Below are positions 1 through 64,000 of a stretch of 64,000 bases of DNA, in pieces. Both the position numbers and the translations under genes were made by a program. The notes beneath the pieces are model-generated. The model ran no database searches, was not told the origin of the DNA, and saw nothing but the letters and a program-made list of their open reading frames with translations. The stretch comes from an uncultured Microthrixaceae bacterium. Lineage in GTDB: Bacteria > Actinomycetota > Acidimicrobiia > Acidimicrobiales > DATDAH01. The DNA lies in the NCBI GenBank assembly GCA_964649545.1, contig CAZYPY010000002.1, forward strand, positions 7,050 to 71,049, written 5' to 3'. Position 1 is the stretch's first letter, and every line of letters begins with the position of its first letter.

Positions 1-1
1 C

Positions 2-1042
2 GGCCTGATGACCGGGATGATCGACGGCATCGTGCCCACCGAGCGGCCGGGCCTCCACTTCGCCCACGCCACCTTCCCCCACATCCCGTGGCTGTTGAGC
101 CCGGAGGGCTACCAGTACGTGGTGTCCGACGCCCGCTTCGTGCCCGGCCTCGAGAACGGCGGCATCTGGACCGATGAGAACGACTACCTCGTCCGCCAGG
201 GCTTCGCCCGTCACCTGCTCCAGGTCGGCTACATGGACCGCATCGTCGGGGACATGATCACCCGGCTCGAGGAGCAGGGCCTGTGGGAGGACGCCCTCGT
301 CGTCGTCCTGTCCGACCACGGCGTCGCTTTCACGCCGGGCGAGAACTTCCGCAGCCCGCGGGCCGACACCGTCCACGAGATCTACAACATCCCCCTGTTC
401 ATCAAGTACCCGGGCCAGACCGAGGGCGAGACCAGCGAAGTGAACGCCCTGACCATCGACGTGCTCCCGACCATCGTCGAGGCCCTCGACATCGACACCG
501 ACTGGGAGTTCGACGGCCAGTCGCTGCTCGGCGACGGGCCCGACCGGGACTCGAAGCCGACCTACTGGGACGTGGGCCCCGACGAGGTGCCCGTCGACTT
601 CGACGGGGTCATGGAGGTCGTCGAGCGCGACCAGGAGTACCTGCCCAACGGCGACGACTGGCTCGGCGTGTTCGGCCAGGGCGAGTACGCCGACCTGGTC
701 GGCGCGCGCCTCGACGACCTCGACGTGACGGGCGACCGCGGCCTGACCTTCACGACCGACCAGGACGCCCGCCTCGCCGACTGGCAGCCCGACGCCGACG
801 GCCTGGCCCCGATGCTGCTCTACGGCACGATCGAGGGGGACGACGAGGTGCCGGACGGCGGCGTCATGGTGGTCAACGGTCGGGTCGCCGGTGTGGTCGG
901 CGACGTGAAGGCCGAGGACGGCCGGGTGACGTTCAATTCGCTGATCTCCGAGGAGATCCTCCAGCAGGGCGAGAACGAGGTCGTCCTGTTGATCCCGCAA
1001 CGGTCCGGCTCGCGCCAGTTCGAGACTGCCACACTCGGGTGA
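2..1042 (+). CDS. Sulfatase/LTA-synthase-like (alkaline phosphatase superfamily) protein, C-terminal part; 5' end lies outside the window
   Basis: The frame is open from the window edge. The translation (HLLQVGYMDRIVGDMITRLEEQGLWEDALVVVLSDHGVAF...NIPLFIKYPG) is a clear paralog of the C-terminal domain of the next gene. G/C-ending codons dominate. Confidence 0.7.
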   Translation, partial: GLMTGMIDGIVPTERPGLHFAHATFPHIPWLLSPEGYQYVVSDARFVPGLENGGIWTDENDYLVRQGFARHLLQVGYMDRIVGDMITRLEEQGLWEDALVVVLSDHGVAFTPGENFRSPRADTVHEIYNIPLFIKYPGQTEGETSEVNALTIDVLPTIVEALDIDTDWEFDGQSLLGDGPDRDSKPTYWDVGPDEVPVDFDGVMEVVERDQEYLPNGDDWLGVFGQGEYADLVGARLDDLDVTGDRGLTFTTDQDARLADWQPDADGLAPMLLYGTIEGDDEVPDGGVMVVNGRVAGVVGDVKAEDGRVTFNSLISEEILQQGENEVVLLIPQRSGSRQFETATLG

Positions 1043-3342
1043 TGGTGGACGTGGCCGCGACCGGGGCGACCCCCGTCGTCGAACGGGAGGACGCCCGTCC
1101 GGCCGGCCATGTGAGCGTCTGGCGGCGGGTCGCGGCCCGGCTCGAGCTGCGTGAGGTGCTCGGCTACGACTTCCTGTCGCTCCTGGCCCTCTCGGGGCTC
1201 GCGGTGGCCCAGCCGCTGCTCGACCTGTTCGGGAAGAACCCCGAGTTCTTCGTGGCCGCCGAGGCCACCCGGGCCCAGATCGTGGCCTTCGGCCTCGCCG
1301 TCGCCTTCGGCGTGCCCCTCCTCGCCGTCGTCGTCGAACTGGTCGCCCACGCCGTCGGCCACCGCGTCGGCGCCGCCGTCCACACGGGCCTCGTCGCCCT
1401 GCTCGGCACCGCCTTCGGCGCCACCGTCGCCCGCCAGTTCGACTTCTCGTCGAACCTGCCGGTGGTCGCCGTGTCGCTCGCGGTGGGCGTGGCCATCGCC
1501 GTGGCCGAGCGTCGCACCAAGGCCATGCGGCTCGGCCTGCGCTACCTCGCCCTCGCCCCGGTGCTCTTCCTCGCCCTGTTCCTCCTCACCTCCGGCACCT
1601 CCCGCCTGCTCTGGGAGGACGAGGCCCAGGCGGCCACGGGCGTCGCCGTCGCCGATCCGCGCCCGATCGTGCTCATCGTGTTCGACGAGCTCCCGGTGGC
1701 GTCGCTCCTCGGCCCCGACGGCCAGATCGACGAGACCCGCTTTCCGAACTTCGCCCGGTTGGCCCAGCACTCGACGTGGTTCCGCAACGCCACCGCCCTG
1801 TCACCCAACACCCCGGGCAGCGTGCCCACCATCCAGAGCGGGCTGAACCCGGCGAGCGGGGCGCTGCCCACGTCGGTGGACTACCCGCGGAACCTCTTCA
1901 CCCTGCTCGGCGGCGCCTACGACCTCGACGTCACCGAGACCATCACCCAGGTGTGCCCCAGCACCTTGTGCACCCGACCCGAGAGCGCCCCCGACCAGGG
2001 GTTCCTCCACGGCCTCACCCGCACCCTCGAGGACGCCTACATCGTCTACGGGCACGCCACCCTGCCGCCCTCCCTGCGGGAGGACCTGCCAGGCGTCGAC
2101 CAGTCGTGGGGCGGCTTCCTCGAGGAGGCCGCCGACGCCACCGACATCGACGGCAACGCGATCGACGCCGGGTCCTCGGGTCCGTCCGGCTCGGCGGCGC
2201 CGGTGACCACGACGACGTTCCCCGAGGGCATCACCGACTTCATGGCCGCCCGCAACCAGGCCATGGCCGCCGACCTGCCCGAGGGCACGGGCGGGCCCAT
2301 GGCCGCGATGATCGACCGCATCGGGCCCGAGGACGAGTCCCGCCTGTACTTCGTGCACGACGGGCTCTTCCCGCACTTCAACTGGCGCACCACCCCCGAC
2401 GGTCGCACCTACGCCGGCGAGGGCGGGCCCCCGGGCTCGGTCGACGGCCGGTGGGGGGCGAACGAGTTCCTGATCCGCGAGGGCCAGCAGCGCCACCTCC
2501 TGCAGGTGGGCTACGCCGACACCCTGCTCGGCGAGCTCATGGACCGCCTCGAGGAGCAGGGCGTCTGGGACGACGCCATGATCGTCGTGACCGCCGACCA
2601 CGGCATCGCCTTCACCGCCGACCACGACAAGCGGGCGCCGAGCGACGAGACCGTCGACGAGATCTACCGGGTGCCGATGTTCATCCGGGTCCCCGGCGAG
2701 CGCGAGGGCGAGGTCGACGACGGCAACGCCCTCAACACCGACGTCCTGCCGACCATCGTCGACGTCCTCGGCATCGACACCGACTGGGACTTCGACGGCC
2801 GTTCGCTGTTCGGGGACGAGCCGCCGCCGGACGACAAGCCGGTCTTCTACGGCACGGGCCCGTCCTCGGTCTCGACTTCGCTCGACGGCCTGTTCCAGGT
2901 CGCCGCCCGCAACCACGAGCGCTTCGACGAGCCCGGTTGGGACGGCGTCGTCGCCGTCGGCGGCCTCGGCCGGTACGTGGGCCGCCTGGTCAGCTCGATG
3001 GGGGTGACCCCGGTGCCCGAGGACGTCGATGCCGATGCGGCCTGGCGCCTCCAGCACCCCGAACGCTTCGAAGCGATCCCCGCCGAGGGCGGCCGGATCC
3101 CCCTCGTGGTCGAGGGCTCGCTCGACCTCGAGCCGGGCCACGAGCCCGCGGACGTGGCGCTGGTGGCGCTGAACGGCACCGTGGCCGGCGTGGCCGGCGA
3201 CTTCCACGAGGAGAACGGCCGCTGGCACTTCCGCGCGCTGCTCGACTACCGCCTGTTCACCGAGGGCGACCACGAGGTGGCGCTGCTGATCGTGGGCCGC
3301 GGTGGCGACGAGCCCACCTTCTACGAGGTGCCCCGCCGGTAG
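1042..3342 (+). CDS. Membrane-anchored sulfatase/LTA-synthase-like (PF00884-type) protein
   Basis: The ATG at 1042 overlaps the upstream stop (ATGA). The N-terminus has several hydrophobic helices. The catalytic-type domain follows (IVLIVFDELP..., LSPNTPGSVPTIQSG, HLLQVGYADTLLGELMDRLEEQGVWDDAMIVVTADHGIAF). The 283-1041 part of the supplied ORF is Arg/Pro-rich shadow sequence. Confidence 0.75.
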   Translation: MVDVAATGATPVVEREDARPAGHVSVWRRVAARLELREVLGYDFLSLLALSGLAVAQPLLDLFGKNPEFFVAAEATRAQIVAFGLAVAFGVPLLAVVVELVAHAVGHRVGAAVHTGLVALLGTAFGATVARQFDFSSNLPVVAVSLAVGVAIAVAERRTKAMRLGLRYLALAPVLFLALFLLTSGTSRLLWEDEAQAATGVAVADPRPIVLIVFDELPVASLLGPDGQIDETRFPNFARLAQHSTWFRNATALSPNTPGSVPTIQSGLNPASGALPTSVDYPRNLFTLLGGAYDLDVTETITQVCPSTLCTRPESAPDQGFLHGLTRTLEDAYIVYGHATLPPSLREDLPGVDQSWGGFLEEAADATDIDGNAIDAGSSGPSGSAAPVTTTTFPEGITDFMAARNQAMAADLPEGTGGPMAAMIDRIGPEDESRLYFVHDGLFPHFNWRTTPDGRTYAGEGGPPGSVDGRWGANEFLIREGQQRHLLQVGYADTLLGELMDRLEEQGVWDDAMIVVTADHGIAFTADHDKRAPSDETVDEIYRVPMFIRVPGEREGEVDDGNALNTDVLPTIVDVLGIDTDWDFDGRSLFGDEPPPDDKPVFYGTGPSSVSTSLDGLFQVAARNHERFDEPGWDGVVAVGGLGRYVGRLVSSMGVTPVPEDVDADAAWRLQHPERFEAIPAEGGRIPLVVEGSLDLEPGHEPADVALVALNGTVAGVAGDFHEENGRWHFRALLDYRLFTEGDHEVALLIVGRGGDEPTFYEVPRR

Positions 3343-3363
3343 CGGCTGGCGCGCCGGCGTCGC

Positions 3364-4350
3364 TCAGGGTGCATCCGGCCGGAAGGCCTCGAGGAGGCGC
3401 CGGGCCGCGGTGGTGGGGGAGACGGCGCCGGCCGCGACCTGGGCCTCCAGCTCAGGGGCGAGTGCCTCCACGGCGGGGTGCGAGCGCACGGCCTCGCCGA
3501 GGCGGGCCTGCACGTCGTTCCACATCCACGCCGTGGCCTGGCCCGACCGCAGCTCGGCCAGGCGGCCCGACGCCGCCCAGTCGGCGCGCAGGCCGCCCAC
3601 GGTGTCGGCCACCTCGGGGATGCCCTCGCCGGCGAGGGACGAGCAGGTGAGCACGGGGGCGGCGCCGGCGCCCGCCTTGGGGCGCAGCAGCTCGAGGGCG
3701 TGGCGGTAGTCGGCCGCGGTGTGGCGGGCGGTGGTGGCCAGGTCGCCGTCGGCCTTGGTGATGACCAGCACGTCGGCCAGCTCCATGATCCCGCGCTTGA
3801 TGCCCTGGAGGTCGTCCCCGCCGCCGGGGGCGACGAGCAGCACGAACACGTCGACCAGGTCGGCCACCGCGCCCTCGGCCTGGCCGGCGCCCACCGTCTC
3901 CACGATCACCACGTCGAAGCCGAAGGCCTCGCACAGGGTGATGGCCTCCCGGGTGCGGCGGGCCACGCCGCCGAGGCTCGCCCCCGACGGCGAGGGGCGG
4001 ATGAAGGCGTCGGGGCTCGACGCCAGGCCGGGCATGCGGGTCTTGTCGCCGAGGATGGAGCCGCCGGTCCGCTGGCTGGACGGGTCCACCGCCAGCACCG
4101 CGACGCGATGGCCGGTGTCGACCAGGTGGAGGCCGAAGGCCTCGATGAAGGTCGACTTGCCCACACCGGGGCTGCCGGTGATGCCGATGCGCAGGGCGCC
4201 GCCGGCGTCGGGGGTCAGCGCGTCGAGCAGCGCGCCGGCGGCGTCTTGATCGTCGGCCCGGGTGGACTCGACGAGGGTGATGGCGCGTGCCAGCGCCCGC
4301 CGGTCGCCGGCGCGGATGCCGGCGGCCAGCTCCTCCTCGGAGGGGGTCAC
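3364..4350 (-). CDS. meaB: Methylmalonyl-CoA mutase-associated GTPase (MeaB/ArgK)
   Basis: P-loop GSPGVGKSTFIEAFG. NKxD-like ITKADG. Lies 13 bp downstream of the mutase gene on the same strand. Confidence 0.9.
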   Translation of the reverse strand: MTPSEEELAAGIRAGDRRALARAITLVESTRADDQDAAGALLDALTPDAGGALRIGITGSPGVGKSTFIEAFGLHLVDTGHRVAVLAVDPSSQRTGGSILGDKTRMPGLASSPDAFIRPSPSGASLGGVARRTREAITLCEAFGFDVVIVETVGAGQAEGAVADLVDVFVLLVAPGGGDDLQGIKRGIMELADVLVITKADGDLATTARHTAADYRHALELLRPKAGAGAAPVLTCSSLAGEGIPEVADTVGGLRADWAASGRLAELRSGQATAWMWNDVQARLGEAVRSHPAVEALAPELEAQVAAGAVSPTTAARRLLEAFRPDAP

Positions 4351-4363
4351 GGAGGGCAGCGGC

Positions 4364-6490
<2,127 letters not shown>

Positions 6491-6496
6491 CACACT

Positions 6497-6570
6497 GGCT
6501 CCTCCTGCGTCGGAGCGGCTGCGCCATCGGGTTCGTCGGTGGGGCTGCTCCGCTCCGCTCCGCAACGTCG
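6497..6570. repeat. Copy A of a dispersed intergenic repeat family (see 18756-18910 and 23146-23343)
   Basis: The 3' half, gttcgtcggtggggctgctccgctccgctccgcaacgtcg, is near-identical to 18873-18910. The 5' half, ggctcctcctgcgtcggagcgg, resembles the 23146 copies. Confidence 0.8.
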
Positions 6571-6582
6571 ATCCATGTCCGT

Positions 6583-6618
6583 CAGCGTACGGTTTGGCGT
6601 GGTGCCGCCCGAAGTCGA
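6583..6618. repeat. Left copy of a 36-bp direct repeat flanking the DUF4143 ATPase gene
   Basis: cagcgtacggtttggcgtgGtgccgcccgaAgtcga matches 7940-7975 at 34 of 36 positions by hand alignment. Confidence 0.85.
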
Positions 6619-6626
6619 CCGTGGCG

Positions 6627-7865
6627 TCAGAGCGCGGCGATCGGCAGGAACCAGAGGTCGTCGTCGTGTTGGAACGACCGCGGTCCGGTGTGGAACACGA
6701 TGCCTCGGCGAAAGAGCGGACCGAGGCGGTCGGCGAGCCAGCGCAGGTGCCGGGCGTCGGACCGGCCGGGGGCGGCCGTCGCCTTCACCTCGCAGGCGAT
6801 GACGGAGCCGTCCGGGTGCTCGACGATCAAGTCGACCTCGTGCTCGCCGTTGGTGTCCCGGAGGTGCAGGAGGCGGGCACGGGGCGCGGTCAGCTCGACG
6901 AGGGGGCGGAGTTGGGCGGCGACGTAGGTGTCGAGCAGGCGACCGAGCACGTCGATGTCGCGGGTCGCCGTGCGCTCGTCGACGCCCAGCAGCGGCCCGA
7001 GCAGTGAGGGCTCGGTCAGGTAGCGCTTGGGGCGCTTCGCCAACCGGTTGAGCCGGTTCCCGAGGTAGGGCGGCACCCGCTCGGTCACCATGAGGGCCTC
7101 GAACACGCCGTCGTAGGCCGCGATGGTGGCCCGGTCGAGGCCGGTCGCCTCGATCAGGCGCTCGACGGCCGGGATCCCGCCGCTCGACGCGGCGATGGCG
7201 CGGAGCGCCGTGCGCAACATCGCCGGATTGCGACGCGGGCTGACGGTCTCGACGTCGCGGGTGACGAGTTGATCGACGTAGGCGTCGAGCAGACGAGACC
7301 GCTTGGCGGCGGAGCCCGCCATCGCGACCTGGGGCAGACCACCCCGGAGGGCTCGGTCGACGTAGACCCGGAAGTCCGGGGCATCCCTGATGGTGGGCAT
7401 GGCGGCCCCCGGATCCATGGCGAGGTCGAGCAGGGTGGTCTCCTCGTGACCCCGACCCTCCAGTTCGCGTTGGGTCAGACCCCACATCGCCAGCCGCACG
7501 ATGCGACCCGTTCCTGCCCATCCGGTGGTGACGAGATCGGACCGCGCCGAGCCGGTCAGCACGAACTGGCCGGCGGTGAAGTCGAGGTCGACGGCCCGCT
7601 TCACCGCGCCGAGCACCTCGGGGGCGAGCTGCCACTCGTCGATGAGCAGGGGGCGGGGCCCGGCAGCGATCGCGACATCGGGATCGGCGGTGACCACCCC
7701 GCGCTCGTTCGGGCGGTCGAGGCGTAGCGTCGTCGCCGCGTGGCGACTCGCCGTCGTGGTCTTGCCGCATCCCCGGGGCCCGACGACGAGCACGGCGGGG
7801 ACCCCGTCGACGGGGCCGAGGGCGTCCCGGAGCACCCCGTCCAACCGGCGGGGAAGGTAGTCCAT
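6627..7865 (-). CDS. AAA+ ATP-binding protein of the AAA_14/DUF4143 type
   Basis: Walker [12 protein letters not shown] and Walker B-like LLIDEWQ. The C-terminal region ([29 protein letters not shown]) is typical of the DUF4143 restriction-endonuclease-like fold. Confidence 0.8.
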
Positions 7866-7940
7866 GGTCAGACTTTAGCAGCCGATACAGTCGGCATTTA
7901 GCAGGATCAAGAGTCCGGGAAATGCCCACCGGGCCGCGGC
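7866..7940 (-). promoter_or_regulatory. A/T-rich putative promoter/operator of the ATPase gene, possibly a leaderless transcript
   Basis: Direct repeat TTTAGCAG at 7874-7881 and 7897-7904 brackets the palindrome GCCGAtacagTCGGC (7881-7895). On the gene strand, TAAAGT (TANNNT) ends 6 nt before the ATG. Confidence 0.35.
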
Positions 7941-7975
7941 AGCGTACGGTTTGGCGTGATGCCGCCCGACGTCGA
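7940..7975. repeat. Right copy of the 36-bp direct repeat; it contains the 5' leader and first codons of the fetA-like gene
   Basis: cagcgtacggtttggcgtgAtgccgcccgaCgtcga. Includes the GTG/ATG start at 7956/7959. Confidence 0.85.
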
Positions 7976-8615
7976 TCTCTTCACCTTCGAGGGGGTGCGC
8001 CTCGTGGTCGACGGCATCACCGTGCTCGACGGCGTCGATGCCCGTATCCCCGACGAGGGGCTCACCGCGATCGTCGGGCCCTCGGGGTCGGGGAAGTCCA
8101 CCCTCCTGCGCCTCTGCAACCGCCTGGAGGTGCCCACCGGGGGCCGGGTGCGCTTCCGGGGCGACGACCTCGCCGAGGTCGACCCGCTGCACCTGCGACG
8201 GCGGGTCGGCATGGTCTTCCAGCGCCCGACGCTGTTCCCGGGCACGGTGGGCGACAACCTCGCGGTCGCCGAGCCGGGGATCCCTGAGGAGGCGGCCGCC
8301 GACGCCCTGCACCGGGCCGGCCTCGACGGGTCCTTCCTGACCCGGACCGCCGACGACCTGTCGGGCGGCGAGGCCCAGCGGGCCTGCCTGGCCCGGACGC
8401 TCGTCACCCGCCCGGAGGTACTGCTCATGGACGAGCCCACCTCCGCCCTCGACGAGGAGAGCACCCGGGTGCTCGAGCACCTCGGCATCGACCTGGCCGA
8501 CAGTGGTGTCCCCGTGCTCTGGGTCACCCACGACCCCCACCAGGTCGACCGCATCGCCGACCGCCGCCTGCGCATGGAGCGGGGCCGGGTGATCGAGGGC
8601 GGAGTCGGGTCGTGA
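7956..8615 (+). CDS. fetA: ABC transporter ATP-binding protein (YbbL/FetA-like)
   Basis: Walker A GPSGSGKST, signature LSGGEAQR, Walker B LLMDEPTSALD. Overlaps the downstream YbbM-type permease gene by 4 nt. Confidence 0.8.
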   Translation: MMPPDVDLFTFEGVRLVVDGITVLDGVDARIPDEGLTAIVGPSGSGKSTLLRLCNRLEVPTGGRVRFRGDDLAEVDPLHLRRRVGMVFQRPTLFPGTVGDNLAVAEPGIPEEAAADALHRAGLDGSFLTRTADDLSGGEAQRACLARTLVTRPEVLLMDEPTSALDEESTRVLEHLGIDLADSGVPVLWVTHDPHQVDRIADRRLRMERGRVIEGGVGS

Positions 8616-9442
8616 CCGCGCTCGTGACCGCCGTCGCCGTGGTCCTCGCCGCCTCGTCGTCGGACCCCGCCGGAGACGTCACCTGGGCGGGCCTGGCCGC
8701 GTCGCTCCTGCTGGTGGCGGTGGCGGTCGGCCTGTCGTGGTGGCGGGGCTACGGCCTGGAGCGCCCGATCCTGTGGGCGTCGCTGCGGGCCATCGTGCAG
8801 CTGCTGCTGGTGGGCCTCGCCCTCACGGTGATCATCGATCCCGACGCGCCGCTGTGGCTGTCGTGGGCGTGGGTGGTGTTCATGGTCTGGTTCGCGTCGG
8901 TGGTGGTGACCCGCCGGGCGCCGGAGGTGCCGGGCCTGCTCCCGATCGCCCTGGCCGCGACCGGGGCCGCCGCGGCGGTGAGCCTGGGCGTCATCTTCGG
9001 CTTCGGCATCTTCCCGGTCGAGGGCCGGGCCATCGTGCCCCTCGCGGGGATGATGATCGGCAACTCCATGACCGCCACCGTGGTGGCGTCCCGGCGGGTG
9101 GTGGGGGAGTTGAGCGACAAGCGGGCCGAGGTCGAGGCCCGCCTCGCCCTGGGACAGCCGTGGACGGTCGCCTCCCGCCCGTACACCCGCTCGGCGGTGC
9201 GCACCGCGCTCATCAGCCAGGTCGAGACCACCAAGGCCGTCGGCCTGGTCTTCCTCCCCGGCGCCATGACCGGCCTCATCCTCGCCGGGGTCGACCCCGT
9301 CGACGCCGTCCTCGTCCAGGCCGCGGTGATGTACCTGATCCTCGGCGCGGCGGCGACCACCGTCACCGTCGTGAGCATCGGCCTGACGAGGAAGCTCTTC
9401 ACCCCCGACCACCGCCTCGTCCGCCTCGCCCGCAGGGTGTGA
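8612..9442 (+). CDS. fetB: ABC permease of the YbbM/FetB (UPF0014) family
   Basis: Polytopic membrane protein of 276 aa, translationally coupled to the ATPase gene. Size and motifs (GMMIGNSMT) fit the FetB/YbbM family. Confidence 0.75.
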   Translation: MTALVTAVAVVLAASSSDPAGDVTWAGLAASLLLVAVAVGLSWWRGYGLERPILWASLRAIVQLLLVGLALTVIIDPDAPLWLSWAWVVFMVWFASVVVTRRAPEVPGLLPIALAATGAAAAVSLGVIFGFGIFPVEGRAIVPLAGMMIGNSMTATVVASRRVVGELSDKRAEVEARLALGQPWTVASRPYTRSAVRTALISQVETTKAVGLVFLPGAMTGLILAGVDPVDAVLVQAAVMYLILGAAATTVTVVSIGLTRKLFTPDHRLVRLARRV

Positions 9443-9475
9443 TCGCCCTCCGGTCCGGATCCTTGCGCGGTCCTC

Positions 9476-9988
9476 TCAGGTGAGGCCGGCGGAGGCCCTG
9501 ATCTCGTCGAGCGACTTGAAGAGCTGGAGCGGGTGGATCGGGGACTCGACGAAGCCGAAGCGGCGGTAGAAGGCCCGGGCCTCGTCGTCGATGGCGTCGA
9601 CCAGGAGTGCTCGGGCGCCGATCAGGTCGGCGCCGCTCACGGCGCTGAGCAGCGCCTCACGCAGGAGCTCTGCCCCCCAACCGAGACCCTGGTACTCGGT
9701 GTCGATGGCGAAGCGGCCCATCCGCACGACGGGAACGGGCTCGGGCGCTCTGCGACCTACCGATGCAGGCGTCTGCTCCCTGCGCACGCTGCCGGCCGAC
9801 AGGCAGTAGTAGCCGGCGATTCGATCACCCTGGTCGTCGTCGAGCAGGAGGTAGGTGACGGCGTCACGCGACTCCATGCTCTGGCGGGCCTGGGTGGCGA
9901 GCCACCGGTCGAGCGAGGGCTCGCCGCAGGAGAACGACGCCCGCTGCTCCCTGGTGGGCGAGGCGCGGTCGTAGCGGGCCAGGCGCAC
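9476..9988 (-). CDS. GNAT-family acetyltransferase toxin (TacT/AtaT-like)
   Basis: 170 aa with an acetyl-CoA motif region (VVRMGRFAIDTEYQGLGWGAELL). Starts 8 bp downstream of a DUF1778 antitoxin gene. Confidence 0.8.
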   Translation of the reverse strand: MRLARYDRASPTREQRASFSCGEPSLDRWLATQARQSMESRDAVTYLLLDDDQGDRIAGYYCLSAGSVRREQTPASVGRRAPEPVPVVRMGRFAIDTEYQGLGWGAELLREALLSAVSGADLIGARALLVDAIDDEARAFYRRFGFVESPIHPLQLFKSLDEIRASAGLT

Positions 9989-9995
9989 GCCCGGT

Positions 9996-10271
9996 TCAGC
10001 GGGCGATCCGCTGCGGCCGAGCGAAGAGCTCGACCAGTCGTGGGTCCGGTCGAGCAGGCTCGTCGAGCACGCGGGTGAACTCGTCCCACGTGTCCTCGTC
10101 GAGCACGAAGTCGCGCTGGTCCGCCAGCAGTTGGTGGGCTCGATCGATCGCCGACGACGTGAGGAACTCGCTGACCGATTGACCCGACTGCGCCGCCGCG
10201 CGACGGATGAGCTCGTCGTCGGTGGCGCGGAGGCGCAGGTTCAGGCGGGCGTCCTTCGTGGAAGCAGGCAT
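9996..10271 (-). CDS. DUF1778 (RHH) antitoxin (TacA-like)
   Basis: 91 aa: MPASTKDARLNLRLRATDDELIRRAAAQSGQSVSEFLTSSAIDRA. This is the typical ribbon-helix-helix DUF1778 N-terminus. Only the last 276 nt of the supplied 654-aa ORF look like real coding sequence. Confidence 0.8.
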   Translation of the reverse strand: MPASTKDARLNLRLRATDDELIRRAAAQSGQSVSEFLTSSAIDRAHQLLADQRDFVLDEDTWDEFTRVLDEPARPDPRLVELFARPQRIAR

Positions 10272-10310
10272 GTGCGACCTCACCGGAGAGGACCAGCACG
10301 GCGCTGGCAC

Positions 10311-10340
10311 CGTCCGTACGGCAATACTGTATGTACATCC
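10311..10340 (-). promoter_or_regulatory. A/T-rich palindromic patch upstream of the antitoxin gene; candidate TA operator/promoter
   Basis: CGTACG (10315-10320), ATACtGTAT (10324-10332) and TGTACA (10332-10337) lie 45-60 bp upstream of the ATG at 10271. TACAGT on the gene strand fits TANNNT. Confidence 0.35.
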
Positions 10341-10442
10341 GGCACCCATACACAACCCCTGACGGCCGGTGTCGTAGCGACCCGGAGGCGGTACCCGCCT
10401 CACCCGCGAGTCCTCCTGAGGCGCGCTTGTAGGCTGCCGGCC

Positions 10443-11804
10443 GTGGCGACGAGGCTCGTGATCATCGGTGGGGGGCCCGCGGGCAACCAGGCGGCCACCC
10501 AGGCGGCCAAGCTGGGCGCCGAGGTCACAGTCATCGAGCGCGACATCGTCGGCGGCGCCGCCCACCTGTGGGACTGCATCCCCTCCAAGGCCATGATCGC
10601 CAGCGGCGGGGCCCTGTCCCAGGTGCACCAGGCCCGGGGCATGGGCCTCACCGAGGTGAACGCCAGCCTCGACTCGGAAGCCCTGCGCGAGCGCAACGCC
10701 GCCATCGAGGGCCGCCTCGAGCGCTCCATCACCGGGTTGCTCGAGAGCCAGGACGTGCGCCTCATCCGCGGCACCGGCCGCCTGGTCGGGCCCCACGAGG
10801 TGGTGGCCGACACCGAGGACGGCCCCGTCGAGCTCGAGGCCGACGCGGTCCTGCTCTCCACCGGCAGCCGGCCCCGCATCCCCGAGTGGGCGCCGGTCGA
10901 CGGTCATCGGGTGCTCACGACCCGCGACGCCTACCCGCCGCCCACCATGCCCGAGCACCTCGTGGTGATCGGGTCGGGCGTGACCGGCGTGGAGTTCGTG
11001 CACATGTTCTCGTCGTTCGGCTGCGAGGTCACCTTGATCGTCAGCCGCCAGCAGGTGCTGCCCCGCAAGGACCCGGAGGTCGCCGCCGCGCTGGAGGAGA
11101 ACTTCATCGAGCGGGGCGTCAACCTGCTCATCGGGGCACGAGCCGAGGGCATCGACGTGTCCGACGAAGGCATCACCGTGCGCTGCGACGACGGCCGGCG
11201 GCCCTCCGGGTCCCACGCCCTGCTGGCCATCGGCTCCATCCCGAACTCCGACCGGCTCGGCCTCGAGACCGCGGGCGTGCACACCGACGCCGGCGGCTAC
11301 GTCACCGTCGACCGCCACTGCCGGTCGAACGTGCCCCACATCTACGCCGCCGGCGACCTCTCCGGGAAGCTCCCGCTGTCGTCGGTGGCGTCCATGCAGG
11401 GCCGCAAGATCGCCGAGCACGTCATGGGCCTCTACACGCGGGCCCACAAGCACCTCGACTACGACAAGGCCGCCTCGGCCATCTTCACCGAGCCCGAGAT
11501 CGCCGACGTGGGCCTGGCCGAGGCCGACGCCTTCGCCGAGGGCCGCAAGGTGCGGGTCACCAAGGTGCCGTTCTCGTCGAACGCCAAGGCCCTGATCCTC
11601 GACGACCCCCGCGGCTTCGTGAAGATCATCTCCGACCCCGCCACCGGCGTGGTGCTGGGCGGCTCGATCGTGGGGCGCAACGCCGCCGAGCTCATCTCGG
11701 TGATCGCCCTGGCGGTCACCGCCGGCCTGCGGGTGAGTGACATCCACGAGAGCCTCTTGGTCCATCCCGCCCTCGCCGAGGCGCTCGCGGAGGCGGCCGA
11801 GTGA
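10443..11804 (+). CDS. lpdA: Flavoprotein disulfide-reductase family protein, LpdA (Rv3303c)-type NAD(P)H-quinone dehydrogenase
   Basis: FAD motif VIIGGGPAGNQAA. GGAAHLWDCIPSK retains only one Cys of the usual CxxxxC, as in mycobacterial LpdA. Second Rossmann motif VVIGSGVTGVEF. I take the GTG at 10443 as the start. Confidence 0.8.
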   Translation: MATRLVIIGGGPAGNQAATQAAKLGAEVTVIERDIVGGAAHLWDCIPSKAMIASGGALSQVHQARGMGLTEVNASLDSEALRERNAAIEGRLERSITGLLESQDVRLIRGTGRLVGPHEVVADTEDGPVELEADAVLLSTGSRPRIPEWAPVDGHRVLTTRDAYPPPTMPEHLVVIGSGVTGVEFVHMFSSFGCEVTLIVSRQQVLPRKDPEVAAALEENFIERGVNLLIGARAEGIDVSDEGITVRCDDGRRPSGSHALLAIGSIPNSDRLGLETAGVHTDAGGYVTVDRHCRSNVPHIYAAGDLSGKLPLSSVASMQGRKIAEHVMGLYTRAHKHLDYDKAASAIFTEPEIADVGLAEADAFAEGRKVRVTKVPFSSNAKALILDDPRGFVKIISDPATGVVLGGSIVGRNAAELISVIALAVTAGLRVSDIHESLLVHPALAEALAEAAE

Positions 11805-12406
11805 GCGCACGGCACGACGGCGGCACGCCGGGCGACGACGACGAGTCCCTCGACCGCTGGGAGGACGAGCTCGCCGACCTCGACTGGGACGAGGACGAGT
11901 TCGACCTCTCGAACGAGGACGAGGACGGCGAGGTGCCGCTCGACGACGAGGGGCGGCCACTGCGCGGCACCGGGTCCCTCGCCCCCGTCTGGCAGCGCGC
12001 CATCGCCCGGCTGGTCGACGTCTTCATCATCTTCAACGTGGCGGGCTTCCTCGCCTACGTGATCGTGCGGCCCGCCGAGGACGACACCGGGCTCCTGACC
12101 ACCGTCGCCTTCGCCGGCGTCTTCTGGGTGATCGCCGGTGTCTACGAGGCGGGCATGGTGGCCTGGAAGGGCCAGACGCTCGGCAAGCTGCTCCTGCGCA
12201 TCGAGGTGGTGCGGCGCACCGACGGGGCCCGACCCACGCCCGGCGAGGCCGCGGTCCGGTACGCGGTGCCGACGGTCTGGTTGCTGCTGCCCCTGCCGCT
12301 GATCGGCCAGCTCCTGTGGATGGTCGTGTACCTGAGCGCGATCCCGAACACCCGCCGTCAGGGCTGGCACGACAAGGCGGCGTCGACCCTGGTGGTGGTG
12401 GTCTGA
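11801..12406 (+). CDS. RDD-family membrane protein with an acidic N-terminal tail
   Basis: WQRAIARLVDVFII...WKGQTLGKLLLRIEVV...RRQGWHDKAASTLVV is the RDD pattern. The GTGA overlap with lpdA indicates translational coupling. Confidence 0.75.
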   Translation: MSARHDGGTPGDDDESLDRWEDELADLDWDEDEFDLSNEDEDGEVPLDDEGRPLRGTGSLAPVWQRAIARLVDVFIIFNVAGFLAYVIVRPAEDDTGLLTTVAFAGVFWVIAGVYEAGMVAWKGQTLGKLLLRIEVVRRTDGARPTPGEAAVRYAVPTVWLLLPLPLIGQLLWMVVYLSAIPNTRRQGWHDKAASTLVVVV

Positions 12407-13299
12407 TGGCCGCGCTGCTCCCCGAGCCGCCCGTCCCCGCGGTGCTCCAGGAGGACGAGGACCTCCGCACCTACAACAGCTTCATCATCCTCGGCTCGAT
12501 GCGGTCGGGCACGACCTTGCTGGCCCAGTGCCTCAACGCCCACCCGCAGCTCGTGGTGCCCGACGAGACCGACTTCCTCGTCCCTGCGGCCTTCCTCGTG
12601 GACCGCATCCCCGACCCCGTCCTCGGCCGCCGCCTGGTCAGCGAGCTGATCTGCGGGTCGGCCCGGTACGCGGACAGCATCGGCCGCTACGTGCCGCCGG
12701 CGCGCGTCTGGGAGATCGTGCACTCGGCGTCGTACGACGCGCCGAGCATCATCGTCTCGCTCTACCACGAGGTGGCGAGGGTGGCCGGCGTCCCGGTGGC
12801 GGGGGACAAGTCCCCGAACGACCTCCAGTTCCTGCGGGTCCTGGTGGACAGCCGCCTGTTCATGTTCGTGAAGGTGATCCACATCGTCCGCGACGTGCGT
12901 GACGTCATGGTCTCGATGCACAAGCTGGGGTGGATCCCGCGCCTGCGCTACGGCTACCCCCGGTTCTGGTCGTCGGACAACATCTTCGCCAACAACCGCC
13001 TCCAGGGCTCCGAGGAGCGCTACCACCTCCTGCGCTACGAGGACCTGGTCCGCGACCCCGAGACCGAGCTGGCCGCCTGCTGTGCCCACCTCGGCGTCGA
13101 GTTCGACCCCGCCATGATCGACGTCGAGCGCCGCAAGGTGGCCTCGAACCACCCCGACCTGCCCCACCACGCCCGCACCTTCGGGGCCATCGACCAGGCC
13201 GGGATCGGCGCCTACCAGGACGCCTTCGACGACGAGGAGCTGGCCCACGCGGAGCGCCTCGGGGCCGAGGGGCTGCGTCGGTTCGGCTACCTCGGGTGA
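12406..13299 (+). CDS. Sulfotransferase-family protein (paralog 1)
   Basis: PAPS 5'-phosphosulfate-binding loop ILGSMRSGTTLLAQCL. ATGA overlap with the RDD gene. The upstream part of the supplied 520-aa ORF is shadow frame. Confidence 0.75.
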   Translation: MAALLPEPPVPAVLQEDEDLRTYNSFIILGSMRSGTTLLAQCLNAHPQLVVPDETDFLVPAAFLVDRIPDPVLGRRLVSELICGSARYADSIGRYVPPARVWEIVHSASYDAPSIIVSLYHEVARVAGVPVAGDKSPNDLQFLRVLVDSRLFMFVKVIHIVRDVRDVMVSMHKLGWIPRLRYGYPRFWSSDNIFANNRLQGSEERYHLLRYEDLVRDPETELAACCAHLGVEFDPAMIDVERRKVASNHPDLPHHARTFGAIDQAGIGAYQDAFDDEELAHAERLGAEGLRRFGYLG

Positions 13300-13387
13300 A
13301 TGGTGGGCCGGCGGCGGCGTGCCGTAGCCTGTGACGATCATGCGTCGTTCAACTGAGGGCCGTGACGCGGCCCGGGTCGGCTGACCC

Positions 13388-14239
13388 GTGGCCACCGCGA
13401 CCGCACCATCCGGCGTCAAGCTCTCCTCGAAGCTGCCCTTCGTCGAGCTGTGGACGTACCGCACGCTCATCGTCAACCTGACCGAGCGCGAGTTCAAGGC
13501 CAAGTACAAGAAGTCCGTCCTGGGCTGGCTCTGGTCGCTGCTGAACCCGCTGTCGACCCTGGCGGTGTTCACCCTCGTCTTCGGAACGTTCCTCGGGGGC
13601 CAGGCCCCCGAGTCGGCCAACGGCACCACGCTGTTCGCGGTCTACCTGTTCACCGGCCTGGTGGTCTGGAACATGTTCGCCAACACGGTGAACGGCTCGA
13701 TCCAGGCCCTCAACATGAACGCCTCGCTGCTCAAGAAGGTCTATTTCCCCCCGGAGTGCCCGGCGGTGGCCAACGTCCTGGCGGTGCTGGTGCAGGCCGC
13801 CATCGAGACCGCGATCTTGATGGTCGTCCTGATCGCGCTCGGCAACGTGTCGTGGACGTTCCTGCTCTGGCCGGCGCTCGTCGTCCTGGTGATCGCGTTC
13901 TCGATCGGGCTCGGCCTGGTCCTGAGCCTGGCCAACGTCTACTACCGCGACGTCGAGTACCTGATCTCCATCTTCATGCAGCTCCTCTTCTACTGCACCC
14001 CGATCGTGTGGAACGTGAACGTGGTGGGCGAGAAGGAGCTCGGCCCCTTCAGCATCGCCACGCTCCTGAAGTTCAACCCCATCGCCTCCTACGTCGGCGC
14101 CGCCCGCGACCTCGTGTGGTACCTCGAGGTGCCGTCGCTGAACCGGTGCCTCGCCTGCCTGTTCTGGGCGGTCGCGTCCCTCGTGATCGGCTGGTACGTC
14201 TTCCGCAAGTACTCCGTCAACGTGAGCGAGGAGCTGTGA
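13388..14239 (+). CDS. wzm: ABC-2 type polysaccharide/teichoic-acid export permease (Wzm/TagG-like)
   Basis: 283 aa with six predicted TM helices. N-terminus LWTYRTLIVNLTEREFKAKYKKSVLGWLWSLLNPL is diagnostic of ABC-2 glycan exporters. Confidence 0.9.
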   Translation: MATATAPSGVKLSSKLPFVELWTYRTLIVNLTEREFKAKYKKSVLGWLWSLLNPLSTLAVFTLVFGTFLGGQAPESANGTTLFAVYLFTGLVVWNMFANTVNGSIQALNMNASLLKKVYFPPECPAVANVLAVLVQAAIETAILMVVLIALGNVSWTFLLWPALVVLVIAFSIGLGLVLSLANVYYRDVEYLISIFMQLLFYCTPIVWNVNVVGEKELGPFSIATLLKFNPIASYVGAARDLVWYLEVPSLNRCLACLFWAVASLVIGWYVFRKYSVNVSEEL

Positions 14240-14327
14240 GCCCGAGGAACGAGGGCGTGGGCCCCGGCCTGCGTGGCCCGAACGCAGGACGAGCGGCCCG
14301 GCGAGGTACGAGCCAGGAGCGGGAGAG

Positions 14328-15668
14328 GTGAGCGCCTACGAGCCGGGGTCGCCGGCGATCCAGGTCGAGCACGTCTCGAAGGAGTTCCGGCTCTACAACG
14401 AGAAGCCGATGCACCTGAAGGACCGCGTCACCCGTGGCTCGAAGGCGCGCTACGAGATGTTCACCGCCCTCGACGACGTGTCGCTGACCATCCCCCACGG
14501 CACGATGTACGGCCTCGTGGGCCACAACGGCTCGGGCAAGTCGACCCTGCTGCGCATGATGGCGAACATCTACCGGCCCACCAGCGGGCGGGTGGTCACC
14601 CACGGCCGGATCTCGGCGCTGCTCGAGCTCGGCGCCGGCTTCCATCCCCAGCTCTCGGGCCGGGAGAACATCTTCCTCAACGCCTCGATCCTGGGCCTCG
14701 GCCGGCGGGAGATCGCCAGCAAGGTCGACGAGATCATCGAGTTCGCGGGCCTCGAGAAGTTCATCGACACCCCGGTCAAGGTCTACTCGAGCGGCATGTA
14801 CGTCCGCCTCGGCTTCTCCGTGGCGGTCAACGTGAACCCCGAGATCCTGCTGATCGACGAGGTCATCGCGGTCGGCGACGAGGCCTTCCAGCGCCGCTGC
14901 TTCGACCACCTCTACTCCCTCCGCCAGAAGGGGGTGACCATCGTGATGGTGACCCACAACATGGGCCTGGTGCAGACCATGTGCGACAACGCCGCGTGGC
15001 TGGAGAAGGGCAAGCTCCTCCACGAGGGCAAGGCGGTCAAGGTGACCAAGGAGTACCTGAAGAAGGTCAACGACCAGGAGGGCGAGCGCTTGGGCGAGGC
15101 CGGCGGCCGCCGGGTCGGTGCCCTGGGCCGGCCGTCCGGCACCGGCGAGATCAAGGTGGAGAAGGTCGACTACATCAGCGCCCGCCTCAAGCCCACACCG
15201 GTGGGGGCCACCGGCGACCCACTGGTCGTGCGCCTGCACTACACCTGCACCGAGCCCGTCGAGAACCCGGTGTTCAAGCTCGGCTTCCACCACGACGGTG
15301 GGGCCCTGGTGGGTGAGCCCAGCACCAAGCTGGCCGAGTTCGAGACCGGCACCCTCGAGGGCGAGGGGACGATCTACTACAAGATGCCGTCGCTGCCGCT
15401 CGTGCCGGGCGACTACCACCTGAGCGTCACCGTCACCGACAGCCACTCGCTGCACCGCTTCGACCACCACGAGCGGGAGTTCCTCCTGCACGTGCAGCCG
15501 GGCCGCAGCAACGAGAAGGCCGGGTTCGTCGACCTCGGCGGCGAGTGGACCTTCCCCAAGCACACCGGCAGCGCCAAGGCCGCGCTGGCCGAGGCCACCG
15601 CGGCGAAGGCGGCGGCCAAGGCCGCGGCCGCCGCCGAGCGCCAGGCGGAGGATCAGGCTGTCGGTTGA
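14328..15668 (+). CDS. wzt: Polysaccharide ABC exporter ATP-binding protein with a C-terminal carbohydrate-binding domain (Wzt/TagH-like)
   Basis: Walker A GHNGSGKST, signature YSSGMYVRL, Walker B LLIDEVIAVGD. A beta-rich C-terminal extension of about 190 aa (GEIKVEKVDYIS...YHLSVTVTD) resembles the Wzt_C domain. Confidence 0.88.
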   Translation: MSAYEPGSPAIQVEHVSKEFRLYNEKPMHLKDRVTRGSKARYEMFTALDDVSLTIPHGTMYGLVGHNGSGKSTLLRMMANIYRPTSGRVVTHGRISALLELGAGFHPQLSGRENIFLNASILGLGRREIASKVDEIIEFAGLEKFIDTPVKVYSSGMYVRLGFSVAVNVNPEILLIDEVIAVGDEAFQRRCFDHLYSLRQKGVTIVMVTHNMGLVQTMCDNAAWLEKGKLLHEGKAVKVTKEYLKKVNDQEGERLGEAGGRRVGALGRPSGTGEIKVEKVDYISARLKPTPVGATGDPLVVRLHYTCTEPVENPVFKLGFHHDGGALVGEPSTKLAEFETGTLEGEGTIYYKMPSLPLVPGDYHLSVTVTDSHSLHRFDHHEREFLLHVQPGRSNEKAGFVDLGGEWTFPKHTGSAKAALAEATAAKAAAKAAAAAERQAEDQAVG

Positions 15669-15708
15669 GTCGGGGGACCGGGGGGCGCCGACCCCACCGG
15701 GGCCGGGC

Positions 15709-16779
15709 GTGCTCGTGCTCGGCATGCACCGCAGCGGCACGTCCGCGCTGACCCGCGCCCTCGGGCTGCTGGGGCTCGGCACGGGCCGGCGCGGCGCGCT
15801 CATGGAGGCGGCGCCGTCCAACCGCTCGGGGCACTGGGAGATCACCGCGCTCACCGAGTGCAACGACCGCCTGCTGCGCGAGCTGGGTGGACGGTGGTCC
15901 GGTCCGCCCGCCGACCTCGCCGGCGTGGTGACGGCGGCAGCCGGGCCCCTCGGGGCCGAGGCCCGCGGCTTGGTCGCCGAGCTGTTGCCGGCCGGCCCGT
16001 GGACCTGGAAGGACCCCCGGCTGTGCCTCACGCTGCCGTTCTGGCAGGAGGTCCTGGGGGGTCGCCCGCCCGCGGTGGTGTGCCTGCGGAACCCGCTCGA
16101 GATCGCGGCCTCGCTCGAGCAGCGCAACGGGTTCTCCCCGGCCTACGGGGTGGCCCTCTGGGAGCGCTACCTGCGCTCGCTCTGGCCCGTGCTGGCCGGT
16201 CGCCCCGTGCTCGTCGTCGACTACGACGAGGTCCTGGGTGCGCCGGAGGGTGTCGTCGACCGGCTCGCCGGCTTCGTCGCCGACCACGCGGGCACGACGC
16301 CCACCGACGATGCGAGGAGGGCGGCGACGGCGTCCCTCGACGACGGTGAGCGTCACCACGACGTCGACGACGGTGCACTGGCAGGGCACCCGGCGGTCAG
16401 CGCCGCCCAACAGGCGCTGTTCGATCGCTCGCGGGCCGTCGTGGGTCGCCACGACGCCCTGCCGGCCGTCGATGTCGGTGAGGAGACCCCCGGCCTGCAA
16501 CTCGCCTTCGACGAGCACCGGCGCATGAGCGAGTTCGAGGACGAGAACATCCGCCTGCGCGCCGGCATGGACGAAGCCCGCGCCGGCCTCGACCGCCAGA
16601 CCCTGTTCTTCCACCAGGAGCTCGAGCGCCGCAGTGCGGAGGCATCGGCCCTGGCCACCGACGTCATGGCCGCGCGCGACCAGATCACCGAGCTCCAGGC
16701 CACCCTCGACCGCATGCGGGGGCGGCTGCCCATCCGGGCGTACCTGGCGGTCCGCCGGCGGCTCCCCGGCGGGGGCTGA
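15709..16779 (+). CDS. Sulfotransferase-family protein (paralog 2) with a C-terminal coiled-coil segment
   Basis: N-terminal VLGMHRSGTSALTRAL PAPS loop. The C-terminal 85 aa or so are helical and E/R/L/A-rich (MSEFEDENIRLRAGMDEARAGLDRQTLFFHQELERRSAEASALATDVMAARDQITELQATLDRMRGRL). Confidence 0.75.
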   Translation: MLVLGMHRSGTSALTRALGLLGLGTGRRGALMEAAPSNRSGHWEITALTECNDRLLRELGGRWSGPPADLAGVVTAAAGPLGAEARGLVAELLPAGPWTWKDPRLCLTLPFWQEVLGGRPPAVVCLRNPLEIAASLEQRNGFSPAYGVALWERYLRSLWPVLAGRPVLVVDYDEVLGAPEGVVDRLAGFVADHAGTTPTDDARRAATASLDDGERHHDVDDGALAGHPAVSAAQQALFDRSRAVVGRHDALPAVDVGEETPGLQLAFDEHRRMSEFEDENIRLRAGMDEARAGLDRQTLFFHQELERRSAEASALATDVMAARDQITELQATLDRMRGRLPIRAYLAVRRRLPGGG

Positions 16780-16782
16780 CCG

Positions 16783-17643
16783 ATGCGTCTCGTCATGACG
16801 CTCCTCGTCCGTGACGAGGAGGACATCGTCCGCGCCAACCTCGACTTCCACCTCGCCCAGGGCGTCGACTTCGTGATCGCCACCGACAACCGCTCGGAGG
16901 ACGGCACCGTCGCCATCCTCGAGGAGTACGAGGCCCGTGGCGTGCTCCGCCTCCTCCACGAGCCCGACGACGACTACGCCCAGGGTCGCTGGGTCACCCG
17001 CATGGCCCGCCTGGCCGCCACCGAGCACGGGGCCGACTGGGTGATCAACAACGACGCCGACGAGTTCTGGTGCCCCCACGAGGGCGATCTCCGCACGGTG
17101 CTCCAGTCCGTGCCCGCCGACACCGATGCCGTGCTCGTGCCCCGGTACAACTTCGTCGTTCCTGCCGAAGGCCCCGGTGGTCGGGCCAGCGCCGATGCCG
17201 GCCCCCGCCCGTTCTTCGAACGCATGACCGTCCGCTACGCCGAGCCGTACGACCCGATCAAACGGGGACCGGTGCAGCCCAAGATGGCGCACCGGGCCCA
17301 CCCCCAGGCCCGCGTGCTCCAAGGCAACCACGACGTCCAGTGGCCCGGCCGCGGTGCCGTGGCCGACGACGCTCCCATCGAGATCCTGCACTTCCCGATC
17401 CGGACCGAGGCCCAATTCGCCAACAAGATCGCCAAGGGGGGCGCGGCGTACGAGCGTAACGCCGACGTCCCGGAGCGCTACGGTCGCCGCTGGCGGCAGT
17501 TGCTCGAGGCGCAGAGGCGGGGCGAGTTCGGTGACGTGTACGCGGGCGTGGTGTTGGACGACGAGGCCGTGGCCGAGGGCCTGGCACGCGGCGAGCTGGT
17601 GCGCGACCGACGTCTGAGCGACGCCATGGAGGCGACGACGTGA
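16783..17643 (+). CDS. Glycosyltransferase family 2-like protein (Glyco_tranf_2_4 type)
   Basis: MTLLVRDEEDIVRANLDFHLAQGVDFVIATDNRSEDGT...NNDADEFW, with a DxD-like DAD motif. Confidence 0.7.
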   Translation: MRLVMTLLVRDEEDIVRANLDFHLAQGVDFVIATDNRSEDGTVAILEEYEARGVLRLLHEPDDDYAQGRWVTRMARLAATEHGADWVINNDADEFWCPHEGDLRTVLQSVPADTDAVLVPRYNFVVPAEGPGGRASADAGPRPFFERMTVRYAEPYDPIKRGPVQPKMAHRAHPQARVLQGNHDVQWPGRGAVADDAPIEILHFPIRTEAQFANKIAKGGAAYERNADVPERYGRRWRQLLEAQRRGEFGDVYAGVVLDDEAVAEGLARGELVRDRRLSDAMEATT

Positions 17644-17915
17644 AGCGTGCCCGGCGGGCGATGACAACCAGTGCGGCAGCCGCGGGTCGGCGTACGATCT
17701 CGGGCACGATACGGGGCGTCGATGGCCGCTGCGTGAACGCGCTGGTCAGCCTGGTCCATCGCAACCGGGCGGGGCAGCCTGTGCGCATCGACGGCTCCGT
17801 CAACCCCGCCTGACCAGCGGCGCGGCGCCGACGGCACGCCCCGCCGCGTCCCGTCCCCGCATCGACCGGCAACGCTGTCCGACACCATTGCCGTTCGGGG
17901 GCGACCGGACTGGCG

Positions 17916-18746
17916 TCAGATGGTGAAGCCGAAGCGGCGCACCGCCTCGACCTGCTCCTCGGTGAACGGATGGTCGAGGTGGTCGCGCCAACGACCGCTC
18001 GACGCGGGCGTCTGGACCTTGGCCGCGATGGCCGGGAGCTGGTCACCGGGCTCGACGCCGGCGAACTCGAGCAGGCGGTGCAGCTCACCCTCGGGGTCGG
18101 CGCACAGGTCGTCGAAGCGCAGGAAGAGGAACCGGTCGCCGAGGCGGTCGCCGAGGTCGAGCGCCCGCCGGGTCATGTGGATCCAGTAGCCGAGCTGCGA
18201 CGCGGCCTCGGCGTCGGGCCCTTCGCCCTCGGGGAACGGAAACCCGAACTGGTCGCCGAAGTTGCGGAGCTGGTTCTTGTTCTCGCTGTAGGCCATGTCG
18301 AGGCCGTGGCGGGCCACGTAGACGAAGCGCAGGGCGGGGAAGTGGTCGATGAGCTGGGGGAGGAAGAGGTGGCTGTTCGGCTCCTTCCAGCCCCAGGCCG
18401 CGGCCCGGCGACGCTCGGCTCGGGGCCGGCGGGCGAAGGCGGCCCGCACCCGTTCGGCCGACTCCCGCCGACCCACGGTCGGGTCGTGGTCGATGATGAC
18501 GCGCCCGAGGCGGGTGAGGTCGGCCGGGGTGAAGGGCCGGTCCCGGGAGTACCGGGTGAAGGTGGCCAGGTGGCGGCGGACCGCCGGGTCGCCCGCGGTG
18601 GCGAACCAGCGGGGCCGCTTGAACAGGGCGGTGAAGACGAGGTTGTCGAGGGCGGCGTTGAAGAGCCGGCCCATGTCGACACCGGCGTCTCGGAGGGCCA
18701 CAGCGTACACCCGGGTCCCGCTGCCCCCCAGCCCCCCGATCACCAA
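17916..18746 (-). CDS. Sulfotransferase-family protein (paralog 3)
   Basis: VIGGLGGSGTRVYAVAL P-loop variant, followed by sulfotransferase-like regions (WGWKEPNSHLFLP, VYVARHGLDMAYS). I place the start at TTG 18746 or GTG 18743. The ATG at 18914 would translate two tandem intergenic repeats. Confidence 0.65.
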   Translation of the reverse strand: MVIGGLGGSGTRVYAVALRDAGVDMGRLFNAALDNLVFTALFKRPRWFATAGDPAVRRHLATFTRYSRDRPFTPADLTRLGRVIIDHDPTVGRRESAERVRAAFARRPRAERRRAAAWGWKEPNSHLFLPQLIDHFPALRFVYVARHGLDMAYSENKNQLRNFGDQFGFPFPEGEGPDAEAASQLGYWIHMTRRALDLGDRLGDRFLFLRFDDLCADPEGELHRLLEFAGVEPGDQLPAIAAKVQTPASSGRWRDHLDHPFTEEQVEAVRRFGFTI

Positions 18747-18755
18747 TGGCCTTGT

Positions 18756-18910
18756 GGCTCCTTCGTCGCCACCCCTTCGGGATCCGGTTCGTCGGTGCGG
18801 CTGCTCCGCTCCGCTTCGCAGCGTCGCCGGTTCCTCGGTGGCTCCTTCGTCGCCACCCCTTCGGGATCCGGTTCGTCGGTGCGGCTGCTCCGCTCCGCTC
18901 CGCAACGTCG
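18756..18910. repeat. Two tandem copies (84-bp period) of the dispersed repeat family
   Basis: Copies at 18756-18826 and 18840-18910 share ggctccttcgtcgccaccccttcgggatccggttcgtcggtgcggctgctccgctccgc(t/-)tcgca(g/a)cgtcg. They are separated by a 13-bp linker. Confidence 0.9.
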
Positions 18911-18918
18911 CCATCGCG

Positions 18919-19836
18919 CTAGCGATCCCCGGGTGGCTCGCCGGGGAGGCGGAAACGGGGCGGCTCGAGGTCGCACTGCGTCGGGATCGTCCCGAGGAAG
19001 TGGGGGCGGCGGGCCACCGTCTCGTAGGGCACGCCCCGGATCTGCTCGTACTCGGCGGCGAAGGCCCCGAAGGGGTGGGCCTCGTCGGGGTTGCGGGCCG
19101 AGTTGGTGGCCACCCCGCCGTGCATCTGGTGGAACGTGGCCTCGCCGAGCAGCATCACCGGGTCGACGGTCGGGTCGAGGCGGGCCCGGTTCATCACGTC
19201 GAGGTTCACCAGACCGCCTCCCGGCGACCGGAAGGCCTCGTCGTACCCGCCCATGCGCTCGTACTGGGCCCGTGAGAGGGCCACGCAGTTGCTCTCGGCG
19301 AGGTCCGAGAAGAAGCCTTCCTTGCTCGACGGCGCCACCGTGGCGATGCGGTAGAGCTCGTAGCCGTCCCGCTCCCACGGCACCGAGGCCAGCAGGGCGT
19401 CCTCGTCGGCGGTGGTCCAGCCGGCGGCGATGGCCTCGTTCTGCACCTGGTGCCCGAGGTGCATGCCGAGGGTGTAGACGAACGGGTTGTCGAACGCACG
19501 GAAGGCGCGTTCGGTGGTCGCCAGGATGCCCGGGGAGAGGATGCGGGCGCCGTCGATGCACAGCATCACCCGCTCACCCGAGCCCTGGGCGACCGCGTGG
19601 TTGAGCGCCGCCGCCGGCGAGGGCCACTCGGGGTCGAACCAGAGATGGCGGAAGTTGGGGCCGAACGAGGCCACCGTGGCGGGGTCGAGCGGGGCGGGGG
19701 AGCCGTTGTCGACCACGAGCACCTCGTAGTGGTCGGCGTCCACCCCCTGGTACGCCGGCGTCAGCGAGTGCAGCGTCCGGGGCGCCTCACGGCGCATGTC
19801 GTAGACGTTGACGACGACGGTGAGCCGGGCCCCCAT
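18919..19836 (-). CDS. Glycosyltransferase family 2
   Basis: LTVVVNVYDMRREAPRTLHSL...YEVLVVDNGSP...CIDGARIL is the GT2 DxD/Rossmann pattern. The ATG at 19836 was verified by codon counting from the stop. Confidence 0.8.
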   Translation of the reverse strand: MGARLTVVVNVYDMRREAPRTLHSLTPAYQGVDADHYEVLVVDNGSPAPLDPATVASFGPNFRHLWFDPEWPSPAAALNHAVAQGSGERVMLCIDGARILSPGILATTERAFRAFDNPFVYTLGMHLGHQVQNEAIAAGWTTADEDALLASVPWERDGYELYRIATVAPSSKEGFFSDLAESNCVALSRAQYERMGGYDEAFRSPGGGLVNLDVMNRARLDPTVDPVMLLGEATFHQMHGGVATNSARNPDEAHPFGAFAAEYEQIRGVPYETVARRPHFLGTIPTQCDLEPPRFRLPGEPPGDR

Positions 19837-19840
19837 GGCC

Positions 19841-20527
19841 TCAGGCGAGGTCGCCGGCGAGTTCCCGCAGCCGGTCGTGGAGCGCGGCGAGCTCGGTGGG
19901 CAGGTCGGCGTCGTCGACGGGGCCGTGGTGGCGGAGCTCCTCGGTGAAGAAGCCCGGCCGCTCGGGGAGGGCGAGCGCCTCGGCGATTCGGGCCACCCCG
20001 GCGGCGTAGGCGTCCGGGGGGAGGTCGAACGAGATGAGGGGGAACGGCGCCGCGTCGTGGGCCGCCACCAGGCGCTCGTTGTAGGCCTGCCAGAGGCGCA
20101 GCCCGACCTCGGGGGCGAGCCCGTCGCGCCGTTCGAGCGAGGCGGCCACCGCCAGCGGGTGGCGGAACGTCCCGACGAGCTCCAGGTCGGGCAGGCCCTC
20201 CTGCCAGAAGGGCAGGGTGAGCAGGGTGCGCGGGTCCTTGAAGCCCCACCGCCAGTCGGCGGCGTGGGCGGCGACGACCGCGGCCCGCTGGGTGCGGAAG
20301 TCGTCGTCCCACACGAGGTGGTCGGGCGGGCGGTCCCACGCACCACCGTTGTGCTCGAGCAGGCGGTCGTTCAGGTCCCGCACCGCGAGGCTCTCGCGGT
20401 TGCCCTTGCGGTTGTGCTGGGCCTGGGTGACGACCTCGCCGAGGTGCAGGCCCGCCTCCTCGAGCGAGCCGGCGAGGCTGCTCGTGCCACTGCGGTGCAT
20501 GCCGAGCACCGCGACGGGAGGGGCCAT
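19841..20527 (-). CDS. Sulfotransferase-family protein (paralog 4)
   Basis: VLGMHRSGTSSLAGSL is near-identical to the loop of paralog 2. Its stop lies 4 bp upstream of the GT2 start. Confidence 0.75.
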   Translation of the reverse strand: MAPPVAVLGMHRSGTSSLAGSLEEAGLHLGEVVTQAQHNRKGNRESLAVRDLNDRLLEHNGGAWDRPPDHLVWDDDFRTQRAAVVAAHAADWRWGFKDPRTLLTLPFWQEGLPDLELVGTFRHPLAVAASLERRDGLAPEVGLRLWQAYNERLVAAHDAAPFPLISFDLPPDAYAAGVARIAEALALPERPGFFTEELRHHGPVDDADLPTELAALHDRLRELAGDLA

Positions 20528-20530
20528 CGT

Positions 20531-22303
20531 CTAGTCGATGGTCGCCACGATGTCGCCGGCGCCGACCGAGTCGCCGGCGCTGACCTTGATCTCGCTGACC
20601 GTGCCGGCCTTGTCGGCGTTGATGTTGTTCTCCATCTTCATGGCCTCGAGCACACAGAGGGCCTGGCCCTCCTCCACCTCGTCACCCACCGCGACGAGCA
20701 CCTTGACGATCGTGCCCTGCATCGGCACGGTCACCTTTCCGGCGCCGGCGCCACCACCGCTCGACGCGTTGGCGGCGCGCCGGGGACGGGCCGACGCGGT
20801 ACCGCTGCCGGCGGCGGCCACGGCCACGCCGGCGGCCTCGGGAGCCCACACGCTGACCGCGAACCGGCGCCCGTTGACCTCGACGTCGACGTCGCGCCGC
20901 ACTTTGGGGGCCTCGCCCTCGCCGGCGGGCGCGGGAGCGGCCGGAGCCTTGACCCCGGAGAGGTCGAGGGTCTCCTCGACCCACTTGGTGGAGTGCTCGG
21001 CGGCGGCGAAGTCCGGGTGGCTGAGGATGGCCACGTCGGCGGGGATGGTCGTGGCGATGCCCTCGACCTTCATCTCGCCGAGCGCGCGCAGCATGCGGCG
21101 GCGGGCCTCCTCGCGGTCGCGACCCCAGGTGACGAGCTTGCCCACGAGGTTGTCGTAGAACTGGCTGATCTCGTCGCCGGACTCGTAGCCGCCGTCCCAG
21201 CGGGTGCCGAAGCCGTCCGGCACGACCAGGGTGTCGATGCGGCCGGGGGACGGCAGGAAGCGGCCGCCGGCCGGGTCCTCGGCGTTGATGCGGCATTCGA
21301 TGGCGTGGCCGCGGCGTTCGATCGAGTCCTGGGTGATGGAGAGGGGCTCGCCGCTGGCGACCCGGATCTGCTCGGCCACCAGGTCGACGCCGACCACCAT
21401 CTCGGTGACCGGGTGCTCGACCTGGAGCCGGGTGTTCATCTCGAGGAAGTAGAACTCGCCGTCCTGCAGGAGGAACTCGACGGTGCCGGCGTTGACGTAG
21501 CCGCAGGCCTGGGCGACGTGGACGCTGGCCTCGCCCATGGCCTGGCGGATCTCGTCCGGGAATGCGGGGGCGGGGCTCTCCTCGATGAGCTTCTGGTGGC
21601 GACGCTGGGCCGAGCAGTCGCGCTCGCCGAGCCACACGCAGTTGCCGTGGGTGTCGGCGATGACCTGCATCTCGACGTGGCGGGGCCAGGTCAGGTAGCG
21701 CTCGAGGTAGATCTCGTCACGGCCGAAGTAGGCCAGCGCCTCGCGCTGGGCCGACTCGATGGCCGACTCGATCTCGTCGGCGCTGCGCACGACCTTCATG
21801 CCGCGGCCGCCGCCGCCGTACGCCGCCTTGATCGCGATGGGGTAGCCGTAATCCTCGCCGAAGGCCCGCACCTGGGCGGGGTCGGTCACCGGGTCGTTGC
21901 GGCCCGGCACGCCGTTGACCCCGGCCTTCTCGGCGGCGAGGCGGCTGGAGATCTTGTCGCCCATGACCTCGATGGCCTCGGGGGGCGGGCCGATCCAGGC
22001 CACCGAGCCGCTGGCGATGATGGCCCGGGCGAAGTCGGTGTTCTCGGAGAAGAACCCGTAGCCGGGGTGGACCCCGTCGGCGCCGCTGCGCTCGATGGCG
22101 GCCATGATGGCCTCGGTGTTGAGGTAGCTCTCGGCCGCGGTCTGGCCGCCGAGGGCGTAGGCCTCGTCGGCGAGGCGCACGTGCAGCGCGTCGCGATCGA
22201 GCTCGGAGTACACGGCGACGGTGCCGATCCCCAGCTCACGGCAGGTGCGGATGACCCGGACGGCGATCTCGCCCCGGTTGGCGATCAGGATCTTCGAGAG
22301 CAC
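20531..22303 (-). CDS. accA: Acetyl/propionyl-CoA carboxylase alpha chain (biotin carboxylase plus BCCP domain)
   Basis: KILIANRGEIAVRVIRT, ATP-grasp region, and C-terminal biotinyl motif CVLEAMKMEN. Confidence 0.93.
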   Translation of the reverse strand: MLSKILIANRGEIAVRVIRTCRELGIGTVAVYSELDRDALHVRLADEAYALGGQTAAESYLNTEAIMAAIERSGADGVHPGYGFFSENTDFARAIIASGSVAWIGPPPEAIEVMGDKISSRLAAEKAGVNGVPGRNDPVTDPAQVRAFGEDYGYPIAIKAAYGGGGRGMKVVRSADEIESAIESAQREALAYFGRDEIYLERYLTWPRHVEMQVIADTHGNCVWLGERDCSAQRRHQKLIEESPAPAFPDEIRQAMGEASVHVAQACGYVNAGTVEFLLQDGEFYFLEMNTRLQVEHPVTEMVVGVDLVAEQIRVASGEPLSITQDSIERRGHAIECRINAEDPAGGRFLPSPGRIDTLVVPDGFGTRWDGGYESGDEISQFYDNLVGKLVTWGRDREEARRRMLRALGEMKVEGIATTIPADVAILSHPDFAAAEHSTKWVEETLDLSGVKAPAAPAPAGEGEAPKVRRDVDVEVNGRRFAVSVWAPEAAGVAVAAAGSGTASARPRRAANASSGGGAGAGKVTVPMQGTIVKVLVAVGDEVEEGQALCVLEAMKMENNINADKAGTVSEIKVSAGDSVGAGDIVATID

Positions 22304-22308
22304 CCCCT

Positions 22309-23148
22309 ATGGTTAGTGCCGTGCCGGGTAGTGATGCCAGCCTCACGCCCCCCTCGGTGCGGGCGGCCGTCGCGGAGACCCGGTTCGCCGACGTCCGTTG
22401 GGTCGCCGAGACGGGCTCCACCAACGCGGACCTCGCCACCCTGGCCGCGACGGGCGCCTCGGAGGGCGTCGTGCTCGTGGCCGACCACCAGACCGCGGGG
22501 CGGGGCCGGTTGGGACGCACCTGGACGGCGCCGGCAGGGTCGTCGCTGCTGGTCTCGGTGCTGTTGCGCCCGAACCTGCCCGTGGGCCACGCCCACGCCC
22601 TGAACACCGCCGTGGCCCTCGCCGCACGCGAGGCGTGCGAGGCGGTCGCCGGGGTGACGCCGGCGCTCAAGTGGCCCAACGACCTCGTGGTGGCGGTTCC
22701 CGCCGCGGGAGGCGCCGAGCGCAAGCTCGCCGGAGTGCTCGCGGAGTCCACCCTCCGGGGTGACCACGTGGATGCCGCGGTCGTCGGCCTCGGCCTCAAC
22801 GTGAACTGGCCGCAGGAGCTGCCCGACGAGATCGCCGGCATCGCCACCGCCCTCAACCACCTGACGGGCGGGGCGGTCGACCGCGCCGAGTTGCTCGCCG
22901 CGCTGCTCGTCGGGCTCGATCGTCGCTACACCGTGCTGGGTGCCCCCGGTGGTCGGGCGTCGCTGCGCGAGGAGGAGCACGACGCGTCGGCCACCCTCGG
23001 CCGCCGGGTGCGCGTCCTGCGCGCCCACGACGAGCTCGAGGGCGTGGCCGTGGGCTTCACCGACGACGGTGCACTGCGCCTCGAGGTCGACACCGACGTG
23101 GTGATCGTCCCCGTCGGCGACGTCGTCCACCTGCGGCCTGCTACCTAG
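22309..23148 (+). CDS. birA: Biotin--[acetyl-CoA-carboxylase] ligase
   Basis: ETGSTNADL...VADHQTAGRGRLGRTW is the GRGRxGR motif. The start is only 5 bp from the divergent accA start, so the exact start is uncertain. Confidence 0.88.
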   Translation: MVSAVPGSDASLTPPSVRAAVAETRFADVRWVAETGSTNADLATLAATGASEGVVLVADHQTAGRGRLGRTWTAPAGSSLLVSVLLRPNLPVGHAHALNTAVALAAREACEAVAGVTPALKWPNDLVVAVPAAGGAERKLAGVLAESTLRGDHVDAAVVGLGLNVNWPQELPDEIAGIATALNHLTGGAVDRAELLAALLVGLDRRYTVLGAPGGRASLREEEHDASATLGRRVRVLRAHDELEGVAVGFTDDGALRLEVDTDVVIVPVGDVVHLRPAT

Positions 23149-23343
23149 CTCCTCCTTCGTCGGAGCGCCTTCGGCATCCGGTTCACCTGCTCCGCTGCCC
23201 GCCTCCGGCGGTCAACCTCACGACAGGTGACCTTGCTCCTCGTTCGTCGGAGCGCCTTCGGCCCACCGCCTAGCTCCTCCTTCGTCGGAGCGCCTTCGGC
23301 ATCCGGTTCGCCCTCGTCGCTGCCCGCCTCCGGCGGTCAACCT
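23146..23343. repeat. Cluster of the repeat family: two full copies plus one partial copy
   Basis: Copies at 23146-23218 and 23271-23343 share tagctcctccttcgtcggagcgccttcggcatccggttc...gctgcccgcctccggcggtcaacct. A partial copy (ttgctcctcgttcgtcggagcgccttcggc) lies at 23233-23262. The birA stop codon TAG is the first triplet of copy 1. Confidence 0.9.
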
Positions 23344-23397
23344 TGCGATCGCGGCGACGCGACGGGCCACCGAGGCTGGCGGCTCGATCGCTGCCGG

Positions 23398-24129
23398 TCA
23401 GTCGAGGGCGGCGGACTCGTAGAGGGGGAGCACCAGGGCGTCGCAGTGCTGGTGGAGCTTGGCCTCGAGGTACGCCGGGTCGAGCTCGTCGAGCACGCGG
23501 TGCTTCACCGGGCCCCGGAACTCGTGGGAGCGCCCGAGATCGAGGGTGTCCGACGCGACGCCGGCGAACGCCGCCAGCCGGTCGGCGTGGGTGCGGATGT
23601 CGGGCGTGCGCAGCACGAGCAGGCGCTCGGGGGGCACGTGGGCCACGACCTGGGCGTTGAAGCGGGCGTACTCCGAGAAGAACCCGTCGAGCGTCGGCAG
23701 GCCGCGGGTCGCGAGCGCCGTCTCCTCGGGGGGATGCCCCGTGGGTGGGCCGTGGCGGAGGGCCCGCAGCTCGAGCCACCGGGGGGAGGCGTAGGTGACC
23801 ATCTGGTTGATCTTCGAGTCGAGCCACGAGAGGGGCTCGCGCAGGGTGAGCACGTAGCGGGCGTCGGGGTACCGGGGAACCAGCACGTCGATGATCTCGC
23901 CGTTCAGGAACGACGAGTCGACCTCGAGGGCGAGCCGGGCATCCTTGGCGTCGAGGTACCGCTCGAGCTCGGCGTCGGCCAGCTCACGGCGGAGCCGGGC
24001 CTCGACCAGCGGACGCAGGTCGTGGGCCTCGGGCTCGTGCTCGGCCCGATAGGCGGAGAACAGACCCGCCACCGAGTGGGTGCCGGTCTTCTCGTCGCCG
24101 ACGCAGAACAGGCGGTCCATCGCGGTCAC
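23398..24129 (-). CDS. Sulfotransferase-like P-loop protein (paralog 5, Sulfotransfer_4-like)
   Basis: FCVGDEKTGTHSVAGLF N-terminal loop; size 243 aa. Lies 10 bp downstream of pabC on the same strand. Confidence 0.55.
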   Translation of the reverse strand: MTAMDRLFCVGDEKTGTHSVAGLFSAYRAEHEPEAHDLRPLVEARLRRELADAELERYLDAKDARLALEVDSSFLNGEIIDVLVPRYPDARYVLTLREPLSWLDSKINQMVTYASPRWLELRALRHGPPTGHPPEETALATRGLPTLDGFFSEYARFNAQVVAHVPPERLLVLRTPDIRTHADRLAAFAGVASDTLDLGRSHEFRGPVKHRVLDELDPAYLEAKLHQHCDALVLPLYESAALD

Positions 24130-24139
24130 GCCGACAGCA

Positions 24140-24982
24140 TCACGGGTCGAGCGTGCGGGCGGCCAGCGCGGCCAGCACCGCCGCCGCGGCCTCGGTGTGC
24201 GGGCCGGGACAGGAGGGCAGGACCTGGCCGTCCACCTGGGAGATGGGCTGCACGTCGCGGGTGCTGGAGGTCAGGAAGGCCTCGTCGGCCCCGGCGAGGG
24301 CCTCGAGGGGGACATCGCACTCGATCGCCCCGGAGGTCTCGAGCACCAGCTCTCGGGTGATCCCGCCGAGGCAGCCGGCCGAGAGCGTGGGGGTCACGAG
24401 GCGACCCTCGTGCACGAGGAAGACGTTCGAGCCGGTGCCCTCGCAGAGGAGGCCGACCGTGTTGGGGAAGATCGCCTCGCTGGCGCCCCGCTCATGCGCG
24501 TAGGTGAGGGCGACGACGTTCTCCGCGTAGGAGACGGTCTTCAGGCCCGCCACCGCGCTGCGCTCGTTGCGGGGCCACGGCACCGTCACGACGGCGGTGG
24601 ACGGCGGCCACACGGTGGTGGCGGACGCGGCGATGACCACGGTGGGCAGGACGGTGCCGCGATCGGACCCGAGCGGGCCGGGACCGCCGGTGACCGTGGT
24701 GCGGAGGCGACCGGTTCCCGGGCCGTTGGCGTGGATGACCGCGTCGATGGCGGCGGCGAGCTCCTCGTCGGTGTAGGGCAGGGTGATCCGCAGGCCTCCC
24801 GCCGACCGGCGGAGGCGCGCCAGGTGACGGCGGAGGGCGAACGGCACGCCGTCGACGACCTTGGTGGTCTCGAACACGCCGTCGCCCACCAACAGGCCGT
24901 GGTCGAACGGGGAGACCCGCGCGTCGCCCGCCCGGCACAGCGTGCCGTCGATCCACACCACCGACTCGTCGAGCAGGCTCAT
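24140..24982 (-). CDS. pabC: Class IV aminotransferase-fold protein, probably aminodeoxychorismate lyase
   Basis: ARVSPFDHGLLVGDGVFETTKV...RHLARLRRSA matches fold-type IV PLP enzymes. Lies directly downstream of pabB. Confidence 0.75.
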   Translation of the reverse strand: MSLLDESVVWIDGTLCRAGDARVSPFDHGLLVGDGVFETTKVVDGVPFALRRHLARLRRSAGGLRITLPYTDEELAAAIDAVIHANGPGTGRLRTTVTGGPGPLGSDRGTVLPTVVIAASATTVWPPSTAVVTVPWPRNERSAVAGLKTVSYAENVVALTYAHERGASEAIFPNTVGLLCEGTGSNVFLVHEGRLVTPTLSAGCLGGITRELVLETSGAIECDVPLEALAGADEAFLTSSTRDVQPISQVDGQVLPSCPGPHTEAAAAVLAALAARTLDP

Positions 24983-25025
24983 GCGCCCACCTCCCTTGCT
25001 GTCACCTCGCGCCTCCGGTCCTGGT

Positions 25026-26057
25026 TCATGCGCTCACCGGCGAGGGGTGGGCCGAGGCCACCCGCAGGAGGCGGCGGGCCTTCAGCTCGGTCTCCTCCCA
25101 CTCGCCCTCGGGCGTCGAGTCCCACGTGATCCCGCCCCCGGTGCCGAAGTGCAGCTCGCCGTCCTCGGTCCAGAAGGTGCGGATGGCGACGTTGAGCTCG
25201 CCGAGGCGGCGGTCGGCGTCGACCCAACCGACCGCCCCGCAGTACACGCCCCGACCCACCGGCTCGAGGCGCCCGATGTGATCGAGCGCGGCCAGCTTGG
25301 GTGCCCCGGTGACCGAGCCCGGTGGGAAGGTGGCGTCGAACAGGTCGGCCCAGCCCCGTCCCGGCCGGAGGCGGCCCGTCACGGTGCTGACGAGGTGCAC
25401 CAAGCCGGGGTGGGGCTCGACCTCCAGCAACCCGGGGACCTCGACCGAGCCCCACTCGCACACCCGGCCGAGGTCGTTGCGGACGAGGTCGACGATCATC
25501 ACGTTCTCGGCGCGGTCCTTGGGGAGGAGCCCGGCCGCGGTGGCGGCGGTGCCCTTGATGGGTGAGCTGGCCACGAGGTCGCCGTCGCGCCGTAGGAAGC
25601 GCTCGGGGGAGGCCGACGCGACGTGGACCCCGTGGGTCGGGAGGTCCACCACGGCCGAATAGGGGGCCGGGTTCCCCTCGGCGAGCGCCGCCCCGAGGGC
25701 CGGGATCTCGGCGTCGCGGGGGAGCGGGGCGCTCAGGCGGCGGGTGAGGTTGACCTGGTAGACGTCGCCGGCGGCGATGGCGGCTCGGATGGCGCGCACG
25801 CCGGCTTCGAACTGCTCCCGGTCGAGCGAGGATCGCCACTCGTCGGTGCGGGGTCCCCGCCACGGCGCCCCGGGCCAGGGCGGCGCGGGCCGGACCTCGG
25901 CGAAGCGGGCGCAGACCGGCGACCCCTCGAAGGGAACCACGACCGCCCAGAACCCCTCGCCGTCGAGCACGGTGAGGTCGGCGGTGACGTCGAGCAGGCC
26001 GGTGCACAGCCGGCCCCCGACCACCGCCAACGACCGCTCGGACCCGACCACCCGCAC
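25026..26057 (-). CDS. pabB: Aminodeoxychorismate synthase component I (short form)
   Basis: GDVYQVNLTRRL, SASPERFL, SSPIKGT, PPGSVTGAPK and GGGITWDS are chorismate-utilising enzyme motifs. The start is uncertain (GTG 26057 or 26051). The rest of the 879-aa supplied ORF is shadow frame. Confidence 0.8.
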   Translation of the reverse strand: MRVVGSERSLAVVGGRLCTGLLDVTADLTVLDGEGFWAVVVPFEGSPVCARFAEVRPAPPWPGAPWRGPRTDEWRSSLDREQFEAGVRAIRAAIAAGDVYQVNLTRRLSAPLPRDAEIPALGAALAEGNPAPYSAVVDLPTHGVHVASASPERFLRRDGDLVASSPIKGTAATAAGLLPKDRAENVMIVDLVRNDLGRVCEWGSVEVPGLLEVEPHPGLVHLVSTVTGRLRPGRGWADLFDATFPPGSVTGAPKLAALDHIGRLEPVGRGVYCGAVGWVDADRRLGELNVAIRTFWTEDGELHFGTGGGITWDSTPEGEWEETELKARRLLRVASAHPSPVSA

Positions 26058-26069
26058 AGCGTAGGGGTG

Positions 26070-27539
26070 ATGTCCGGCGGGGGTGACCAGCCGGTAGCCT
26101 CGGCTGCCGTGTCCGCCCGCCCGGGCGTGCCGGGCCGTCGCACCTGGCCCCAGCGCCTCCTGATCACCTTCAACGTCTTCCTCGTCGTCACCTGCCTGGT
26201 GATCGCCGGAGGCCTCGGCTACTTCAACTACAAGTTCGGGCGGCTCCCGCGCGTCTCCATCGAGACCGGGGTGCTGGCCGAGACCGAGGCGCCGAGCGAG
26301 CCCCAGAACTACCTCGTCGTCGGCACGGACGACGCCGCGCGCCTCGACCCGTCGGACCCGGTCACGAACGGCCGGGACGAGCTCGGGGTGCTGTCCGACA
26401 CGATCATGGTGCTGCGCGTCGACCCGGACGAGCAGAAGGCACAGCTGCTGTCGCTGCCCCGCGACCTCTGGGTGCCGATCTCCGGCGGGGGTGAGTCCCG
26501 CATCAACGCCGCGCTGTCGATCGGTGGGCCCGAGGCCCTCATCAACACGATCCAGGACTACCTCGGCATCGAGATCAACCACTACCTCCAGATGGACTTC
26601 TTCGGGTTCAAAGAACTCGTCTCCGCGGTGGACGGCATCCCGATCTACTTCGAGTACCCGGTCCGCGACGAAAAGACCGGGCTGAGCGTCCCCACCGCCG
26701 GCTGCATCACCCTGAGCCCCGAGCAGGCCCTGGCCTACGCCCGGTCGCGCTCGTTCGAGTACCAGGACGAGTCGGGCTGGCACGTCGACGGCACGGGCGA
26801 CCTGGGGCGCATCAGCCGGCAGCAGGACTTCATCCGACGCGCCATCCAACGGGCGGTGGTCAAAGGCATCCGCAACCCGGTGACGCTCAACCAGCTCGTC
26901 AACGTCGGGATCGGCAACGTCACCGTGGACGACACCCTGACCGCCCAGGACATCTTCGGCCTGGGCAAGCGCTTCCGAACCTTCGAGCCCGACGAGCTCG
27001 AGACCCACTCGCTCGACGTCGTCGACGACGTGATCAACGGCGCGCAGGTGCTGCGCCTCGCGGACACGGACGAGAACACCGCCGTCCTCGACATCTTCCG
27101 GGGGGTCGAGGTCGGGGGCGATGACCCCGCCAGCGTCCAGCTCGAGGTGCTCAACGGCTCCGGCACCGCGGGCCAGGCCGGGCTCGTGGCCGACGAGCTC
27201 GGGGGGGTGGGCTTCACCGTCATCGGGACCGGCGACGCGGAACGGTTCGACTTCCCCACCACGGTGGTGCGCTACACCCCGGGGAACGAGGCGGCCGCCG
27301 ACCTGGTCGTGCGTCACCTCGCCGCGGGCGGGCAGGTGGAGGAGGTCGCCGACCTCCCCGCACCCGTGGTGGTCGTGACCGGCCTCGACTACGCCGGCGT
27401 GAACGCCGAGCCCGCCCCCAGCCAGCTCGTCACGACGACCACGACGACCGTCGCCCCGGTCCCGGGGGCCACCACCACCACCACCGAGGTCATCGGCGAG
27501 GTGCCCGGGCCGCCCCCCGCGGGCCAGGCGTGCGGCTGA
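26070..27539 (+). CDS. LytR-CpsA-Psr (LCP) glycopolymer ligase with a LytR_C domain and a poly-Thr tail
   Basis: N-terminal TM helix, then YLVVGTDD...SDTIMVLRVDP...LLSLPRDLWVPI...INAA is the LCP core. LEVLNGSGTAGQAG is the LytR_C domain. C-terminal tail TTTTTTVAPVPGATTTTTE. Confidence 0.88.
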   Translation: MSGGGDQPVASAAVSARPGVPGRRTWPQRLLITFNVFLVVTCLVIAGGLGYFNYKFGRLPRVSIETGVLAETEAPSEPQNYLVVGTDDAARLDPSDPVTNGRDELGVLSDTIMVLRVDPDEQKAQLLSLPRDLWVPISGGGESRINAALSIGGPEALINTIQDYLGIEINHYLQMDFFGFKELVSAVDGIPIYFEYPVRDEKTGLSVPTAGCITLSPEQALAYARSRSFEYQDESGWHVDGTGDLGRISRQQDFIRRAIQRAVVKGIRNPVTLNQLVNVGIGNVTVDDTLTAQDIFGLGKRFRTFEPDELETHSLDVVDDVINGAQVLRLADTDENTAVLDIFRGVEVGGDDPASVQLEVLNGSGTAGQAGLVADELGGVGFTVIGTGDAERFDFPTTVVRYTPGNEAAADLVVRHLAAGGQVEEVADLPAPVVVVTGLDYAGVNAEPAPSQLVTTTTTTVAPVPGATTTTTEVIGEVPGPPPAGQACG

Positions 27540-27645
27540 CCCACCCGGATCGGCGCGCGAGACCCGCCGCCCCCGACCGGTGCCGTGCCGTGCAACGGGC
27601 GGTCGCTCCTGGGGTGCGGCGCGGCCCCCGTGGTACAACCTGGCG

Positions 27646-28926
27646 ATGAGCAAGGTCGCCGTCATCGGGGCGGGCTACGTCGGATTGACGACCGCTGCGT
27701 GCTTCGCCCACCTCGGCCACGAGGTCTTCTGCGCCGACATCGATGCCGAGCGGATCGCGCAACTGCAACGCGGTGAGGTGCCCATCCTCGAGGCCGGGCT
27801 CGAGCAGCTCGTGGCCGAGGGCATCAAGTCCGGTCGCCTGCACTTCGTGCTCGGGGCGGCGCGGGCGGCCGAGCAGGCCGAGTTCTCCTATCTGAGCGTG
27901 CCCACCCCGCAGGGCCACGACGGGCGCGCCGATCTCTCCTACATCGAGGCCGCCGCGCGCGAGATCGGCCCGGTCCTGCCCCCCGAGGCCATCGTGGTCA
28001 ACAAGTCGACGGTCCCGGTGGGGTCGACCCGCGTGGTCGAGCACGCGCTGGGCCGCAGCGACGTGTACGTGGTGTCGAACCCGGAGTTCCTCCGCGAAGG
28101 CTCCGCGGTCTCCGACTTCCTCCACCCCGACCGGGTCGTCATCGGCAGCGAGGACCAGGGCGCGGCCATCCGGGTCGCGTCGCTCTACGTGGGCGTTCCC
28201 GCGCCGCTCATGGTCACCGACCCGGCGTCGGCCGAGACCATCAAGTACGCGAGCAACGCGTTCCTCGCCACCAAGCTCTCCTTCGTCAACGCGGTGGCCG
28301 CGGTGTGCGAGGCGGTCGGCGCCGACGTGAACGACGTCGTGCTCGGGATGGGCTACGACAAGCGCATCGGGCACGACTTCTTGAAGCCCGGACCCGGCTA
28401 CGGCGGCTCGTGCTTCCCCAAGGACACCTCCGCGCTGATCCGCATCGCCGAGGACGGTGGGTACGACTTCCGGCTGCTGAAGGGCGTGGTCGACGTCAAC
28501 GAGGAGCAGTTCGACCGGGTCGTCCGCAAGGTGACCGAGATGGCCGGCGGCTCGCTCCAGGGCGTCACCGTCGCGGCCTGGGGACTCACCTTCAAGGCCC
28601 GCACCGACGACCTCCGGGAGTCGCCGGCACTGCAGATCCTCGGCCGGATCCTCGCCGAGGGCGCCACCGTGCGGGCCTACGACCCGGCGGTCACCGGTTC
28701 GGTGTCGACCCACCCGGCGATCGAGGTCTGCGACGACCCGTACGCACCGTGTGCCGGGGCCCACGTGCTCGTCGTCCTCACCGAGTGGGACGAGTTCCGC
28801 TGGCTCGACCTCGACAAGGTCGCCGAGACCATGGCCGAGCCCGCCGTCATCGATGCCCGGAACCTGCTCGACCGCTCCGCCGTGCAGCGCCGCGGCTTCC
28901 GGTTCGAGGGCATCGGGCGCCGCTGA
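27646..28926 (+). CDS. ugd: UDP-glucose 6-dehydrogenase
   Basis: [27 protein letters not shown] catalytic Cys motif. Confidence 0.92.
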
Positions 28927-28927
28927 C

Positions 28928-29869
28928 GTGGGTCGGGTCGTCGTCACCGGCGGGGCCGGCTTCCTCGGTTCGCACCTGTCCACCCTGCTGGTCGAGCGGG
29001 GCGACGAGGTCGTCGCCGTCGACGACCTGTCGACGGGCTCGCGGGACAACCTCGCCCACCTCGACGGCCACGAGCGCTTCACGTTCGTCGAGCACGACGT
29101 CAGCGCCGGCCTCCCCGTGTCGGGCGCGGTGGACGGCATCGTGCACATGGCGAGCCCCGCTTCGGTGCCGGACTACCTCTCGCGGCCCATCGAGACCCTC
29201 GACGTCGGCAGTCTCGGCACCCGCCACGGCCTCGACCTGGCCCGGGTCACGGGCGCCCGCTTCGTGCTGGCCTCGACCAGCGAGGTCTACGGCGACCCGC
29301 TCGAGCACCCCCAGACCGAGGCCTACTGGGGCAACGTCAACCCGGTCGGGCCGCGCAGCGTCTACGACGAGGCCAAGCGCTTCGCCGAGGCCATGACCAT
29401 GGCCTTCCACCGCACCCACGGGGTCAGCGTCGGGATCGTGCGCACGTTCAACACCTACGGCCCCCACCTGCGCCCTTCCGACGGTCGGGTGGTGTCGAAC
29501 TTCCTCGTGCAGGCCCTGCGGGGCGAGCCCCTCACCGTGTACGGCGACGGCACCCAGACCCGCAGCTTCTGCTACGTCGACGACCAGGTGCGGGGCTACG
29601 CGGCGCTGCTCGACACGCCCGGGGTCACCGGTCCGGTCAACATCGGCAACCCGGTCGAGTTCACCATGCTCGAGCTCGCCGAACTGGTGATCGAGGTCAC
29701 GGGCTCGTCGTCCACGGTCACCCACGAGGACCTGCCGGTCGACGATCCGACGCAACGCCGCCCCGACATCACCCTGGCCGGCGAGCAGCTGGGCTGGAAG
29801 CCCACCATCGAGCTCCGCGACGGCCTCGAGCGCACCGCCGCCTGGCTGCGGGAGCGCCTCGGCCGGTAG
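28928..29869 (+). CDS. uxs: UDP-glucuronate decarboxylase (UDP-xylose synthase)
   Basis: [29 protein letters not shown], and [14 protein letters not shown], which is typical of UXS. The GTG lies 2 nt after the ugd stop. Confidence 0.85.
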
Positions 29870-29990
29870 CCCCTCCTGCGCCGCCCTCCGTTCTGGCGTC
29901 ACGAGCGCCCGCCGAGCGGGCATCGGTGACGCAAGATCGCCGGGAGTGGGGTGCCTCGGCCGCCCGGTCGGGGGGCCGGACCAGGACAGG

Positions 29991-30953
29991 TCAGACGGGG
30001 CGGGCCTCGGCCTCGTCGCGGTGCTCGAGGTACCAGGCGTGGGTCGCGGCGAGGCCGTCGGCGAAGCTGGTGGTGGCCTTGAAGCCGAACGCGGCCTCCG
30101 CCCGCCCGGCATCGACCCGGCGTCGGGGCTGGCCGTCGGGCTTGGAGTGGTCCCAGACGATCTCGCCCTCGAAGCCGGTCACCTCGACGATGGTCTCCAC
30201 GAGCTCGGAGATCGGGGTCTCGTGGTTCGCGCCCAGGTTCACGGGGTCGCCCTCGTCGTAGTGCTCGGCCGCCAGCAGGATGCCTTCCGCAGCGTCGTCC
30301 ACGTAGAGGAACTCGCGGCTGGCCTGACCGGTGCCCCACACCACGATGTGGTCGTCGCCGGCCTCCTTGGCGTCGACGCACTTCTTCATGAGCGCGGGGA
30401 TCACGTGCGAGACGTCGGGGTGGAACTTGTCGCCCGGGCCGTAGAGGTTGGTGGGCATGAGGTAGACGGCGTTCTGGCCGTACTGCGCACGGTTGGCCTG
30501 CGCCTGCATCAGCTGCGCGAGCTTCGCGATGCCGTAGGGCGCATTGGTCTCCTCGGGGAAGCCCTGCCAGAGCGAGTCCTCGGAGAACGGCACCGGCGTG
30601 AACTTGGGGTACGAGCAGATCGTGCCGATCATGACCGTCTTCGGCGTCTCGCGGCGTCGTGCCTCCTCGAGCACGTAGGTGCCCATGAGCAGGTTGTCGA
30701 GGTACAGGTCCGCGGGGCGCTTCTGGTTGGCGCCGATCCCGCCGACCCGCGCCGCCAGGTGGATGACCAGGTCGGGCTCGGTCTCGGCGAACAGCGCCTC
30801 GGTGGCGTCCGGTCGACGCAGGTCGAAGTCGGCGCTGCCGGGCGCCATGACGTGGGCGGCGCTGCGGGCGTCGAGGCCGGCGAGCACGGCTCGGCCGAGG
30901 AAGCCGCGACCACCCGTGACCAGCACGCGTCGATCGGCCCAGAACGCGGTCAC
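29991..30953 (-). CDS. fcl: GDP-L-fucose synthase (GDP-4-keto-6-deoxymannose 3,5-epimerase/4-reductase)
   Basis: VLVTGGRGFLG, PTNLYGPGD, GTGQASREFLYVDD. The GTG at 30953 has GGAG 8 nt upstream. Confidence 0.85.
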   Translation of the reverse strand: MTAFWADRRVLVTGGRGFLGRAVLAGLDARSAAHVMAPGSADFDLRRPDATEALFAETEPDLVIHLAARVGGIGANQKRPADLYLDNLLMGTYVLEEARRRETPKTVMIGTICSYPKFTPVPFSEDSLWQGFPEETNAPYGIAKLAQLMQAQANRAQYGQNAVYLMPTNLYGPGDKFHPDVSHVIPALMKKCVDAKEAGDDHIVVWGTGQASREFLYVDDAAEGILLAAEHYDEGDPVNLGANHETPISELVETIVEVTGFEGEIVWDHSKPDGQPRRRVDAGRAEAAFGFKATTSFADGLAATHAWYLEHRDEAEARPV

Positions 30954-30971
30954 CGGCACGACTCCACAGCC

Positions 30972-32120
30972 ATGGGTCGCAATCGTACCGGGGGGGCTGA
31001 CACACTCCTGCGGGTGGTCGCCGTGCCCCGGGTCGCCGTGACCCTCGAGCAGTGCTGGCACGCCGTGCCCGGCGGGACGGCCACCTCGGCCATCGCCGCC
31101 ACGGCCGCGCTCGACCGACGGGACGACGTGGGGCTCGTGGGCGTCTCTGCCCGCCACTCCGGCCCGCCCCCCGCACCCTTCGTGCCGCCCATCGCCACCC
31201 GGCCGCTGCGGTTGCCTCGGCTCGCGCTGTACGAGTCCTGGCACGTCCTGCGCCGACCACCGGTGGAGGCCGCCACCGGCCCGGTCGACGCGATCTGGGT
31301 CACCGGCGGGGCGGTGCCTCCCCGGTCGGCCCCGATGGTGGTGACCGTCCACGACCTGGCCTTCGTGCACCGTCCCGAGCACTTCACCGCCAAGGGCCGG
31401 CGGTTCTTCCGCCAGGCGACCGAGTGCGCCCGGCGGGATGCCGACCTGGTGCTCTGCCCGTCGCAGGTCACGGCCGACGACTGCGTCGCGCACGGCTTCG
31501 CGGCCGATCGTCTGCGGGTGGTGCCCTGGGGGGTCGGTCAGCACCGGGCCGGCGCCGACGAGATCGCGGAGGTCGCCCTCCGGCACGGCCTCGAGCGGCC
31601 CTACGTCCTCTCGGTGGGGACGGCCGAGCCCCGCAAGAACCTCGGCGCCGTGTTCGGCGCCTTCGCCCGGCTCCGGCGCGAGGACGTCGACCTGGTCGTC
31701 GTCGGGCCGAGCGGTTGGGGGGAGGACCTCCTCGCCCTCGCCGGCGCGGTGCCCCGGGAGCGGGTGCACCTGCTCGGCTTCGTGCCTGCGGCCGACCTGC
31801 CCGGCCTCTACGGCGGCGCCGCCGCGTTCTGCTACCCGAGCCTGCTCGAGGGGTTCGGCCTGCCCGTGCTCGAGGCCATGGCCCAGGCGGCCCCGGTGGT
31901 CACGAGCGCCGGCACCGCGACGGCCGAGGTCGCGGGCGACGCCGCGCTCCTCGTCGAGCCCACCGACCACGACGCGGTGGCCGCCGCGCTGGCCGGCCTC
32001 ATCGACGACCCTGACGCGGCCCGCCGCCTGGGCGACGCCGCCCGCCGGCGCGCCGAGACCTTCACGTGGGACCGCACCGCCGCACTCGTGGCCGAGGCCC
32101 TCCACGAGGTCACCTCATGA
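30972..32120 (+). CDS. Glycosyltransferase family 4 (GT-B, Glycos_transf_1)
   Basis: VGTAEPRKN...CYPSLLEGFGLPVLEAMAQAAPVVTS is the EX7E region. Start is ATG 30972, or GTG 31014/31023. Confidence 0.8.
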   Translation: MGRNRTGGADTLLRVVAVPRVAVTLEQCWHAVPGGTATSAIAATAALDRRDDVGLVGVSARHSGPPPAPFVPPIATRPLRLPRLALYESWHVLRRPPVEAATGPVDAIWVTGGAVPPRSAPMVVTVHDLAFVHRPEHFTAKGRRFFRQATECARRDADLVLCPSQVTADDCVAHGFAADRLRVVPWGVGQHRAGADEIAEVALRHGLERPYVLSVGTAEPRKNLGAVFGAFARLRREDVDLVVVGPSGWGEDLLALAGAVPRERVHLLGFVPAADLPGLYGGAAAFCYPSLLEGFGLPVLEAMAQAAPVVTSAGTATAEVAGDAALLVEPTDHDAVAAALAGLIDDPDAARRLGDAARRRAETFTWDRTAALVAEALHEVTS

Positions 32121-33265
32121 CCGACCGTCGTACCCAGGACGGACCGCCCCGGGTCGCGGTCAACCTGCTGTGGTTGGTGCCCGGCGTCGTGGGCGGGTCG
32201 GAGGAGTACACCATCCGGGCCCTCCTGGGGTTCGCCGAGCAGGACGAGCCCGGCCCGGACATCACCGTGTTCTGCCTGCGGGCCTTCGTCGACGCCCACC
32301 CGGAGGTCGCCGAGGCGTTCCCCACGGTCACGCTGCCCATCACGGGCCGGGAGAAGTCCATGCGCCTCGCGGCCGAGAGCTCCTGGCTCGGCTACCAGTG
32401 CCTGCACCACGACATCGACCTGGTGCACCACGCCGGCGGGATCATGCCCCCGGTCCGCGGGGCCCCGGGGGTGCTCACCATCCACGACCTCCAGCCCTTC
32501 GTCATGCCGGAGCACTTCAGTCCGGTGAAGCGAAACTTCAGTCGGATCGCGATCCCGCGCTCGGTGAAGGCGGCCCGGCTCGTGCTCACCCCGAGCGAGT
32601 ACACCCGCCGTTCCGTGGCCGAGCTGCTGGAGGCCGACCTCGACGACATCCTGGTCGTGCCCCACGGCGTGTCGCCGACCCCCGACCCGGGGACGCCCGA
32701 GGACGAGGTGAGGGCACGCTACGAGTTGGGCGACCGGCCGTTCTTCGTGTTCCCGGCCATCACCTATCCCCACAAGAACCACCTGCTGCTCGTCCGTGCG
32801 TTGCCGGCCGTGCCCGACGCGATCCTCGTGCTGACCGGCGGGGCGGCGCAGACGGAGAAGGCGGTGCTCGCCGAGGCGGAGGCGTTGGGGGTCGCCGGCC
32901 GCGTCCGTCGCCCCGGTCGGGTGCCTCGCGCGGACCTCGACGGCCTCCTGGACGCGGCCACGGCCCTGCTCTTCCCCTCCCGGTTCGAGGGCTTCGGAGC
33001 GCCGGTGCTCGAGGCCATGAGCCGCGGCTGCCCGGTCGTGGCCGCCGACGCGACCGCGCTGCCCGAGGTCGTCGGCGACGCCGGTATCTTGCTTCCGCCC
33101 GACGAGCCCGAGGAGTGGAGCCGGGTCATGCACGAGCTGATCGCCGACCCCGAGCGCCGTCGTGAGCTGGCTGCGGCGGGCCGCGCCCGCGCCGCCCTGT
33201 ACCCCTGGGGTCGATCGGCGGACGCGCTCCGCCGCGCCTACGCCCGGGGCCTGGAGCTGGCGTGA
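32117..33265 (+). CDS. Glycosyltransferase family 4
   Basis: LFPSRFEGFGAPVLEAMSRGCPVVAAD. ATGA overlap with the upstream GT4 gene. Confidence 0.8.
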   Translation: MTDRRTQDGPPRVAVNLLWLVPGVVGGSEEYTIRALLGFAEQDEPGPDITVFCLRAFVDAHPEVAEAFPTVTLPITGREKSMRLAAESSWLGYQCLHHDIDLVHHAGGIMPPVRGAPGVLTIHDLQPFVMPEHFSPVKRNFSRIAIPRSVKAARLVLTPSEYTRRSVAELLEADLDDILVVPHGVSPTPDPGTPEDEVRARYELGDRPFFVFPAITYPHKNHLLLVRALPAVPDAILVLTGGAAQTEKAVLAEAEALGVAGRVRRPGRVPRADLDGLLDAATALLFPSRFEGFGAPVLEAMSRGCPVVAADATALPEVVGDAGILLPPDEPEEWSRVMHELIADPERRRELAAAGRARAALYPWGRSADALRRAYARGLELA

Positions 33266-34494
33266 ACCTGACCATCCTCTGCCCGCACTTCGCCCCGGAC
33301 CTGGCTCCAACGGGCGAGGTCATGTCGAGCATCGCCGAGGGCTGGGTCGCCCAGGGCCATCGCCTGCACGTGGTCACCGCGCTGCCGTGGTACGTCCACC
33401 ACGCCATCGAGCCGGGCTGGGAGGGCCGTCTGGTCCGTCACGAGGACGTGCCGTGGGGGCGGATCACGCGGGTGCACCCGTTCCCGACGGACAAGACGAA
33501 CATCCCGGCCCGTGCCCTGGCCTTCGGCGGGTTCACCGTGCTGTCCGGGATCATGGCCGCGGTCGGCCGGACCCGACCCGACGCGGTCCTGGCCATGTCC
33601 CCACCCCTGACCCTCGGCCTCGCCGGCTGGATGGTGGCCCGGGCCCGGCGGGTGCCGTTCGTGTTCAACATCCAGGACGTCTTCCCCGATGTCGCCATCG
33701 AAGCCGGTGTGCTGAACGGCGAGCGGGCCATCCGGGCGGCGTACCGCATGGAGCGGTTCGCCTACGAGCGCTCGGACGCAGTGACCGTCCTTTCCGACGA
33801 CCTGCGCGACAACGTGATCGCCAAGCTGCCGGCGGCCCAGGCGGCGAAGGTGCACGTGATCCCCAACTTCATCGACACGGGCCGGGTGGCGCCGGGGGAG
33901 CGCGACAACGCCTACCGGCGGGAGTTCGGGCTCGAGGGCAAGACCGTGGTGATGTACGCCGGCAACCTCGGCTTCAGCCAGCCCGTCGAGCTGCTGCTGG
34001 ACGCGGCCGCCGCGCTCCAGGACGAGCCCGACCTGGCCTTCGTGGTCAACGGTGGCGGCTCGGCCCGCGAGGCGTTGGTCGAGCGGGCCAAGGGGCTCGA
34101 CAACGTCACCTTCGTCGGCCTCCAGCCCAAGGACCGCCTGGCCGAGGTCCTCGCCGCCGCGGACGTGCACGTCGTGCTCCTGCGGTCGGGCCTGGCCCGG
34201 GCGAGCGTCCCCTCCAAGCTGTACTCGATCCTCGCCGCGGCTCGGCCCTTGGTCGCATCGGTCGACCCTGGCACCGAGGTGGCCAACACGGTCGAGCGCG
34301 CCGGTGCCGGGCTGTCCGTGCCCCCCGGTGACGCCGAGGCCCTCACCAAGGCATTGCGCCACCTCGTCGAGCACCCGGACGAGGCGAGGGCGATGGGCGA
34401 GTCCGGCCGTCGCTTCGTGGAGGCCTGGCCGTCGCCGGCGGACGTCGCCGAGCGCTACGCCGAGCTGTTCCGCTCATTGATCTCGGCTCGCTGA
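33262..34494 (+). CDS. Glycosyltransferase family 4, WcaI-like
   Basis: NLTILCPHFAPDLAPTGEVM...FVFNIQDVFPD is a WcaI-type N-terminus. GTGA overlap with the upstream gene. Confidence 0.75.
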   Translation: MNLTILCPHFAPDLAPTGEVMSSIAEGWVAQGHRLHVVTALPWYVHHAIEPGWEGRLVRHEDVPWGRITRVHPFPTDKTNIPARALAFGGFTVLSGIMAAVGRTRPDAVLAMSPPLTLGLAGWMVARARRVPFVFNIQDVFPDVAIEAGVLNGERAIRAAYRMERFAYERSDAVTVLSDDLRDNVIAKLPAAQAAKVHVIPNFIDTGRVAPGERDNAYRREFGLEGKTVVMYAGNLGFSQPVELLLDAAAALQDEPDLAFVVNGGGSAREALVERAKGLDNVTFVGLQPKDRLAEVLAAADVHVVLLRSGLARASVPSKLYSILAAARPLVASVDPGTEVANTVERAGAGLSVPPGDAEALTKALRHLVEHPDEARAMGESGRRFVEAWPSPADVAERYAELFRSLISAR

Positions 34495-34558
34495 GGCCAC
34501 CGCGGCCTCGGCGCCTGCTCGGGAATCGGACCGACCGGGCGGTAACCTCGGTGACCTT

Positions 34559-35341
34559 ATGGGAAAGGCATCCTCAGCGAAGAAGGTGGCCCGGGTCGCC
34601 CGGGCGGGCGGCGGCGGAGGCTCGACCAAGCGGTCGAAGCCGATGTTCCCGGTCGCCATCGGCGCGATCGTGGTCCTCGGCGTCGGTCTCATCGTGTTCG
34701 CCCGCACGTCGACCCAGGAGGCCGCGGCCGAGGCGCCGGTGGCCAACCAGGACCACTGGCACGCAGCGTACGGCATCCGCCTGTGCGGTGACGGGTTCCT
34801 CGCCCCGATCCAGGTGCAGGACGACCCCGTGGGCATCCACACCCACGGCGACGGCATCATCCACGTGCACCCCTTCACCAATTCCGCCAGCGGCGAGAAC
34901 GCCACCTTGGGCGAGTTCCTCGACGCTGCGGGCATCACCGTGGACGACGACGAGATCGAGGTCGGCGACACCAGGGTCAAGGAAGGCGAGGACACCTGTG
35001 GTGCCGACCGGAAGCCTGGTGTCGTCCAGGTCGCGGTGTGGGAGAACGCCCGCGACACCGAGGGCACCGAGCCCGAGATCGTCACCGAGGACATCCGGGG
35101 CATCCGGTTCGTCAACGACTCGATGGCCATGACCATCGCCTTCGCCCCCGCGGGCGCGGAGCTTCCGGCCCCGCCGACCATCCCGACCCTCGACAACTTG
35201 TCCGACGTGCCGGGCAGCAGCAGTACCGCCACCTCCCTCTTCGACCCCGCCACGGCGACGTCGCTGCCGGCCGCGACCGGTGAGCCGAGCGACGCCACGG
35301 CGACGACCGAGGCCTCCACCGCCACCACCGCGGCGCCGTGA
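34559..35341 (+). CDS. Hypothetical membrane-anchored exported protein with a His cluster and a Thr/Ala/Ser-rich tail
   Basis: Single TM helix (MFPVAIGAIVVLGVGLIVFA). DHWHAAYG...GIHTHGDGIIHVHPF. Good GC3 codon bias. The stop overlaps the manC start. Confidence 0.6.
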   Translation: MGKASSAKKVARVARAGGGGGSTKRSKPMFPVAIGAIVVLGVGLIVFARTSTQEAAAEAPVANQDHWHAAYGIRLCGDGFLAPIQVQDDPVGIHTHGDGIIHVHPFTNSASGENATLGEFLDAAGITVDDDEIEVGDTRVKEGEDTCGADRKPGVVQVAVWENARDTEGTEPEIVTEDIRGIRFVNDSMAMTIAFAPAGAELPAPPTIPTLDNLSDVPGSSSTATSLFDPATATSLPAATGEPSDATATTEASTATTAAP

Positions 35342-36351
35342 GGGCGGTCGTGCTGGTGGGCGGGTTCGGCACCCGCCTACGTCCGCTCACCGCCCACACC
35401 CCGAAGCAGATGCTGCCGGTGGTCGATCGGCCCATGATCGAGCACGTGGTGGCCCACCTGGCCGAGCACGGTGTCGACGATGCCGTGCTCTCGCTCGGCT
35501 ATCGCCCCGACGCGTTCCTGGAGGCCTACCCCGAGGGTCGCTGCGCCGGCGTGAGCCTGCACTACGCGGTCGAGCCCGAGCCGCTCGACACCGCCGGCGC
35601 CATCCGCTTCGCGGCGCTCGACGCCGGGATCGACGACACGTTCGTGGTCCTGAACGGCGACGTGCTCACGGATTTCGACCTCGGCAAGCTGCTGTCGCGC
35701 CACGCCGAGGCGGGTGCCGAGGGCACCATCCACCTCACCCCGGTGGACGACCCGTCGCGCTACGGCGTCGTCCCGACCGACGAGGACGGCCGGGTCGAGG
35801 CCTTCATCGAGAAGCCACCCCGCGAGAGCGCACCCAGCAACTGGATCAACGCCGGCACCTACGTGCTCGAGCCCTCGGTGATCGGGCGCATCCCCGATGG
35901 TCGCCGGGTCTCGATCGAGCGTGAGACCTTCCCGGCCATGGTCGCCGCCGGTTCGCTCTACGCGGTGGAATCCGACGACTACTGGATCGACGCCGGGACG
36001 CCCGCCGCCTACCTGCGGGCACAGCTCGACCTGATCGACGGCCATCGGGCCGCCGGCCCGGTCGACGGCGTGAGCCCGTCGGCGCTGGTCGACGAGGCGA
36101 CGGTGCGCCACTCGGTGCTCATGGACGGCGTGGTGATCGAGGAGGGCGCGGTCGTGATCGATTCGGTGCTGCTGCCCGGCGCCCGCGTGGAGTCGGGCGG
36201 GGAGGTCACGGGCTCGGTGATCGGGCCCGGAGCGCTCGTCGAGGAGGGTGCGGTCGTCACCAACCTCTCGGTGCTCGGCGAGGGTGCGGTCGTGGAGGCA
36301 GGCGAGCTCCTCGACGGCGAGACGCGCCCGGACGAGGAGGGCGGATCGTGA
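35338..36351 (+). CDS. manC: Mannose-1-phosphate guanylyltransferase-like NDP-sugar pyrophosphorylase with a left-handed beta-helix tail
   Basis: AVVLVGGFGTRLRPLTAHTPKQMLPV. The hexapeptide-repeat C-terminus resembles mycobacterial Rv3264c. Confidence 0.82.
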   Translation: MRAVVLVGGFGTRLRPLTAHTPKQMLPVVDRPMIEHVVAHLAEHGVDDAVLSLGYRPDAFLEAYPEGRCAGVSLHYAVEPEPLDTAGAIRFAALDAGIDDTFVVLNGDVLTDFDLGKLLSRHAEAGAEGTIHLTPVDDPSRYGVVPTDEDGRVEAFIEKPPRESAPSNWINAGTYVLEPSVIGRIPDGRRVSIERETFPAMVAAGSLYAVESDDYWIDAGTPAAYLRAQLDLIDGHRAAGPVDGVSPSALVDEATVRHSVLMDGVVIEEGAVVIDSVLLPGARVESGGEVTGSVIGPGALVEEGAVVTNLSVLGEGAVVEAGELLDGETRPDEEGGS

Positions 36352-37295
36352 GGGCACTGGTCACGGGCGGGGCCGGGTTCATCGGGTCGACCCTGGTCGA
36401 CCGCCTTCTGGCCGAGGGCCACCAGGTCGATGTGGTCGACGACCTGTCGTCCGGCAACCTGGCCAACCTGGCCGACGCCCGGGCCGACCGGGACCACCCC
36501 GTCACCTTCCACCAGATCGACATCCGTGACGAGGCGGTGGTCGAGCTGATGACCCGCCAGCGGCCCGAGGTCGTGTTCCACCTCGCCGCCCAGGCCGACG
36601 TGCGGGTGTCGGTGGCCCGTCCCGCCTACGACGCCCAGATCAACGTGGTGGGGAGCCTCAACGTGCTCGAGGGCGCCCGGGCCGCCGGTGCCCGCAAGGT
36701 CGTGTTCGCCTCCAGCGGCGGCACCATCTACGGCGAGCCCGACCCCTCCGAGCTGCCGGTCAAGGAGTCGCACCCGCAGCAGCCCCTGTCGCCCTACGGC
36801 GTGGCCAAGAAGGTGGTCGGCGACTACCTGTACGCCTACCGGGCCCTCCACGGCCTCGAGTACACGGCCCTGGCCCTCGCCAACGTCTACGGGCCCCGCC
36901 AGGACCCGCACGGCGAGGCGGGCGTGGTCGCCATCTTCACGGGCAGGCTGCTGGCCGGTGAGCCCTGCACGATCTTCGGCACCGGCGAGCAGACCCGCGA
37001 CTTCATCTACGTCGACGACGTGGTCGACGCCTTCGTCCGGGCCGCGGACCGCGGCAGCGGCCTGCTCGCCAACGTGGGCACCGGCCGTGAGGTCTCGGTG
37101 AACGAGCTCTACGACACGATGGCCGCGGCCGCCGGCGTCACCGAGCCCGCCCTGCGGGCCCCGGCCCGCGCCGGCGAGCTCGACCGCTCGGCCCTCGACA
37201 ACGGCCGCGCCGAGCTGCACCTGGGCTGGACGCCCTGGACCACCCTCGAAGAGGGCACCCGGCAGGTCATCGACTGGTTCCGCGCCCGCGCCTGA
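36348..37295 (+). CDS. galE: NAD-dependent sugar epimerase (UDP-glucose 4-epimerase-like)
   Basis: ALVTGGAGFIGSTL, YGVAKK (YxxxK). 4-nt overlap with manC. Confidence 0.7.
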   Translation: MRALVTGGAGFIGSTLVDRLLAEGHQVDVVDDLSSGNLANLADARADRDHPVTFHQIDIRDEAVVELMTRQRPEVVFHLAAQADVRVSVARPAYDAQINVVGSLNVLEGARAAGARKVVFASSGGTIYGEPDPSELPVKESHPQQPLSPYGVAKKVVGDYLYAYRALHGLEYTALALANVYGPRQDPHGEAGVVAIFTGRLLAGEPCTIFGTGEQTRDFIYVDDVVDAFVRAADRGSGLLANVGTGREVSVNELYDTMAAAAGVTEPALRAPARAGELDRSALDNGRAELHLGWTPWTTLEEGTRQVIDWFRARA

Positions 37296-37334
37296 GCGGC
37301 GTCCGCGGCGCCTCCGGGCACGCCCGACGGGCGT

Positions 37335-38081
37335 TCAGCGGAAGAGGTCCTCGGCGGGGGAGCGGACGACCTCGTCGTGCACCGAGCCGGTGCGGAGCCA
37401 CGACCGGTCGGCGCCGCGGACGACGGCGACGGGGATGCCGTCGGACTTGCCCATGACCAGCTCGGCCGCGGCGGCGAGCTCGTCCACCACCGCCACCTCG
37501 GTGACCTGCATCTCACGGCCGAGGGCGTCGGGCGTGCCCCGGAGATCGAGGATCGCGCCGATGCCGGCGCAGCCGATCGCGACGTCGGTGACGCCGCGCC
37601 GCCACGGCCGGCCGAAGGTGTCGGAGACGATCACCGCGACCTCGACGCCGGCTCGGGCCCGGATGCCGTCGCGGATGCGGCGGGCCGAGCGGTCGCTGTC
37701 CTCGGGCAACAGGGCGGCCTGGCCCCGCTCGACGTTGGAGAGGTCGACGCCGGCGTTGGCGCACACGAACCCGTGCCGGGTCTCGGCGATCACGAGGTCG
37801 CCCCGGCGCCGGAGCACCCGCACCGACTCGTCCTCGACGACCTGCTTGTGGCTCCGGGGGTCGTCGGGGTCGACCTCGACGATGGCCCCTTCGGCCTTGG
37901 ACACGACCTTCTGGGTGACCACGACGACGTCACCGTCGTGCAGCTCGGTGGCGCCGGCGATCATGCCGGCGAGGTCGTCGCCTCGCCGCACCTCCGGCAG
38001 CCCCACCACCCCGAAGACCTCGAGCCGGCTCACGCGGTGCCCCCGATGACGTCGTTCTGGGACCACGCTGGTGTCGCCCAC
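37335..38081 (-). CDS. cofE: Coenzyme F420-0:L-glutamate ligase (stand-alone CofE domain)
   Basis: GDVVVVTQKVVSKAEG...THGFVCANAGVDLSNV...RPWRRGVTDVAIG. Confidence 0.88.
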   Translation of the reverse strand: MGDTSVVPERRHRGHRVSRLEVFGVVGLPEVRRGDDLAGMIAGATELHDGDVVVVTQKVVSKAEGAIVEVDPDDPRSHKQVVEDESVRVLRRRGDLVIAETRHGFVCANAGVDLSNVERGQAALLPEDSDRSARRIRDGIRARAGVEVAVIVSDTFGRPWRRGVTDVAIGCAGIGAILDLRGTPDALGREMQVTEVAVVDELAAAAELVMGKSDGIPVAVVRGADRSWLRTGSVHDEVVRSPAEDLFR

Positions 38082-38145
38082 AGTCCCCCCACGACGTCAC
38101 GGTGGTCCCAGAACGGGTCGGTGCGGCGGGTGCGTCGGGGGCGGG

Positions 38146-39081
38146 TCATGCGGCGAGGACGGTGCGGCCGAGGGCGGCGGCCTCGTCGGGTCCGGACATG
38201 ATCGTCGGAGCCACGACGCAGTGCATCCCCTCGGCCTCGACCGCGGGCGCCAGGTCGACGTCGGCCTCGTCGATCACGAGGGTGGCGGCCAGGTCGCGGT
38301 AGAGGCGGGCCACGCCGACGACGGACGACTCGTGCCCGAGCTCGCGGAGCAGCCGGTCGGCGGGGCCCTTGAGAGCGGCGCCAGCGATGATCGGCGTCAC
38401 CGCCACCGTGTCGGCCCGGCGGGCCGTGACCGCCTCCCGCACGCCCGGGACGGCCAGCAGCGGGCCGATCGAGACGATGGGGTTCGACGGCGCGATCACG
38501 ACCCGCTCGGCGCCGGCGAGGGCGTCGAGCACGCCGGGGCCCGGGAGGGCGGCGTCGGCGCCGTCGAAGCGCACGGACCGCACGTCGACGTCGTGGCGGC
38601 GCCGCACGAAGTACTCCTGGAAGCCGATCTCGGTGACGTCGCCGTCGCCCTGCTCGTCGATCGTGACCATGGTGCGGAGACGGTCGTCGGTGACGGGCAG
38701 CACCGTCAGCCCGAGCTCCCAGCCCCGGACGATCTCGGCGGTGACCTCGGAGAGCGGCGCCCCTTCGGACAGCCGCTGGGTGCGGTAAAGGTGGGTGCCG
38801 AGGTCGCGGTCACCGAGGTTGAACCAGGTGATGCCGCCGTAGCGGCGCAGGGTGTCCATGGCCTGCCACGTCTCGTCGACGAGGCCCCAGCCGGTCTCGG
38901 GGTTGATGGCGCCGGCGAGCGTGTAGGTGACCGTGTCGAGGTCGGGGCTCACGTGCAGACCGTGCAGCTCCACGTCGTCGGCGGTGTTCACCACCGCGGT
39001 GACGTCCTCGGCGGGGTGCACCGCCAGGATCCCGCGCAGGAGCCGGGCGGCGCCGACCCCGCCGGCGAGGACGGTGATCAC
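38146..39081 (-). CDS. cofD: 2-phospho-L-lactate transferase (CofD/FbiA)
   Basis: [16 protein letters not shown]...VVNTADD...[18 protein letters not shown]. The GTG start overlaps the gmd stop (GTGA). Confidence 0.9.
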
Positions 39082-41087
39082 GGGTGCGACAGGTCGTTCA
39101 GGTCGCCATTGAGCAGGGCGATGTCGGCATCGACCATCATCTCGACGAGCTCCCGGAAGCTGACCCGGGGCTCCCAGTCGAGCTGGCGCTTGGCCTTGCC
39201 GGGGTCACCGACGAGCAGGTCGACCTCGGCGGGGCGCATGAAGCGCTCGTCGATCACCACGTGGTCCTGGTAGTCGAGGCCGGCGTGCGAGAACGCGATC
39301 TCGCAGAACTCGCGCACCGAGTGGGTCTCCCCGGTGGCGACGACGTAGTCGTCGGGCTCGTCCTGCTGGAGCATCGCCCACATGGCCTCGACGTAGTCGC
39401 CGGCGAACCCCCAGTCCCGCTGGGCCTCGAGGTTGCCCAGGTGCAGCTCGGACTGCCGCCCGAGCTTGATCTGCGCCACCCCGTGGCTGATCTTGCGGGT
39501 CACGAACTCGAGCCCGCGGCGGGGGGAATTGTGCACCGTGACGAAGCCCACGCCGGCGGCGAAGCGCCCGGACTCGGTCGCGAGATCGCACATCCAGCCG
39601 CGGTACGGCTGGCGCTCGACCTTGCGGACCTCCTCCTGCGGCTTGCGCAGGTGCGCCCCCTTGTCGCCGACGGTCAGACCCGGGCTCAGGTTGATGAGGT
39701 AGCTGTCGCCGCCGCCGAGGGCCCCGCCCTGCCGGTAGACCGACACCCGGCGCCCGAGGGTCGTCCGGGCGAGCCACACGAGCCCGGCCGCCAAGACCGG
39801 CGACGTCGTGCGGAACGACTTGAAGGGATCGATGCCGTGACCGGCCTTCAGCCCGTCGCCGAGGTTGTAGCCGACGAGGAACGCCTCCTGGAGGTGCGGT
39901 GCAGCGTTGAGGATCCGCTTCGGGACGCGCTTGTGCCCGTCGGCGCAGTACAGCTCGTAGCGGAGGAGGCGGGCGTAGGCGGGGTTGCCCGAGAGGTACA
40001 GCTGCGGCACGTGGCGGTCCGAGAAGGCGGACGGCGAACCCTCCGACTTCCGAGCCTTGCCGGCGGTGACCCGCTCCCAACAGGCCGCGGCCTGGGCGAG
40101 CGTGGCGTCGTCGTTCCCGGTGATCTGCACCGCGCTGCGGTCCTTCGCGACGTGGCCATCGGCGACGAGGAGACCGAGCAGCCACGCCTCGTCCTCGGTG
40201 AGGACGGTGTTCAGGGTGCTCATCGGCTGGGCGGCCATGCGGAGCTGGTCCCCGGCCTCGAACTTCTGGGCTTCCTTCTCGTCGTCGGGGGTGAACACGA
40301 CGTGGTCCGGGGTGGTCTCGACGACCCCGGCGCGGCCGTGCACGGTGATCGAGTCGCCCTCGTACCAGTGGGCCGTGCGCGCGGTGCACCGGACGAAGTC
40401 GGTGCCGTCCCACACCTCGAGCTGTCCGTCGGGCACCGAGACGTAGCCACCGGGCTCGTCGTCCCTCGGGAAGGGGATGAGCGAGCCGATCGAGACGATG
40501 TCGATCAGCCCGTCTCGACGAATAACGACAGGTGATTCAGGAATCAAAGATTCGTGGTTAAACAGCATGCCGGATGACGCGTGGAGGCCGTAGGACTCGC
40601 GGTAGTTGATGGTGATCCAGTGGCCGTAGACCTTGGCCACGCCGTAGGGGCTGCGGGGGTAGAGCGGGGTGGTCTCGCGCTGGGGGACCTCGACCACCTT
40701 GCCGAACATCTCGCTCGAGCTGGCCTGGTAGAAGCGCACGTCGGGGTCGACGATGCGGATGGCGTCGAGCAGGCGGGTGACGCCCAGCGCTGTGGTCTCG
40801 CCGGTCAGCACCGGCTGGCTGAACGAGGTCTGCACGAACGACTGGGCGGCGAGGTTGTACACCTCGTCGGGCCGGTGCTCACGGAGCACCTCGATGAGCG
40901 ACGCCTCGTCGAGCAGGTCACCGGGGGCGAAGGTGATGCGGTCCTGGATGTGCGCGATGCGCTCGTAGTTCACGGTGCTGGTGCGCCGCACCATGCCGAT
41001 GACCTCGTAGTCCTTGGCCAACAGCAGCTCGGCCAGGTAGGAGCCGTCCTGGCCGGTGATGCCGGTGATGAGGGCGCGCTTCTTCAT
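39078..41087 (-). CDS. gmd: GDP-mannose 4,6-dehydratase precursor containing a 341-aa intein
   Basis: N-extein [21 protein letters not shown]...[10 protein letters not shown]...GMLFNHE. C-extein [13 protein letters not shown]...[13 protein letters not shown]. Together they total 328 aa and recreate NHESPRRG. Confidence 0.92.
39528..40550 (-). mobile_element. Class 1 intein with a LAGLIDADG homing-endonuclease domain, inserted in gmd
   Basis: Starts with Ser ([14 protein letters not shown]). Block B is TPDH. Dodecapeptide motifs [11 protein letters not shown] and [12 protein letters not shown]. Ends FVTVHN, followed by the +1 Ser of the C-extein. Coordinates were checked codon by codon. Confidence 0.88.
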
Positions 41088-41126
41088 GGCGCCGTTCTAG
41101 CCTGACGGGGTCCTGTCGTCTGCCAA

Positions 41127-41642
41127 GTGGGTTGGCACGTGGCCCCGCCGCCGCACCGCAACCGTCCCGAGCCGTCGGAGCCCCAGGAGCGCCTCGGCCG
41201 GCGCATCGCCGCCCACCGGGCCAAGCTCGGCTGGACCCAGCAGGAGCTGGCCGAGCGCCTGGCCGTGTCGCGGGTGGCGGTGTCGCACCTCGAGGCGTCG
41301 ATGTCGGTGCCGGGGGAGCGCACCGTGGCGCTGCTCGCCGGTGTGTTCGGGCTCGAGCCCCACGAGCTCGTCGCCGGCACCGACTACCCGGCGGCCAAGG
41401 CCGACCGACTGCCCCTGGTCGTGGCCCGCCACACCGAGCTGGAGCTGCAGCTCGCCCTCCTCGACCAGGAGCTGGGCTGGCTCGAGCACACCGGCGACGA
41501 CCATGCCTTGGAGGTGCTCGACCGCTGGCTCACCCGCCTGCGGGCGCTGCACACGGACGGCCTCGACACCCGTGAGCGCGCCGCGGCCGCCGAGGCGGTC
41601 GAGCGGGTCCGCGTGCTGCGCGACGAGCGCCTGACCGGCTGA
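41127..41642 (+). CDS. XRE-family helix-turn-helix transcriptional regulator
   Basis: LGRRIAAHRAKLGWTQQELAERLAVSRVAVSHLE is an HTH_3 pattern. Helical C-terminal domain. Confidence 0.75.
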   Translation: MGWHVAPPPHRNRPEPSEPQERLGRRIAAHRAKLGWTQQELAERLAVSRVAVSHLEASMSVPGERTVALLAGVFGLEPHELVAGTDYPAAKADRLPLVVARHTELELQLALLDQELGWLEHTGDDHALEVLDRWLTRLRALHTDGLDTRERAAAAEAVERVRVLRDERLTG

Positions 41643-41735
41643 ACGCCTCGCGCGCCGCTCGGGAAGCGGCGGGCCTCGCTCGGTCGTCGCCTCGGTCAGG
41701 CGCCGGTCGCTCCGTCCGGGGACGACCGGTCGGGC

Positions 41736-42650
41736 TCAGCCCGTCGTGGCGGGGGCGACCACGGTGCGCCAGTGGGCGAGCAGGTCGCCCAGGGTCTGGT
41801 GCAGCGGGATCTCGGGCGTCCAGCCCGTCGCGGTGCGCAGACGGGTGTTGTCACCCCGCAGCACCGGGATGTCGACCGGGCGCTGGAGGGCGGGGTCGGC
41901 CTCGAGGCGCATGGGCCGCTCGGCGAGCTGCACCAACTGCTCGGCGAGCTCGGCGACGGCCACGTCGTGGCCCGAGCAGACGTTGTAGACCTCGCCGGGC
42001 TCGCCGTGGAGCACGAGCAGGCGGTACGCCCGCACCACGTCGCGCACGTCGGTGAAGTCGCGCCGAGGGGTGAGGTTCCCGACCGGCACGACGTCGCCGC
42101 CCTCGGCCTCGTTGCGGGCGACCCGGTGGGCCAGGGCGGAGGCGACGAAGCGGTCGGTCTGGCCCGCGCCGAGGTGGTTGAACGCCCGCACCCGGAGCAC
42201 GCCGAGGCCCCGCCCGAGGAAGGCCTGGAGGGCGAGGAAGTCGGCCGAGACCTTGGAGGCGGCGTAGGGGCTCACGGGGCGGAGGGGCGCATCCTCGTCG
42301 AGCGGGAGCTCGGCCTGGGTCACCCGCCCGTACACGTCGGCGCTGCTCACCGCGAGCACGCGTGGTACCTCGACGGCCGCGCAGGCCTCGAGCACGTTGA
42401 GCGTCCCTTCCGCATTGGCCCGGAAGGTCTCGACCGGCGCCGACCAACTGCCGCCCACGTCGGCCTGCCCCGCCAGGTGGTAGACCGCCTCGGGGCGGAC
42501 TCGCTCGAGCAGGTCGTGCCAGGCGGTCGAGTCGAGCAGGTCGGGCCCGTCGTGGCGGTCGACACCCACGACCTCGTCGCCCTCGGCCTCGAGGTGCTCG
42601 CTCAGGTAGTGGCCCACGAAGCCGTGCGCGCCGGTGATGAGGGCCTTCAC
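41736..42650 (-). CDS. rmd: NAD-dependent SDR, GDP-4-keto-6-deoxy-D-mannose reductase (Rmd)-like
   Basis: KALITGAHGFVGHYL, SSADVYG, YAASKV. GTGA overlap with the upstream GT4 gene. The specific substrate is inferred from family resemblance and the nearby gmd. Confidence 0.65.
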   Translation of the reverse strand: MKALITGAHGFVGHYLSEHLEAEGDEVVGVDRHDGPDLLDSTAWHDLLERVRPEAVYHLAGQADVGGSWSAPVETFRANAEGTLNVLEACAAVEVPRVLAVSSADVYGRVTQAELPLDEDAPLRPVSPYAASKVSADFLALQAFLGRGLGVLRVRAFNHLGAGQTDRFVASALAHRVARNEAEGGDVVPVGNLTPRRDFTDVRDVVRAYRLLVLHGEPGEVYNVCSGHDVAVAELAEQLVQLAERPMRLEADPALQRPVDIPVLRGDNTRLRTATGWTPEIPLHQTLGDLLAHWRTVVAPATTG

Positions 42651-43768
42651 CGCGCCGAGTGTACGACTCGCCGGTAGAGGCCGATGAGCCGGTCGGTCGC
42701 GACGTCCCAGGAGAACCCCGCGGCCCGCTCGCGGCCGGCGGCGGCGAGGGCCTCGCGAGCAGCCTCGTCGCCGAGCAGCGCGGCGACGGCACCGGCCAGG
42801 GTCTCGGGGTCGCCCGGCGGGACGAGCCGCGCGGCCGCACCGAGCACCTCGGGCAGCGATCCCGCGGTCGAGGCGACGACCGGGACCCCGGCGCTCATGG
42901 CCTCGAGGGGCGGGAACCCGAACCCCTCGTAGACCGACGGGTAGGCGAACACGGTGGCGCCGTGCACGAGCGCGTCGCGGTCGGGGTCGTCGACCCACGC
43001 GAGGCGCACGATGCGGTCGCGGTGGCGGGCGGCGGCCACGGCGGCGGCGAAGGCGTCGACCCCCCAACCGTCCGGGCCGGCGACGACGAGGTGAACGTTC
43101 GGGTCGTCGTCGGCCACGAGGTCGAAGGCGGCCACGAGGGTGGGGAAGTCCTTGCGCGGTTCGATGGTCCCGAGGGCGAGGAGGTAGCGGTCGGCGCCGG
43201 CCAGGGCGCGGCCTCGAGCCGGGTCGGCGGGGGTGAGCGGCGTCAACCCGTCGTGGATAGCCACCACGCGCTCGGGGTCGACCTGGAAGTGGTCGCGGAT
43301 CTCGTCGGCGACGAAGTGCGACCCGGTGTGCACCCACGCCCCGCGGTCGATCGCCGCCTGGATGAGCGGGGGGAAGGCGAGCGTGTCGCGGGTGCACAGC
43401 TCGGGGAAGCGCACGGGTGTGAGGTCGTGGACGGACACGACCGCGGCGCCCCGGGTGGGCGGGACCACGTAGTTCGGGCCGTGGACGAGGTCGATGGGGC
43501 CGGTCCACCACTCGATCGGCGGGCCAGCGAAGCGTGACCACGCCTCGCGCAGGGGGCGAGCGGCCATGGGTCGACCCATCGCCGTGACGCCGGCCGGGAC
43601 CAGTCCGGCCAGGCGGCCCCGGCCTCGCCACGTCGCGGCGTACGCCCGCACGTCCAGGTCGGGGTGGGCGCCGAGCCGGGCGAGCACCTCGTAGGCGTAG
43701 ACGCCGACACCGGTCCGTGGGCCGAACAGCGGGGTGGCGTCGTAGGCGACGCGCAGTGCCGGAGGCAT
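42647..43768 (-). CDS. Glycosyltransferase family 4
   Basis: LRVAYDATPL...GTIEPRKD...AYPSVYEGFGFPPLEAMSAGVPVVAS. Confidence 0.8.
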   Translation of the reverse strand: MPPALRVAYDATPLFGPRTGVGVYAYEVLARLGAHPDLDVRAYAATWRGRGRLAGLVPAGVTAMGRPMAARPLREAWSRFAGPPIEWWTGPIDLVHGPNYVVPPTRGAAVVSVHDLTPVRFPELCTRDTLAFPPLIQAAIDRGAWVHTGSHFVADEIRDHFQVDPERVVAIHDGLTPLTPADPARGRALAGADRYLLALGTIEPRKDFPTLVAAFDLVADDDPNVHLVVAGPDGWGVDAFAAAVAAARHRDRIVRLAWVDDPDRDALVHGATVFAYPSVYEGFGFPPLEAMSAGVPVVASTAGSLPEVLGAAARLVPPGDPETLAGAVAALLGDEAAREALAAAGRERAAGFSWDVATDRLIGLYRRVVHSAR

Positions 43769-43798
43769 TCCGGCGGTGCTCGCGGGCCGGCCCGGCCG

Positions 43799-43990
43799 CT
43801 AGCGGCCGAAGACCTGCTGGCCCAGGCCCTCGAGGCGCGTCTGGAGCTCGCGTCGCTGCACCTGCGCCTTCTGGAAGGTCAGCACGCCGGCGCCCACGCC
43901 GAGGTACACGGCGTCCATGGCGACCTCGGCCAGGTCGGCCACGGCAGAACCGAGGCGGCGGTCGAACAGGTCGGTGACCGAGCCGGACAT
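43799..43990 (-). CDS. Small hypothetical protein (63 aa)
   Basis: MSGSVTDLFDRRLGSAVADLAEVAMDAVYLGVGAGVLTFQKAQVQRRELQTRLEGLGQQVFGR. Only this distal part of the 136-aa ORF has protein-like composition. Confidence 0.45.
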   Translation of the reverse strand: MSGSVTDLFDRRLGSAVADLAEVAMDAVYLGVGAGVLTFQKAQVQRRELQTRLEGLGQQVFGR

Positions 43991-44111
43991 GCTCACCAAG
44001 GTATCGATGGCGTGAAACAACAGCAAGCACTCGAGCGAGTGTCGGAGGTCACGGAGACGGGTGCCGGGGGTCACCGAAACGGGCCGCGCGCCCGGGTAGG
44101 TTGGCCCGATC

Positions 44112-47100
44112 GTGGAGACCCTTCCCGGAGACGCCGACGCGCCCGCAACGCTGCCCTCGGTCGTGGCCATCGTGGTCGCGCACGACCCCGGCGCCTGGTT
44201 CGAGGACACGATGGCGAGCCTCGCCGTGCAGGACTACGACCAGCTCGCCGTCCTGGTGATCGATGCCGCCAGCGAGGTGCCCGTACGGGACCGCGTGGCC
44301 TCCGTGTTCCCGAGCGCCCTGGTGCGCCGCCTCGAGCGCAACGCGGGCTACGGCGCCGCCACCAACCAGGCCGTGGCCATGGTCCAGGGCGCCCCGTTCC
44401 TCCTGCTCTGCCACGACGACGTCGAGCTCGCGCCCACGACCGTCCGGCTCCTGGTGGAGGAGGCCTACCGCTCCAACGCCGGGCTCGTCGGCCCCAAGCT
44501 CGTCCGCTGGGACGCGCCACGCGAGATCCTCCAGCTGGGGCTGGTCGTGGACAAGACCGGCTACGCCGGCTCCCGGGTCGAGCGCGGGGAGTTCGACCAG
44601 GAGCAGCACGACTCAGTCCGGGACGTGTTCGCGCTGCCGAGCGGTTGCCTGCTCGTCCGAGCTGACCTCTTCTCGGCCCTGGGTGGCTTCGACGAGGCCA
44701 TCGACTACCTCGGTGACGACGTCGACCTCTGCTGGCGCGCCCAGGTGGCCGGCGCCCGGGTTGTCGTGGCCCCCGAGGCCCGGGTCTGTCACCTCGAGGC
44801 CCTCGGCGACCGCCGCCACCTGGACGACCGGCGCCGCCTCCAGGCCCGCCACCGGCTGCGCTCGACCCTGGTCTGCTACCAGTCGTTCCACCGCTGGCGC
44901 GTCCTGCCCCAGGCCGCCCTGCTCGCGCTGGTCGAGATCCTCTATGCCCTGGTCGTCGGGCGGGGACGTCAGGCCCGCGACATCGCGGGCGCCTGGCTCT
45001 GGAACCTGCGCCGGTACGGATCCATCCGCCGGGCCCGCAAGCGCCTCAACCGGGTCCGCCAGGTGCCCGACGGCGACGTGCGCCCGCTCCAGGCGGGCGG
45101 CTTCGGGCGCATCAGCGCCCTCGCCAGAGGTCAGATCGGCCGCAGCGGCGACGACCGCCTGACCTCGGTGGGCAGCGCCGGCCGTGACCTCGCCCAGTTC
45201 TTCCGGGAGGGACCGAGCCGGGCCTCGGCCATCGTGTGGATCGCCGTCGTGGCGTTCCTGATCATCGGCAGTCGTCACCTCATCACCCGGGACGTGCCGG
45301 CCATCGGCCAGTTCGCGGCGTTCTCCGACTCGGCGACCGACCTCCTCCGCCAGTGGGCCAGCGGCTGGTCGGCGGCGGGGCTGGGCTCCCAGGCCCCGAA
45401 CCCCACCGGGTTCGGGGTGATCGGCGCGCTCGGCTATGCGTTCCTCGGTGCCATGGGGATCCTCCGCAAGGTCCTGATCCTCGGGTTGATCCCGGTCGGC
45501 GCAGTCGGGGCGTGGCGACTGCTCGCGCCGACCCGCTCTCGGCGCACCCGGCTCGTCACCCTCGTCGTCTACGTGGCCGTCCCCGTGGCCTACAACGCGA
45601 TCGCCCTCGGGCGTTGGGGCGGCCTGGTCCTCTATGCCGCGGCCCCCTGGTTCCTCGCCCGTCTCGCCCGTGCGTCGGCGCTGCCCCCCTTCGCACCGGT
45701 CGTGCCGGAGGCCGTGCCTGCCGGTGAGGAGCCTCCCCCCCCGACCGAGGGTGTGCCGCCCCGAACCCGGCGCCAGCACGTGCTGGCCCTCGGCGTCCTG
45801 CTCGCCCTCGTCACCTGCCTGGCCCCCTTGGCCGTGCCGGTCCTCTGGCTCATGGCCATCGGGCTCGTGCTCGGCGGGCTCCTCGGCGGCAGCCTGCACG
45901 GCGCCAGCCGGATCCTCGCCACCACCTTCGGGGCGACGGTCGTCGCCGGCGTGCTCCAGATCCCGTGGGCCCTCGACTTCCTGCCGCCCCGGTTCCAGTG
46001 GTCCGCCCTCGGCGCCGAGGCCACCTCGTCCACCGGTGGGCTCGATCTGCCGCAGCTGCTGCGGTTCGACAGCGGGCCGCTCGGGGCGGGGCCGGTGGGG
46101 TTCGCGTTCCTGGTCGTGGCCGGCCTGGCCCTGCTCATCGCACGAGACTGGCGGCTCGACTGGGCCATCCGAGGGTGGGCGGTCGCGCTCACCTGTTGGG
46201 GGGCGCTCTGGGCCGCCGAGGCCGGCTGGCTGCCCTTCGGGGCCACGTCACCCGAGCTCCTGCTCGCGCCGGCGGCCGCCGGCCTGGCCCTGGCCTCGGG
46301 GCTCGGCGCCACGGCGTTCGAGCGCGATCTCACCACCCGGTTCTCGTGGCGCCAGATCGCCTCGTTCGGCGCGCTCGTCGCCCTGAGCGTGGCCGTGCTG
46401 CCCGCGGTCGGTGCCATGTTCAACGGCCGGTGGGGCGCTCCGAGGGGAGACTTCGACTCCTCGCTGTCCTTCCTCGACGAGGAGGTCGCCGAGGCGCCGT
46501 TCCGAGTGCTCTGGATCGGCAACCCCGACGTCGTCCCCCTGTCGGGCTGGGAGCTCGACGATGGGGTGATCTACGCCACCACCGACGACGGCGAGCCCGA
46601 CGTCACCGACCTCTGGGCCGGCTCCTCCCATGGCGCGACCGCACTCGTCGGCGAGGCGCTGGACGCCGCCGGCTCGCGCCAGACCAACCGGCTCGGTCGC
46701 CTGCTGGCCCCGATGGGCGTCCAGTACGTCATCGTGGTGGAACAGCTCGCCCCCGAGCCCTTCAGCGACGAGACGCGACCCGTGCCGCCCCGCATCCTCA
46801 ACACCCTCGACGAGCAGCTCGACCTCGAGGCGCTCGAGGTCAACCCCGCCCTGCAGGTGTACCGCAACATCGCGTGGGCGCCCTCGCGCTCGTTCCTCGC
46901 CGACGCCGACGTCGGTGCGGGTGAGGGCTCGTCGCTGTCACTGGCCGCCGCCACCGACCTCTCGGGCTCCGAGGTCGCACTGCCCGACGAGATCCACTAC
47001 AACAAGTTCCAAGGCCCGGTGGAGGCCGGCGACGAGGTGTACCTGGCCAGCGCCAGCGCGTCCGGCTGGCAGCTTCGCTCCGGCGGCGAGACGGCCGAGC

Positions 47101-47288
47101 GCCGCGAGGCCTTCGGGTGGGCCAACGCCTTCGCCGCGACGGGCGACGGCGGCGCCACCCTGCGCTACCGCACGCCCGTCGCCCGGTACGGCCTGCTGGC
47201 GCTCCAGGCCCTGTTGTGGTTCGTCGTGCTGTTCGCCCTGTTCCGCGGCCAACTCGGTCCGCGCACCCGAAGGAAGGCCCGGCCGTGA
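44112..47288 (+). CDS. Large fusion protein: N-terminal GT2 glycosyltransferase, polytopic membrane domain and C-terminal extracytoplasmic domain
   Basis: VVAIVVAHDP...LERNAGYGAATNQ...LLCHDDVEL...GDDVDLCWR is the GT2 core. At least 10 hydrophobic helices follow between residues 350 and 800. Confidence 0.8.
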   Translation: METLPGDADAPATLPSVVAIVVAHDPGAWFEDTMASLAVQDYDQLAVLVIDAASEVPVRDRVASVFPSALVRRLERNAGYGAATNQAVAMVQGAPFLLLCHDDVELAPTTVRLLVEEAYRSNAGLVGPKLVRWDAPREILQLGLVVDKTGYAGSRVERGEFDQEQHDSVRDVFALPSGCLLVRADLFSALGGFDEAIDYLGDDVDLCWRAQVAGARVVVAPEARVCHLEALGDRRHLDDRRRLQARHRLRSTLVCYQSFHRWRVLPQAALLALVEILYALVVGRGRQARDIAGAWLWNLRRYGSIRRARKRLNRVRQVPDGDVRPLQAGGFGRISALARGQIGRSGDDRLTSVGSAGRDLAQFFREGPSRASAIVWIAVVAFLIIGSRHLITRDVPAIGQFAAFSDSATDLLRQWASGWSAAGLGSQAPNPTGFGVIGALGYAFLGAMGILRKVLILGLIPVGAVGAWRLLAPTRSRRTRLVTLVVYVAVPVAYNAIALGRWGGLVLYAAAPWFLARLARASALPPFAPVVPEAVPAGEEPPPPTEGVPPRTRRQHVLALGVLLALVTCLAPLAVPVLWLMAIGLVLGGLLGGSLHGASRILATTFGATVVAGVLQIPWALDFLPPRFQWSALGAEATSSTGGLDLPQLLRFDSGPLGAGPVGFAFLVVAGLALLIARDWRLDWAIRGWAVALTCWGALWAAEAGWLPFGATSPELLLAPAAAGLALASGLGATAFERDLTTRFSWRQIASFGALVALSVAVLPAVGAMFNGRWGAPRGDFDSSLSFLDEEVAEAPFRVLWIGNPDVVPLSGWELDDGVIYATTDDGEPDVTDLWAGSSHGATALVGEALDAAGSRQTNRLGRLLAPMGVQYVIVVEQLAPEPFSDETRPVPPRILNTLDEQLDLEALEVNPALQVYRNIAWAPSRSFLADADVGAGEGSSLSLAAATDLSGSEVALPDEIHYNKFQGPVEAGDEVYLASASASGWQLRSGGETAERREAFGWANAFAATGDGGATLRYRTPVARYGLLALQALLWFVVLFALFRGQLGPRTRRKARP

Positions 47289-48934
47289 AGCCGCACCGCT
47301 GGCCCGCCCTGCTCGTCGTGCCCGCCGTCCTCGTCGGTGCGGTCGTGGCCGACCGGGCCCGTGACGAGCAACCCGAGGTCGTCGAGGGCCGTGACCTCAC
47401 CCGCAGCCTCGAGGAACAGGGCCTCATGCCCGTGGCCGCCCCGGTCGGTGCGGTGGGGGCGACGTGGTACTGCGCCGGCGGGGTCGTCGACGACGAGGCA
47501 TCGCACACCGTCATCGTGGCCAACCCGACCGACGAGGATCTCGACGGTGCCATCACGGTCTACGGCGACCCCGACAGCGCCAACCCCGTGATCGCGGAGC
47601 CGGTCATCCCCACCACGACGACCACCGCGGGCGGCGACGAGGGTGACGACGCCGGCGAGGACGAGGACACCACCACCACCACGTCCACCACCACGACGAC
47701 CACGATCCCGCCCACCACCACGACCGAGGTGCCGTCGCCCGCGCCGGCGTCTGCCCCGATCGCGGTGCCGGCCGGATCGTCGACGGAGGTCGACCTGGGC
47801 ACCATCGGTGGGGTCGAGCCCGGCTTCACCGCCGCGCTCGTCGAGCTCGACGGTGGCGGCGCCGTCGTCGAGCATCGGGTCACCGACGAGGACGGCAGCG
47901 ACGTCGGCCCGTGCTCGTCCACCGCCTCGCCGACGTGGTACTTCGCCACCGGGGCCACCACCAAGGACGCCACGGAGACTCTCGTGTTCTTCAACCCGTT
48001 CCCCGACGACGCCGTCGTCGACGTCACGTTCCGCACCGACCAGGACGTCCGCACCCCCGAGCAATTCGAGGGCCTCGTGGTCCCCGGCCAGTCGGTGGTC
48101 GCACGCGACATCGGCGAGGTCGTCACCCGCCGCGAGCACGTCTCGGCGAGCGTGGTGGCCCGAGCCGGCCGCCTCGTGGTCGACCGGCTCCAGAGCTACG
48201 ACGGCACGGAAGGAGTGACCGGGCTCACGGTCACCCTCGGCGCGCCCCTGCCGGCGGAGACGTGGTTCTTCCCGGAGGGCACCGTCGGCGAGGGGGTCGA
48301 CGAACGCATCGTGATCTTCAACCCCACCGGCCAGCGCGCCGAGGTCGACCTCGAGATCACCGTCGACGACGCGACCCTCACCGGCGTGATCGAGCCCTTC
48401 GAGCTCACCGTGCCCCCCGAGGGCTACGAGGAGATCCTCCTCGACGAGGAGGCCCGCATCACCTCGGCCCGGGGCGGGGAGGGCGCGCTCGAGCACTCGA
48501 GCACCGTCCGCTCGGTCAACGGCGTCCCGGTGGTGGCCGAGCGCCAGAGCGTCGGTGGCCCCGACAGCTCGCTGGCCGGCGTCGACATCGTGCTCGGGGC
48601 ACCGCTGCTCGCCGACGAGTTCCTGTTCGCCGCCGGCGCCGACGACGGCGACGAGGTCCTCGTGCTCTTCAACGCCGACTCCGACGACGAGGTCACCGCC
48701 ACGGTGTCCGCCGTGGACGACGGCGAGCTCGTCCCGGTGTCGGGCCTCGAGGAGGTCACGCTGGAGGGCCGTCAGCGCACCGCCGTGCTCGTCGACGACA
48801 TCGACGAGGGAACCCCGCTGGTGGTGAGCGCCGACGGGCCGCTCGTGGTCGAGCGTCGGCTGGTGTTCGACGGCGACGTGTCGAGCGCGATCGGCGTCCC
48901 GCTGGCCGGGAGCCTGCGCGAGCCCGCCCCCTGA
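47285..48934 (+). CDS. DUF5719-like exported protein with an acidic/poly-Thr linker
   Basis: GTGA overlap with the GT2 fusion gene. N-terminal TM helix. WYCAGG, TLVFFNPFPDDAVVDVTF and RIVIFNPTGQRAEVDLEI are repeated beta-sandwich-like modules. This gene pairing is conserved in Actinomycetota. Confidence 0.7.
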   Translation: MKPHRWPALLVVPAVLVGAVVADRARDEQPEVVEGRDLTRSLEEQGLMPVAAPVGAVGATWYCAGGVVDDEASHTVIVANPTDEDLDGAITVYGDPDSANPVIAEPVIPTTTTTAGGDEGDDAGEDEDTTTTTSTTTTTTIPPTTTTEVPSPAPASAPIAVPAGSSTEVDLGTIGGVEPGFTAALVELDGGGAVVEHRVTDEDGSDVGPCSSTASPTWYFATGATTKDATETLVFFNPFPDDAVVDVTFRTDQDVRTPEQFEGLVVPGQSVVARDIGEVVTRREHVSASVVARAGRLVVDRLQSYDGTEGVTGLTVTLGAPLPAETWFFPEGTVGEGVDERIVIFNPTGQRAEVDLEITVDDATLTGVIEPFELTVPPEGYEEILLDEEARITSARGGEGALEHSSTVRSVNGVPVVAERQSVGGPDSSLAGVDIVLGAPLLADEFLFAAGADDGDEVLVLFNADSDDEVTATVSAVDDGELVPVSGLEEVTLEGRQRTAVLVDDIDEGTPLVVSADGPLVVERRLVFDGDVSSAIGVPLAGSLREPAP

Positions 48935-49377
48935 TGGAGCGCCTGGCGGTCGCCGCGGTCCTGCTCGTGGGCGCGGTCGTTCTCGCCCTGGTGCTTCGGC
49001 GACGGCAGTCCGACGAGCCGGTGCCCACGTCGTGGGCGGTCCCGACCTGGGTGGAGCGGTCCGACTTCGCCTCGCCGGAGGCACCGTGGCTCGTCGCGGT
49101 GTTCACGTCGGCGACGTGCCGCAGCTGCCAGGACACCGTGGACAAGGCAGGACCGCTGGCCAGCGACGAGGTCGCGGTGGCCGAGATCGAGGTGGGGGCC
49201 CGGCCCGACCTGCACGAGCGCTACGGCATCGAGGCGGTGCCCACGCTGGTGATCGCCGACGCGGAGGGGGCGGTCAGGGGCTCGTTCGTCGGGCCCCCCA
49301 CCACCGCGGAGCTGTGGGCGCGTGTCGCGGAGGCGCGCGATGGTGCCACGGGCGAGGCGGCCGAGGAGCCGTCATAG
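48934..49377 (+). CDS. Membrane-anchored thioredoxin-like protein
   Basis: ATGA overlap with the upstream gene. N-terminal TM helix. Motif FTSATCRSCQ (CxxC) and ...VPTLVIAD. Confidence 0.65.
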   Translation: MERLAVAAVLLVGAVVLALVLRRRQSDEPVPTSWAVPTWVERSDFASPEAPWLVAVFTSATCRSCQDTVDKAGPLASDEVAVAEIEVGARPDLHERYGIEAVPTLVIADAEGAVRGSFVGPPTTAELWARVAEARDGATGEAAEEPS

Positions 49378-49403
49378 GCCGTACGCCGGTCCAAGGGTGG
49401 GAT

Positions 49404-49435
49404 CGGGGTCGGGACCGCGAGGACGGCCGACCCCG
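49404..49435. terminator. Hairpin between convergent genes (possible bidirectional terminator)
   Basis: CGGGGTCGG (49404-49412) pairs with CCGACCCCG (49427-49435) around a 14-nt loop. There is no clear U-tract. Confidence 0.35.
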
Positions 49436-49439
49436 GCGT

Positions 49440-51419
<1,980 letters not shown>

Positions 51420-51470
51420 TGCTAGGGCGCAGAGGGTCCACCGCCACGGGCGCCCCCCGCCCTACGCTCG

Positions 51471-51710
51471 GTGGCCATGAACCGACTCTGCGCGCGCCCC
51501 GGCTGCAGTGAGCGGGCGACCGCGACCCTCGCGTACGACTACCACTCGCGCACGGTCTGGCTCGACGGCCTCTCCTACGAGGTCGACCCGGCCAACCACG
51601 ACCTCTGCACCCGCCACGCCGATCGCCTCACCCCGCCCCAGGGCTGGGAGCTGCACGACCTGCGGGTCGCGGTGGTCGAGCCCATGTTCCGGGCCGCCCG
51701 AGCCTCCTGA
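51471..51710 (+). CDS. DUF3499-type small Cys-containing protein
   Basis: RLCARPGCSERATATLAYDY...DLCTRHADRLTPPQGWEL is the conserved actinobacterial DUF3499 pattern. Confidence 0.75.
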   Translation: MAMNRLCARPGCSERATATLAYDYHSRTVWLDGLSYEVDPANHDLCTRHADRLTPPQGWELHDLRVAVVEPMFRAARAS

Positions 51711-51763
51711 CCCCGCCGGTCGCGGGTCTCGACGACCCGCTCCACCGGTACGCTCGGCACCCG

Positions 51764-52642
51764 ATGCCCGCCCTCCCGACGCCGGACGGGGCTCCGCAGG
51801 TCCCTCCCGCCGGCGCCCACGACCCGCTCGCGGGCCCGCCGCCCCACGCCACCTCGCCCGAGACCGACGGGGTCCCCCCGGTCCGCTGGGGGCTGGGCGG
51901 CGCCTGGCTGGGACTGCTCATCGGCAACGCCGCCGCGGTGTTCGTCGGTGCCGCCATCCTCGCAGTGACGGGGTACGCCGGGGACGACGTCGACGACCTG
52001 CCGCTCGCGATCATCGCCCTGCTCCAGGTGCCGCTGTGGGCCGGCTACCTGACCATGCCCCTGGTCGCCGCCCGCCGCAAGGGCAACGGCCTCGTCGCGG
52101 ACTTCGGCCTCCGCTCCCGGGTGCTCGACGTCCCGGTGGGCCTGGTGGTCGGGGTGCTCACCCAGCTCGTGCTGGTGCCGCTCATCTACGTCCCCATCTT
52201 CTGGGTGATCGGCGAACGCGACGTGTCGGCGGACGCCCGGGCCCTCACCGACCGGGCCACCGACCCCGTCGGCATCGTGCTCCTCGTGCTCATCGTGGTG
52301 ATCGGGGCCCCGATCGTCGAGGAGCTCTTCTTCCGCGGCCTGCTGCTGCGCAGCGCCGAACGTCGGTGGGGTCGGTGGTGGGCGGTCGCCGTGTCCTCGC
52401 TCGTGTTCGGGGCGGTGCACCTCCAGCCCCTGCAGTTCCCCGCGCTCGTGGCCGTCGGCGTCGTCCTGGCCCTGCTCACCCTGCGCACCGGTCGGCTCGG
52501 CCCGGCGATCTTCGCCCACATGGGGTTCAACGCGGTCGCGGTGATCACCCTCATCACCAGCCGCCAGGACGAGCCCGACCCGCTCTCGTTCCTGCACTGG
52601 CTCCACGCCCTCTCGGTGGTGGGCGCCGTCACCGTCCGATGA
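51764..52642 (+). CDS. CPBP-family intramembrane glutamic endopeptidase (CAAX protease-like)
   Basis: APIVEELFFRGLLL and LVFGAVH motifs in a polytopic membrane protein. Confidence 0.8.
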   Translation: MPALPTPDGAPQVPPAGAHDPLAGPPPHATSPETDGVPPVRWGLGGAWLGLLIGNAAAVFVGAAILAVTGYAGDDVDDLPLAIIALLQVPLWAGYLTMPLVAARRKGNGLVADFGLRSRVLDVPVGLVVGVLTQLVLVPLIYVPIFWVIGERDVSADARALTDRATDPVGIVLLVLIVVIGAPIVEELFFRGLLLRSAERRWGRWWAVAVSSLVFGAVHLQPLQFPALVAVGVVLALLTLRTGRLGPAIFAHMGFNAVAVITLITSRQDEPDPLSFLHWLHALSVVGAVTVR

Positions 52643-52714
52643 GCGCGATCGCGCCCTCAACTCGGTGCGGGGTGCGCCGATGGGTCCGGAGCCGCCCGCC
52701 TGGAGACCCGCCCC

Positions 52715-52900
52715 GTGCCCGCACCCCGCTGCCCCCGATGCGACGCCCCCCTGGTCGAGATCACCGTCACCTTGGCGGGGTCGGAGGCCACGATGCGATC
52801 GTGCTCGACGTGCGACCAGCGCACCTGGGTGAGCCACGGACGCCAGGTCGACCTCGACGGGGTGCTGGCGGACCTGCAGGTCGAGCCACGCCGCACCTGA
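52715..52900 (+). CDS. Small zinc-ribbon protein (61 aa)
   Basis: Two CxxC pairs (CPRCDAPL ... CSTCDQRTW). Strong G/C third-position bias. Confidence 0.5.
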   Translation: MPAPRCPRCDAPLVEITVTLAGSEATMRSCSTCDQRTWVSHGRQVDLDGVLADLQVEPRRT

Positions 52901-52939
52901 CCCGGCCTCGGCGCCCCCGGGTGCCACGATGAGGCCCTG

Positions 52940-55594
52940 ATGGCCGACACCCTGCTCGCTGAGCCCACCGGCGAGGACCCCCCGCCCGAGCCGGGCGGGG
53001 CCGGCGACCGGTCCGGGGCGACCGACGCGCCCCATCGCGGCGACGGCGCGGCCGAGCGCGTCGTCCGCGGGGGCCGGGCCCACCGGGCGTGGGCCCGGTT
53101 CTGGGCCATGCCCGCGGAGGGGTGGATCACCCTCGGGGTCGTGGCGGTGTCGGTGGTGTTCACCCTCAGCCACCTCCAACCCGACCTCCTCGTGGCGAAC
53201 ACCACCCCTGCGGGGGGCGACATGGGTGCGCACGTCTGGGGGCCGGCCTACCTCCGCGACCACCTCCTGCCCCATGGCCGCCTGACGGGGTGGACGCCCG
53301 ACTGGTACGCCGGGTTCCCCGCGTACCAGTTCTACATGGTCGTCCCGTCGCTGATGATCCTGGCCCTGGATCTCGTCCTGCCCTACGGCATCGCGTTCAA
53401 GCTGATCACGGTCTCGGGACTGCTCACCCTCCCGGTCGCGGCCTGGGGGTTCGGACGGCTGTCCGGTCTGCGCTTCCCGGGGCCCGCGCTCCTCGCGGCG
53501 GCAACCGTGCCGTTCCTGTTCGACCAGGGATTCACCATCTACGGCGGCAACATCGCGTCGACCCTCGCCGGCGAGTTCGCGTTCTCGATCTCGCTGTCGT
53601 TCGCGATGATCTACCTCGGGGTGGTGGCACGGGGCCTCGAGACCGGTCGCCACCGGGCGCTCGCCGCCGTGCTGCTCGCGCTCTGCGTGCTCTGCCACCT
53701 GATCCCGGCGATCTTCGCGGTCGCGGGCACCGTCGTCTGGTTGGCGCTGCGGCCCGGGCGGGCGCAGTTGCGCTGGCTGGCGACCATGGCCCCGGTCGGC
53801 GTCCTGTTGGCCGCCTTCTGGGTACTGCCCTTCTACCTGCGACGGGCGTACCTGAACGACATGGGCTGGGAGAAGCTCACCGAGTACTGGGTGAACCTCG
53901 TCCCGCACGACTACCGCTGGCTGTTCGTGTTCCCGGTGGTCGGGGCCGTGTTCGCGTTCCTGCGCCGAAGCCGCACCGGGATCTGGCTGGTGGTCATGGT
54001 GGCGGTGTTCGCGGTCGCGTTCGTCCTGGCGCCGCAGGGCCGCCTGTGGAACGCCCGGCTCCTGCCCTTCTACTTCCTCTGCCTCTACCTGCTGGGCGGC
54101 TACGCCATCGCGGAAGCAGGGAAGTCGCTCGCCCGCGCGGCGGGGCGCGTCAACGCCCACCGGATGGCGCCGGCGATCGGCGTCGACACCGTCACCCTCA
54201 CCGGCGCCGAGGGCGTCGTCGCGGACGCCGCCGCCCCGCCGGAGGTGGTCGCGCCCGACGAGGCCCCGGTCGACGACGGCGCTCCCCGGACGCCCGACCC
54301 GGCCGAGCGGGCGGTGCGCCTGCTCACCCCGATCGTCGGCCTGGCCTTCGTCCTCGTCCTCGTCGCGCTGCCCCTGCACGCCCTGCCCTTCGGTCGCACC
54401 GGTGCCGACGGGGTGTACCGCTGGCTCGGCCTGTCCACCACCGATCGCAGCTTCGTCGACAGCTGGGCCCGGTGGAACTACTCCGGCTACGAGCGCAAGC
54501 AGGCCAACGCCAGCGGCGGCGGCTACACCGAGTACCACGACCTCGTCCAGACCATGGGTCGGGTGGGCGAGGAGCAGGGCTGTGGCCGGGCCATGTGGGA
54601 GTACGAGAAGGAGCTCGACCGGTACGGCACACCGATGGCGGTCATGTTGCTGCCGCACTGGACCGACGGCTGCATCGGCTCGATGGAGGGCCTCTACTTC
54701 GAGGCGTCGTCCACCACGCCGTTCCACTTCCTCAACCAGTCCGAGCTGTCGGCGGCGCCGTCCCGCGCCCAGCGCGACCTGCCGTATCGCAATTTCGACA
54801 TCGACGCCGGCATCCAGCACCTCCAGCTGCTGGGGGTGCGGTACTACCTCGCCTTCTCCGACCAGGCGGTCGACGCCGCGGCCGGGCACCCCGACCTGAC
54901 CGAGGTGGCGACGTCCGGGCCGTGGCACGTCTACGAGATCGCCGACAGCGAGCTCGTGACACCGCTGTCGTTCGAGCCCGCCGTCGTCGAGGACGTGCAC
55001 GACGCCATCCACTCGTGGCTGCCGGTGGCGGTGGACTGGTACCAGGACCCGTCGCGGTGGGACGTGCCGCTGGCCACCAGCGGTCCCGAGGAGTGGCCAC
55101 GGGTGCTCCAGGGCCAGGAGCCCGACCGGGTGCCCGTCGAGCCCGTGACGGTGACCGACATCGCCGCCGACGACGACTCGATCTCGTTCGAGGTCGACCA
55201 GGTCGGTTCGCCCGTCCTCGTCAAGACGAGCTACTTCCCGAACTGGCAGGCCTCTGGCGCCGAGGGCCCGTGGCGGGTGGCGCCCAACCTCATGGTCGTG
55301 ATCCCCACCGACACCCGGGTGGAGCTGCGCTACGGGTACACCGGGGTCGACTACCTCGCGTGGGCGGCCACGTTGCTCGGCCTCGTCGGCCTGGTGATGC
55401 TCGTCCGACACCCCGCCCTCGACATGACTCCCCGCCCCCGGCCGGGCCGCGACGGCGGTCCGTCGCCCGCCGACCCGCCCGGCCCGGCCCTGGCCGAGGA
55501 TGCTGGATCGCCGGCCGAGGCGCCGGCGGGAGCTGCGGGAGCGACGGCGGGAGACGCGGGAGCGACGGGCACCGCCCCAGCGCCCGAGCCGTGA
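52940..55594 (+). CDS. 884-aa polytopic membrane protein with a large extracytoplasmic C-terminal domain; GT-C-like glycosyltransferase candidate
   Basis: About 12 hydrophobic helices. The first external loop carries GGDMGAHVWGPAYLRDHL...WTPDWYAGFPAYQFY. A soluble domain of about 350 aa and a final TM helix follow. The stop overlaps the next gene's GTG. Confidence 0.6.
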   Translation: MADTLLAEPTGEDPPPEPGGAGDRSGATDAPHRGDGAAERVVRGGRAHRAWARFWAMPAEGWITLGVVAVSVVFTLSHLQPDLLVANTTPAGGDMGAHVWGPAYLRDHLLPHGRLTGWTPDWYAGFPAYQFYMVVPSLMILALDLVLPYGIAFKLITVSGLLTLPVAAWGFGRLSGLRFPGPALLAAATVPFLFDQGFTIYGGNIASTLAGEFAFSISLSFAMIYLGVVARGLETGRHRALAAVLLALCVLCHLIPAIFAVAGTVVWLALRPGRAQLRWLATMAPVGVLLAAFWVLPFYLRRAYLNDMGWEKLTEYWVNLVPHDYRWLFVFPVVGAVFAFLRRSRTGIWLVVMVAVFAVAFVLAPQGRLWNARLLPFYFLCLYLLGGYAIAEAGKSLARAAGRVNAHRMAPAIGVDTVTLTGAEGVVADAAAPPEVVAPDEAPVDDGAPRTPDPAERAVRLLTPIVGLAFVLVLVALPLHALPFGRTGADGVYRWLGLSTTDRSFVDSWARWNYSGYERKQANASGGGYTEYHDLVQTMGRVGEEQGCGRAMWEYEKELDRYGTPMAVMLLPHWTDGCIGSMEGLYFEASSTTPFHFLNQSELSAAPSRAQRDLPYRNFDIDAGIQHLQLLGVRYYLAFSDQAVDAAAGHPDLTEVATSGPWHVYEIADSELVTPLSFEPAVVEDVHDAIHSWLPVAVDWYQDPSRWDVPLATSGPEEWPRVLQGQEPDRVPVEPVTVTDIAADDDSISFEVDQVGSPVLVKTSYFPNWQASGAEGPWRVAPNLMVVIPTDTRVELRYGYTGVDYLAWAATLLGLVGLVMLVRHPALDMTPRPRPGRDGGPSPADPPGPALAEDAGSPAEAPAGAAGATAGDAGATGTAPAPEP

Positions 55595-56784
55595 GGAGCG
55601 GCCTCGGGCGCGTCCTCCTCCTGGGGGCGCTCTCGACCGTGCTCGACGCCGGGACCTTCGTCGCGCTCCGCCAGGGGCTCGGCTGGGGCGTGGTGCCCGC
55701 CGACCTCGCCGCGCTCGTCCTGGCCGCGGCCACGTCCTACGGCCTGCACCGCGCCACGGCCACCCCTGACGACCCCTACGCCCGCTGGGTGGACCGACCC
55801 GCGGCGTTCGTGCGCATCACCGCAGTGGCCGGTGCGGTCGACCTCACGGTCGTCGTCGGCCTGGTCGCGCTGATCGACCCCACCTCGGCGGCCGCGGTCC
55901 TGGCGGTCAAGCTCGCCGCCCTGCTCGTCGCCGGCGTCGTCCGGTCCGCGGGCGAGCGGCGGCTGCTGTTCCGCCTGGTGCGCGACACCCAGGTCCACCG
56001 GGTGGACCGGCCCGATCCTCCGGGCGACGTGCGGCTGTCCGTCGTGGTCCCTGCGTTCCGCGAGGCCGAGCGCATCGGCGGGACGGTCGCGGCCCTGCAC
56101 GCCGCGCTGGCGGAGGTGACCGCCGACGGCGGCCTCGAGATCGTGGTCGTCGACGACGGCTCTGGCGACGCGACCGCCGACGCGGCGACCGCGGCGGGCG
56201 CGGACGTCGTCCTGGTCCAGCCCGAGAACCGCGGCAAGGGTGCCGCGGTCCGGCGGGGAGCCCTTGCCGCACGAGGTCGCACTGTTGCCTTCACCGACGC
56301 CGACCTGTCGTACTCGCCGGATCAGCTGGTCCGCCTCCTGGCCGAGGTGGAGGACGGCTGGGACGTCGTCGTCGGCAGCCGTCGCCACGAGGACACGACC
56401 ACCCTCGTCCGGGCCGGTCGCCTCCGTGAGGTCGGCGGGCGCGCCATCAACCTGCTCACCCAGGTCGTGCTGCTCGGCCAGTACCGCGACACGCAGTGCG
56501 GCCTCAAGGCCTTCCGCAGCGACGTGGCCCGGCTGCTCTTCGCTCGCTCGCGGATCGACGGCTTCGCGTTCGACGTGGAGCTGTTCCACCTGACCGAGCG
56601 GTACCGCCTCTCGCTCACCGAGGTGCCCGTGCAGGTCGAGAACTCCTCGCGCTCCACGGTCCGCGTCGCCCGCGACGCGGTGCGCCTCGTGCGGGACCTG
56701 TTCCGGATCCGGCGGTGGGCCAAGCGCGGCGAGTACGACGGCCCCGAGGCCGTGGCCGGTGACCGCGCCCTGCCCCTGAGCTGA
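55591..56784 (+). CDS. GtrA-like membrane domain fused to a GT2 polyprenol-phosphate glycosyltransferase (DPM/Ppm/GtrB-like)
   Basis: The N-terminal 130 aa or so are hydrophobic and GtrA-like. Then LSVVVPAFREAERIG...IVVVDDGSGDATA...ENRGKGAAVRRG...TDADLSY...DTQCGLKAF. Confidence 0.8.
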   Translation: MRSGLGRVLLLGALSTVLDAGTFVALRQGLGWGVVPADLAALVLAAATSYGLHRATATPDDPYARWVDRPAAFVRITAVAGAVDLTVVVGLVALIDPTSAAAVLAVKLAALLVAGVVRSAGERRLLFRLVRDTQVHRVDRPDPPGDVRLSVVVPAFREAERIGGTVAALHAALAEVTADGGLEIVVVDDGSGDATADAATAAGADVVLVQPENRGKGAAVRRGALAARGRTVAFTDADLSYSPDQLVRLLAEVEDGWDVVVGSRRHEDTTTLVRAGRLREVGGRAINLLTQVVLLGQYRDTQCGLKAFRSDVARLLFARSRIDGFAFDVELFHLTERYRLSLTEVPVQVENSSRSTVRVARDAVRLVRDLFRIRRWAKRGEYDGPEAVAGDRALPLS

Positions 56785-56842
56785 CCGCGCGCCCGTCGAC
56801 CACGGGGCCGGGAACCTGACCGCGGACGTCCGCCCCTCTAGC

Positions 56843-58237
56843 ATGGGCGAGCTCATGGCACAGATCGACGCGGTCTTCAAGGCCTACGACATCCGGGGCA
56901 CCGTGCCCGACCAGCTCGACGCCGAGCTGTGCCGGGCCATCGGGGCCGCCTTCGCCCACTTCGCCACCGGAGGGATGGACCGGCCGCGCGTGCTCGTGGG
57001 TCGCGACATGCGACCGTCGGGCGTCGAGCTGAGCGGTGCCTTCGCCGCGGGCGTGCGTGCCCAGGGCGTCGACGTCGTCGACCTCGGGCTGTGCTCGACC
57101 GACATGCTGTACTTCGCCTCCGGCCGCGCCGACGCCCCCGCCGCGGTCTTCACCGCGTCGCACAACCCAGCGGCCTACAACGGCATCAAGATGTGCCTGG
57201 CCGGGGCCAAGCCGGTGGGGGAGGAGACCGGCCTGCGTGAGATCAAGGCCGCCGCGGCCGCCGGTGTCGCCGACGCCGCCGGTGCGCCCGGGACGGCGAG
57301 CACCCTCGACGTCCTCGGTGACTTCGCCGCCCACGTGCACTCCTTCGTGGACGTCGGCGCGCTGAGGCCCCTCAAGGTCGTGGCCGACACCGCGAACGGC
57401 ATGGGCGGCCTCGTGGTGCCCGCGGTGTTCGAGGGCCTGCCGTTCGACCTCGAGGTCCTCTACCCCGAGCTCGACGGCACCTTCCCGAACCACCCCGCCG
57501 ACCCGATCCAGCCGGAGAACCAGGCCGACCTGCGGGCCCGGGTGCTCGAGACGGGTGCCGACATCGGCCTGGCCTTCGACGGCGACGCCGACCGCGTCTT
57601 CCTCGTCGACGAGCAGGCCGAGCTGCTGTCGGGCTCGTTGACCACGGCCATCGTCGCGGCCGGCATCCTGGCCAAGCAGCCGGGCTCGACGGTGATCCAC
57701 AACCTCATCTGCTCGAAGGCCGTGCCCGAGGTCATCCGGGAGGGCGGGGGCACGCCGGTGCGGAGCCGGGTCGGCCACTCCTTCATCAAGGCGCTCATGG
57801 CCGAGACCGGCGCGGTCTTCGGCGGCGAGCACTCGGGCCACTACTACTTCCGCGACAACTACCGCGCCGACTCGGGGCTCATCGCCGCCCTCGTCGTGCT
57901 CGAGCAGCTGTCGCAGGCGGGAATCCCGCTCAGCGAACTGCGGGCCCCGTTCGAGCGGTACGCGGCCTCCGGCGAGCTCAACCAGGAGGTCCCCGACCCG
58001 CGTGCGATCATCGACCGCGTCGCCGATCACTACGCCGACGCCGACCAGGACCGTCTCGACGGGCTCACGGTCGACCTGGGTGACTGGTGGTTCAACCTGC
58101 GCCCCTCCAACACCGAGCCGCTCCTGCGGCTCAACCTCGAAGCGCCGGACGCCGACTCGTGCGCCCGCCACGTGGACGAGGTCAACGACGTGATCGGGGC
58201 CGCCGCCTCGAGCCTCTCCGAACGAACGGACTCCTGA
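56843..58237 (+). CDS. manB: Phosphomannomutase/phosphoglucomutase
   Basis: FKAYDIRG, active-site TASHNPAAYNGIK, metal loop FDGDADR, GGEHSGHYYF. Confidence 0.93.
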   Translation: MGELMAQIDAVFKAYDIRGTVPDQLDAELCRAIGAAFAHFATGGMDRPRVLVGRDMRPSGVELSGAFAAGVRAQGVDVVDLGLCSTDMLYFASGRADAPAAVFTASHNPAAYNGIKMCLAGAKPVGEETGLREIKAAAAAGVADAAGAPGTASTLDVLGDFAAHVHSFVDVGALRPLKVVADTANGMGGLVVPAVFEGLPFDLEVLYPELDGTFPNHPADPIQPENQADLRARVLETGADIGLAFDGDADRVFLVDEQAELLSGSLTTAIVAAGILAKQPGSTVIHNLICSKAVPEVIREGGGTPVRSRVGHSFIKALMAETGAVFGGEHSGHYYFRDNYRADSGLIAALVVLEQLSQAGIPLSELRAPFERYAASGELNQEVPDPRAIIDRVADHYADADQDRLDGLTVDLGDWWFNLRPSNTEPLLRLNLEAPDADSCARHVDEVNDVIGAAASSLSERTDS

Positions 58238-58481
58238 TGGCCCTCGACCCCCAGCTCCTCGAGATCCTCGCCTGCCCGGAGGACAAGGGGCCCCTCCTGT
58301 ACTTCGAGGCGGAGGACACCCTCTACAACCCGCGCCTGCGACGCCGGTACACGGTGCGCGACGACATCCCGATCATGTTGATCGACGAGTCCGAGACCGT
58401 CGACGACGCCGAGCACGAGCGCCTGGTGGCCCTCGCCGAGGCGGAGGGCATCGAGCCGACCTTCGTGGACGAGGCCTCCTG

Positions 58482-58482
<1 letters not shown>
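58237..58482 (+). CDS. Trm112-family small protein
   Basis: LLEILACPEDKGPL...RRRYTVRDDIPIMLIDE. ATGA overlap with manB. Confidence 0.8.
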
Positions 58483-61159
<2,677 letters not shown>

Positions 61160-61180
61160 GCCCACCCGTTCCGGCGTCGA

Positions 61181-61222
61181 CGCCCGCCCTCCCCTCGGGG
61201 AGGGCGGGCGTTCTGCTTTGTG
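61181..61222 (+). terminator. Rho-independent terminator of ahcY
   Basis: CGCCCGCCCTCCCC (61181-61194) pairs with GGGGAGGGCGGGCG (61197-61210), followed by ttctgctttgtg. Confidence 0.75.
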
Positions 61223-61319
61223 CCTCCAACGCCTGCACCCCTTCGGGGTCCGGCTCCGGCGGGATCGCGCCGATGGCCGGCCCCGGTTCCTGTCGGAGGG
61301 GGTCCGTAGGGTCGGCGGC

Positions 61320-61988
61320 GTGTTGCTGCCGACCACCTGCCCGTGCTGCGGTACCCGCGGCGAGGCGCCCTGCGCGGGCTGTCGGGCCCGTCTGCGGCCG
61401 CCGCCCGCCGCTCCACCGCCCGCGGGGGTCGACGAGTGGGTCGCCCTGCTCTCCTACGAGGGCGTGGGGCGTGAGCTCGTCGCCCGGCTCAAGTACCGCA
61501 ACGCGCGGAGTGCGCTGGCGTGGCTGGCCGACGGGCTCGCGGGCCTCGTCGACCCCGCCGGTGTCGACGTCGTCACCTGGGCCCCCACCACGGAGGCCCG
61601 CCGCCGTGCACGCGGCTTCGACCAGGCCGAGCTGCTGGCCCTGGCGGTGGCCCGTCGTCTCCGACGACCCTGCCGGCGCCTCGTGCACCGCGGCCCTGGC
61701 CCGCCGCAGACGGGACGGGCCGGCGCGGAGCGCCGTCGGGGGTTGGGCATGCGCTCCGTGGCGCGAACACCACGCAGCGTGCTCGTAGTCGATGACGTGG
61801 CCACCACCGGCGCGACCGTCGCCTCGGTGGCGGCGGCGCTGCGCGGGTCCGGTACGGTCGAGGTCCGGGTCGCCACCGCGGCCCGTACACCCGCTCACCC
61901 CGGTCGCCTACCATCGGCCGGGCACGCCGTCGATCCGGGAGGTTCGCGTGGACATCAAGGTCAGTGGCCGTCACATGGAGGTCTCTGA
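61320..61988 (+). CDS. comF: ComF-family phosphoribosyltransferase-fold protein
   Basis: N-terminal zinc-finger-like CPCCG...CAGC and PRTase motif VLVVDDVATTGAT. The GTG start at 61320 is inferred. The 3' end overlaps hpf. Confidence 0.7.
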   Translation: MLLPTTCPCCGTRGEAPCAGCRARLRPPPAAPPPAGVDEWVALLSYEGVGRELVARLKYRNARSALAWLADGLAGLVDPAGVDVVTWAPTTEARRRARGFDQAELLALAVARRLRRPCRRLVHRGPGPPQTGRAGAERRRGLGMRSVARTPRSVLVVDDVATTGATVASVAAALRGSGTVEVRVATAARTPAHPGRLPSAGHAVDPGGSRGHQGQWPSHGGL

Positions 61989-62490
61989 TGCGCTCCGGGA
62001 CACCGCCGTCGACAAGATCGGTCGCCTCGACCGGTACGTCGACGGCATGGACCGGGCCGAGGTCCACTTCGCCGAGCAGCACAACCCGCGGATCCAGGAC
62101 AAGGTCGTCTGCGAGGTGACCCTCGAGGGCCACGGCCACCACGTGCGCTGCAAGGTGGTGGCCCCCGACGGCTTCACCGCGGTCGACCGGGCGGTGGGCA
62201 AGCTCGAGCACCAACTGCACAAGCTCAAGACCAAGCTCGGGCGTCGGGTGGGCGCCCCCGCCCCCGACGAGGTCGTGGCGAGCCTCCCCGAGGACGCCGC
62301 CGCCTCGGCACCTCGCATCGTCAAGACCAAGCAGTTCGCCATGGCCACGATGGACGCGGACGAGGCGTCGCTGCAGATGGACCTCCTCGGCCACGACTTC
62401 TACGTGTTCACCAACGACCGCACCGGGCGCACCGCGGTCGTCTACCGCCGCGAGGACGGCGACGTCGGCCTGATCGACCAGGTCGACTGA
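61948..62490 (+). CDS. hpf: Ribosome hibernation-promoting factor (long HPF)
   Basis: IKVSGRHMEVSDALRDTAVDKIGRLDRY plus a C-terminal dimerisation domain (IVKTKQFAMATMDADEASLQMDLLGHDFYVFTN). GGGAGG lies 7 nt upstream of the GTG. Confidence 0.88.
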   Translation: MDIKVSGRHMEVSDALRDTAVDKIGRLDRYVDGMDRAEVHFAEQHNPRIQDKVVCEVTLEGHGHHVRCKVVAPDGFTAVDRAVGKLEHQLHKLKTKLGRRVGAPAPDEVVASLPEDAAASAPRIVKTKQFAMATMDADEASLQMDLLGHDFYVFTNDRTGRTAVVYRREDGDVGLIDQVD

Positions 62491-62506
62491 GCGGACCCGA
62501 CACGCC

Positions 62507-63208
62507 ATGACGAGCGAGCGCGCGCCGGTGTCGGGGGTCGCCGCCGCCGAGCCCGTGCGGGTGCTGCTGTGCGACGACCACGCGCTCTACCGCCGCGGCC
62601 TCATGATGGCTCTCGAGGAACAGGCCGGCATCGAGGTGGTGGCGGAGGCCGAGAACGGGGCCGAGGCGGTGGCCATGGCCGAGGACTTCGCGCCGGACGT
62701 CGTGTTGATGGACGTGGCCATGCCGGGCCTCGACGGGGTCGAGGCCACCCGGCGCATCTCGCTGTTCCACCCGTCGGCCCGCATCATCATGTTGACGGTC
62801 GGCGGCGACACCGACGAGCTCTTCGCCGCGATCCGGGTCGGCGCCACCACCTACCTCCACAAGGAGGACTCGATCCAGGTGGTCGGCGACGCGGTGCGGG
62901 CCGTCGTGGCCGGCCAGACGCTGCTCACTCCCGAGCTGGCGGGCCGCTTGATCGGCGAGTTCGACCGGCTGGCCGAGACGGGTGACGGCGAGACGACCAC
63001 CGTGACCCCGCCACCGAGCCTGGCGCCGCGTGAGCGGGCCGCGCTCGACCTGGTGGCTGAGGGCCTCGACTCGGCGGAGGTCGCGGCGCGGCTCGACGTG
63101 TCGGAGAACACGGTGAAGAACCACCTGCGCAACGTCATCGGCAAGCTCCACGTCAACGCCCGTCTGGGCGCGGCAGGTGGTGCCGCCGACACCTCCGCCC
63201 GGCCCTGA
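62507..63208 (+). CDS. Two-component response regulator, NarL/LuxR family
   Basis: Receiver domain VLLCDDHALYRRGL...VVLMDVAMPGLDG. C-terminal LuxR HTH: LAPRERAALDLVAEGLDSAEVAARLDVSENTVKNHLRNV. Confidence 0.88.
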   Translation: MTSERAPVSGVAAAEPVRVLLCDDHALYRRGLMMALEEQAGIEVVAEAENGAEAVAMAEDFAPDVVLMDVAMPGLDGVEATRRISLFHPSARIIMLTVGGDTDELFAAIRVGATTYLHKEDSIQVVGDAVRAVVAGQTLLTPELAGRLIGEFDRLAETGDGETTTVTPPPSLAPRERAALDLVAEGLDSAEVAARLDVSENTVKNHLRNVIGKLHVNARLGAAGGAADTSARP

Positions 63209-63253
63209 CCGCAGAATCCGGGAGGGCGGCAGGGCGCCGGTAGGCTCTGCGCC

Positions 63254-64000
63254 ATGGCAGTCCTCGACCGCATCCTGCGCGCCGGTGAAGGCAAGAAGCT
63301 GCGCGCGCTCGCCGGCCTCGTGCCCGAGATCAACAAGCTCGAGACCGAGTTCGAGGCGTTGTCCGACGCGGACCTGGCGGCGAAGACCCCCGAGTTCCAG
63401 CAGCGTTACGCCAACGGTGAGACCCTCGACGACCTGCTGATCGAGGCGTTCGCCGTCGTGCGCGAGGCCGGACGCCGCACCATCGGTCAGCGCCACTACG
63501 ACGTGCAGCTCATGGGTGGCGCCGCCCTGCACTTCGGGTGGGTCGCCGAGATGAAGACCGGCGAGGGCAAGACCCTGGTCTCGACCCTGCCCGTGTACCT
63601 CAACGCGCTCGCGGGTGACGGCGTCCACGTCATCACGGTCAACGACTACCTGGCCCGTCGGGACGCCGAGTGGATGGGTCAGCTCCACGGCTGGCTCGGT
63701 CTCACCGTCGGCCAGATCCTGCCCGGCAACCACGACAGCGAGTTCAAGCGCTCGCAGTACGCCTGCGACATCACCTACGGCACCAACAACGAATTCGGGT
63801 TCGACTACCTGCGCGACAACATGGCCATGTCGCGGGCCGCCCAGGTGCAGCGGGGCCACAACTACGCCATCGTCGACGAGGTGGACTCGATCCTCATCGA
63901 CGAGGCCCGGACCCCGCTGATCATCAGCGGTCGGGTCGCCGACGCGGCCCAGCTCTACTACCGCTTCGCCAGCGTCGTGCGCGGCCTCGAACGCGACGTC
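63254..64000 (+). CDS. secA: Preprotein translocase ATPase SecA, N-terminal 249 codons; continues past the window end
   Basis: Absent from the supplied ORF track because there is no stop codon inside the window. My own translation from ATG 63254 reads [19 protein letters not shown]...[20 protein letters not shown]...[16 protein letters not shown]...[14 protein letters not shown]...[19 protein letters not shown]. Confidence 0.93.

Follow-up and report, generated by a model that had tools for sequence, protein, structure and literature searches.

A lone gene for an AAA+ ATPase with a DUF4143 domain stands between mutB and a fetA-like gene, and a short stretch that includes the start of fetA occurs a second time on the far side of the ATPase. 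Is this direct repeat the mark of a mobile single-gene cassette with an att-like integration site, as the initial annotation proposed, or the trace of an event of another kind? The window, i.e., the whole stretch of DNA that was analysed, comprises 64 kb. The features of the locus are listed in Table 1.

Table 1. Features around the ATPase gene; positions are those of the window.
Feature	Position	Strand	Remarks
mutB, methylmalonyl-CoA mutase with B12-binding domain	4364..6490	-	Pfam MM_CoA_mutase (E 2.7e-242), B12-binding
Present mutB start ATG	6488-6490	-	Shine-Dalgarno AGGAGGAG in front
mutB 5' leader, lineage-specific 86-nt insertion	6491..6576	-	from comparison with empty sites
Left 38-nt copy	6583..6620		CAGCGTACGGTTTGGCGTGGTGCCGCCCGAAGTCGACC; ancestral spelling kept
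Putative mutB -10 box TACGCT in left copy	6584-6589	-
fetA-type -10 box TACGGT in left copy	6588-6593
Ghost fetA start GTG GTG	6599-6604		within left copy
Remnant between left repeat and ATPase stop	6621..6626		6 nt
AAA+ ATPase/winged-helix/PD-(D/E)xK nuclease gene	6627..7865	-	412 aa; AAA_14 and DUF4143
Putative regulatory region of the ATPase gene	7866..7904	-	two CTGCTAAA boxes, 23 bp apart
The two boxes, read on the plus strand as TTTAGCAG	7874-7881 and 7897-7904	+
Distal inserted DNA	7905..7939		35 nt; without counterpart in empty sites
Right 38-nt copy	7940..7977		CAGCGTACGGTTTGGCGTGATGCCGCCCGACGTCGATC; fetA -10 box TACGGT and working fetA start
fetA-like ABC ATPase	7956-8615	+	Pfam ABC_tran
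fetB-like UPF0014 permease	8612-9442	+	Pfam UPF0014

The repeat is real. The two 36-mers reported initially (6583-6618 and 7940-7975) are in direct orientation and identical at 34 of 36 positions. A repeat search lengthens the pair to 39 nt (6580-6618 and 7937-7975, 36/39 identical), and alignment with relatives delimits a shared block of 38 nt, CAGCG...GTCGA(C/T)C, in which the copies agree at 35 positions. When up to three mismatches are allowed the 36-mer pattern occurs exactly twice in the window versus 0.00 expected occurrences (100 shuffles). In 186 fetched loci (1.8 Mb) BLAST finds the 38-mer confined to orthologous mutB/fetA positions. A common dispersed repeat, the finding that would have told against a link with the ATPase, is thus out.

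The right copy carries the fetA leader and the first seven codons, as can be read directly at the open reading frame: GTG ATG CCG CCC GAC GTC GAT. The left copy reads GTG GTG CCG CCC GAA GTC GAC and enters only sequence antisense to the ATPase. It is the spelling of the right copy which is derived (GTG to ATG, GAA to GAC and GAC to GAT). Between the copies lies one real gene, the ATPase, together with an upstream spacer that is less GC-rich (0.60 at 7850-7949 vs 0.70-0.79 nearby), again in agreement with the initial annotation. On the left the insert is flanked by mutB, with meaB alongside. On the right follows an operon of the fetA-like and fetB-like genes (7956..9442), and its 5' end is the duplicated part. 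The NCBIfam FetA and FetB models match these neighbours, but under their curated cut-offs; Rfam has no match in the window.

Which state of the locus is the original one? A FetB-based scan with one genome per species yielded 80 loci, mostly from metagenome-assembled genomes of Acidimicrobiales. Three full loci are closest (L012, L013 and L014; FetB identities of 92, 90 and 85%), and in each the divergent genes mutB and fetA adjoin without an ATPase in the gap. The layout is compact: the mutB ATG, 5 bp, and a single CAGCGTACGGTTTGGCGTGGTGCCGCCAGAAGTCGACC leading straight into fetA. About 21 bp separate the two start codons, and a Shine-Dalgarno sequence is present at neither. The ATPase is also missing, and mutB directly adjoins fetA, in another 24 Acidimicrobiales loci that are more distant; neighbouring mutB and fetA genes are likewise the state of most other Acidimicrobiales loci. 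Because the three close and the 24 distant loci have mutB directly beside fetA, the empty state is the original one, and the 1,319 nt at 6621-7939 were inserted into it. The empty site that the initial annotation had asked for, in which the mutB start abuts fetA with one copy of the repeat, therefore exists threefold and confirms a single-gene insertion with target duplication. In other lineages the same gap is occupied by an ISL3 transposase (L033), by a CmcI-type methyltransferase (L038) or by several open reading frames without Pfam match; among these insertions there is no DUF4143 gene.

The 38 nt are the remainder of something longer. From the left repeat to the ATPase stop codon it is 6 nt in the window and in L006 vs about 80 nt in L091, L181 and L183. 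The extra sequence in these three lineages aligns as decayed fetA codons 8 to about 25 or more, in register with the repeat; as an example, L183 has GATTCGCCTTCGAGCGGTGCGCC vs CTGTTCGCCTTCGAGGGGGTGCGCC in fetA. In-register alignments anchored at the repeat boundary score 13-15, values which were reached by 0 of 300 shuffles and 0 of 295 real-sequence controls; the highest control score in any anchored comparison was 12. Past about 50 nt the MAFFT alignment shows weak homology (45-51%), which makes the total length of the duplication uncertain. To the left, anchored alignments past CAGCG into mutB stay at chance level, i.e., no extension was found in this direction. What was duplicated begins 5 bp outside the mutB ATG and extends at least as far as fetA codon 25. 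By these alignments the original duplication was at least 75-90 bp long, with the 36-38 nt as its conserved stump, and possibly about 118 bp, almost reaching the ATPase stop. In the branch of the window and L006, 75 nt of the ghost were later deleted. A repeat that is only the stump of a longer duplication speaks against an att-like site.

Why, then, did just these 38 nt persist? The left copies match the empty sites at 35-37 of 38 positions, with 37/38 for the window against both L012 and L013, and the ghost 38-mers of L183 and L091 match each other at 36/38. For the ghost sequence next to the 38-mer the identity is only 45-64%. The functional right 38-mer reaches 32-35/38. The left copy had been described as a ghost start. 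This is correct insofar as it opens no gene, yet it is better conserved than the functional copy and most likely still serves as the mutB promoter. In the 38-mer of the empty sites the fetA GTG is preceded at 5 nt by a TACGGT and, on the other strand, the mutB ATG at 6 nt by a TACGCT, and the two hexamers have two bases in common. CAGnnTA, at 5-8 nt from the mutB start, and TGTCATGCTG, at 6-7 nt in front of the fetA start, are kept in 27 Acidimicrobiales loci, and none of these 27 mutB/fetA loci has Shine-Dalgarno sequences. In actinobacteria a TANNNT -10 box lies about 7 nt upstream of a leaderless start. Since the conserved hexamers obey this rule, we infer that the 38-mer contains the overlapping -10 boxes of two leaderless, divergent promoters, those of mutB and fetA. 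If so, a simple insertion could not have spared both genes and only an event which duplicated the block would have been survivable. The left copy would then persist because it drives mutB, and the right copy because it supplies fetA with both promoter and start.

The decay of the boxes fits such a retention of promoters. The minus-strand TACGCT is intact in the left copies of the window, L006, L091, L181 and L183 and in the three empty sites, and it is lost from the right copies of L006 (TACGCG) and L183 (TACGTC). The fetA -10 box TACGGT and the fetA start are intact in all right copies. A scan for E. coli-type sigma-70 promoters and terminators returned nothing, as expected for high-GC Actinomycetota, with no terminator between ATPase and mutB. 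As a counterpoint, the ATPase is co-directional with mutB and read-through across this junction could feed mutB, which would weaken the need for a promoter in the left copy. The mutB leader itself has changed. Its additional 86 nt occur in every lineage with the ATPase but not in L012-L014. They include a 41-nt repeat (6530-6570) with further copies at 18786 and 18870 (self-BLAST). The ancestral mutB ATG (6574-6576) now begins an upstream open reading frame of 28 codons, the stop of which overlaps the new ATG (TGATG).

What was inserted? Pfam reports AAA_14 (E 7e-14) and DUF4143 (E 2.4e-29), both over the gathering cut-offs, and the PADLOC model PDLC04790 of the candidate defence family PDC-S01 matches the full length of the protein (residues 1-412, E 3.7e-97). 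DUF4143 has been assigned to the PD-(D/E)xK superfamily (PMC3424549). The motifs are intact: Walker A (GPRGCGKTT), Walker B (LLIDEW) and the nuclease residues E343, D345 and E359-V-K361. Among 34 homologues G29, G34, K35, T36, T37, D76, E77, E343, E359 and K361 are invariant; D345 is conserved in at least 90%. The AlphaFold model, a confident one (pLDDT 89.8, pTM 0.91), retrieves with Foldseek distant AAA+ proteins from the PDB (RFC, ORC, MuB, STAND) and the nucleases Card1/Can2. A sequence search of the PDB found no solved relative, and no NCBIfam model for the ATPase was found. Presumably the protein is an NTP-dependent nuclease that acts in defence.

The PDC families were originally put forward on the basis of genes located within RM, BREX or DISARM loci (bioRxiv 10.1101/2024.01.29.577857). 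PDC-S01, an ATPase fused to a PD-(D/E)xK domain, is reported to be the fourth most common prokaryotic 'defence' and as yet unvalidated (PMC12988326); its validation is pending (PMC12988326; bioRxiv 10.1101/2024.01.29.577857). The gene described here agrees with this family in the full-length model match, in the architecture of ATPase and PD-(D/E)xK domain reported in PMC12988326, and in being a lone gene. Lone-gene homologues elsewhere have PemK and PIN toxins and Schlafen/AlbA_2 among their neighbours. The present gene, a member of the COG1373 family, differs in its position: it has housekeeping genes on both sides and is not part of an RM, BREX or DISARM locus.

The ATPase gene appears to have brought its own control region. 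The proximal of its two upstream boxes holds a -10-like TAAAGT. Because this hexamer lies 7 nt before the ATG and no Shine-Dalgarno sequence is present, the ATPase mRNA is probably leaderless as well. Homologues with 82, 79, 79, 70 and 67% identity are lone genes, each in a different context; these include positions beside cytochrome bd, beside a PemK toxin, between amidohydrolase and RraA-like genes, and beside a PIN toxin. Every homologue of 67-95% identity, across five other contexts, is preceded by CTGCTAAA boxes at -16 and -39 (and -62 and -85), and nucleotide homology to the 82% copy (L171) extends from 16 nt before the start to 1 nt after the stop. Because close homologues elsewhere share the upstream boxes, the travelling unit, which moves horizontally, is evidently the gene with its putative promoter. 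The 23-bp-periodic boxes may be the operator of the PDC-S01 gene. Homologues on plasmids are common (307 records, at most 42% identity), those in phage records rare. No homologue of 83-93% identity was seen. The proteins P0004 and P0006 (94-96%) and the metagenome locus L091 (97%) are orthologous, and all homologues above 83% with a context that was read are at the orthologous locus.

Thus the mobile single-gene cassette of the initial annotation holds in one respect: homologues in other contexts attest to horizontal movement. Active mobility was not seen. At 47 metagenome loci with homologues of 27-45% identity the best flanking repeat scored 12, with control maxima of 8-12 and a score of 30 for the window. 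The five close non-orthologous loci have no flanking repeats, neither in ungapped searches nor in gapped searches for decayed ones, in which positive controls scored 33 and 47. For a 79% homologue (L178) a relative without the gene could be compared (L184); the spacers are unalignable, an ATPase remnant is absent and the junction is unreadable. Within the 1.32 kb between the copies the ATPase is the sole gene and, as noted initially, there is no recombinase or transposase gene. Terminal inverted repeats are likewise missing: the best match between the 60-nt ends of the insert is 6, with a null mean of 6.4 and 393 of 500 shuffles equal or higher. Self-BLAST finds no second copy of the insert in the window. 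The lack of inverted repeats, of a transposase and of extra copies tells against an insertion sequence or MITE-like element. An integron gene cassette is not supported either; no attC site is located downstream of the ATPase, where 6 nt separate the stop from the repeat and where the approximately 80 nt of L091 and L183 are decayed fetA.

We consider it probable that the locus records an old, one-off insertion of a PDC-S01-type gene, in which the target was duplicated and both copies were retained as promoters. In this reading 1.32 kb of foreign DNA, consisting of one PDC-S01-type gene and its own boxed promoter, entered the tight divergent control region of mutB and fetA in an ancestor shared by a small clade of Acidimicrobiales. 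This event duplicated at least 75-90 bp of the target, and the insert lies between the two copies. It would have been tolerable only through keeping both, the left one as mutB promoter and the right one as fetA promoter and start. Purifying selection would then have frozen 38 nt of the left copy, and the remaining ghost of fetA would have decayed (L091, L181, L183) or been deleted (window, L006). Afterwards the ATPase was inherited vertically under purifying selection.

The integration was most likely a one-off, host-mediated one rather than the work of a dedicated transposition or site-specific system. A single host-mediated event is favoured because a duplication of at least 75-90 bp surrounds a promoter-plus-gene unit without element-encoded machinery. 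Candidate routes would be illegitimate end-joining, template switching, homology-facilitated illegitimate recombination, or Campbell-type integration anchored in fetA. From a single old event the chemistry of integration is not recoverable and these mechanisms are indistinguishable. Campbell-type or homology-facilitated illegitimate recombination, the latter a known process in transformation and conjugation (PMC3240628), shares with the present case a host duplication in the range of tens to hundreds of bp and the absence of an element-encoded enzyme; a length of at least 75-90 bp and copies that differed early are both in keeping with it. It differs in that a donor arrangement, i.e., ATPase boxes joined to CAGCG-fetA, was not found. 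All right copies have GAC where the ghosts and the empty sites have GAA. The right copy could have come from donor DNA; equally well, the mutation could have occurred before the clade diversified.

Among the other explanations an att-type integration fares best, and we regard it as unlikely. A small circular element whose attP was a copy of the control region between mutB and fetA plus the 5' end of fetA would have been integrated by a recombinase acting in trans, and the repeats would be attL and attR. Many integrative elements restore the end of their target gene through direct repeats. Here, too, fetA regains its 5' end through the direct repeats, and the early GAA/GAC difference fits one copy arriving with the element. 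Direct repeats and a single-copy empty site are both present, as for an att-flanked element, and are equally expected from any insertion that generates a duplication. Such an element, however, would lack an integrase and would carry nothing except the ATPase. The 38-mer is absent beside the five close non-orthologous homologues and from everything else in the 1.8 Mb of fetched loci, and the other family members, 47 distant and five close, have no flanking repeats. An att-like site which never accompanies the ATPase elsewhere has little to recommend it. Prophages and integrative islands resemble the locus in that direct repeats flank an insert and the end of a displaced gene is functionally replaced; they differ from it by their integrase, by a cargo of more than a single gene and by the reuse of the repeat at other insertions. 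Furthermore, the one copy was probably retained here via selection on a host promoter; its retention as a recombination site is unsupported.

Transposition with a transposase supplied in trans that makes long, variable duplications, in which case the repeat would be a true target-site duplication, appears very improbable. The target is indeed directly duplicated at both ends of the insert, as in transposons, and the ISL3 transposase in the same gap of L033 indicates that transposons do land there. The usual target-site duplication of a transposon is 2-15 bp, far exceeded by the at least 75-90 bp of this locus. In addition the insert has no terminal inverted repeats, transposase or other copies, being single-copy in the window, and its ends are a stop codon and a promoter, not transposon ends; the nucleotide homology to L171 breaks off 1 nt past the stop codon.

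We give just as little credence to the DUF4143 protein as its own mobility enzyme, which by widely staggered cuts would insert its own gene as a selfish one-gene element. For this speak the homologues of 67-82% identity found as lone genes in five unrelated contexts, the intact ATPase and nuclease motifs, the conserved boxes with 23-bp spacing that accompany the gene as potential binding sites, and the abundance of a family that is often plasmid-borne (PMC12988326). Against it stand 52 other loci without any flanking duplication, intact or decayed, the stable vertical inheritance under purifying selection at this locus, and the failure to see a multi-copy, near-identical set. Besides, horizontal transfer of defence genes requires no such activity. 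A broader version is a long shot: PDC-S01 genes in general would be autonomous one-gene elements, the protein would bind its own 23-bp-spaced boxes and insert via staggered cuts, and the long duplications would normally decay and have survived here only since the duplicated segment is a promoter. If true, this would explain the great abundance of the family without a known vehicle.

The age of the insertion bears on all these possibilities. The filled arrangement with both copies is present in five lineages: the window with L001-L005, which are identical contigs, and the four diverged lineages L006/L007, L091, L181 and L183. Between lineages the ATPase has a dS of 0.17-0.26 and a dN/dS of 0.11-0.15. 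For fetA, dN is at most 0.11 inside the ATPase-bearing group and 0.16-0.20 to the empty-site genomes. These data fit a single insertion at the base of the clade, after which the gene stayed functional and was passed on vertically. Because five diverged lineages carry the insertion and because of the low dN/dS of the ATPase, the insertion is old, and a currently mobile cassette, as initially envisaged, finds no support. The initial annotation would also have yielded to relatives that carry diverged repeats and to a lack of empty sites; the former is nearly what was observed, the latter is not. The opposite course of events, with the ATPase in place from the beginning and later lost from L012-L014 via recombination between direct repeats of 38-118 bp, would leave one copy as seen in these 'empty' sites, but we hold it to be highly improbable as the 24 more distant Acidimicrobiales loci have no ATPase either, the supposed excision scars are free of the 86-nt mutB leader of every ATPase-bearing lineage, and by fetA divergence the ATPase-bearing genomes form a tighter group.

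The old insertion with two retained promoters would thus belong to a known kind of event, the horizontal acquisition of a candidate defence gene, with the promoter-preserved repeat as its instructive twist. The locus reveals no new mobility mechanism. As a natural case of a single candidate defence gene forced between presumably overlapping divergent promoters it is clean, and it comes with both empty-site controls and several lineages that descend from the event. A well-conserved 'target duplication' may reflect selection on a duplicated host promoter, not recent mobility, and this cautions against taking flanking repeats for att sites or for evidence of a young insertion. For PDC-S01, abundant and unvalidated, the locus provides two leads: a minimal unit of promoter plus gene, and 23-bp-periodic boxes as a possible operator.

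In all lineages which carry the AAA_14/DUF4143 ATPase gene between mutB and fetA, the 5' end of mutB contains an inserted leader of about 86 nt (window 6491-6576); the empty-site genomes, in which mutB abuts fetA, lack it. Owing to this leader the ancestral mutB ATG (6574-6576) now starts an upstream ORF of 28 codons, the stop of which overlaps the new mutB ATG (TGATG), preceded by a AGGAGGAG site. The leader has no match in Rfam. Its 41-nt core (6530-6570) is found again at 18786 and 18870; these two copies belong to a tandem repeat of 84 bp in the 5'-terminal part of a minus-strand ORF (17916-18914).

The mutB/fetA gap itself looks like a recurrent landing place. Other lineages of Acidimicrobiales carry independent inserts of 0.9-5 kb at this position, among them several ORFs without Pfam matches. 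The intergenic sequence CAGACTAAGAGG...GGGTGTCATGCTGGCG is strongly conserved among distant Acidimicrobiales (27 loci, e.g., L046 3048-3157). Judged from the sequence these are probably back-to-back leaderless promoters, which in the subgroup of the window have probably been compressed into overlapping -10 boxes. On the far side of this region, immediately 3' of fetB, a GNAT acetyltransferase gene adjoins that of a TacA1/NikA-like small protein; this looks like a toxin-antitoxin pair of the TacAT type.

When close homologues of the ATPase are examined elsewhere, a second DUF4143/AAA_14 gene, split or truncated, is encountered on the opposite strand no more than a few kb away. This suggests that the same spots repeatedly acquire such genes or that these decay there. 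The 79% homologue in L178 (region 1366-2799), from a lineage of Acidimicrobiales, is absent from L184, a locus of an approximately 80%-identical Acidimicrobiales relative, where the same amidohydrolase and RraA-like genes are separated by an unrelated spacer of 431 nt (389-819, reverse complement) containing neither an ATPase remnant nor a duplication. Among the orthologs at mutB/fetA, that of L091 has an in-frame deletion of 21 nt compared to the window (L091 ~1095-1120, corresponding to window ~7236-7256).

Features and their coordinates (L numbers denote comparison loci)
Feature	Location	Remark
mutB/fetA gap insert	L033 3009-4241	ISL3 transposase
mutB/fetA gap insert	L038 502-1323	CmcI-type methyltransferase
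mutB/fetA gap inserts, further loci	L015, L023, L025, L029, L047, L053, L066	
Second DUF4143/AAA_14 gene, split or truncated	L171 1137-2323	opposite strand to homologue
Second DUF4143/AAA_14 gene, split or truncated	L176 3969-4505	opposite strand to homologue
Upstream boxes of DUF4143 genes	window 7874-7904	
Upstream boxes	L171 4939-4992	
Upstream boxes	L172 1782-1858	
Upstream boxes	L174 4917-4992	
Upstream boxes	L180 3940-3992	
Upstream boxes, further loci	L093, L100, L102-L106, L108, L110	
GNAT acetyltransferase and TacA1/NikA-like protein	window 9476-9988 (-) and ~9996-10271 (-)	putative pair
Leader core copies and 84-bp tandem repeat	window 18750-18915	

Upstream of DUF4143 genes two to four boxes are spaced by exactly 23 bp. 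The proximal box overlaps a -10-like hexamer 7 nt 5' of the start codon, and the start codons of these genes lack a Shine-Dalgarno sequence. In the subfamily of the window ATPase the box is CTGCTAAA (positions -16, -39, -62, and -85); more distant subfamilies possess different boxes, ACACTGCTACGCT, CCGCGTAGAATTG, AAGTRGTAGGTTA, and CCGGGAATGG, and these, as judged by eye, are also roughly 23-25 bp apart. The boxes may constitute an operator for the winged-helix domain of the DUF4143 protein.

Follow-up and report, generated by a model that had tools for sequence, protein, structure and literature searches.

The mycobacterial enzyme Lcp1 (Rv3267), encoded near wbbL (Rv3265c), ligates arabinogalactan to peptidoglycan (PMC7502851). 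The 64,000-nucleotide stretch analysed here (the window) contains, at positions 26070–43768, a cluster that encodes by homology an LCP (LytR-CpsA-Psr) ligase, Ugd, Uxs, Fcl, four GT4 glycosyltransferases, ManC, a GalE-like epimerase, CofE and CofD, Gmd, and an Rmd-like reductase. We take its LCP…manC…cofDE…manB backbone to be that of the Mycobacterium tuberculosis Rv3257c–Rv3267 neighbourhood. On balance, we give a probability of about 0.5 to the reading that this is the Acidimicrobiales version of a conserved actinobacterial cell-envelope locus, modular and inherited mostly at the level of the order, which would provide activated sugars and glycosyltransferases for an LCP-attached secondary wall polysaccharide.

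At the 72% GC content of the window, raw ORF lists are rich in spurious frames; genes were therefore chosen by third-codon-position GC (GC3) and then checked against Pfam, NCBIfam, and PDB sequences. Judged by homology, the gene list that the sequence-only reading had given for 26070–43768 was right: each named nucleotide-sugar enzyme best matches the claimed family, and all four GT4 genes were recovered, as were the ManB and PGI/PMI isomerase expected downstream and the pabB, pabC, accA, birA, cofE, cofD, wzm, wzt, and sulfotransferase genes expected nearby. Since every claimed nucleotide-sugar enzyme is present with its best match in the right family, the donor pool of UDP-GlcA, UDP-Xyl, GDP-Man, GDP-L-Fuc, GDP-D-Rha or GDP-6-deoxy-D-Tal, and UDP-Gal is sound as a prediction. 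That reading had also paired one gmd with fcl and another with the rmd-like gene; the window holds a single gmd, feeding both Fcl and Rmd. GC is even across the region (0.71–0.75) and neither a tRNA nor an Rfam match was found there, so the region is not a mobile island.

The cluster opens with the LCP transferase gene (26070–27539, +), whose product matches PF03816 (118.5 bits), PF13399 (LytR_C, 50.9 bits), and TIGR00350 (105.7 bits, cut-off 62.3). It has one N-terminal TM helix by hydropathy, followed by the LCP domain, the LytR_C domain, and a Thr/Pro-rich tail. The ORF is open from 25623, and the plausible ATG at 26070 was preferred because it fits the divergent pabB (25026–26060, −), which, like pabC (24140–24982, −), was assigned by homology. 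The LCP gene lies immediately 5′ of ugd–uxs, an adjacency that relatives share. Ugd, the UDP-glucose 6-dehydrogenase (27646–28926, +), contains all three UDPG_MGDP_dh domains and scores 432 bits against TIGR03026 (cut-off 190) and 443 bits against the TuaD model; its homologue in the relative locus L167 has 427 aa. The GTG start of uxs falls 1 nt past the ugd stop, and the encoded UDP-glucuronate decarboxylase (28928–29869, +) matches human UXS1 (4gll, 2b69) over its full length with 339 bits, against only 136 bits for the next-best family. On the opposite strand, GDP-L-fucose synthase (Fcl, 29991–30959, −; NF047922, 300 bits) corresponds to residues 391–698 of a 704-aa ORF; frame analysis places its start near 30955 and marks the upstream extension as artefactual.

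The first GT4 gene (30972–32120, +) is concealed within an opposite-strand ORF and was recognized from the frame plot and its translation. Its product matches the MSMEG_0565 family in NCBIfam (112 bits) and MshA in the PDB (7qsg, 90 bits), and its orthologue in locus L169 has 382 aa. It is followed by the second (32066 or 32117 to 33265, +; PF00534, 95 bits, and PF13439) and the third (33262–34494, +; PF13579 and PF00534), the latter resembling the WcaI family at 247 bits against NF007640, below the cut-off of 276. The fourth (42647–43768, −) has GT4-family matches, including PF00534 at 98.5 bits. The PDB matches of these enzymes are weak and generic, and donor and acceptor specificity cannot be read from their sequences. 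Between the third GT4 gene and manC lies a gene for a conserved, uncharacterized membrane-anchored protein, unk260 (34559–35341, +), which adjoins manC in 74 of 80 loci. It gave no Pfam, NCBIfam, or PDB fold match, and its more than 1500 homologues are all named hypothetical; its extracytoplasmic domain carries an invariant His/Cys cluster (H66, H68, C76, H94, H96, H102, H104, and C147), and the AF2 model has a mean pLDDT of 78.6. Just beyond the cluster, at 44112–48934 (+), a 1058-aa GT2 (PF00535) with a C-terminal region that is multi-TM by hydropathy precedes a DUF5719 protein (PF18986); 18 of 54 loci retain this GT2, and L169 carries both genes.

ManC, the mannose-1-phosphate guanylyltransferase (35338–36351, +), scores 181 bits against PF00483 and 302 bits against the Rv3264c-type model NF052502. 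The adjoining GalE-like UDP-hexose (or UDP-pentose) 4-epimerase (36348–37295, +) best matches the UDP-glucose 4-epimerases 7ys8 (316 bits) and 4zrm (284 bits). The F420 genes cofE (γ-glutamyl ligase, 37335–38081, −; PF01996, 208 bits) and cofD (2-phospho-L-lactate transferase, 38146–39081, −; PF01933, 166 bits) follow. The Rmd-like GDP-4-keto-6-deoxy-D-mannose reductase (41736–42650, −), the C-terminal part of an artefactual 764-aa ORF, matches Rmd 2pk3 with 215 bits and 6x3b with 202 bits, the next-best match being 131 bits. An XRE-family HTH regulator (41127–41642, +; PF13560, PF01381) is divergent from gmd across a 40-bp gap and occupies this position in 9 of 54 complete loci. Spacing is tight, with 4-nt overlaps at GT4-2/GT4-3, unk260/manC, manC/galE, the gmd stop and cofD start, and the GT4-4 stop and rmd start.

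Gmd, the GDP-mannose 4,6-dehydratase, is encoded as a 669-aa precursor (39078–41087, −) that matches TIGR01472 in two stretches (442 bits, cut-off 415). A fusion or a second gmd copy was rejected as the source of this length; the ORF consists of Gmd split by a 341-aa insert (39528–40550, −) that its sequence features identify as a self-splicing intein with a LAGLIDADG homing-endonuclease domain, located at FNHE/S...VHN/SPRRG (slashes mark the junctions as read from the sequence). The spliced Gmd sequence is colinear with Pseudomonas aeruginosa GMD (1rpn, 438 bits), without a gap at the junction. The intein, which the sequence-only reading had missed, occurs in Gmd of loci L003, L004, and L014 and is absent from L002 and about 25 other Gmd orthologues. 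An insert is found at the same site in 119 of the best 120 full-length homologues listed, and the intein homologues at this site begin with S or C, end in HN, and are followed by S at +1. Furthermore, the insert has sub-threshold Pfam matches to Hom_end, LAGLIDADG_3, and Intein_splicing, its best PDB matches are weak ones to the inteins PI-PkoII and VMA, and its family comprises 540 clusters at E ≤ 1e-3.

Homology establishes these gene identities, and locus comparison the synteny and modular distribution described below; we infer which substrates the GT4 enzymes use, how export proceeds, what the LCP enzyme targets, and the polymer as such. Fructose-6-P would be converted to mannose-6-P by the SIS/bacterial-PGI-type isomerase (58482–59525, +; PF10432, 149 bits), to mannose-1-P by ManB/PMM (56843–58237, +; PGM_PMM domains I–IV), and to GDP-Man by ManC. 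Gmd, presumably active only once the intein is spliced out, would yield GDP-4-keto-6-deoxy-Man, from which the Rmd-like reductase would form GDP-D-Rha (or GDP-6-deoxy-D-Tal) and, in this lineage, Fcl would form GDP-L-Fuc. Ugd and Uxs would supply UDP-GlcA and UDP-Xyl, and the GalE-like enzyme UDP-Gal (or UDP-L-Ara). The four cytoplasmic GT4 enzymes may then assemble the chain, starting from a polyprenyl-phosphate primer; the window yielded no phosphoglycosyl transferase for the priming step. In this lineage, export probably falls to the Wzm/Wzt ABC transporter some 10 kb upstream, whose Wzt bears a C-terminal carbohydrate-binding Wzt_C domain (PF14524) and is similar to TagH and to the Wzt that exports galactan. 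However, wzm/wzt do not adjoin the sugar cluster, and most relatives lack them at that position. The LCP enzyme would finally move the polymer onto peptidoglycan. The predicted core is deoxyhexose, mannose, and galactose, to which most lineages would add xylose and glucuronate; lineage-specific decoration, or a second polymer, may account for fucose and sulfate.

The closest ManC relatives, 82–91% identical, are from Acidimicrobiales/Microthrixaceae metagenome-assembled genomes (MAGs). The recurring gene order, LCP-ugd-uxs-(fcl)-GT4x3-unk260-manC-galE-cofE-cofD-gmd-(xre)-rmd-(GT4)-GT2-DUF5719, extends over several families of Acidimicrobiales, with ManC identity falling to about 60%, and loci that show it carry the labels Microthrixaceae, Iamiaceae, Rhabdothermincola, and Ca. 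Microthrix, which suggests an order-level core envelope locus rather than a strain-specific island. For the core, the co-inheritance on which the sequence-only reading had staked its proposal is thus borne out by this synteny. The genes ugd, uxs, manC, gmd, and rmd all lie within 10 kb of manC in 14 of 54 complete loci (60–82% ManC identity), with LCP in 12 of these and at least two GT4 genes in every one. Interspersed housekeeping genes had been taken as a sign of a fragmented system, which they do not show: the order gmd-cofD-cofE is conserved in relatives, gmd and cofD overlap here, and cofE belongs to the conserved backbone (52/54 loci). As cofDE, accA, and birA lie within the conserved synteny, neighbourhood alone is no proof of shared function.

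Distribution among relatives also reveals modularity. While ugd accompanies uxs in 45 of 46 loci and rmd is present in 45 of 54, either module, ugd–uxs or gmd–rmd, can occur alone: uxs is missing from six gmd loci, and many ugd–uxs loci lack gmd within 10 kb. A single obligatory Fuc/6-deoxyhexose/Xyl/GlcA polymer is therefore not implied, and fucose does not belong to the core, fcl being a variable module found in just 6 of 54 complete loci. This uneven distribution is a point in favour of a less probable alternative, in which there is no single polymer and an ancient neighbourhood feeds several unrelated glycoconjugates. GDP-Man could serve protein O-mannosylation or lipoglycans via a downstream polyprenyl-P-sugar synthase and large membrane protein, gmd/rmd and GT4 a D-rhamnan-type chain, ugd/uxs a separate Xyl/GlcA glycan, and GT2 enzymes and sulfotransferases a sulfated glycan exported by Wzm/Wzt. 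Consistent with this, a GtrA+GT2 gene (55591–56784) adjoins an 884-aa multi-TM protein and manB, the sulfotransferase block sits with wzm/wzt and has two GT2 genes of its own (16783–17643; 18919–19836, −), and unrelated housekeeping genes share the conserved order. However, the run LCP-ugd-uxs-GT4x3-unk260-manC-galE is unbroken, translationally coupled, and kept as one unit in many loci, and LCP stays adjacent in the 12 of 14 loci noted above.

We consider it improbable that the sugar cluster and the upstream block together make one LCP-anchored, sulfated Fuc/6-deoxyhexose/Xyl/GlcA heteropolysaccharide, and its likening to fucoidan or ulvan is speculation. The clade-specific export and decoration block (12406–24129), with accA and birA embedded, contains wzm (13388–14239, by homology), wzt (14328–15668), and five sulfotransferase-like genes (12406–13299, +; 15709–16779, +; 17916–18914, −; 19841–20527, −; 23398–24129, −). 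Every required donor is encoded, no more than 14 kb separates the LCP gene from any of these five genes or from wzm/wzt, and the close relative L167 (78% identity; proteins 63–88% identical) shows the entire arrangement in colinear order, including the sulfotransferase gene at 23398, which lies between birA and pabC. The predicted co-occurrence of the sugar and sulfotransferase blocks goes no further than this relative: the latter is beside accA in 0 of 43 more distant metagenomic loci (each at least 9 kb) and has no homologue among 80 genomic loci. With about 50% identical sulfotransferases in other, unrelated phyla, sulfation looks like a clade-specific add-on. Furthermore, fcl is rare in relatives, the window has no PAPS-synthesis gene, nothing ties the sulfotransferases to these particular sugars, and the algal comparison draws on composition alone. 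A secreted, colanic-acid-like exopolysaccharide or capsule, not linked to peptidoglycan and with LCP adjacent merely via conserved synteny, is very unlikely: gmd, fcl, manC, manB, ugd, and the WcaI-family GT4 parallel the colanic-acid set and 32 loci keep uxs without LCP within 10 kb, but searches of the window gave no Wzx/Wzy, Wza, or Wzc genes, capsule loci normally differ from strain to strain and are unusual candidates for conservation at the level of the order, and LCP, wherever present, is immediately 5′ of ugd–uxs.

A cultured Iamiaceae isolate has rhamnose, ribose, mannose, and galactose as its whole-cell sugars, with xylose and fucose not listed (PMC12263773). For this isolate, known here from its sugar profile alone, the sugars would fit the Gmd/Rmd, ManC, and GalE core, but its rhamnose could be L-Rha made by a dTDP route that its genome encodes elsewhere. 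Under the preferred reading of a conserved envelope locus, it is reasonable to infer a wall-linked polymer of deoxyhexose, mannose, and galactose, in which xylose and glucuronate may or may not be present; the fucose and sulfate functions were added later to a deeply conserved sugar and wall-polysaccharide set.

The closest relatives of the window's ManC are found in Acidimicrobiales and Microthrixaceae MAGs (82–91% identity), followed by those in Iamiaceae, Rhabdothermincola, Ca. Microthrix and Acidimicrobiaceae. All proteins of the window were mapped onto 80 genomic loci, covering 10 kb on each side of manC, and the same order recurs across these families: LCP-ugd-uxs-(fcl)-GT4-GT4-GT4-unk260-manC-galE-cofE-cofD-gmd-(xre)-rmd-(GT4)-GT2(1058 aa)-DUF5719, where unk260 is an uncharacterised membrane-anchored protein of 260 aa. 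Among the 54 loci with full flanks, manC is present in 54, cofE in 52, unk260 in 51, ugd in 46, uxs and rmd in 45 each, galE in 43, the fourth GT4 gene (GT4-4) in 41, gmd in 20, the LCP gene in 19, the 1058-aa GT2 gene in 18 and fcl in six. The five genes ugd, uxs, manC, gmd and rmd occur together in 14 loci with ManC identities of 60–82%, 12 of which carry an LCP gene and all of which carry at least two GT4 genes. This recurring order and joint occurrence argue that the locus is a core feature at the level of the order and not a variable capsule island, which fits with the empty tRNA and Rfam scans and with the even GC content (71–75% across the entire window). A mobile island is ruled out by the absence of tRNAs, the even GC and the order-level synteny.

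Because of this GC content, mechanical ORF lists are full of overlapping false frames, and the raw lists were dropped as a gene set, being unusable at 72% GC. Coding frames were chosen by third-position GC, and the candidates were then checked against Pfam, NCBIfam and PDB sequences. The ORF of the LCP gene extends back to 25623, but its plausible start is the ATG at 26070, facing the divergent pabB (25026–26060) and coinciding exactly with the left edge assigned to the cluster (26070–43768) in the sequence-only reading. A 704-aa 'Fcl' ORF (29991–32105, −) is an artefactual extension, with Fcl limited to residues 391–698; upstream of about 30960 the opposite strand encodes a GT4 glycosyltransferase (30972–32120) that is hidden in the raw lists. 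Likewise, a 764-aa ORF (41736–44030, −) is an artefact, composed of an Rmd-like SDR (41736–42650) and an out-of-frame reading across a GT4 gene (42647–43768). The promoter/terminator scan performed no better than on shuffled sequence.

With this gene set, each gene listed in the sequence-only reading is present and its claimed family is the best match, apart from a correction to gmd. The LCP protein matches PF03816 (118.5 bits versus 24.6) and TIGR00350 (105.7 bits versus a cut-off of 62.3), with a single hydrophobic segment before the LCP domain and a LytR_C domain after it, and we infer that it moves a polyprenyl-PP-linked polymer onto peptidoglycan. Ugd matches TIGR03026 with 432 bits versus 190, and uxs, which starts 1 nt past ugd and accompanies it in 45 of 46 loci, encodes a protein matching human UXS1 over its full length with 339 bits (next family, 136 bits). 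Fcl scores 300 bits against NF047922, for which the cut-off is 500, and covers model positions 2–307 of 308; this is its best match by far. ManC matches the Rv3264c-type model (302 bits), the GalE-like epimerase matches 7ys8 (316 bits), CofE and CofD match PF01996 and PF01933, and Gmd matches TIGR01472 (442 bits versus 415, with an insert included). The Rmd-like protein matches 2pk3 (215 bits) and P. aeruginosa Rmd 6x3b (202 bits), with the next match at 131 bits, and its predicted product is GDP-D-Rha or GDP-6-deoxy-D-Tal; the rmd and gmd genes are separated by an xre gene alone, and in relatives rmd adjoins or is near gmd. The four GT4 genes (30972–32120, 32066/32117–33265 and 33262–34494 on the plus strand, and 42647–43768 on the minus strand) match GT4 models of Pfam and NCBIfam. 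One of them has a WcaI-family match (NF007640, 247 bits), with a score of 124 bits against the WcaI equivalog model, far under its cut-off of 800. PDB sequence searches with two GT4 enzymes returned weak, generic matches only (MshA, PimA, GlgM), so nothing can be inferred on their donor specificity. Downstream of the cluster lie ManB and a SIS/bacterial-PGI-type isomerase, and upstream lie pabB, pabC, birA, accA, wzm, wzt (whose product carries a Wzt_C domain), two GT2 genes and five sulfotransferase-like genes.

The tight junctions define sub-operons: the gap between ugd and uxs is 1 nt, and there are 4-nt overlaps at GT4-2/GT4-3, unk260/manC, manC/galE, gmd/cofD and GT4-4/rmd. At 39078–39081 the last 4 nt of gmd are shared with the start of cofD, and the order gmd-cofD-cofE is kept in relatives; these three genes look like a single transcript, in which the F420 genes would be no intruders. 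An XRE-family regulator gene is divergent from gmd, 40 bp upstream (41087–41127). The housekeeping genes had been taken as a sign that the system is fragmented. However, the backbone of the window corresponds to the M. tuberculosis Rv3240c–Rv3267/Rv3285 order, i.e. LCP ... manC, cofE/cofD ... DUF3499, manB, SIS isomerase, sahH, comF-like, hpf and secA, flanked on the opposite side by birA and accA. The M. tuberculosis genes run Lcp1 (Rv3267), rmlD, wbbL1 (Rv3265c), manC (Rv3264c), fbiB/fbiA, ... pmmA, manA. The 'interspersed' genes belong to a phylum-level backbone, and cofDE, accA and birA are inherited with it and are not a sign of decay.

Lcp1 (Rv3267) is an M. tuberculosis enzyme that joins arabinogalactan to peptidoglycan, and WbbL (Rv3265c) makes the linker (PMC7502851). 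The two loci share an LCP ligase beside wall-polysaccharide genes, followed by manC and cofE/cofD (fbiB/fbiA), and, farther along, DUF3499, manB, the SIS isomerase, sahH, hpf and secA. In contrast to M. tuberculosis, the window's cluster lacks dTDP-L-rhamnose genes (wbbL, rmlD) as well as any machinery for galactofuranose or arabinose; its LCP–manC slot is filled by ugd-uxs-(fcl) and three GT4 genes, and gmd and rmd flank cofDE.

By gene content, the closest characterised system is the common polysaccharide antigen (CPA, a D-rhamnan) cluster of P. aeruginosa, which is arranged as rmd-gmd-wbpW-wzm-wzt-wbpXYZ (PMC3560663). Both have gmd, rmd, a manC-type gene, several GT4 genes and Wzm/Wzt with a C-terminal binding domain in Wzt, and P. 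aeruginosa structures are the best or second best matches of the window's Gmd and Rmd-like proteins. The differences are the actinobacterial host and the predicted LCP ligation to peptidoglycan, whereas CPA is ligated to lipid A-core by WaaL; the position of the window's wzm/wzt about 10 kb upstream, past accA, birA and pabBC, where they are not co-inherited with the cluster; and the extra ugd, uxs, fcl and galE modules. Orthology of the window's GT4 genes to WbpX/Y/Z could not be shown. The E. coli colanic-acid genes, which include gmd, fcl/wcaG, wcaI, manC/cpsB, manB/cpsG and ugd, share with the window the GDP-fucose branch, a UDP-GlcA source and a WcaI-family GT4. Unlike that stress-induced capsule operon, the window's locus is conserved at the order level and is without Wzx/Wzy/Wza/Wzc machinery.

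The most distinctive single feature of the locus is an intein in Gmd. The sequence-only reading had listed gmd twice, but tblastn of the window shows a single Gmd in two halves, and reading the 669-aa ORF as a gmd-rmd fusion or a second gmd is ruled out: it is one Gmd (39078–41087, −) interrupted by a 341-aa insert (39528–40550, −). The product runs from GMLFNHE into the insert, whose first 14 residues are not printed here, and from GFVTVHN at the end of the insert into SPRRGLEF, giving the junction FNHE/SLIP...VTVHN/SPRRG. The insert bears the marks of a class 1 intein, with Ser at position 1, a C-terminal His-Asn and Ser at +1, together with a TxxH block (ETTPDH) and two LAGLIDADG motifs, LLGLLVADG and a second one of 10 residues. 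The spliced Gmd would be 328 aa and matches P. aeruginosa GMD (1rpn) best in the PDB, with 438 bits and no gap at the junction. Three of the relatives' loci (L003, L004 and L014) carry the insert; a fourth (L002), with a Gmd that is 95% identical, and about 25 further orthologues lack it. Profile matches are all sub-threshold (Hom_end, 20.1 versus 21.1; LAGLIDADG_3, 17.7 versus 22.5; Intein_splicing, 15 versus 35.8), and the best PDB matches of the insert are inteins, but weak (E = 0.06–0.4); the assignment therefore rests on junction residues, motifs recognisable by eye, colinearity and the presence/absence pattern. On these grounds we read the insert as a class 1 intein carrying a LAGLIDADG endonuclease, for which splicing is predicted.

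Among the best full-length homologues listed, 119 of 120 carry an insert of 290–376 aa at the same site, with Ser or Cys first, His-Asn last and Ser at +1. These intein-bearing homologues come from several phyla (Acidimicrobiales, Iamia, Chloroflexota-type taxa and Cryptosporangiaceae) and are named just 'GDP-mannose 4,6-dehydratase' in the databases. Relatives of the intein make up 540 clusters (50% identity) in an exhaustive search. In many of them the host protein measures about 670 aa and has the insert at residues 180–205; the hosts of others are of unrelated length. A literature search of incomplete coverage found no paper describing it; the intein is common in sequence databases yet, as far as we could search, undescribed. 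It shares with class 1 LAGLIDADG inteins, such as PI-PkoII and the VMA1 intein, the junction residues (Ser1, His-Asn and Ser at +1), the TxxH block B and the two LAGLIDADG motifs, as well as a highly conserved host motif as insertion site (here FNHE/SPRRG) and a sporadic distribution among orthologues, and it differs from them in that the host protein is Gmd. As an intein sited where two deoxyhexose pathways branch, it is a clear example.

We then consider whether the whole set of genes encodes one polymer. The fcl gene is always accompanied by gmd (6 of 54 loci), six gmd/rmd loci, including Ca. Microthrix, are without uxs, and many Acidimicrobiaceae-type loci have ugd-uxs and no gmd within 10 kb. 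Around wzm/wzt, two GT2 genes and accA/birA there are five sulfotransferase-like genes (12406–13299 and 15709–16779 on the plus strand; 17916–18914, 19841–20527 and 23398–24129 on the minus strand), of which those at 12406 and 15709, like the GT2 gene at 18919–19836 (−), are easily overlooked in raw ORF lists. Proteins of this block had no match in any of the 80 genomic loci. An AccA-centred metagenome scan yielded 43 loci no shorter than 9 kb, from relatives of at most 79% identity, and probes the sulfotransferase block at family/order depth, not among the nearest relatives. The run accA-birA-(pabC)-(LCP)-ugd-uxs is common in these loci, usually with mutB on the other side of accA; none has a sulfotransferase adjoining accA, and wzm/wzt are absent from that upstream position in all 43, being present only in the close relative L167. 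On its 394-kb contig, L167 has a sulfotransferase with 78% identity and the same order as the window, fcl-uxs-ugd-LCP-pabB-pabC-ST-birA-accA-ST-GT2-ST-GT2-ST-like-wzt-wzm-RDD-lpd, in which the sulfotransferase-like gene at 12406 is the sole gene of the run that is missing. Members of the sulfotransferase family with about 50% identity occur in Polyangiaceae, Nitrosococcus, Competibacteraceae and others. The absence of the block from distant loci, its colinearity in L167 and the occurrence of the family in other taxa suggest that, at this position, both sulfation and the ABC exporter were added in this clade to a core of greater age.

These distributions bear on the proposal of a single sulfated polymer of fucose, 6-deoxyhexose, xylose and glucuronate. 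The nucleotide-sugar toolkit and its association with an LCP ligase are real and conserved, but one such polymer is not implied by the distribution, and the expected co-occurrence with the wzm/wzt/sulfotransferase block is confined to colinearity in one close relative (L167), the block not being found in the 80 genomic and 43 metagenomic loci. The likeness to fucoidan or ulvan would be compositional only. It is very improbable that the clade's peptidoglycan coat is a sulfated D-rhamnose/xylose/glucuronate/fucose heteropolysaccharide, an LCP-anchored ulvan/fucoidan analogue whose sulfated chain end is recognised by the Wzt domain and both of whose deoxyhexoses are gated by splicing of the Gmd intein. 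The locus is of an already known type, the LCP-associated secondary wall polysaccharide, in a poorly studied order.

For this wall polysaccharide, the enzymes predict the donors GDP-Man, GDP-D-Rha (or GDP-6-deoxy-D-Tal), GDP-L-Fuc, UDP-GlcA, UDP-Xyl and UDP-Gal (or UDP-L-Ara). The chain would be assembled on a polyprenyl-phosphate primer by the four cytoplasmic GT4 enzymes, exported in this lineage by Wzm/Wzt and transferred to peptidoglycan by the LCP enzyme; here we infer the GT4 specificities, the primer, the exporter of the core, the LCP acceptor and the polymer itself. An Iamiaceae isolate has rhamnose, ribose, mannose and galactose as its whole-cell sugars (PMC12263773). As whole-cell sugars of a relative, these fit the Gmd/Rmd, ManC and GalE core, and not xylose or fucose; our literature search found nothing on Acidimicrobiia wall sugars beyond this one isolate.

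Several other genes of the window are of interest. The unk260 gene (34559–35341, +) stays beside manC more faithfully than any other gene (74 of 80 loci). Its product combines a basic N-terminus with a single TM helix and an extracytoplasmic domain, and the invariant residues H66, H68, C76, H94, H96, H102, H104 and C147 look like a putative metal site; its more than 1500 homologues are all named hypothetical, and a confident AF2 model yet gave no PDB fold match. The stretch 44112–48934 (+) encodes two proteins: one of 1058 aa, with a GT2 domain at its N-terminus and about 11 TM helices, and after it a DUF5719 protein, a domain on which we found nothing in the literature; relatives keep the pair downstream of rmd/GT4. 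An FtsH-like AAA+/M41 protease (49440–51419, −) is encoded between the DUF5719 gene and the genes for DUF3499 and Rce1-like proteins, and is 94% identical in another relative's locus (L169). At 52940–56784 (+), an 884-aa multi-TM protein with a large C-terminal domain resembles GT-C enzymes in topology only and has no Pfam match; directly after its gene come a GtrA+GT2 polyprenyl-phosphate-sugar-synthase-like gene (55591–56784) and then manB, an arrangement that suggests an extracytoplasmic glycosylation branch fed by GDP-mannose. At the left end of the window are two sulfatase-fold proteins (8–1042 and 1045–3342, both +), the larger of which has four N-terminal TM helices, the architecture of an LtaS/EptA-type phosphotransferase and not of a soluble sulfatase.

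Acidimicrobiia, which abound in communities of soil, freshwater, the sea and wastewater, are almost uncultured, and to our knowledge their envelope chemistry is essentially undescribed. Our findings leave the current understanding of how such systems work unchanged. The locus gives a concrete prediction for the main wall glycopolymer of Acidimicrobiia, i.e. one of 6-deoxyhexose, mannose and galactose that may also contain xylose and glucuronate, and singles out fucose, sulfation and the ABC exporter as its lineage-variable parts.

Follow-up and report, generated by a model that had tools for sequence, protein, structure and literature searches.

What is the 341-residue segment that interrupts GDP-mannose 4,6-dehydratase (Gmd) in the 64,000-nt stretch of DNA analysed here (the window), and does it behave as a splicing and homing element? 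The gmd precursor ORF (39078..41087, minus strand) runs from an ATG start over 669 aa plus the stop codon. Its N-extein (Gmd residues 1-179; 40551..41087, minus strand) ends in GMLFNHE, aligns to residues 14-194 of the Gmd structure 1rpn and contains the Rossmann GxxGxxG, SSSEMFG and YGVAK motifs. The C-extein (residues 521-669; 39081..39527, minus strand) opens with SPRRG, whose Ser is the +1 residue (codon 39525..39527). With the insert still present, the whole ORF matches the gmd model TIGR01472 at 442.4 bits (cut-off 415) and PF16363 at 445 bits, in both cases in two stretches, and 1rpn covers residues 2-180 and 519-658 with an E-value of 4e-122. Excision of residues 180-520 leaves a 328-aa Gmd in which the NHESPRRG motif is restored. 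The computed masses are 74 kDa for the precursor, 37.1 kDa for the spliced Gmd and 37.0 kDa for the free intein, which replace the sizes of about 36 and 38 kDa first proposed; a plain gel would therefore not resolve the two products.

The insert (39528..40550, minus strand; ORF residues 180-520) lies exactly where the original prediction had placed it and extends from Ser1 to His340-Asn341. Direct translation gives GMLFNHE/SLIPESPV at the N-junction and VTVHN/SPRRG at the C-junction, and recovers all the hallmarks that had been named, namely Ser1, TPDH, two dodecapeptide motifs, the terminal HN and the +1 Ser. The HINT N-lobe (intein residues 1-114; 40209..40550, minus strand) is beta-rich in the AF2 model and carries block A (SLIPESPV) and block B, whose TPDH (T80 and H83) is encoded at 40302..40313 on the same strand. 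It is followed by the LAGLIDADG homing-endonuclease domain (residues ~115-297, with approximate boundaries; 39660..40208, minus strand), which is alpha/beta in the model. Both LAGLIDADG motifs, LLGLLVADG with D131 (40155..40181, minus strand) and a second one that includes YNLGDG with D232 (39846..39881, minus strand), were read by direct translation. The HINT C-lobe (residues 298-341; 39528..39659, minus strand) closes the insert with block F, in which Asp322 (39585..39587, minus strand) forms part of CDLAT, and block G. Four cysteines, at positions 55, 157, 202 and 321, are present in the intein.

Residue conservation was analysed in the best 80 loci, which comprise 79 complete alleles and an 80th that ends at a contig edge. 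All 79 complete alleles are intact, in frame and inserted at NHE/SPRRG. The junction residues, whose absence from orthologs had been named as a sign of a non-splicing accessory domain, are retained: 55 of the 80 inteins begin with Cys and 25 with Ser, the penultimate H340 is kept in 79/80, and T80, H83, D322, T325, N341 and the +1 Ser are found in every one of the 80. The window intein thus combines Ser1 and Ser+1 as its nucleophiles. The top Foldseek matches of the AF2 model of the intein (pLDDT 90.8, pTM 0.91) are TliVMA, PhoVMA, PI-PkoII and PI-SceI, with E-values of 1e-20 to 3e-8 and probability 1.0. Mini-inteins and I-DmoI/I-SceI come next. On the predicted model, full-length inteins and mini-inteins are both matched at probability 1.0, which identifies the HINT fold. 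In agreement, the profile of the intein family aligns with the TliVMA intein end to end (E 7.6e-15), and also with PI-PkoII and the TFIIB mini-inteins. Searches with intein HMMs gave a divided answer. The window sequence alone remains below threshold for Intein_splicing (15 bits, cut-off 35.8), LAGLIDADG_3 (17.7 bits, cut-off 22.5) and Hom_end (20.1 bits, cut-off 21.1), but its relatives match Pfam Intein_splicing in 3 of 10 cases (best 2.7e-5) and LAGLIDADG_3 in 6 of 10 (best 1.9e-11).

Comparison of coding sequences indicates that intein and exteins are both under purifying selection. The intein dN/dS values lie between 0.09 and 0.33 in ten pairs, and at 0.12-0.13 against the closest relatives. 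Stronger codon bias in the exteins could partly account for the higher dS of the intein; GC3 is 0.93-0.98 across the gmd ORF, with 0.93 in the intein and 0.97-0.98 in the exteins.

The single sequence has only sub-threshold matches in Pfam and NCBIfam. Together with a frameshifted relative (P0053), the Pfam result could point to an accessory domain that does not splice, to the remains of a pseudogene or to an error of assembly. We regard any of these as extremely improbable, given the intact 669-codon frame with its host-like GC3, the conservation of all splice residues, the HINT and LAGLIDADG folds of the model, the purifying selection on both intein and exteins, and the recurrence of the same architecture across independent assemblies of many phyla. 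The insert is a real class-1 intein, and an unexceptional one within the family that occupies the same gmd site. Three other assignments were considered and rejected. A class-3 intein (WCT) does not fit, since Ser or Cys invariably occupies position 1 and the block-F Cys321 is Tyr or Phe in relatives. A BIL domain is incompatible with an insertion site in an invariant enzyme motif, an invariant +1 Ser and the presence of a LAGLIDADG domain. The idea of a naturally split intein arose because many database homologues begin within the intein on long contigs; the ORF is single and uninterrupted in the window and in 79/79 complete alleles, and the database starts within the intein are gene-calling artefacts, as with P0021, a protein that lies inside the intact ORF of its locus (L015).

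Natural alleles without the intein define the insertion site to the base. They encode Gmd proteins of exactly 328 aa with a contiguous NHESPRRG, which are 99%, 98% and 95% identical to the predicted splice product. At the DNA level they are 90-94% identical to the window, to which they align left and right of a gap of 1023 bp at 40550/39528. The alignment to intein-less Gmd that had been proposed as a check therefore yields an exact indel. In one of these loci (L081) the intein-free gmd occupies 421..1407 and has the empty site ...ATGCTGTTCAACCACGAG/TCGCCCCGCCGCGGC..., and synteny in the intein-free loci is as in the window (HTH-gmd-cofD-cofE-galE-manC). Collinearity with the window extends through the intein in two independent MAG assemblies (L001 and L002).

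The histories of intein and exteins are decoupled. By flank identity, the relatives nearest to the window (90-94%) have no intein, whereas more distant ones (~82%) carry it. L001 and L002 share 98% identity in their exteins and only 82% in their inteins, and cross-phylum pairs show the reverse, with inteins ~73% and exteins ~55% identical. Part of this decoupling could reflect transfer of the whole gene, because Gmd and glycan clusters are horizontally mobile. No co-conversion tracts were seen. Over the 20 extein codons that flank the insertion site on either side, A/T-ending codons are enriched in intein-bearing alleles (odds ratio 2.2), but they are just as enriched in intein-free ones (odds ratio 2.4), and this A/T3 signal was rejected as a sign of recent homing.

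The endonuclease domain raises the question of whether the element can still move. Model residues ~118-300 have the LAGLIDADG alpha/beta fold and match I-DmoI, I-SceI and I-Tsp061I as well as the endonuclease domains of PI-SceI and PI-PkoII. Both LAGLIDADG helices of the window intein retain their acidic residue, and K235 is intact as well. Across the family, the first acidic residue is kept in 75/80 and the second in 76/80 alleles, and a natural mini-intein of 165 aa (P0046) sits at the same site without the endonuclease segment. It is unlikely, though a reading to be taken seriously, that the intein splices while its endonuclease is inactive; on this view it would no longer home actively but be passed on vertically as a fixed passenger. 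The sub-threshold Pfam scores of the window's own endonuclease domain would fit such a passenger, as would the fully host-adapted codon usage of the intein (GC3 0.93), which suggests long residence; the loss of the first acidic residue in 5/80 alleles and of the second in 4/80, together with the mini-intein, indicates that decay of the endonuclease does occur in this family. Against it stand the intact D131, D232 and K235 of the window intein, the low dN/dS of the whole intein relative to its closest relatives, its absence from the relatives with the most similar flanks and presence in those with less similar ones, and the decoupled identities of inteins and exteins. We therefore favour, with high confidence, a canonical class-1 intein that encloses a double-motif LAGLIDADG endonuclease and is inserted at NHE/SPRRG of Gmd, as the original prediction had proposed, for which splicing and DNA cleavage are inferred.

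According to this model of a spliced and homing element, the 74-kDa precursor would be translated and its HINT domain would then fold. Ser1 would undergo an N-to-O acyl shift assisted by Thr80 and His83 of block B, and the resulting ester would be attacked by the +1 Ser to give a branched intermediate. Cyclisation of Asn341, helped by His340 and Asp322, would free the 37-kDa intein, and an O-to-N shift would establish a normal peptide bond in the active 328-aa Gmd; Gmd activity would thus require splicing. The endonuclease domain probably cuts intein-free gmd at ...TTCAACCACGAG/TCGCCCCGCCGC..., and repair of the cut allele would copy the intein in. Such homing would account for the patchy, cross-phylum distribution of the intein.

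Conditional splicing has been documented for other inteins. Here, if splicing responded to temperature, redox state, metal or substrate, the intein could act as a post-translational switch that sets how much GDP-4-keto-6-deoxymannose reaches the Fcl and Rmd branches; this is the sense of the control point of the whole glycan system that had originally been proposed. Gmd catalyses the committed step, Fcl-like and Rmd-like genes are both encoded in the window, and the precursor is presumably inactive, because the intein interrupts an invariant motif. The sequence indicates no sensor, however; the usual Cys1/Cys+1 disulfide trap is impossible, because both junction nucleophiles are Ser, and relatives have Tyr or Phe in place of Cys321, one of the four cysteines in the intein. 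Moreover, the intein is dispensable, since very close relatives have the same operon without it. Such a switch is consequently improbable, and slightly more so if the Ser1/Ser+1 intein is also held to gate, through the supply of this sugar, the glycan composition of the cell surface. Rare A/T-ending codons cluster strikingly at the N-splice junction of the window (11 of 16 codons). A short-word blastn search of all fetched loci found no donor for this A/T-rich patch and matched only its conserved extein part. On the same improbable reading, the codon run could belong to the control of splicing, for example by pausing translation so that extein and intein fold in a given order.

The genes around gmd bear out most of the context in which the intein had been placed. 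As for the proposed translational coupling to cofD (38146..39081, minus strand; TIGR01819, 324 bits), the 4-nt overlap, GTGA, between the gmd stop codon and the GTG start of cofD (39078..39081, minus strand) is real; the identical overlap is found in four intein-free loci (L081, L084, L085 and L086). Of the two 6-deoxyhexose branches expected nearby, an Rmd-like reductase is encoded at 41736..42692 (best PDB match 2pk3, 2.7e-63). An Fcl-like gene lies ~9 kb from gmd (29991..30947, minus strand) and matches NF047922 end to end at 304 bits, which falls below the strict cut-off of 500 for this model. The SDR closer to gmd (36348..37295) was ruled out as an adjacent fcl, since it is GalE-like (7ys8, 1.8e-93). 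Rfam and tRNA scans detected no RNA genes within the 64,000-nt window.

Gmd has been reported as an intein host before, and the window intein is a standard intein. In a literature search on inteins in GDP-mannose/gmd/Ndse, a single paper described a gmd intein: it was published in 2022 for Thermosynechococcus sp. TA-1/CL-1 and the Indian MAG M46_R2017_013 (PMC9403480), where the intein is listed without insertion site or mechanism. We found a homologue inserted at exactly the site of the window intein (FNHE/C...HN/SPRRG) in the Thermosynechococcus loci L055, L056 and L078 (the latter being M46_R2017_013). These inteins share with that of the window the host protein, the full length and the homing-endonuclease domain, but they are only 38-39% identical to it, begin with Cys1 instead of Ser1 and belong to a cyanobacterial host. 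The closest structural counterparts are the archaeal VMA inteins TliVMA (7qsu/7qss) and PhoVMA (7qst), with E-values of 1e-20 to 6e-19; TliVMA also gives the family profile its best sequence match. They have the same order of HINT N-lobe, LAGLIDADG domain and HINT C-lobe, and differ in their archaeal origin, their V-ATPase A subunit host, their Cys1 and a sequence identity of 16-20%. PI-SceI (1vde/1ef0/1lws) and PI-PkoII (2cw7) are likewise class-1 inteins with a double-motif LAGLIDADG domain, and experiments have proven both their splicing and their homing. Their match to the model has probability 1.0, but they exceed the window intein in length (454-537 aa) and share 14-17% identity with it.

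Inteins in nucleotide-sugar enzymes are not confined to Gmd. InBase lists Trichodesmium "Ndse" inteins, whose host is a nucleotide-sugar epimerase. The survey by Novikova et al. (2016; PMC4760082) describes archaeal UDP-glucose/GDP-mannose dehydrogenase inteins (COG1004), which also reside in a nucleotide-sugar enzyme (COG category M) and hence outside categories L and F, which hold most inteins; unlike the gmd intein, they are archaeal and have an unrelated host fold and insertion site. The top-15 bacterial list of that survey does not include Gmd. According to the 2015 survey, 83% of bacterial inteins fall into the replication/repair and nucleotide-metabolism categories.

No fewer than 285 species genomes, spread over many phyla, encode relatives of the gmd intein, which makes the gmd site a well-populated intein allele in a nucleotide-sugar enzyme; on a modest reading, gmd inteins form a large, uncharacterised family in a metabolic enzyme. 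A second intein site, YQAS/S...HN/SSEMFG, was noted besides NHE/SPRRG. Gene callers and family models often mis-handle intein-bearing gmd, and database entries frequently start inside the intein although the ORF is intact, so that gmd can look truncated or absent in genomes of Acidimicrobiia, Chloroflexota, cyanobacteria and others. The Ser1/Ser+1 variants, which have no junction Cys, and the 165-aa mini-intein could be developed into splicing reagents that are insensitive to redox state, and the intein-free alleles of the same operon, with 95-99% protein identity, offer a natural substrate for homing tests. With its Cys-free junction variants and near-isogenic empty sites, the gmd family should be useful for the study of homing outside replication genes.

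The gmd gene of the window, which encodes GDP-mannose 4,6-dehydratase, is a 669-aa open reading frame on the minus strand (39078..41087, ATG start). It scores 442.4 bits against TIGR01472, the curated equivalog model for this enzyme (cut-off 415), and also passes PF16363; each model matches it in two stretches with an unmatched segment between them. Solved Gmd structures cover residues 2-180 and 519-658 (e.g. P. aeruginosa 1rpn, E 4e-122). The segment unmatched by Gmd, residues 180-520 (39528..40550, minus strand), coincides with the insert for which the original prediction had proposed a full-length class-1 LAGLIDADG intein, and direct translation bore out each of its details: the junctions GMLFNHE↓SLIPESPV and VTVHN↓SPRRG, TPDH at intein residues 80-83, and two dodecapeptide motifs, LLGLLVADG and a second of 12 residues.

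Inteins with LAGLIDADG endonucleases are textbook elements. Against Pfam, the window insert alone stays below threshold (Hom_end, 20.1 bits, cut-off 21.1; LAGLIDADG_3, 17.7, cut-off 22.5; Intein_splicing, 15, cut-off 35.8), and intein membership was therefore tested in four other ways, through homologues, conserved residues, structure and profile, all of which uphold it. The domain models do recognize relatives of the insert, with LAGLIDADG_3 found in 6/10 family members (best 1.9e-11) and Intein_splicing in 3/10. Residues of class-1 splicing chemistry are essentially invariant across 80 alleles: position 1 holds Cys in 55 alleles and Ser in the other 25, all 80 carry the block-B Thr and His, the block-F Asp, the terminal Asn and Ser at +1, the first C-extein residue, and 79 have the penultimate His. 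An AlphaFold2 model built from the family alignment (pLDDT 90.8, pTM 0.91) has as top PDB matches the endonuclease-bearing TliVMA and PhoVMA inteins, PI-PkoII and PI-SceI (E 1e-20 to 3e-8, probability 1.0); its beta-rich lobes match mini-inteins and its central alpha/beta domain I-DmoI, I-SceI and I-Tsp061I. The family profile aligns end to end with the TliVMA intein (E 7.6e-15) and also matches PI-PkoII, PhoVMA and TFIIB mini-inteins. A class-3 intein, a BIL domain and a split intein were each ruled out, as the insert lacks a defining feature of each. The gmd insert is thus very probably a splicing-competent class-1 intein.

The predicted spliced product (179 + 149 = 328 aa) was used as query for intein-free Gmd, and proteins of exactly 328 aa were found (P0055-P0058; 99%, 98% and 95% identity), so that the enzyme originally obtained by joining the two flanks has natural counterparts. 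Intein-free contigs keep the gene order of the window (HTH regulator, gmd, cofD with a 4-nt overlap, cofE, GalE-like, ManC-like) and are 90-94% identical to its DNA on both sides, with a break exactly at 40550/39528 that corresponds to a 1023-bp indel. Their empty site, TTC AAC CAC GAG↓TCG CCC CGC CGC, differs from the window flanks by synonymous changes only, and is the probable homing site. These alleles fix the splice boundaries as close to proof as sequence alone can bring them.

Splicing would start with an N-to-O acyl shift at Ser1, aided by Thr80 and His83, followed by transesterification through attack of Ser+1 on the ester; cyclisation of Asn341, aided by His340 and Asp322, and an O-to-N shift would then release Gmd of 37.1 kDa and a free intein of 37.0 kDa (calculated masses). 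Since the insertion point lies within the invariant NHESPRRG motif, ~25 residues past the YxxxK catalytic motif, the unspliced precursor is presumably inactive, and no second gmd was found within the 64-kb window. The original prediction had gone further and read splicing as a control point of the surrounding glycan system. Part of the gene context it invoked is present: an Rmd-like reductase (41736..42692, minus strand) matches PDB 2pk3 at 2.7e-63, and the gmd stop overlaps the GTG start of cofD in the sequence GTGA, with cofD (TIGR01819, 324 bits) and cofE (TIGR01916, 264 bits) both lying 3' of gmd. The proposed fcl is represented by an Fcl-like gene (29991..30947, minus strand) that aligns end to end with NF047922 but reaches 304 bits against a strict cut-off of 500. 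The GTGA overlap is unrelated to the intein, because it recurs at four intein-free loci (L081, L084, L085 and L086). The same operon runs without the intein in close relatives, and both junction nucleophiles are Ser, which makes a redox trap at the splice junction impossible. We regard a regulatory role of splicing as very improbable.

Gmd and the Fcl-like and Rmd-like enzymes are accompanied by an extended-SDR nucleotide-sugar enzyme (28916..29869, plus strand; top scores to dTDP-glucose 4,6-dehydratase, LegB and GalE models, with none reaching cut-off) and by an SDR at 36348..37295 (plus strand), which was dropped as an Fcl candidate and is GalE-like by homology, giving five SDR sugar enzymes in 14 kb. 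A ManC-like gene and WcaI-like and other GT4 glycosyltransferases are also nearby. A 764-aa reading frame (41736..44030, minus strand) is a typical high-GC artefact: by homology, only its C-terminal ~310 aa (41736..about 42680) are real and Rmd-like, and its upstream part overlaps a GT4 glycosyltransferase gene (42647..43768) in another frame.

Of the 16 codons that straddle the N-splice junction at 40550/40551 (gmd codons 177-192, 40512..40559; TTT AAC CAC GAA↓TCT TTG ATT CCT GAA TCA CCT GTC GTT ATT CGT CGA), 11 have A or T in third position, compared with 3.5% of the other gmd codons (binomial probability 4e-13; ~3e-10 corrected for the placement of the 16-codon segment). GC3 of the remaining intein is ~0.96, and relatives show a weak version only. 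The patch could be a small conversion tract or a rare-codon pause site; a blastn search for its donor sequence among the loci collected here found none.

With the insert as query, 54 proteins were found, all but one recognized as Gmd with the same insert, and among GTDB species, scanned with one genome each, at least 285 genomes encode a relative. When 1.84 billion cluster representatives were searched exhaustively with phmmer, 540 clusters matched at E ≤ 1e-3; among those listed, most are ~670-700 aa and match from near residue 185, the Gmd architecture. At 79 of the best 80 loci, a complete, stop-free, in-frame intein occupies the identical host site, FNHE↓...N↓SP(R/M/I)RG, and the 80th is interrupted by a contig end. 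Host proteins of remoter relatives include a subtilase (P0262) and a LigD-like protein (P0233). A 2015 survey, in which COG categories L and F account for 83% of bacterial inteins, does not list Gmd among its 15 commonest bacterial hosts (PMC4760082). A full-length gmd intein was reported in 2022 from Thermosynechococcus TA-1/CL-1 and an Indian MAG (PMC9403480); this MAG (M46_R2017_013, L078) and two further Thermosynechococcus genomes (L055, L056) were recovered here, and their homologues occupy the identical site and share 38-39% identity with the window intein. The window intein is thus a further member of a widespread, previously reported gmd intein allele.

Some Gmd proteins carry two inteins (P0181, 1087 aa; P0226, 1043 aa), one at NHE↓SPRRG and the other at YQAS↓S...LAHN↓SSEMFG or YNAG↓C...SGN↓SSEEFG, respectively. 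Natural Gmd proteins thus have two or more insertion sites, the second of them immediately at the catalytic S/T-x-E motif. P0046 (482 aa) contains a 165-aa mini-intein at the same Gmd site as the window intein, in which a Gly/Arg-rich linker replaces the endonuclease domain and all splice motifs are retained; its C-extein lacks ~9 residues (KLG...LG) found in other Gmd proteins. P0053 (449 aa) reads as several frameshifted pieces of intein and Gmd C-extein, owing either to decay into a pseudogene or to an assembly rich in indels. Many database gene calls of intein-bearing gmd start at an internal Met or Val within the intein, even on long contigs (P0008, P0010, P0011, P0021, P0026, P0029, P0041, P0045). 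At first sight they mimic a split gene, but the DNA for P0021 (L015, 6001..7020) has a single intact reading frame, and these starts look like a systematic mis-annotation of intein-containing genes.

Purifying selection acts on the gmd intein (dN/dS by Nei-Gojobori 0.09-0.33 in ten pairs; 0.12-0.13 between the window and L001 and L002, its nearest relatives by intein), with the caveat for dS comparisons that stronger codon bias could lower dS in the exteins. Contigs nearest to the window by flanking DNA (L081-L088, 90-94%) have no intein, whereas the intein-bearing Acidimicrobiales MAGs L001 and L002 are remoter (~82% in the flanks, collinear across the gene), which implies that either the window lineage gained the intein recently or its sister lineages lost it precisely. 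L001 and L002 share 98% identity in their exteins and 82% in their inteins, many cross-phylum pairs have higher intein (65-73%) than extein (53-61%) identity, and the two correlate weakly (r = 0.44); the histories of intein and host are thus decoupled, with the caveat that gmd genes are themselves horizontally transferred. A-/T-ending codons in the extein flanks were dropped as a co-conversion signal, as intein-free alleles show them to the same degree. Of the two acidic residues expected to be catalytic in the endonuclease, one is retained in 75/80 and the other in 76/80 alleles; the window has both (D131 and D232), and its endonuclease is somewhat more likely still active than inactive. Patchy occurrence, decoupled histories and the mini-intein of P0046 fit the standard cycle of homing, fixation, decay and loss.
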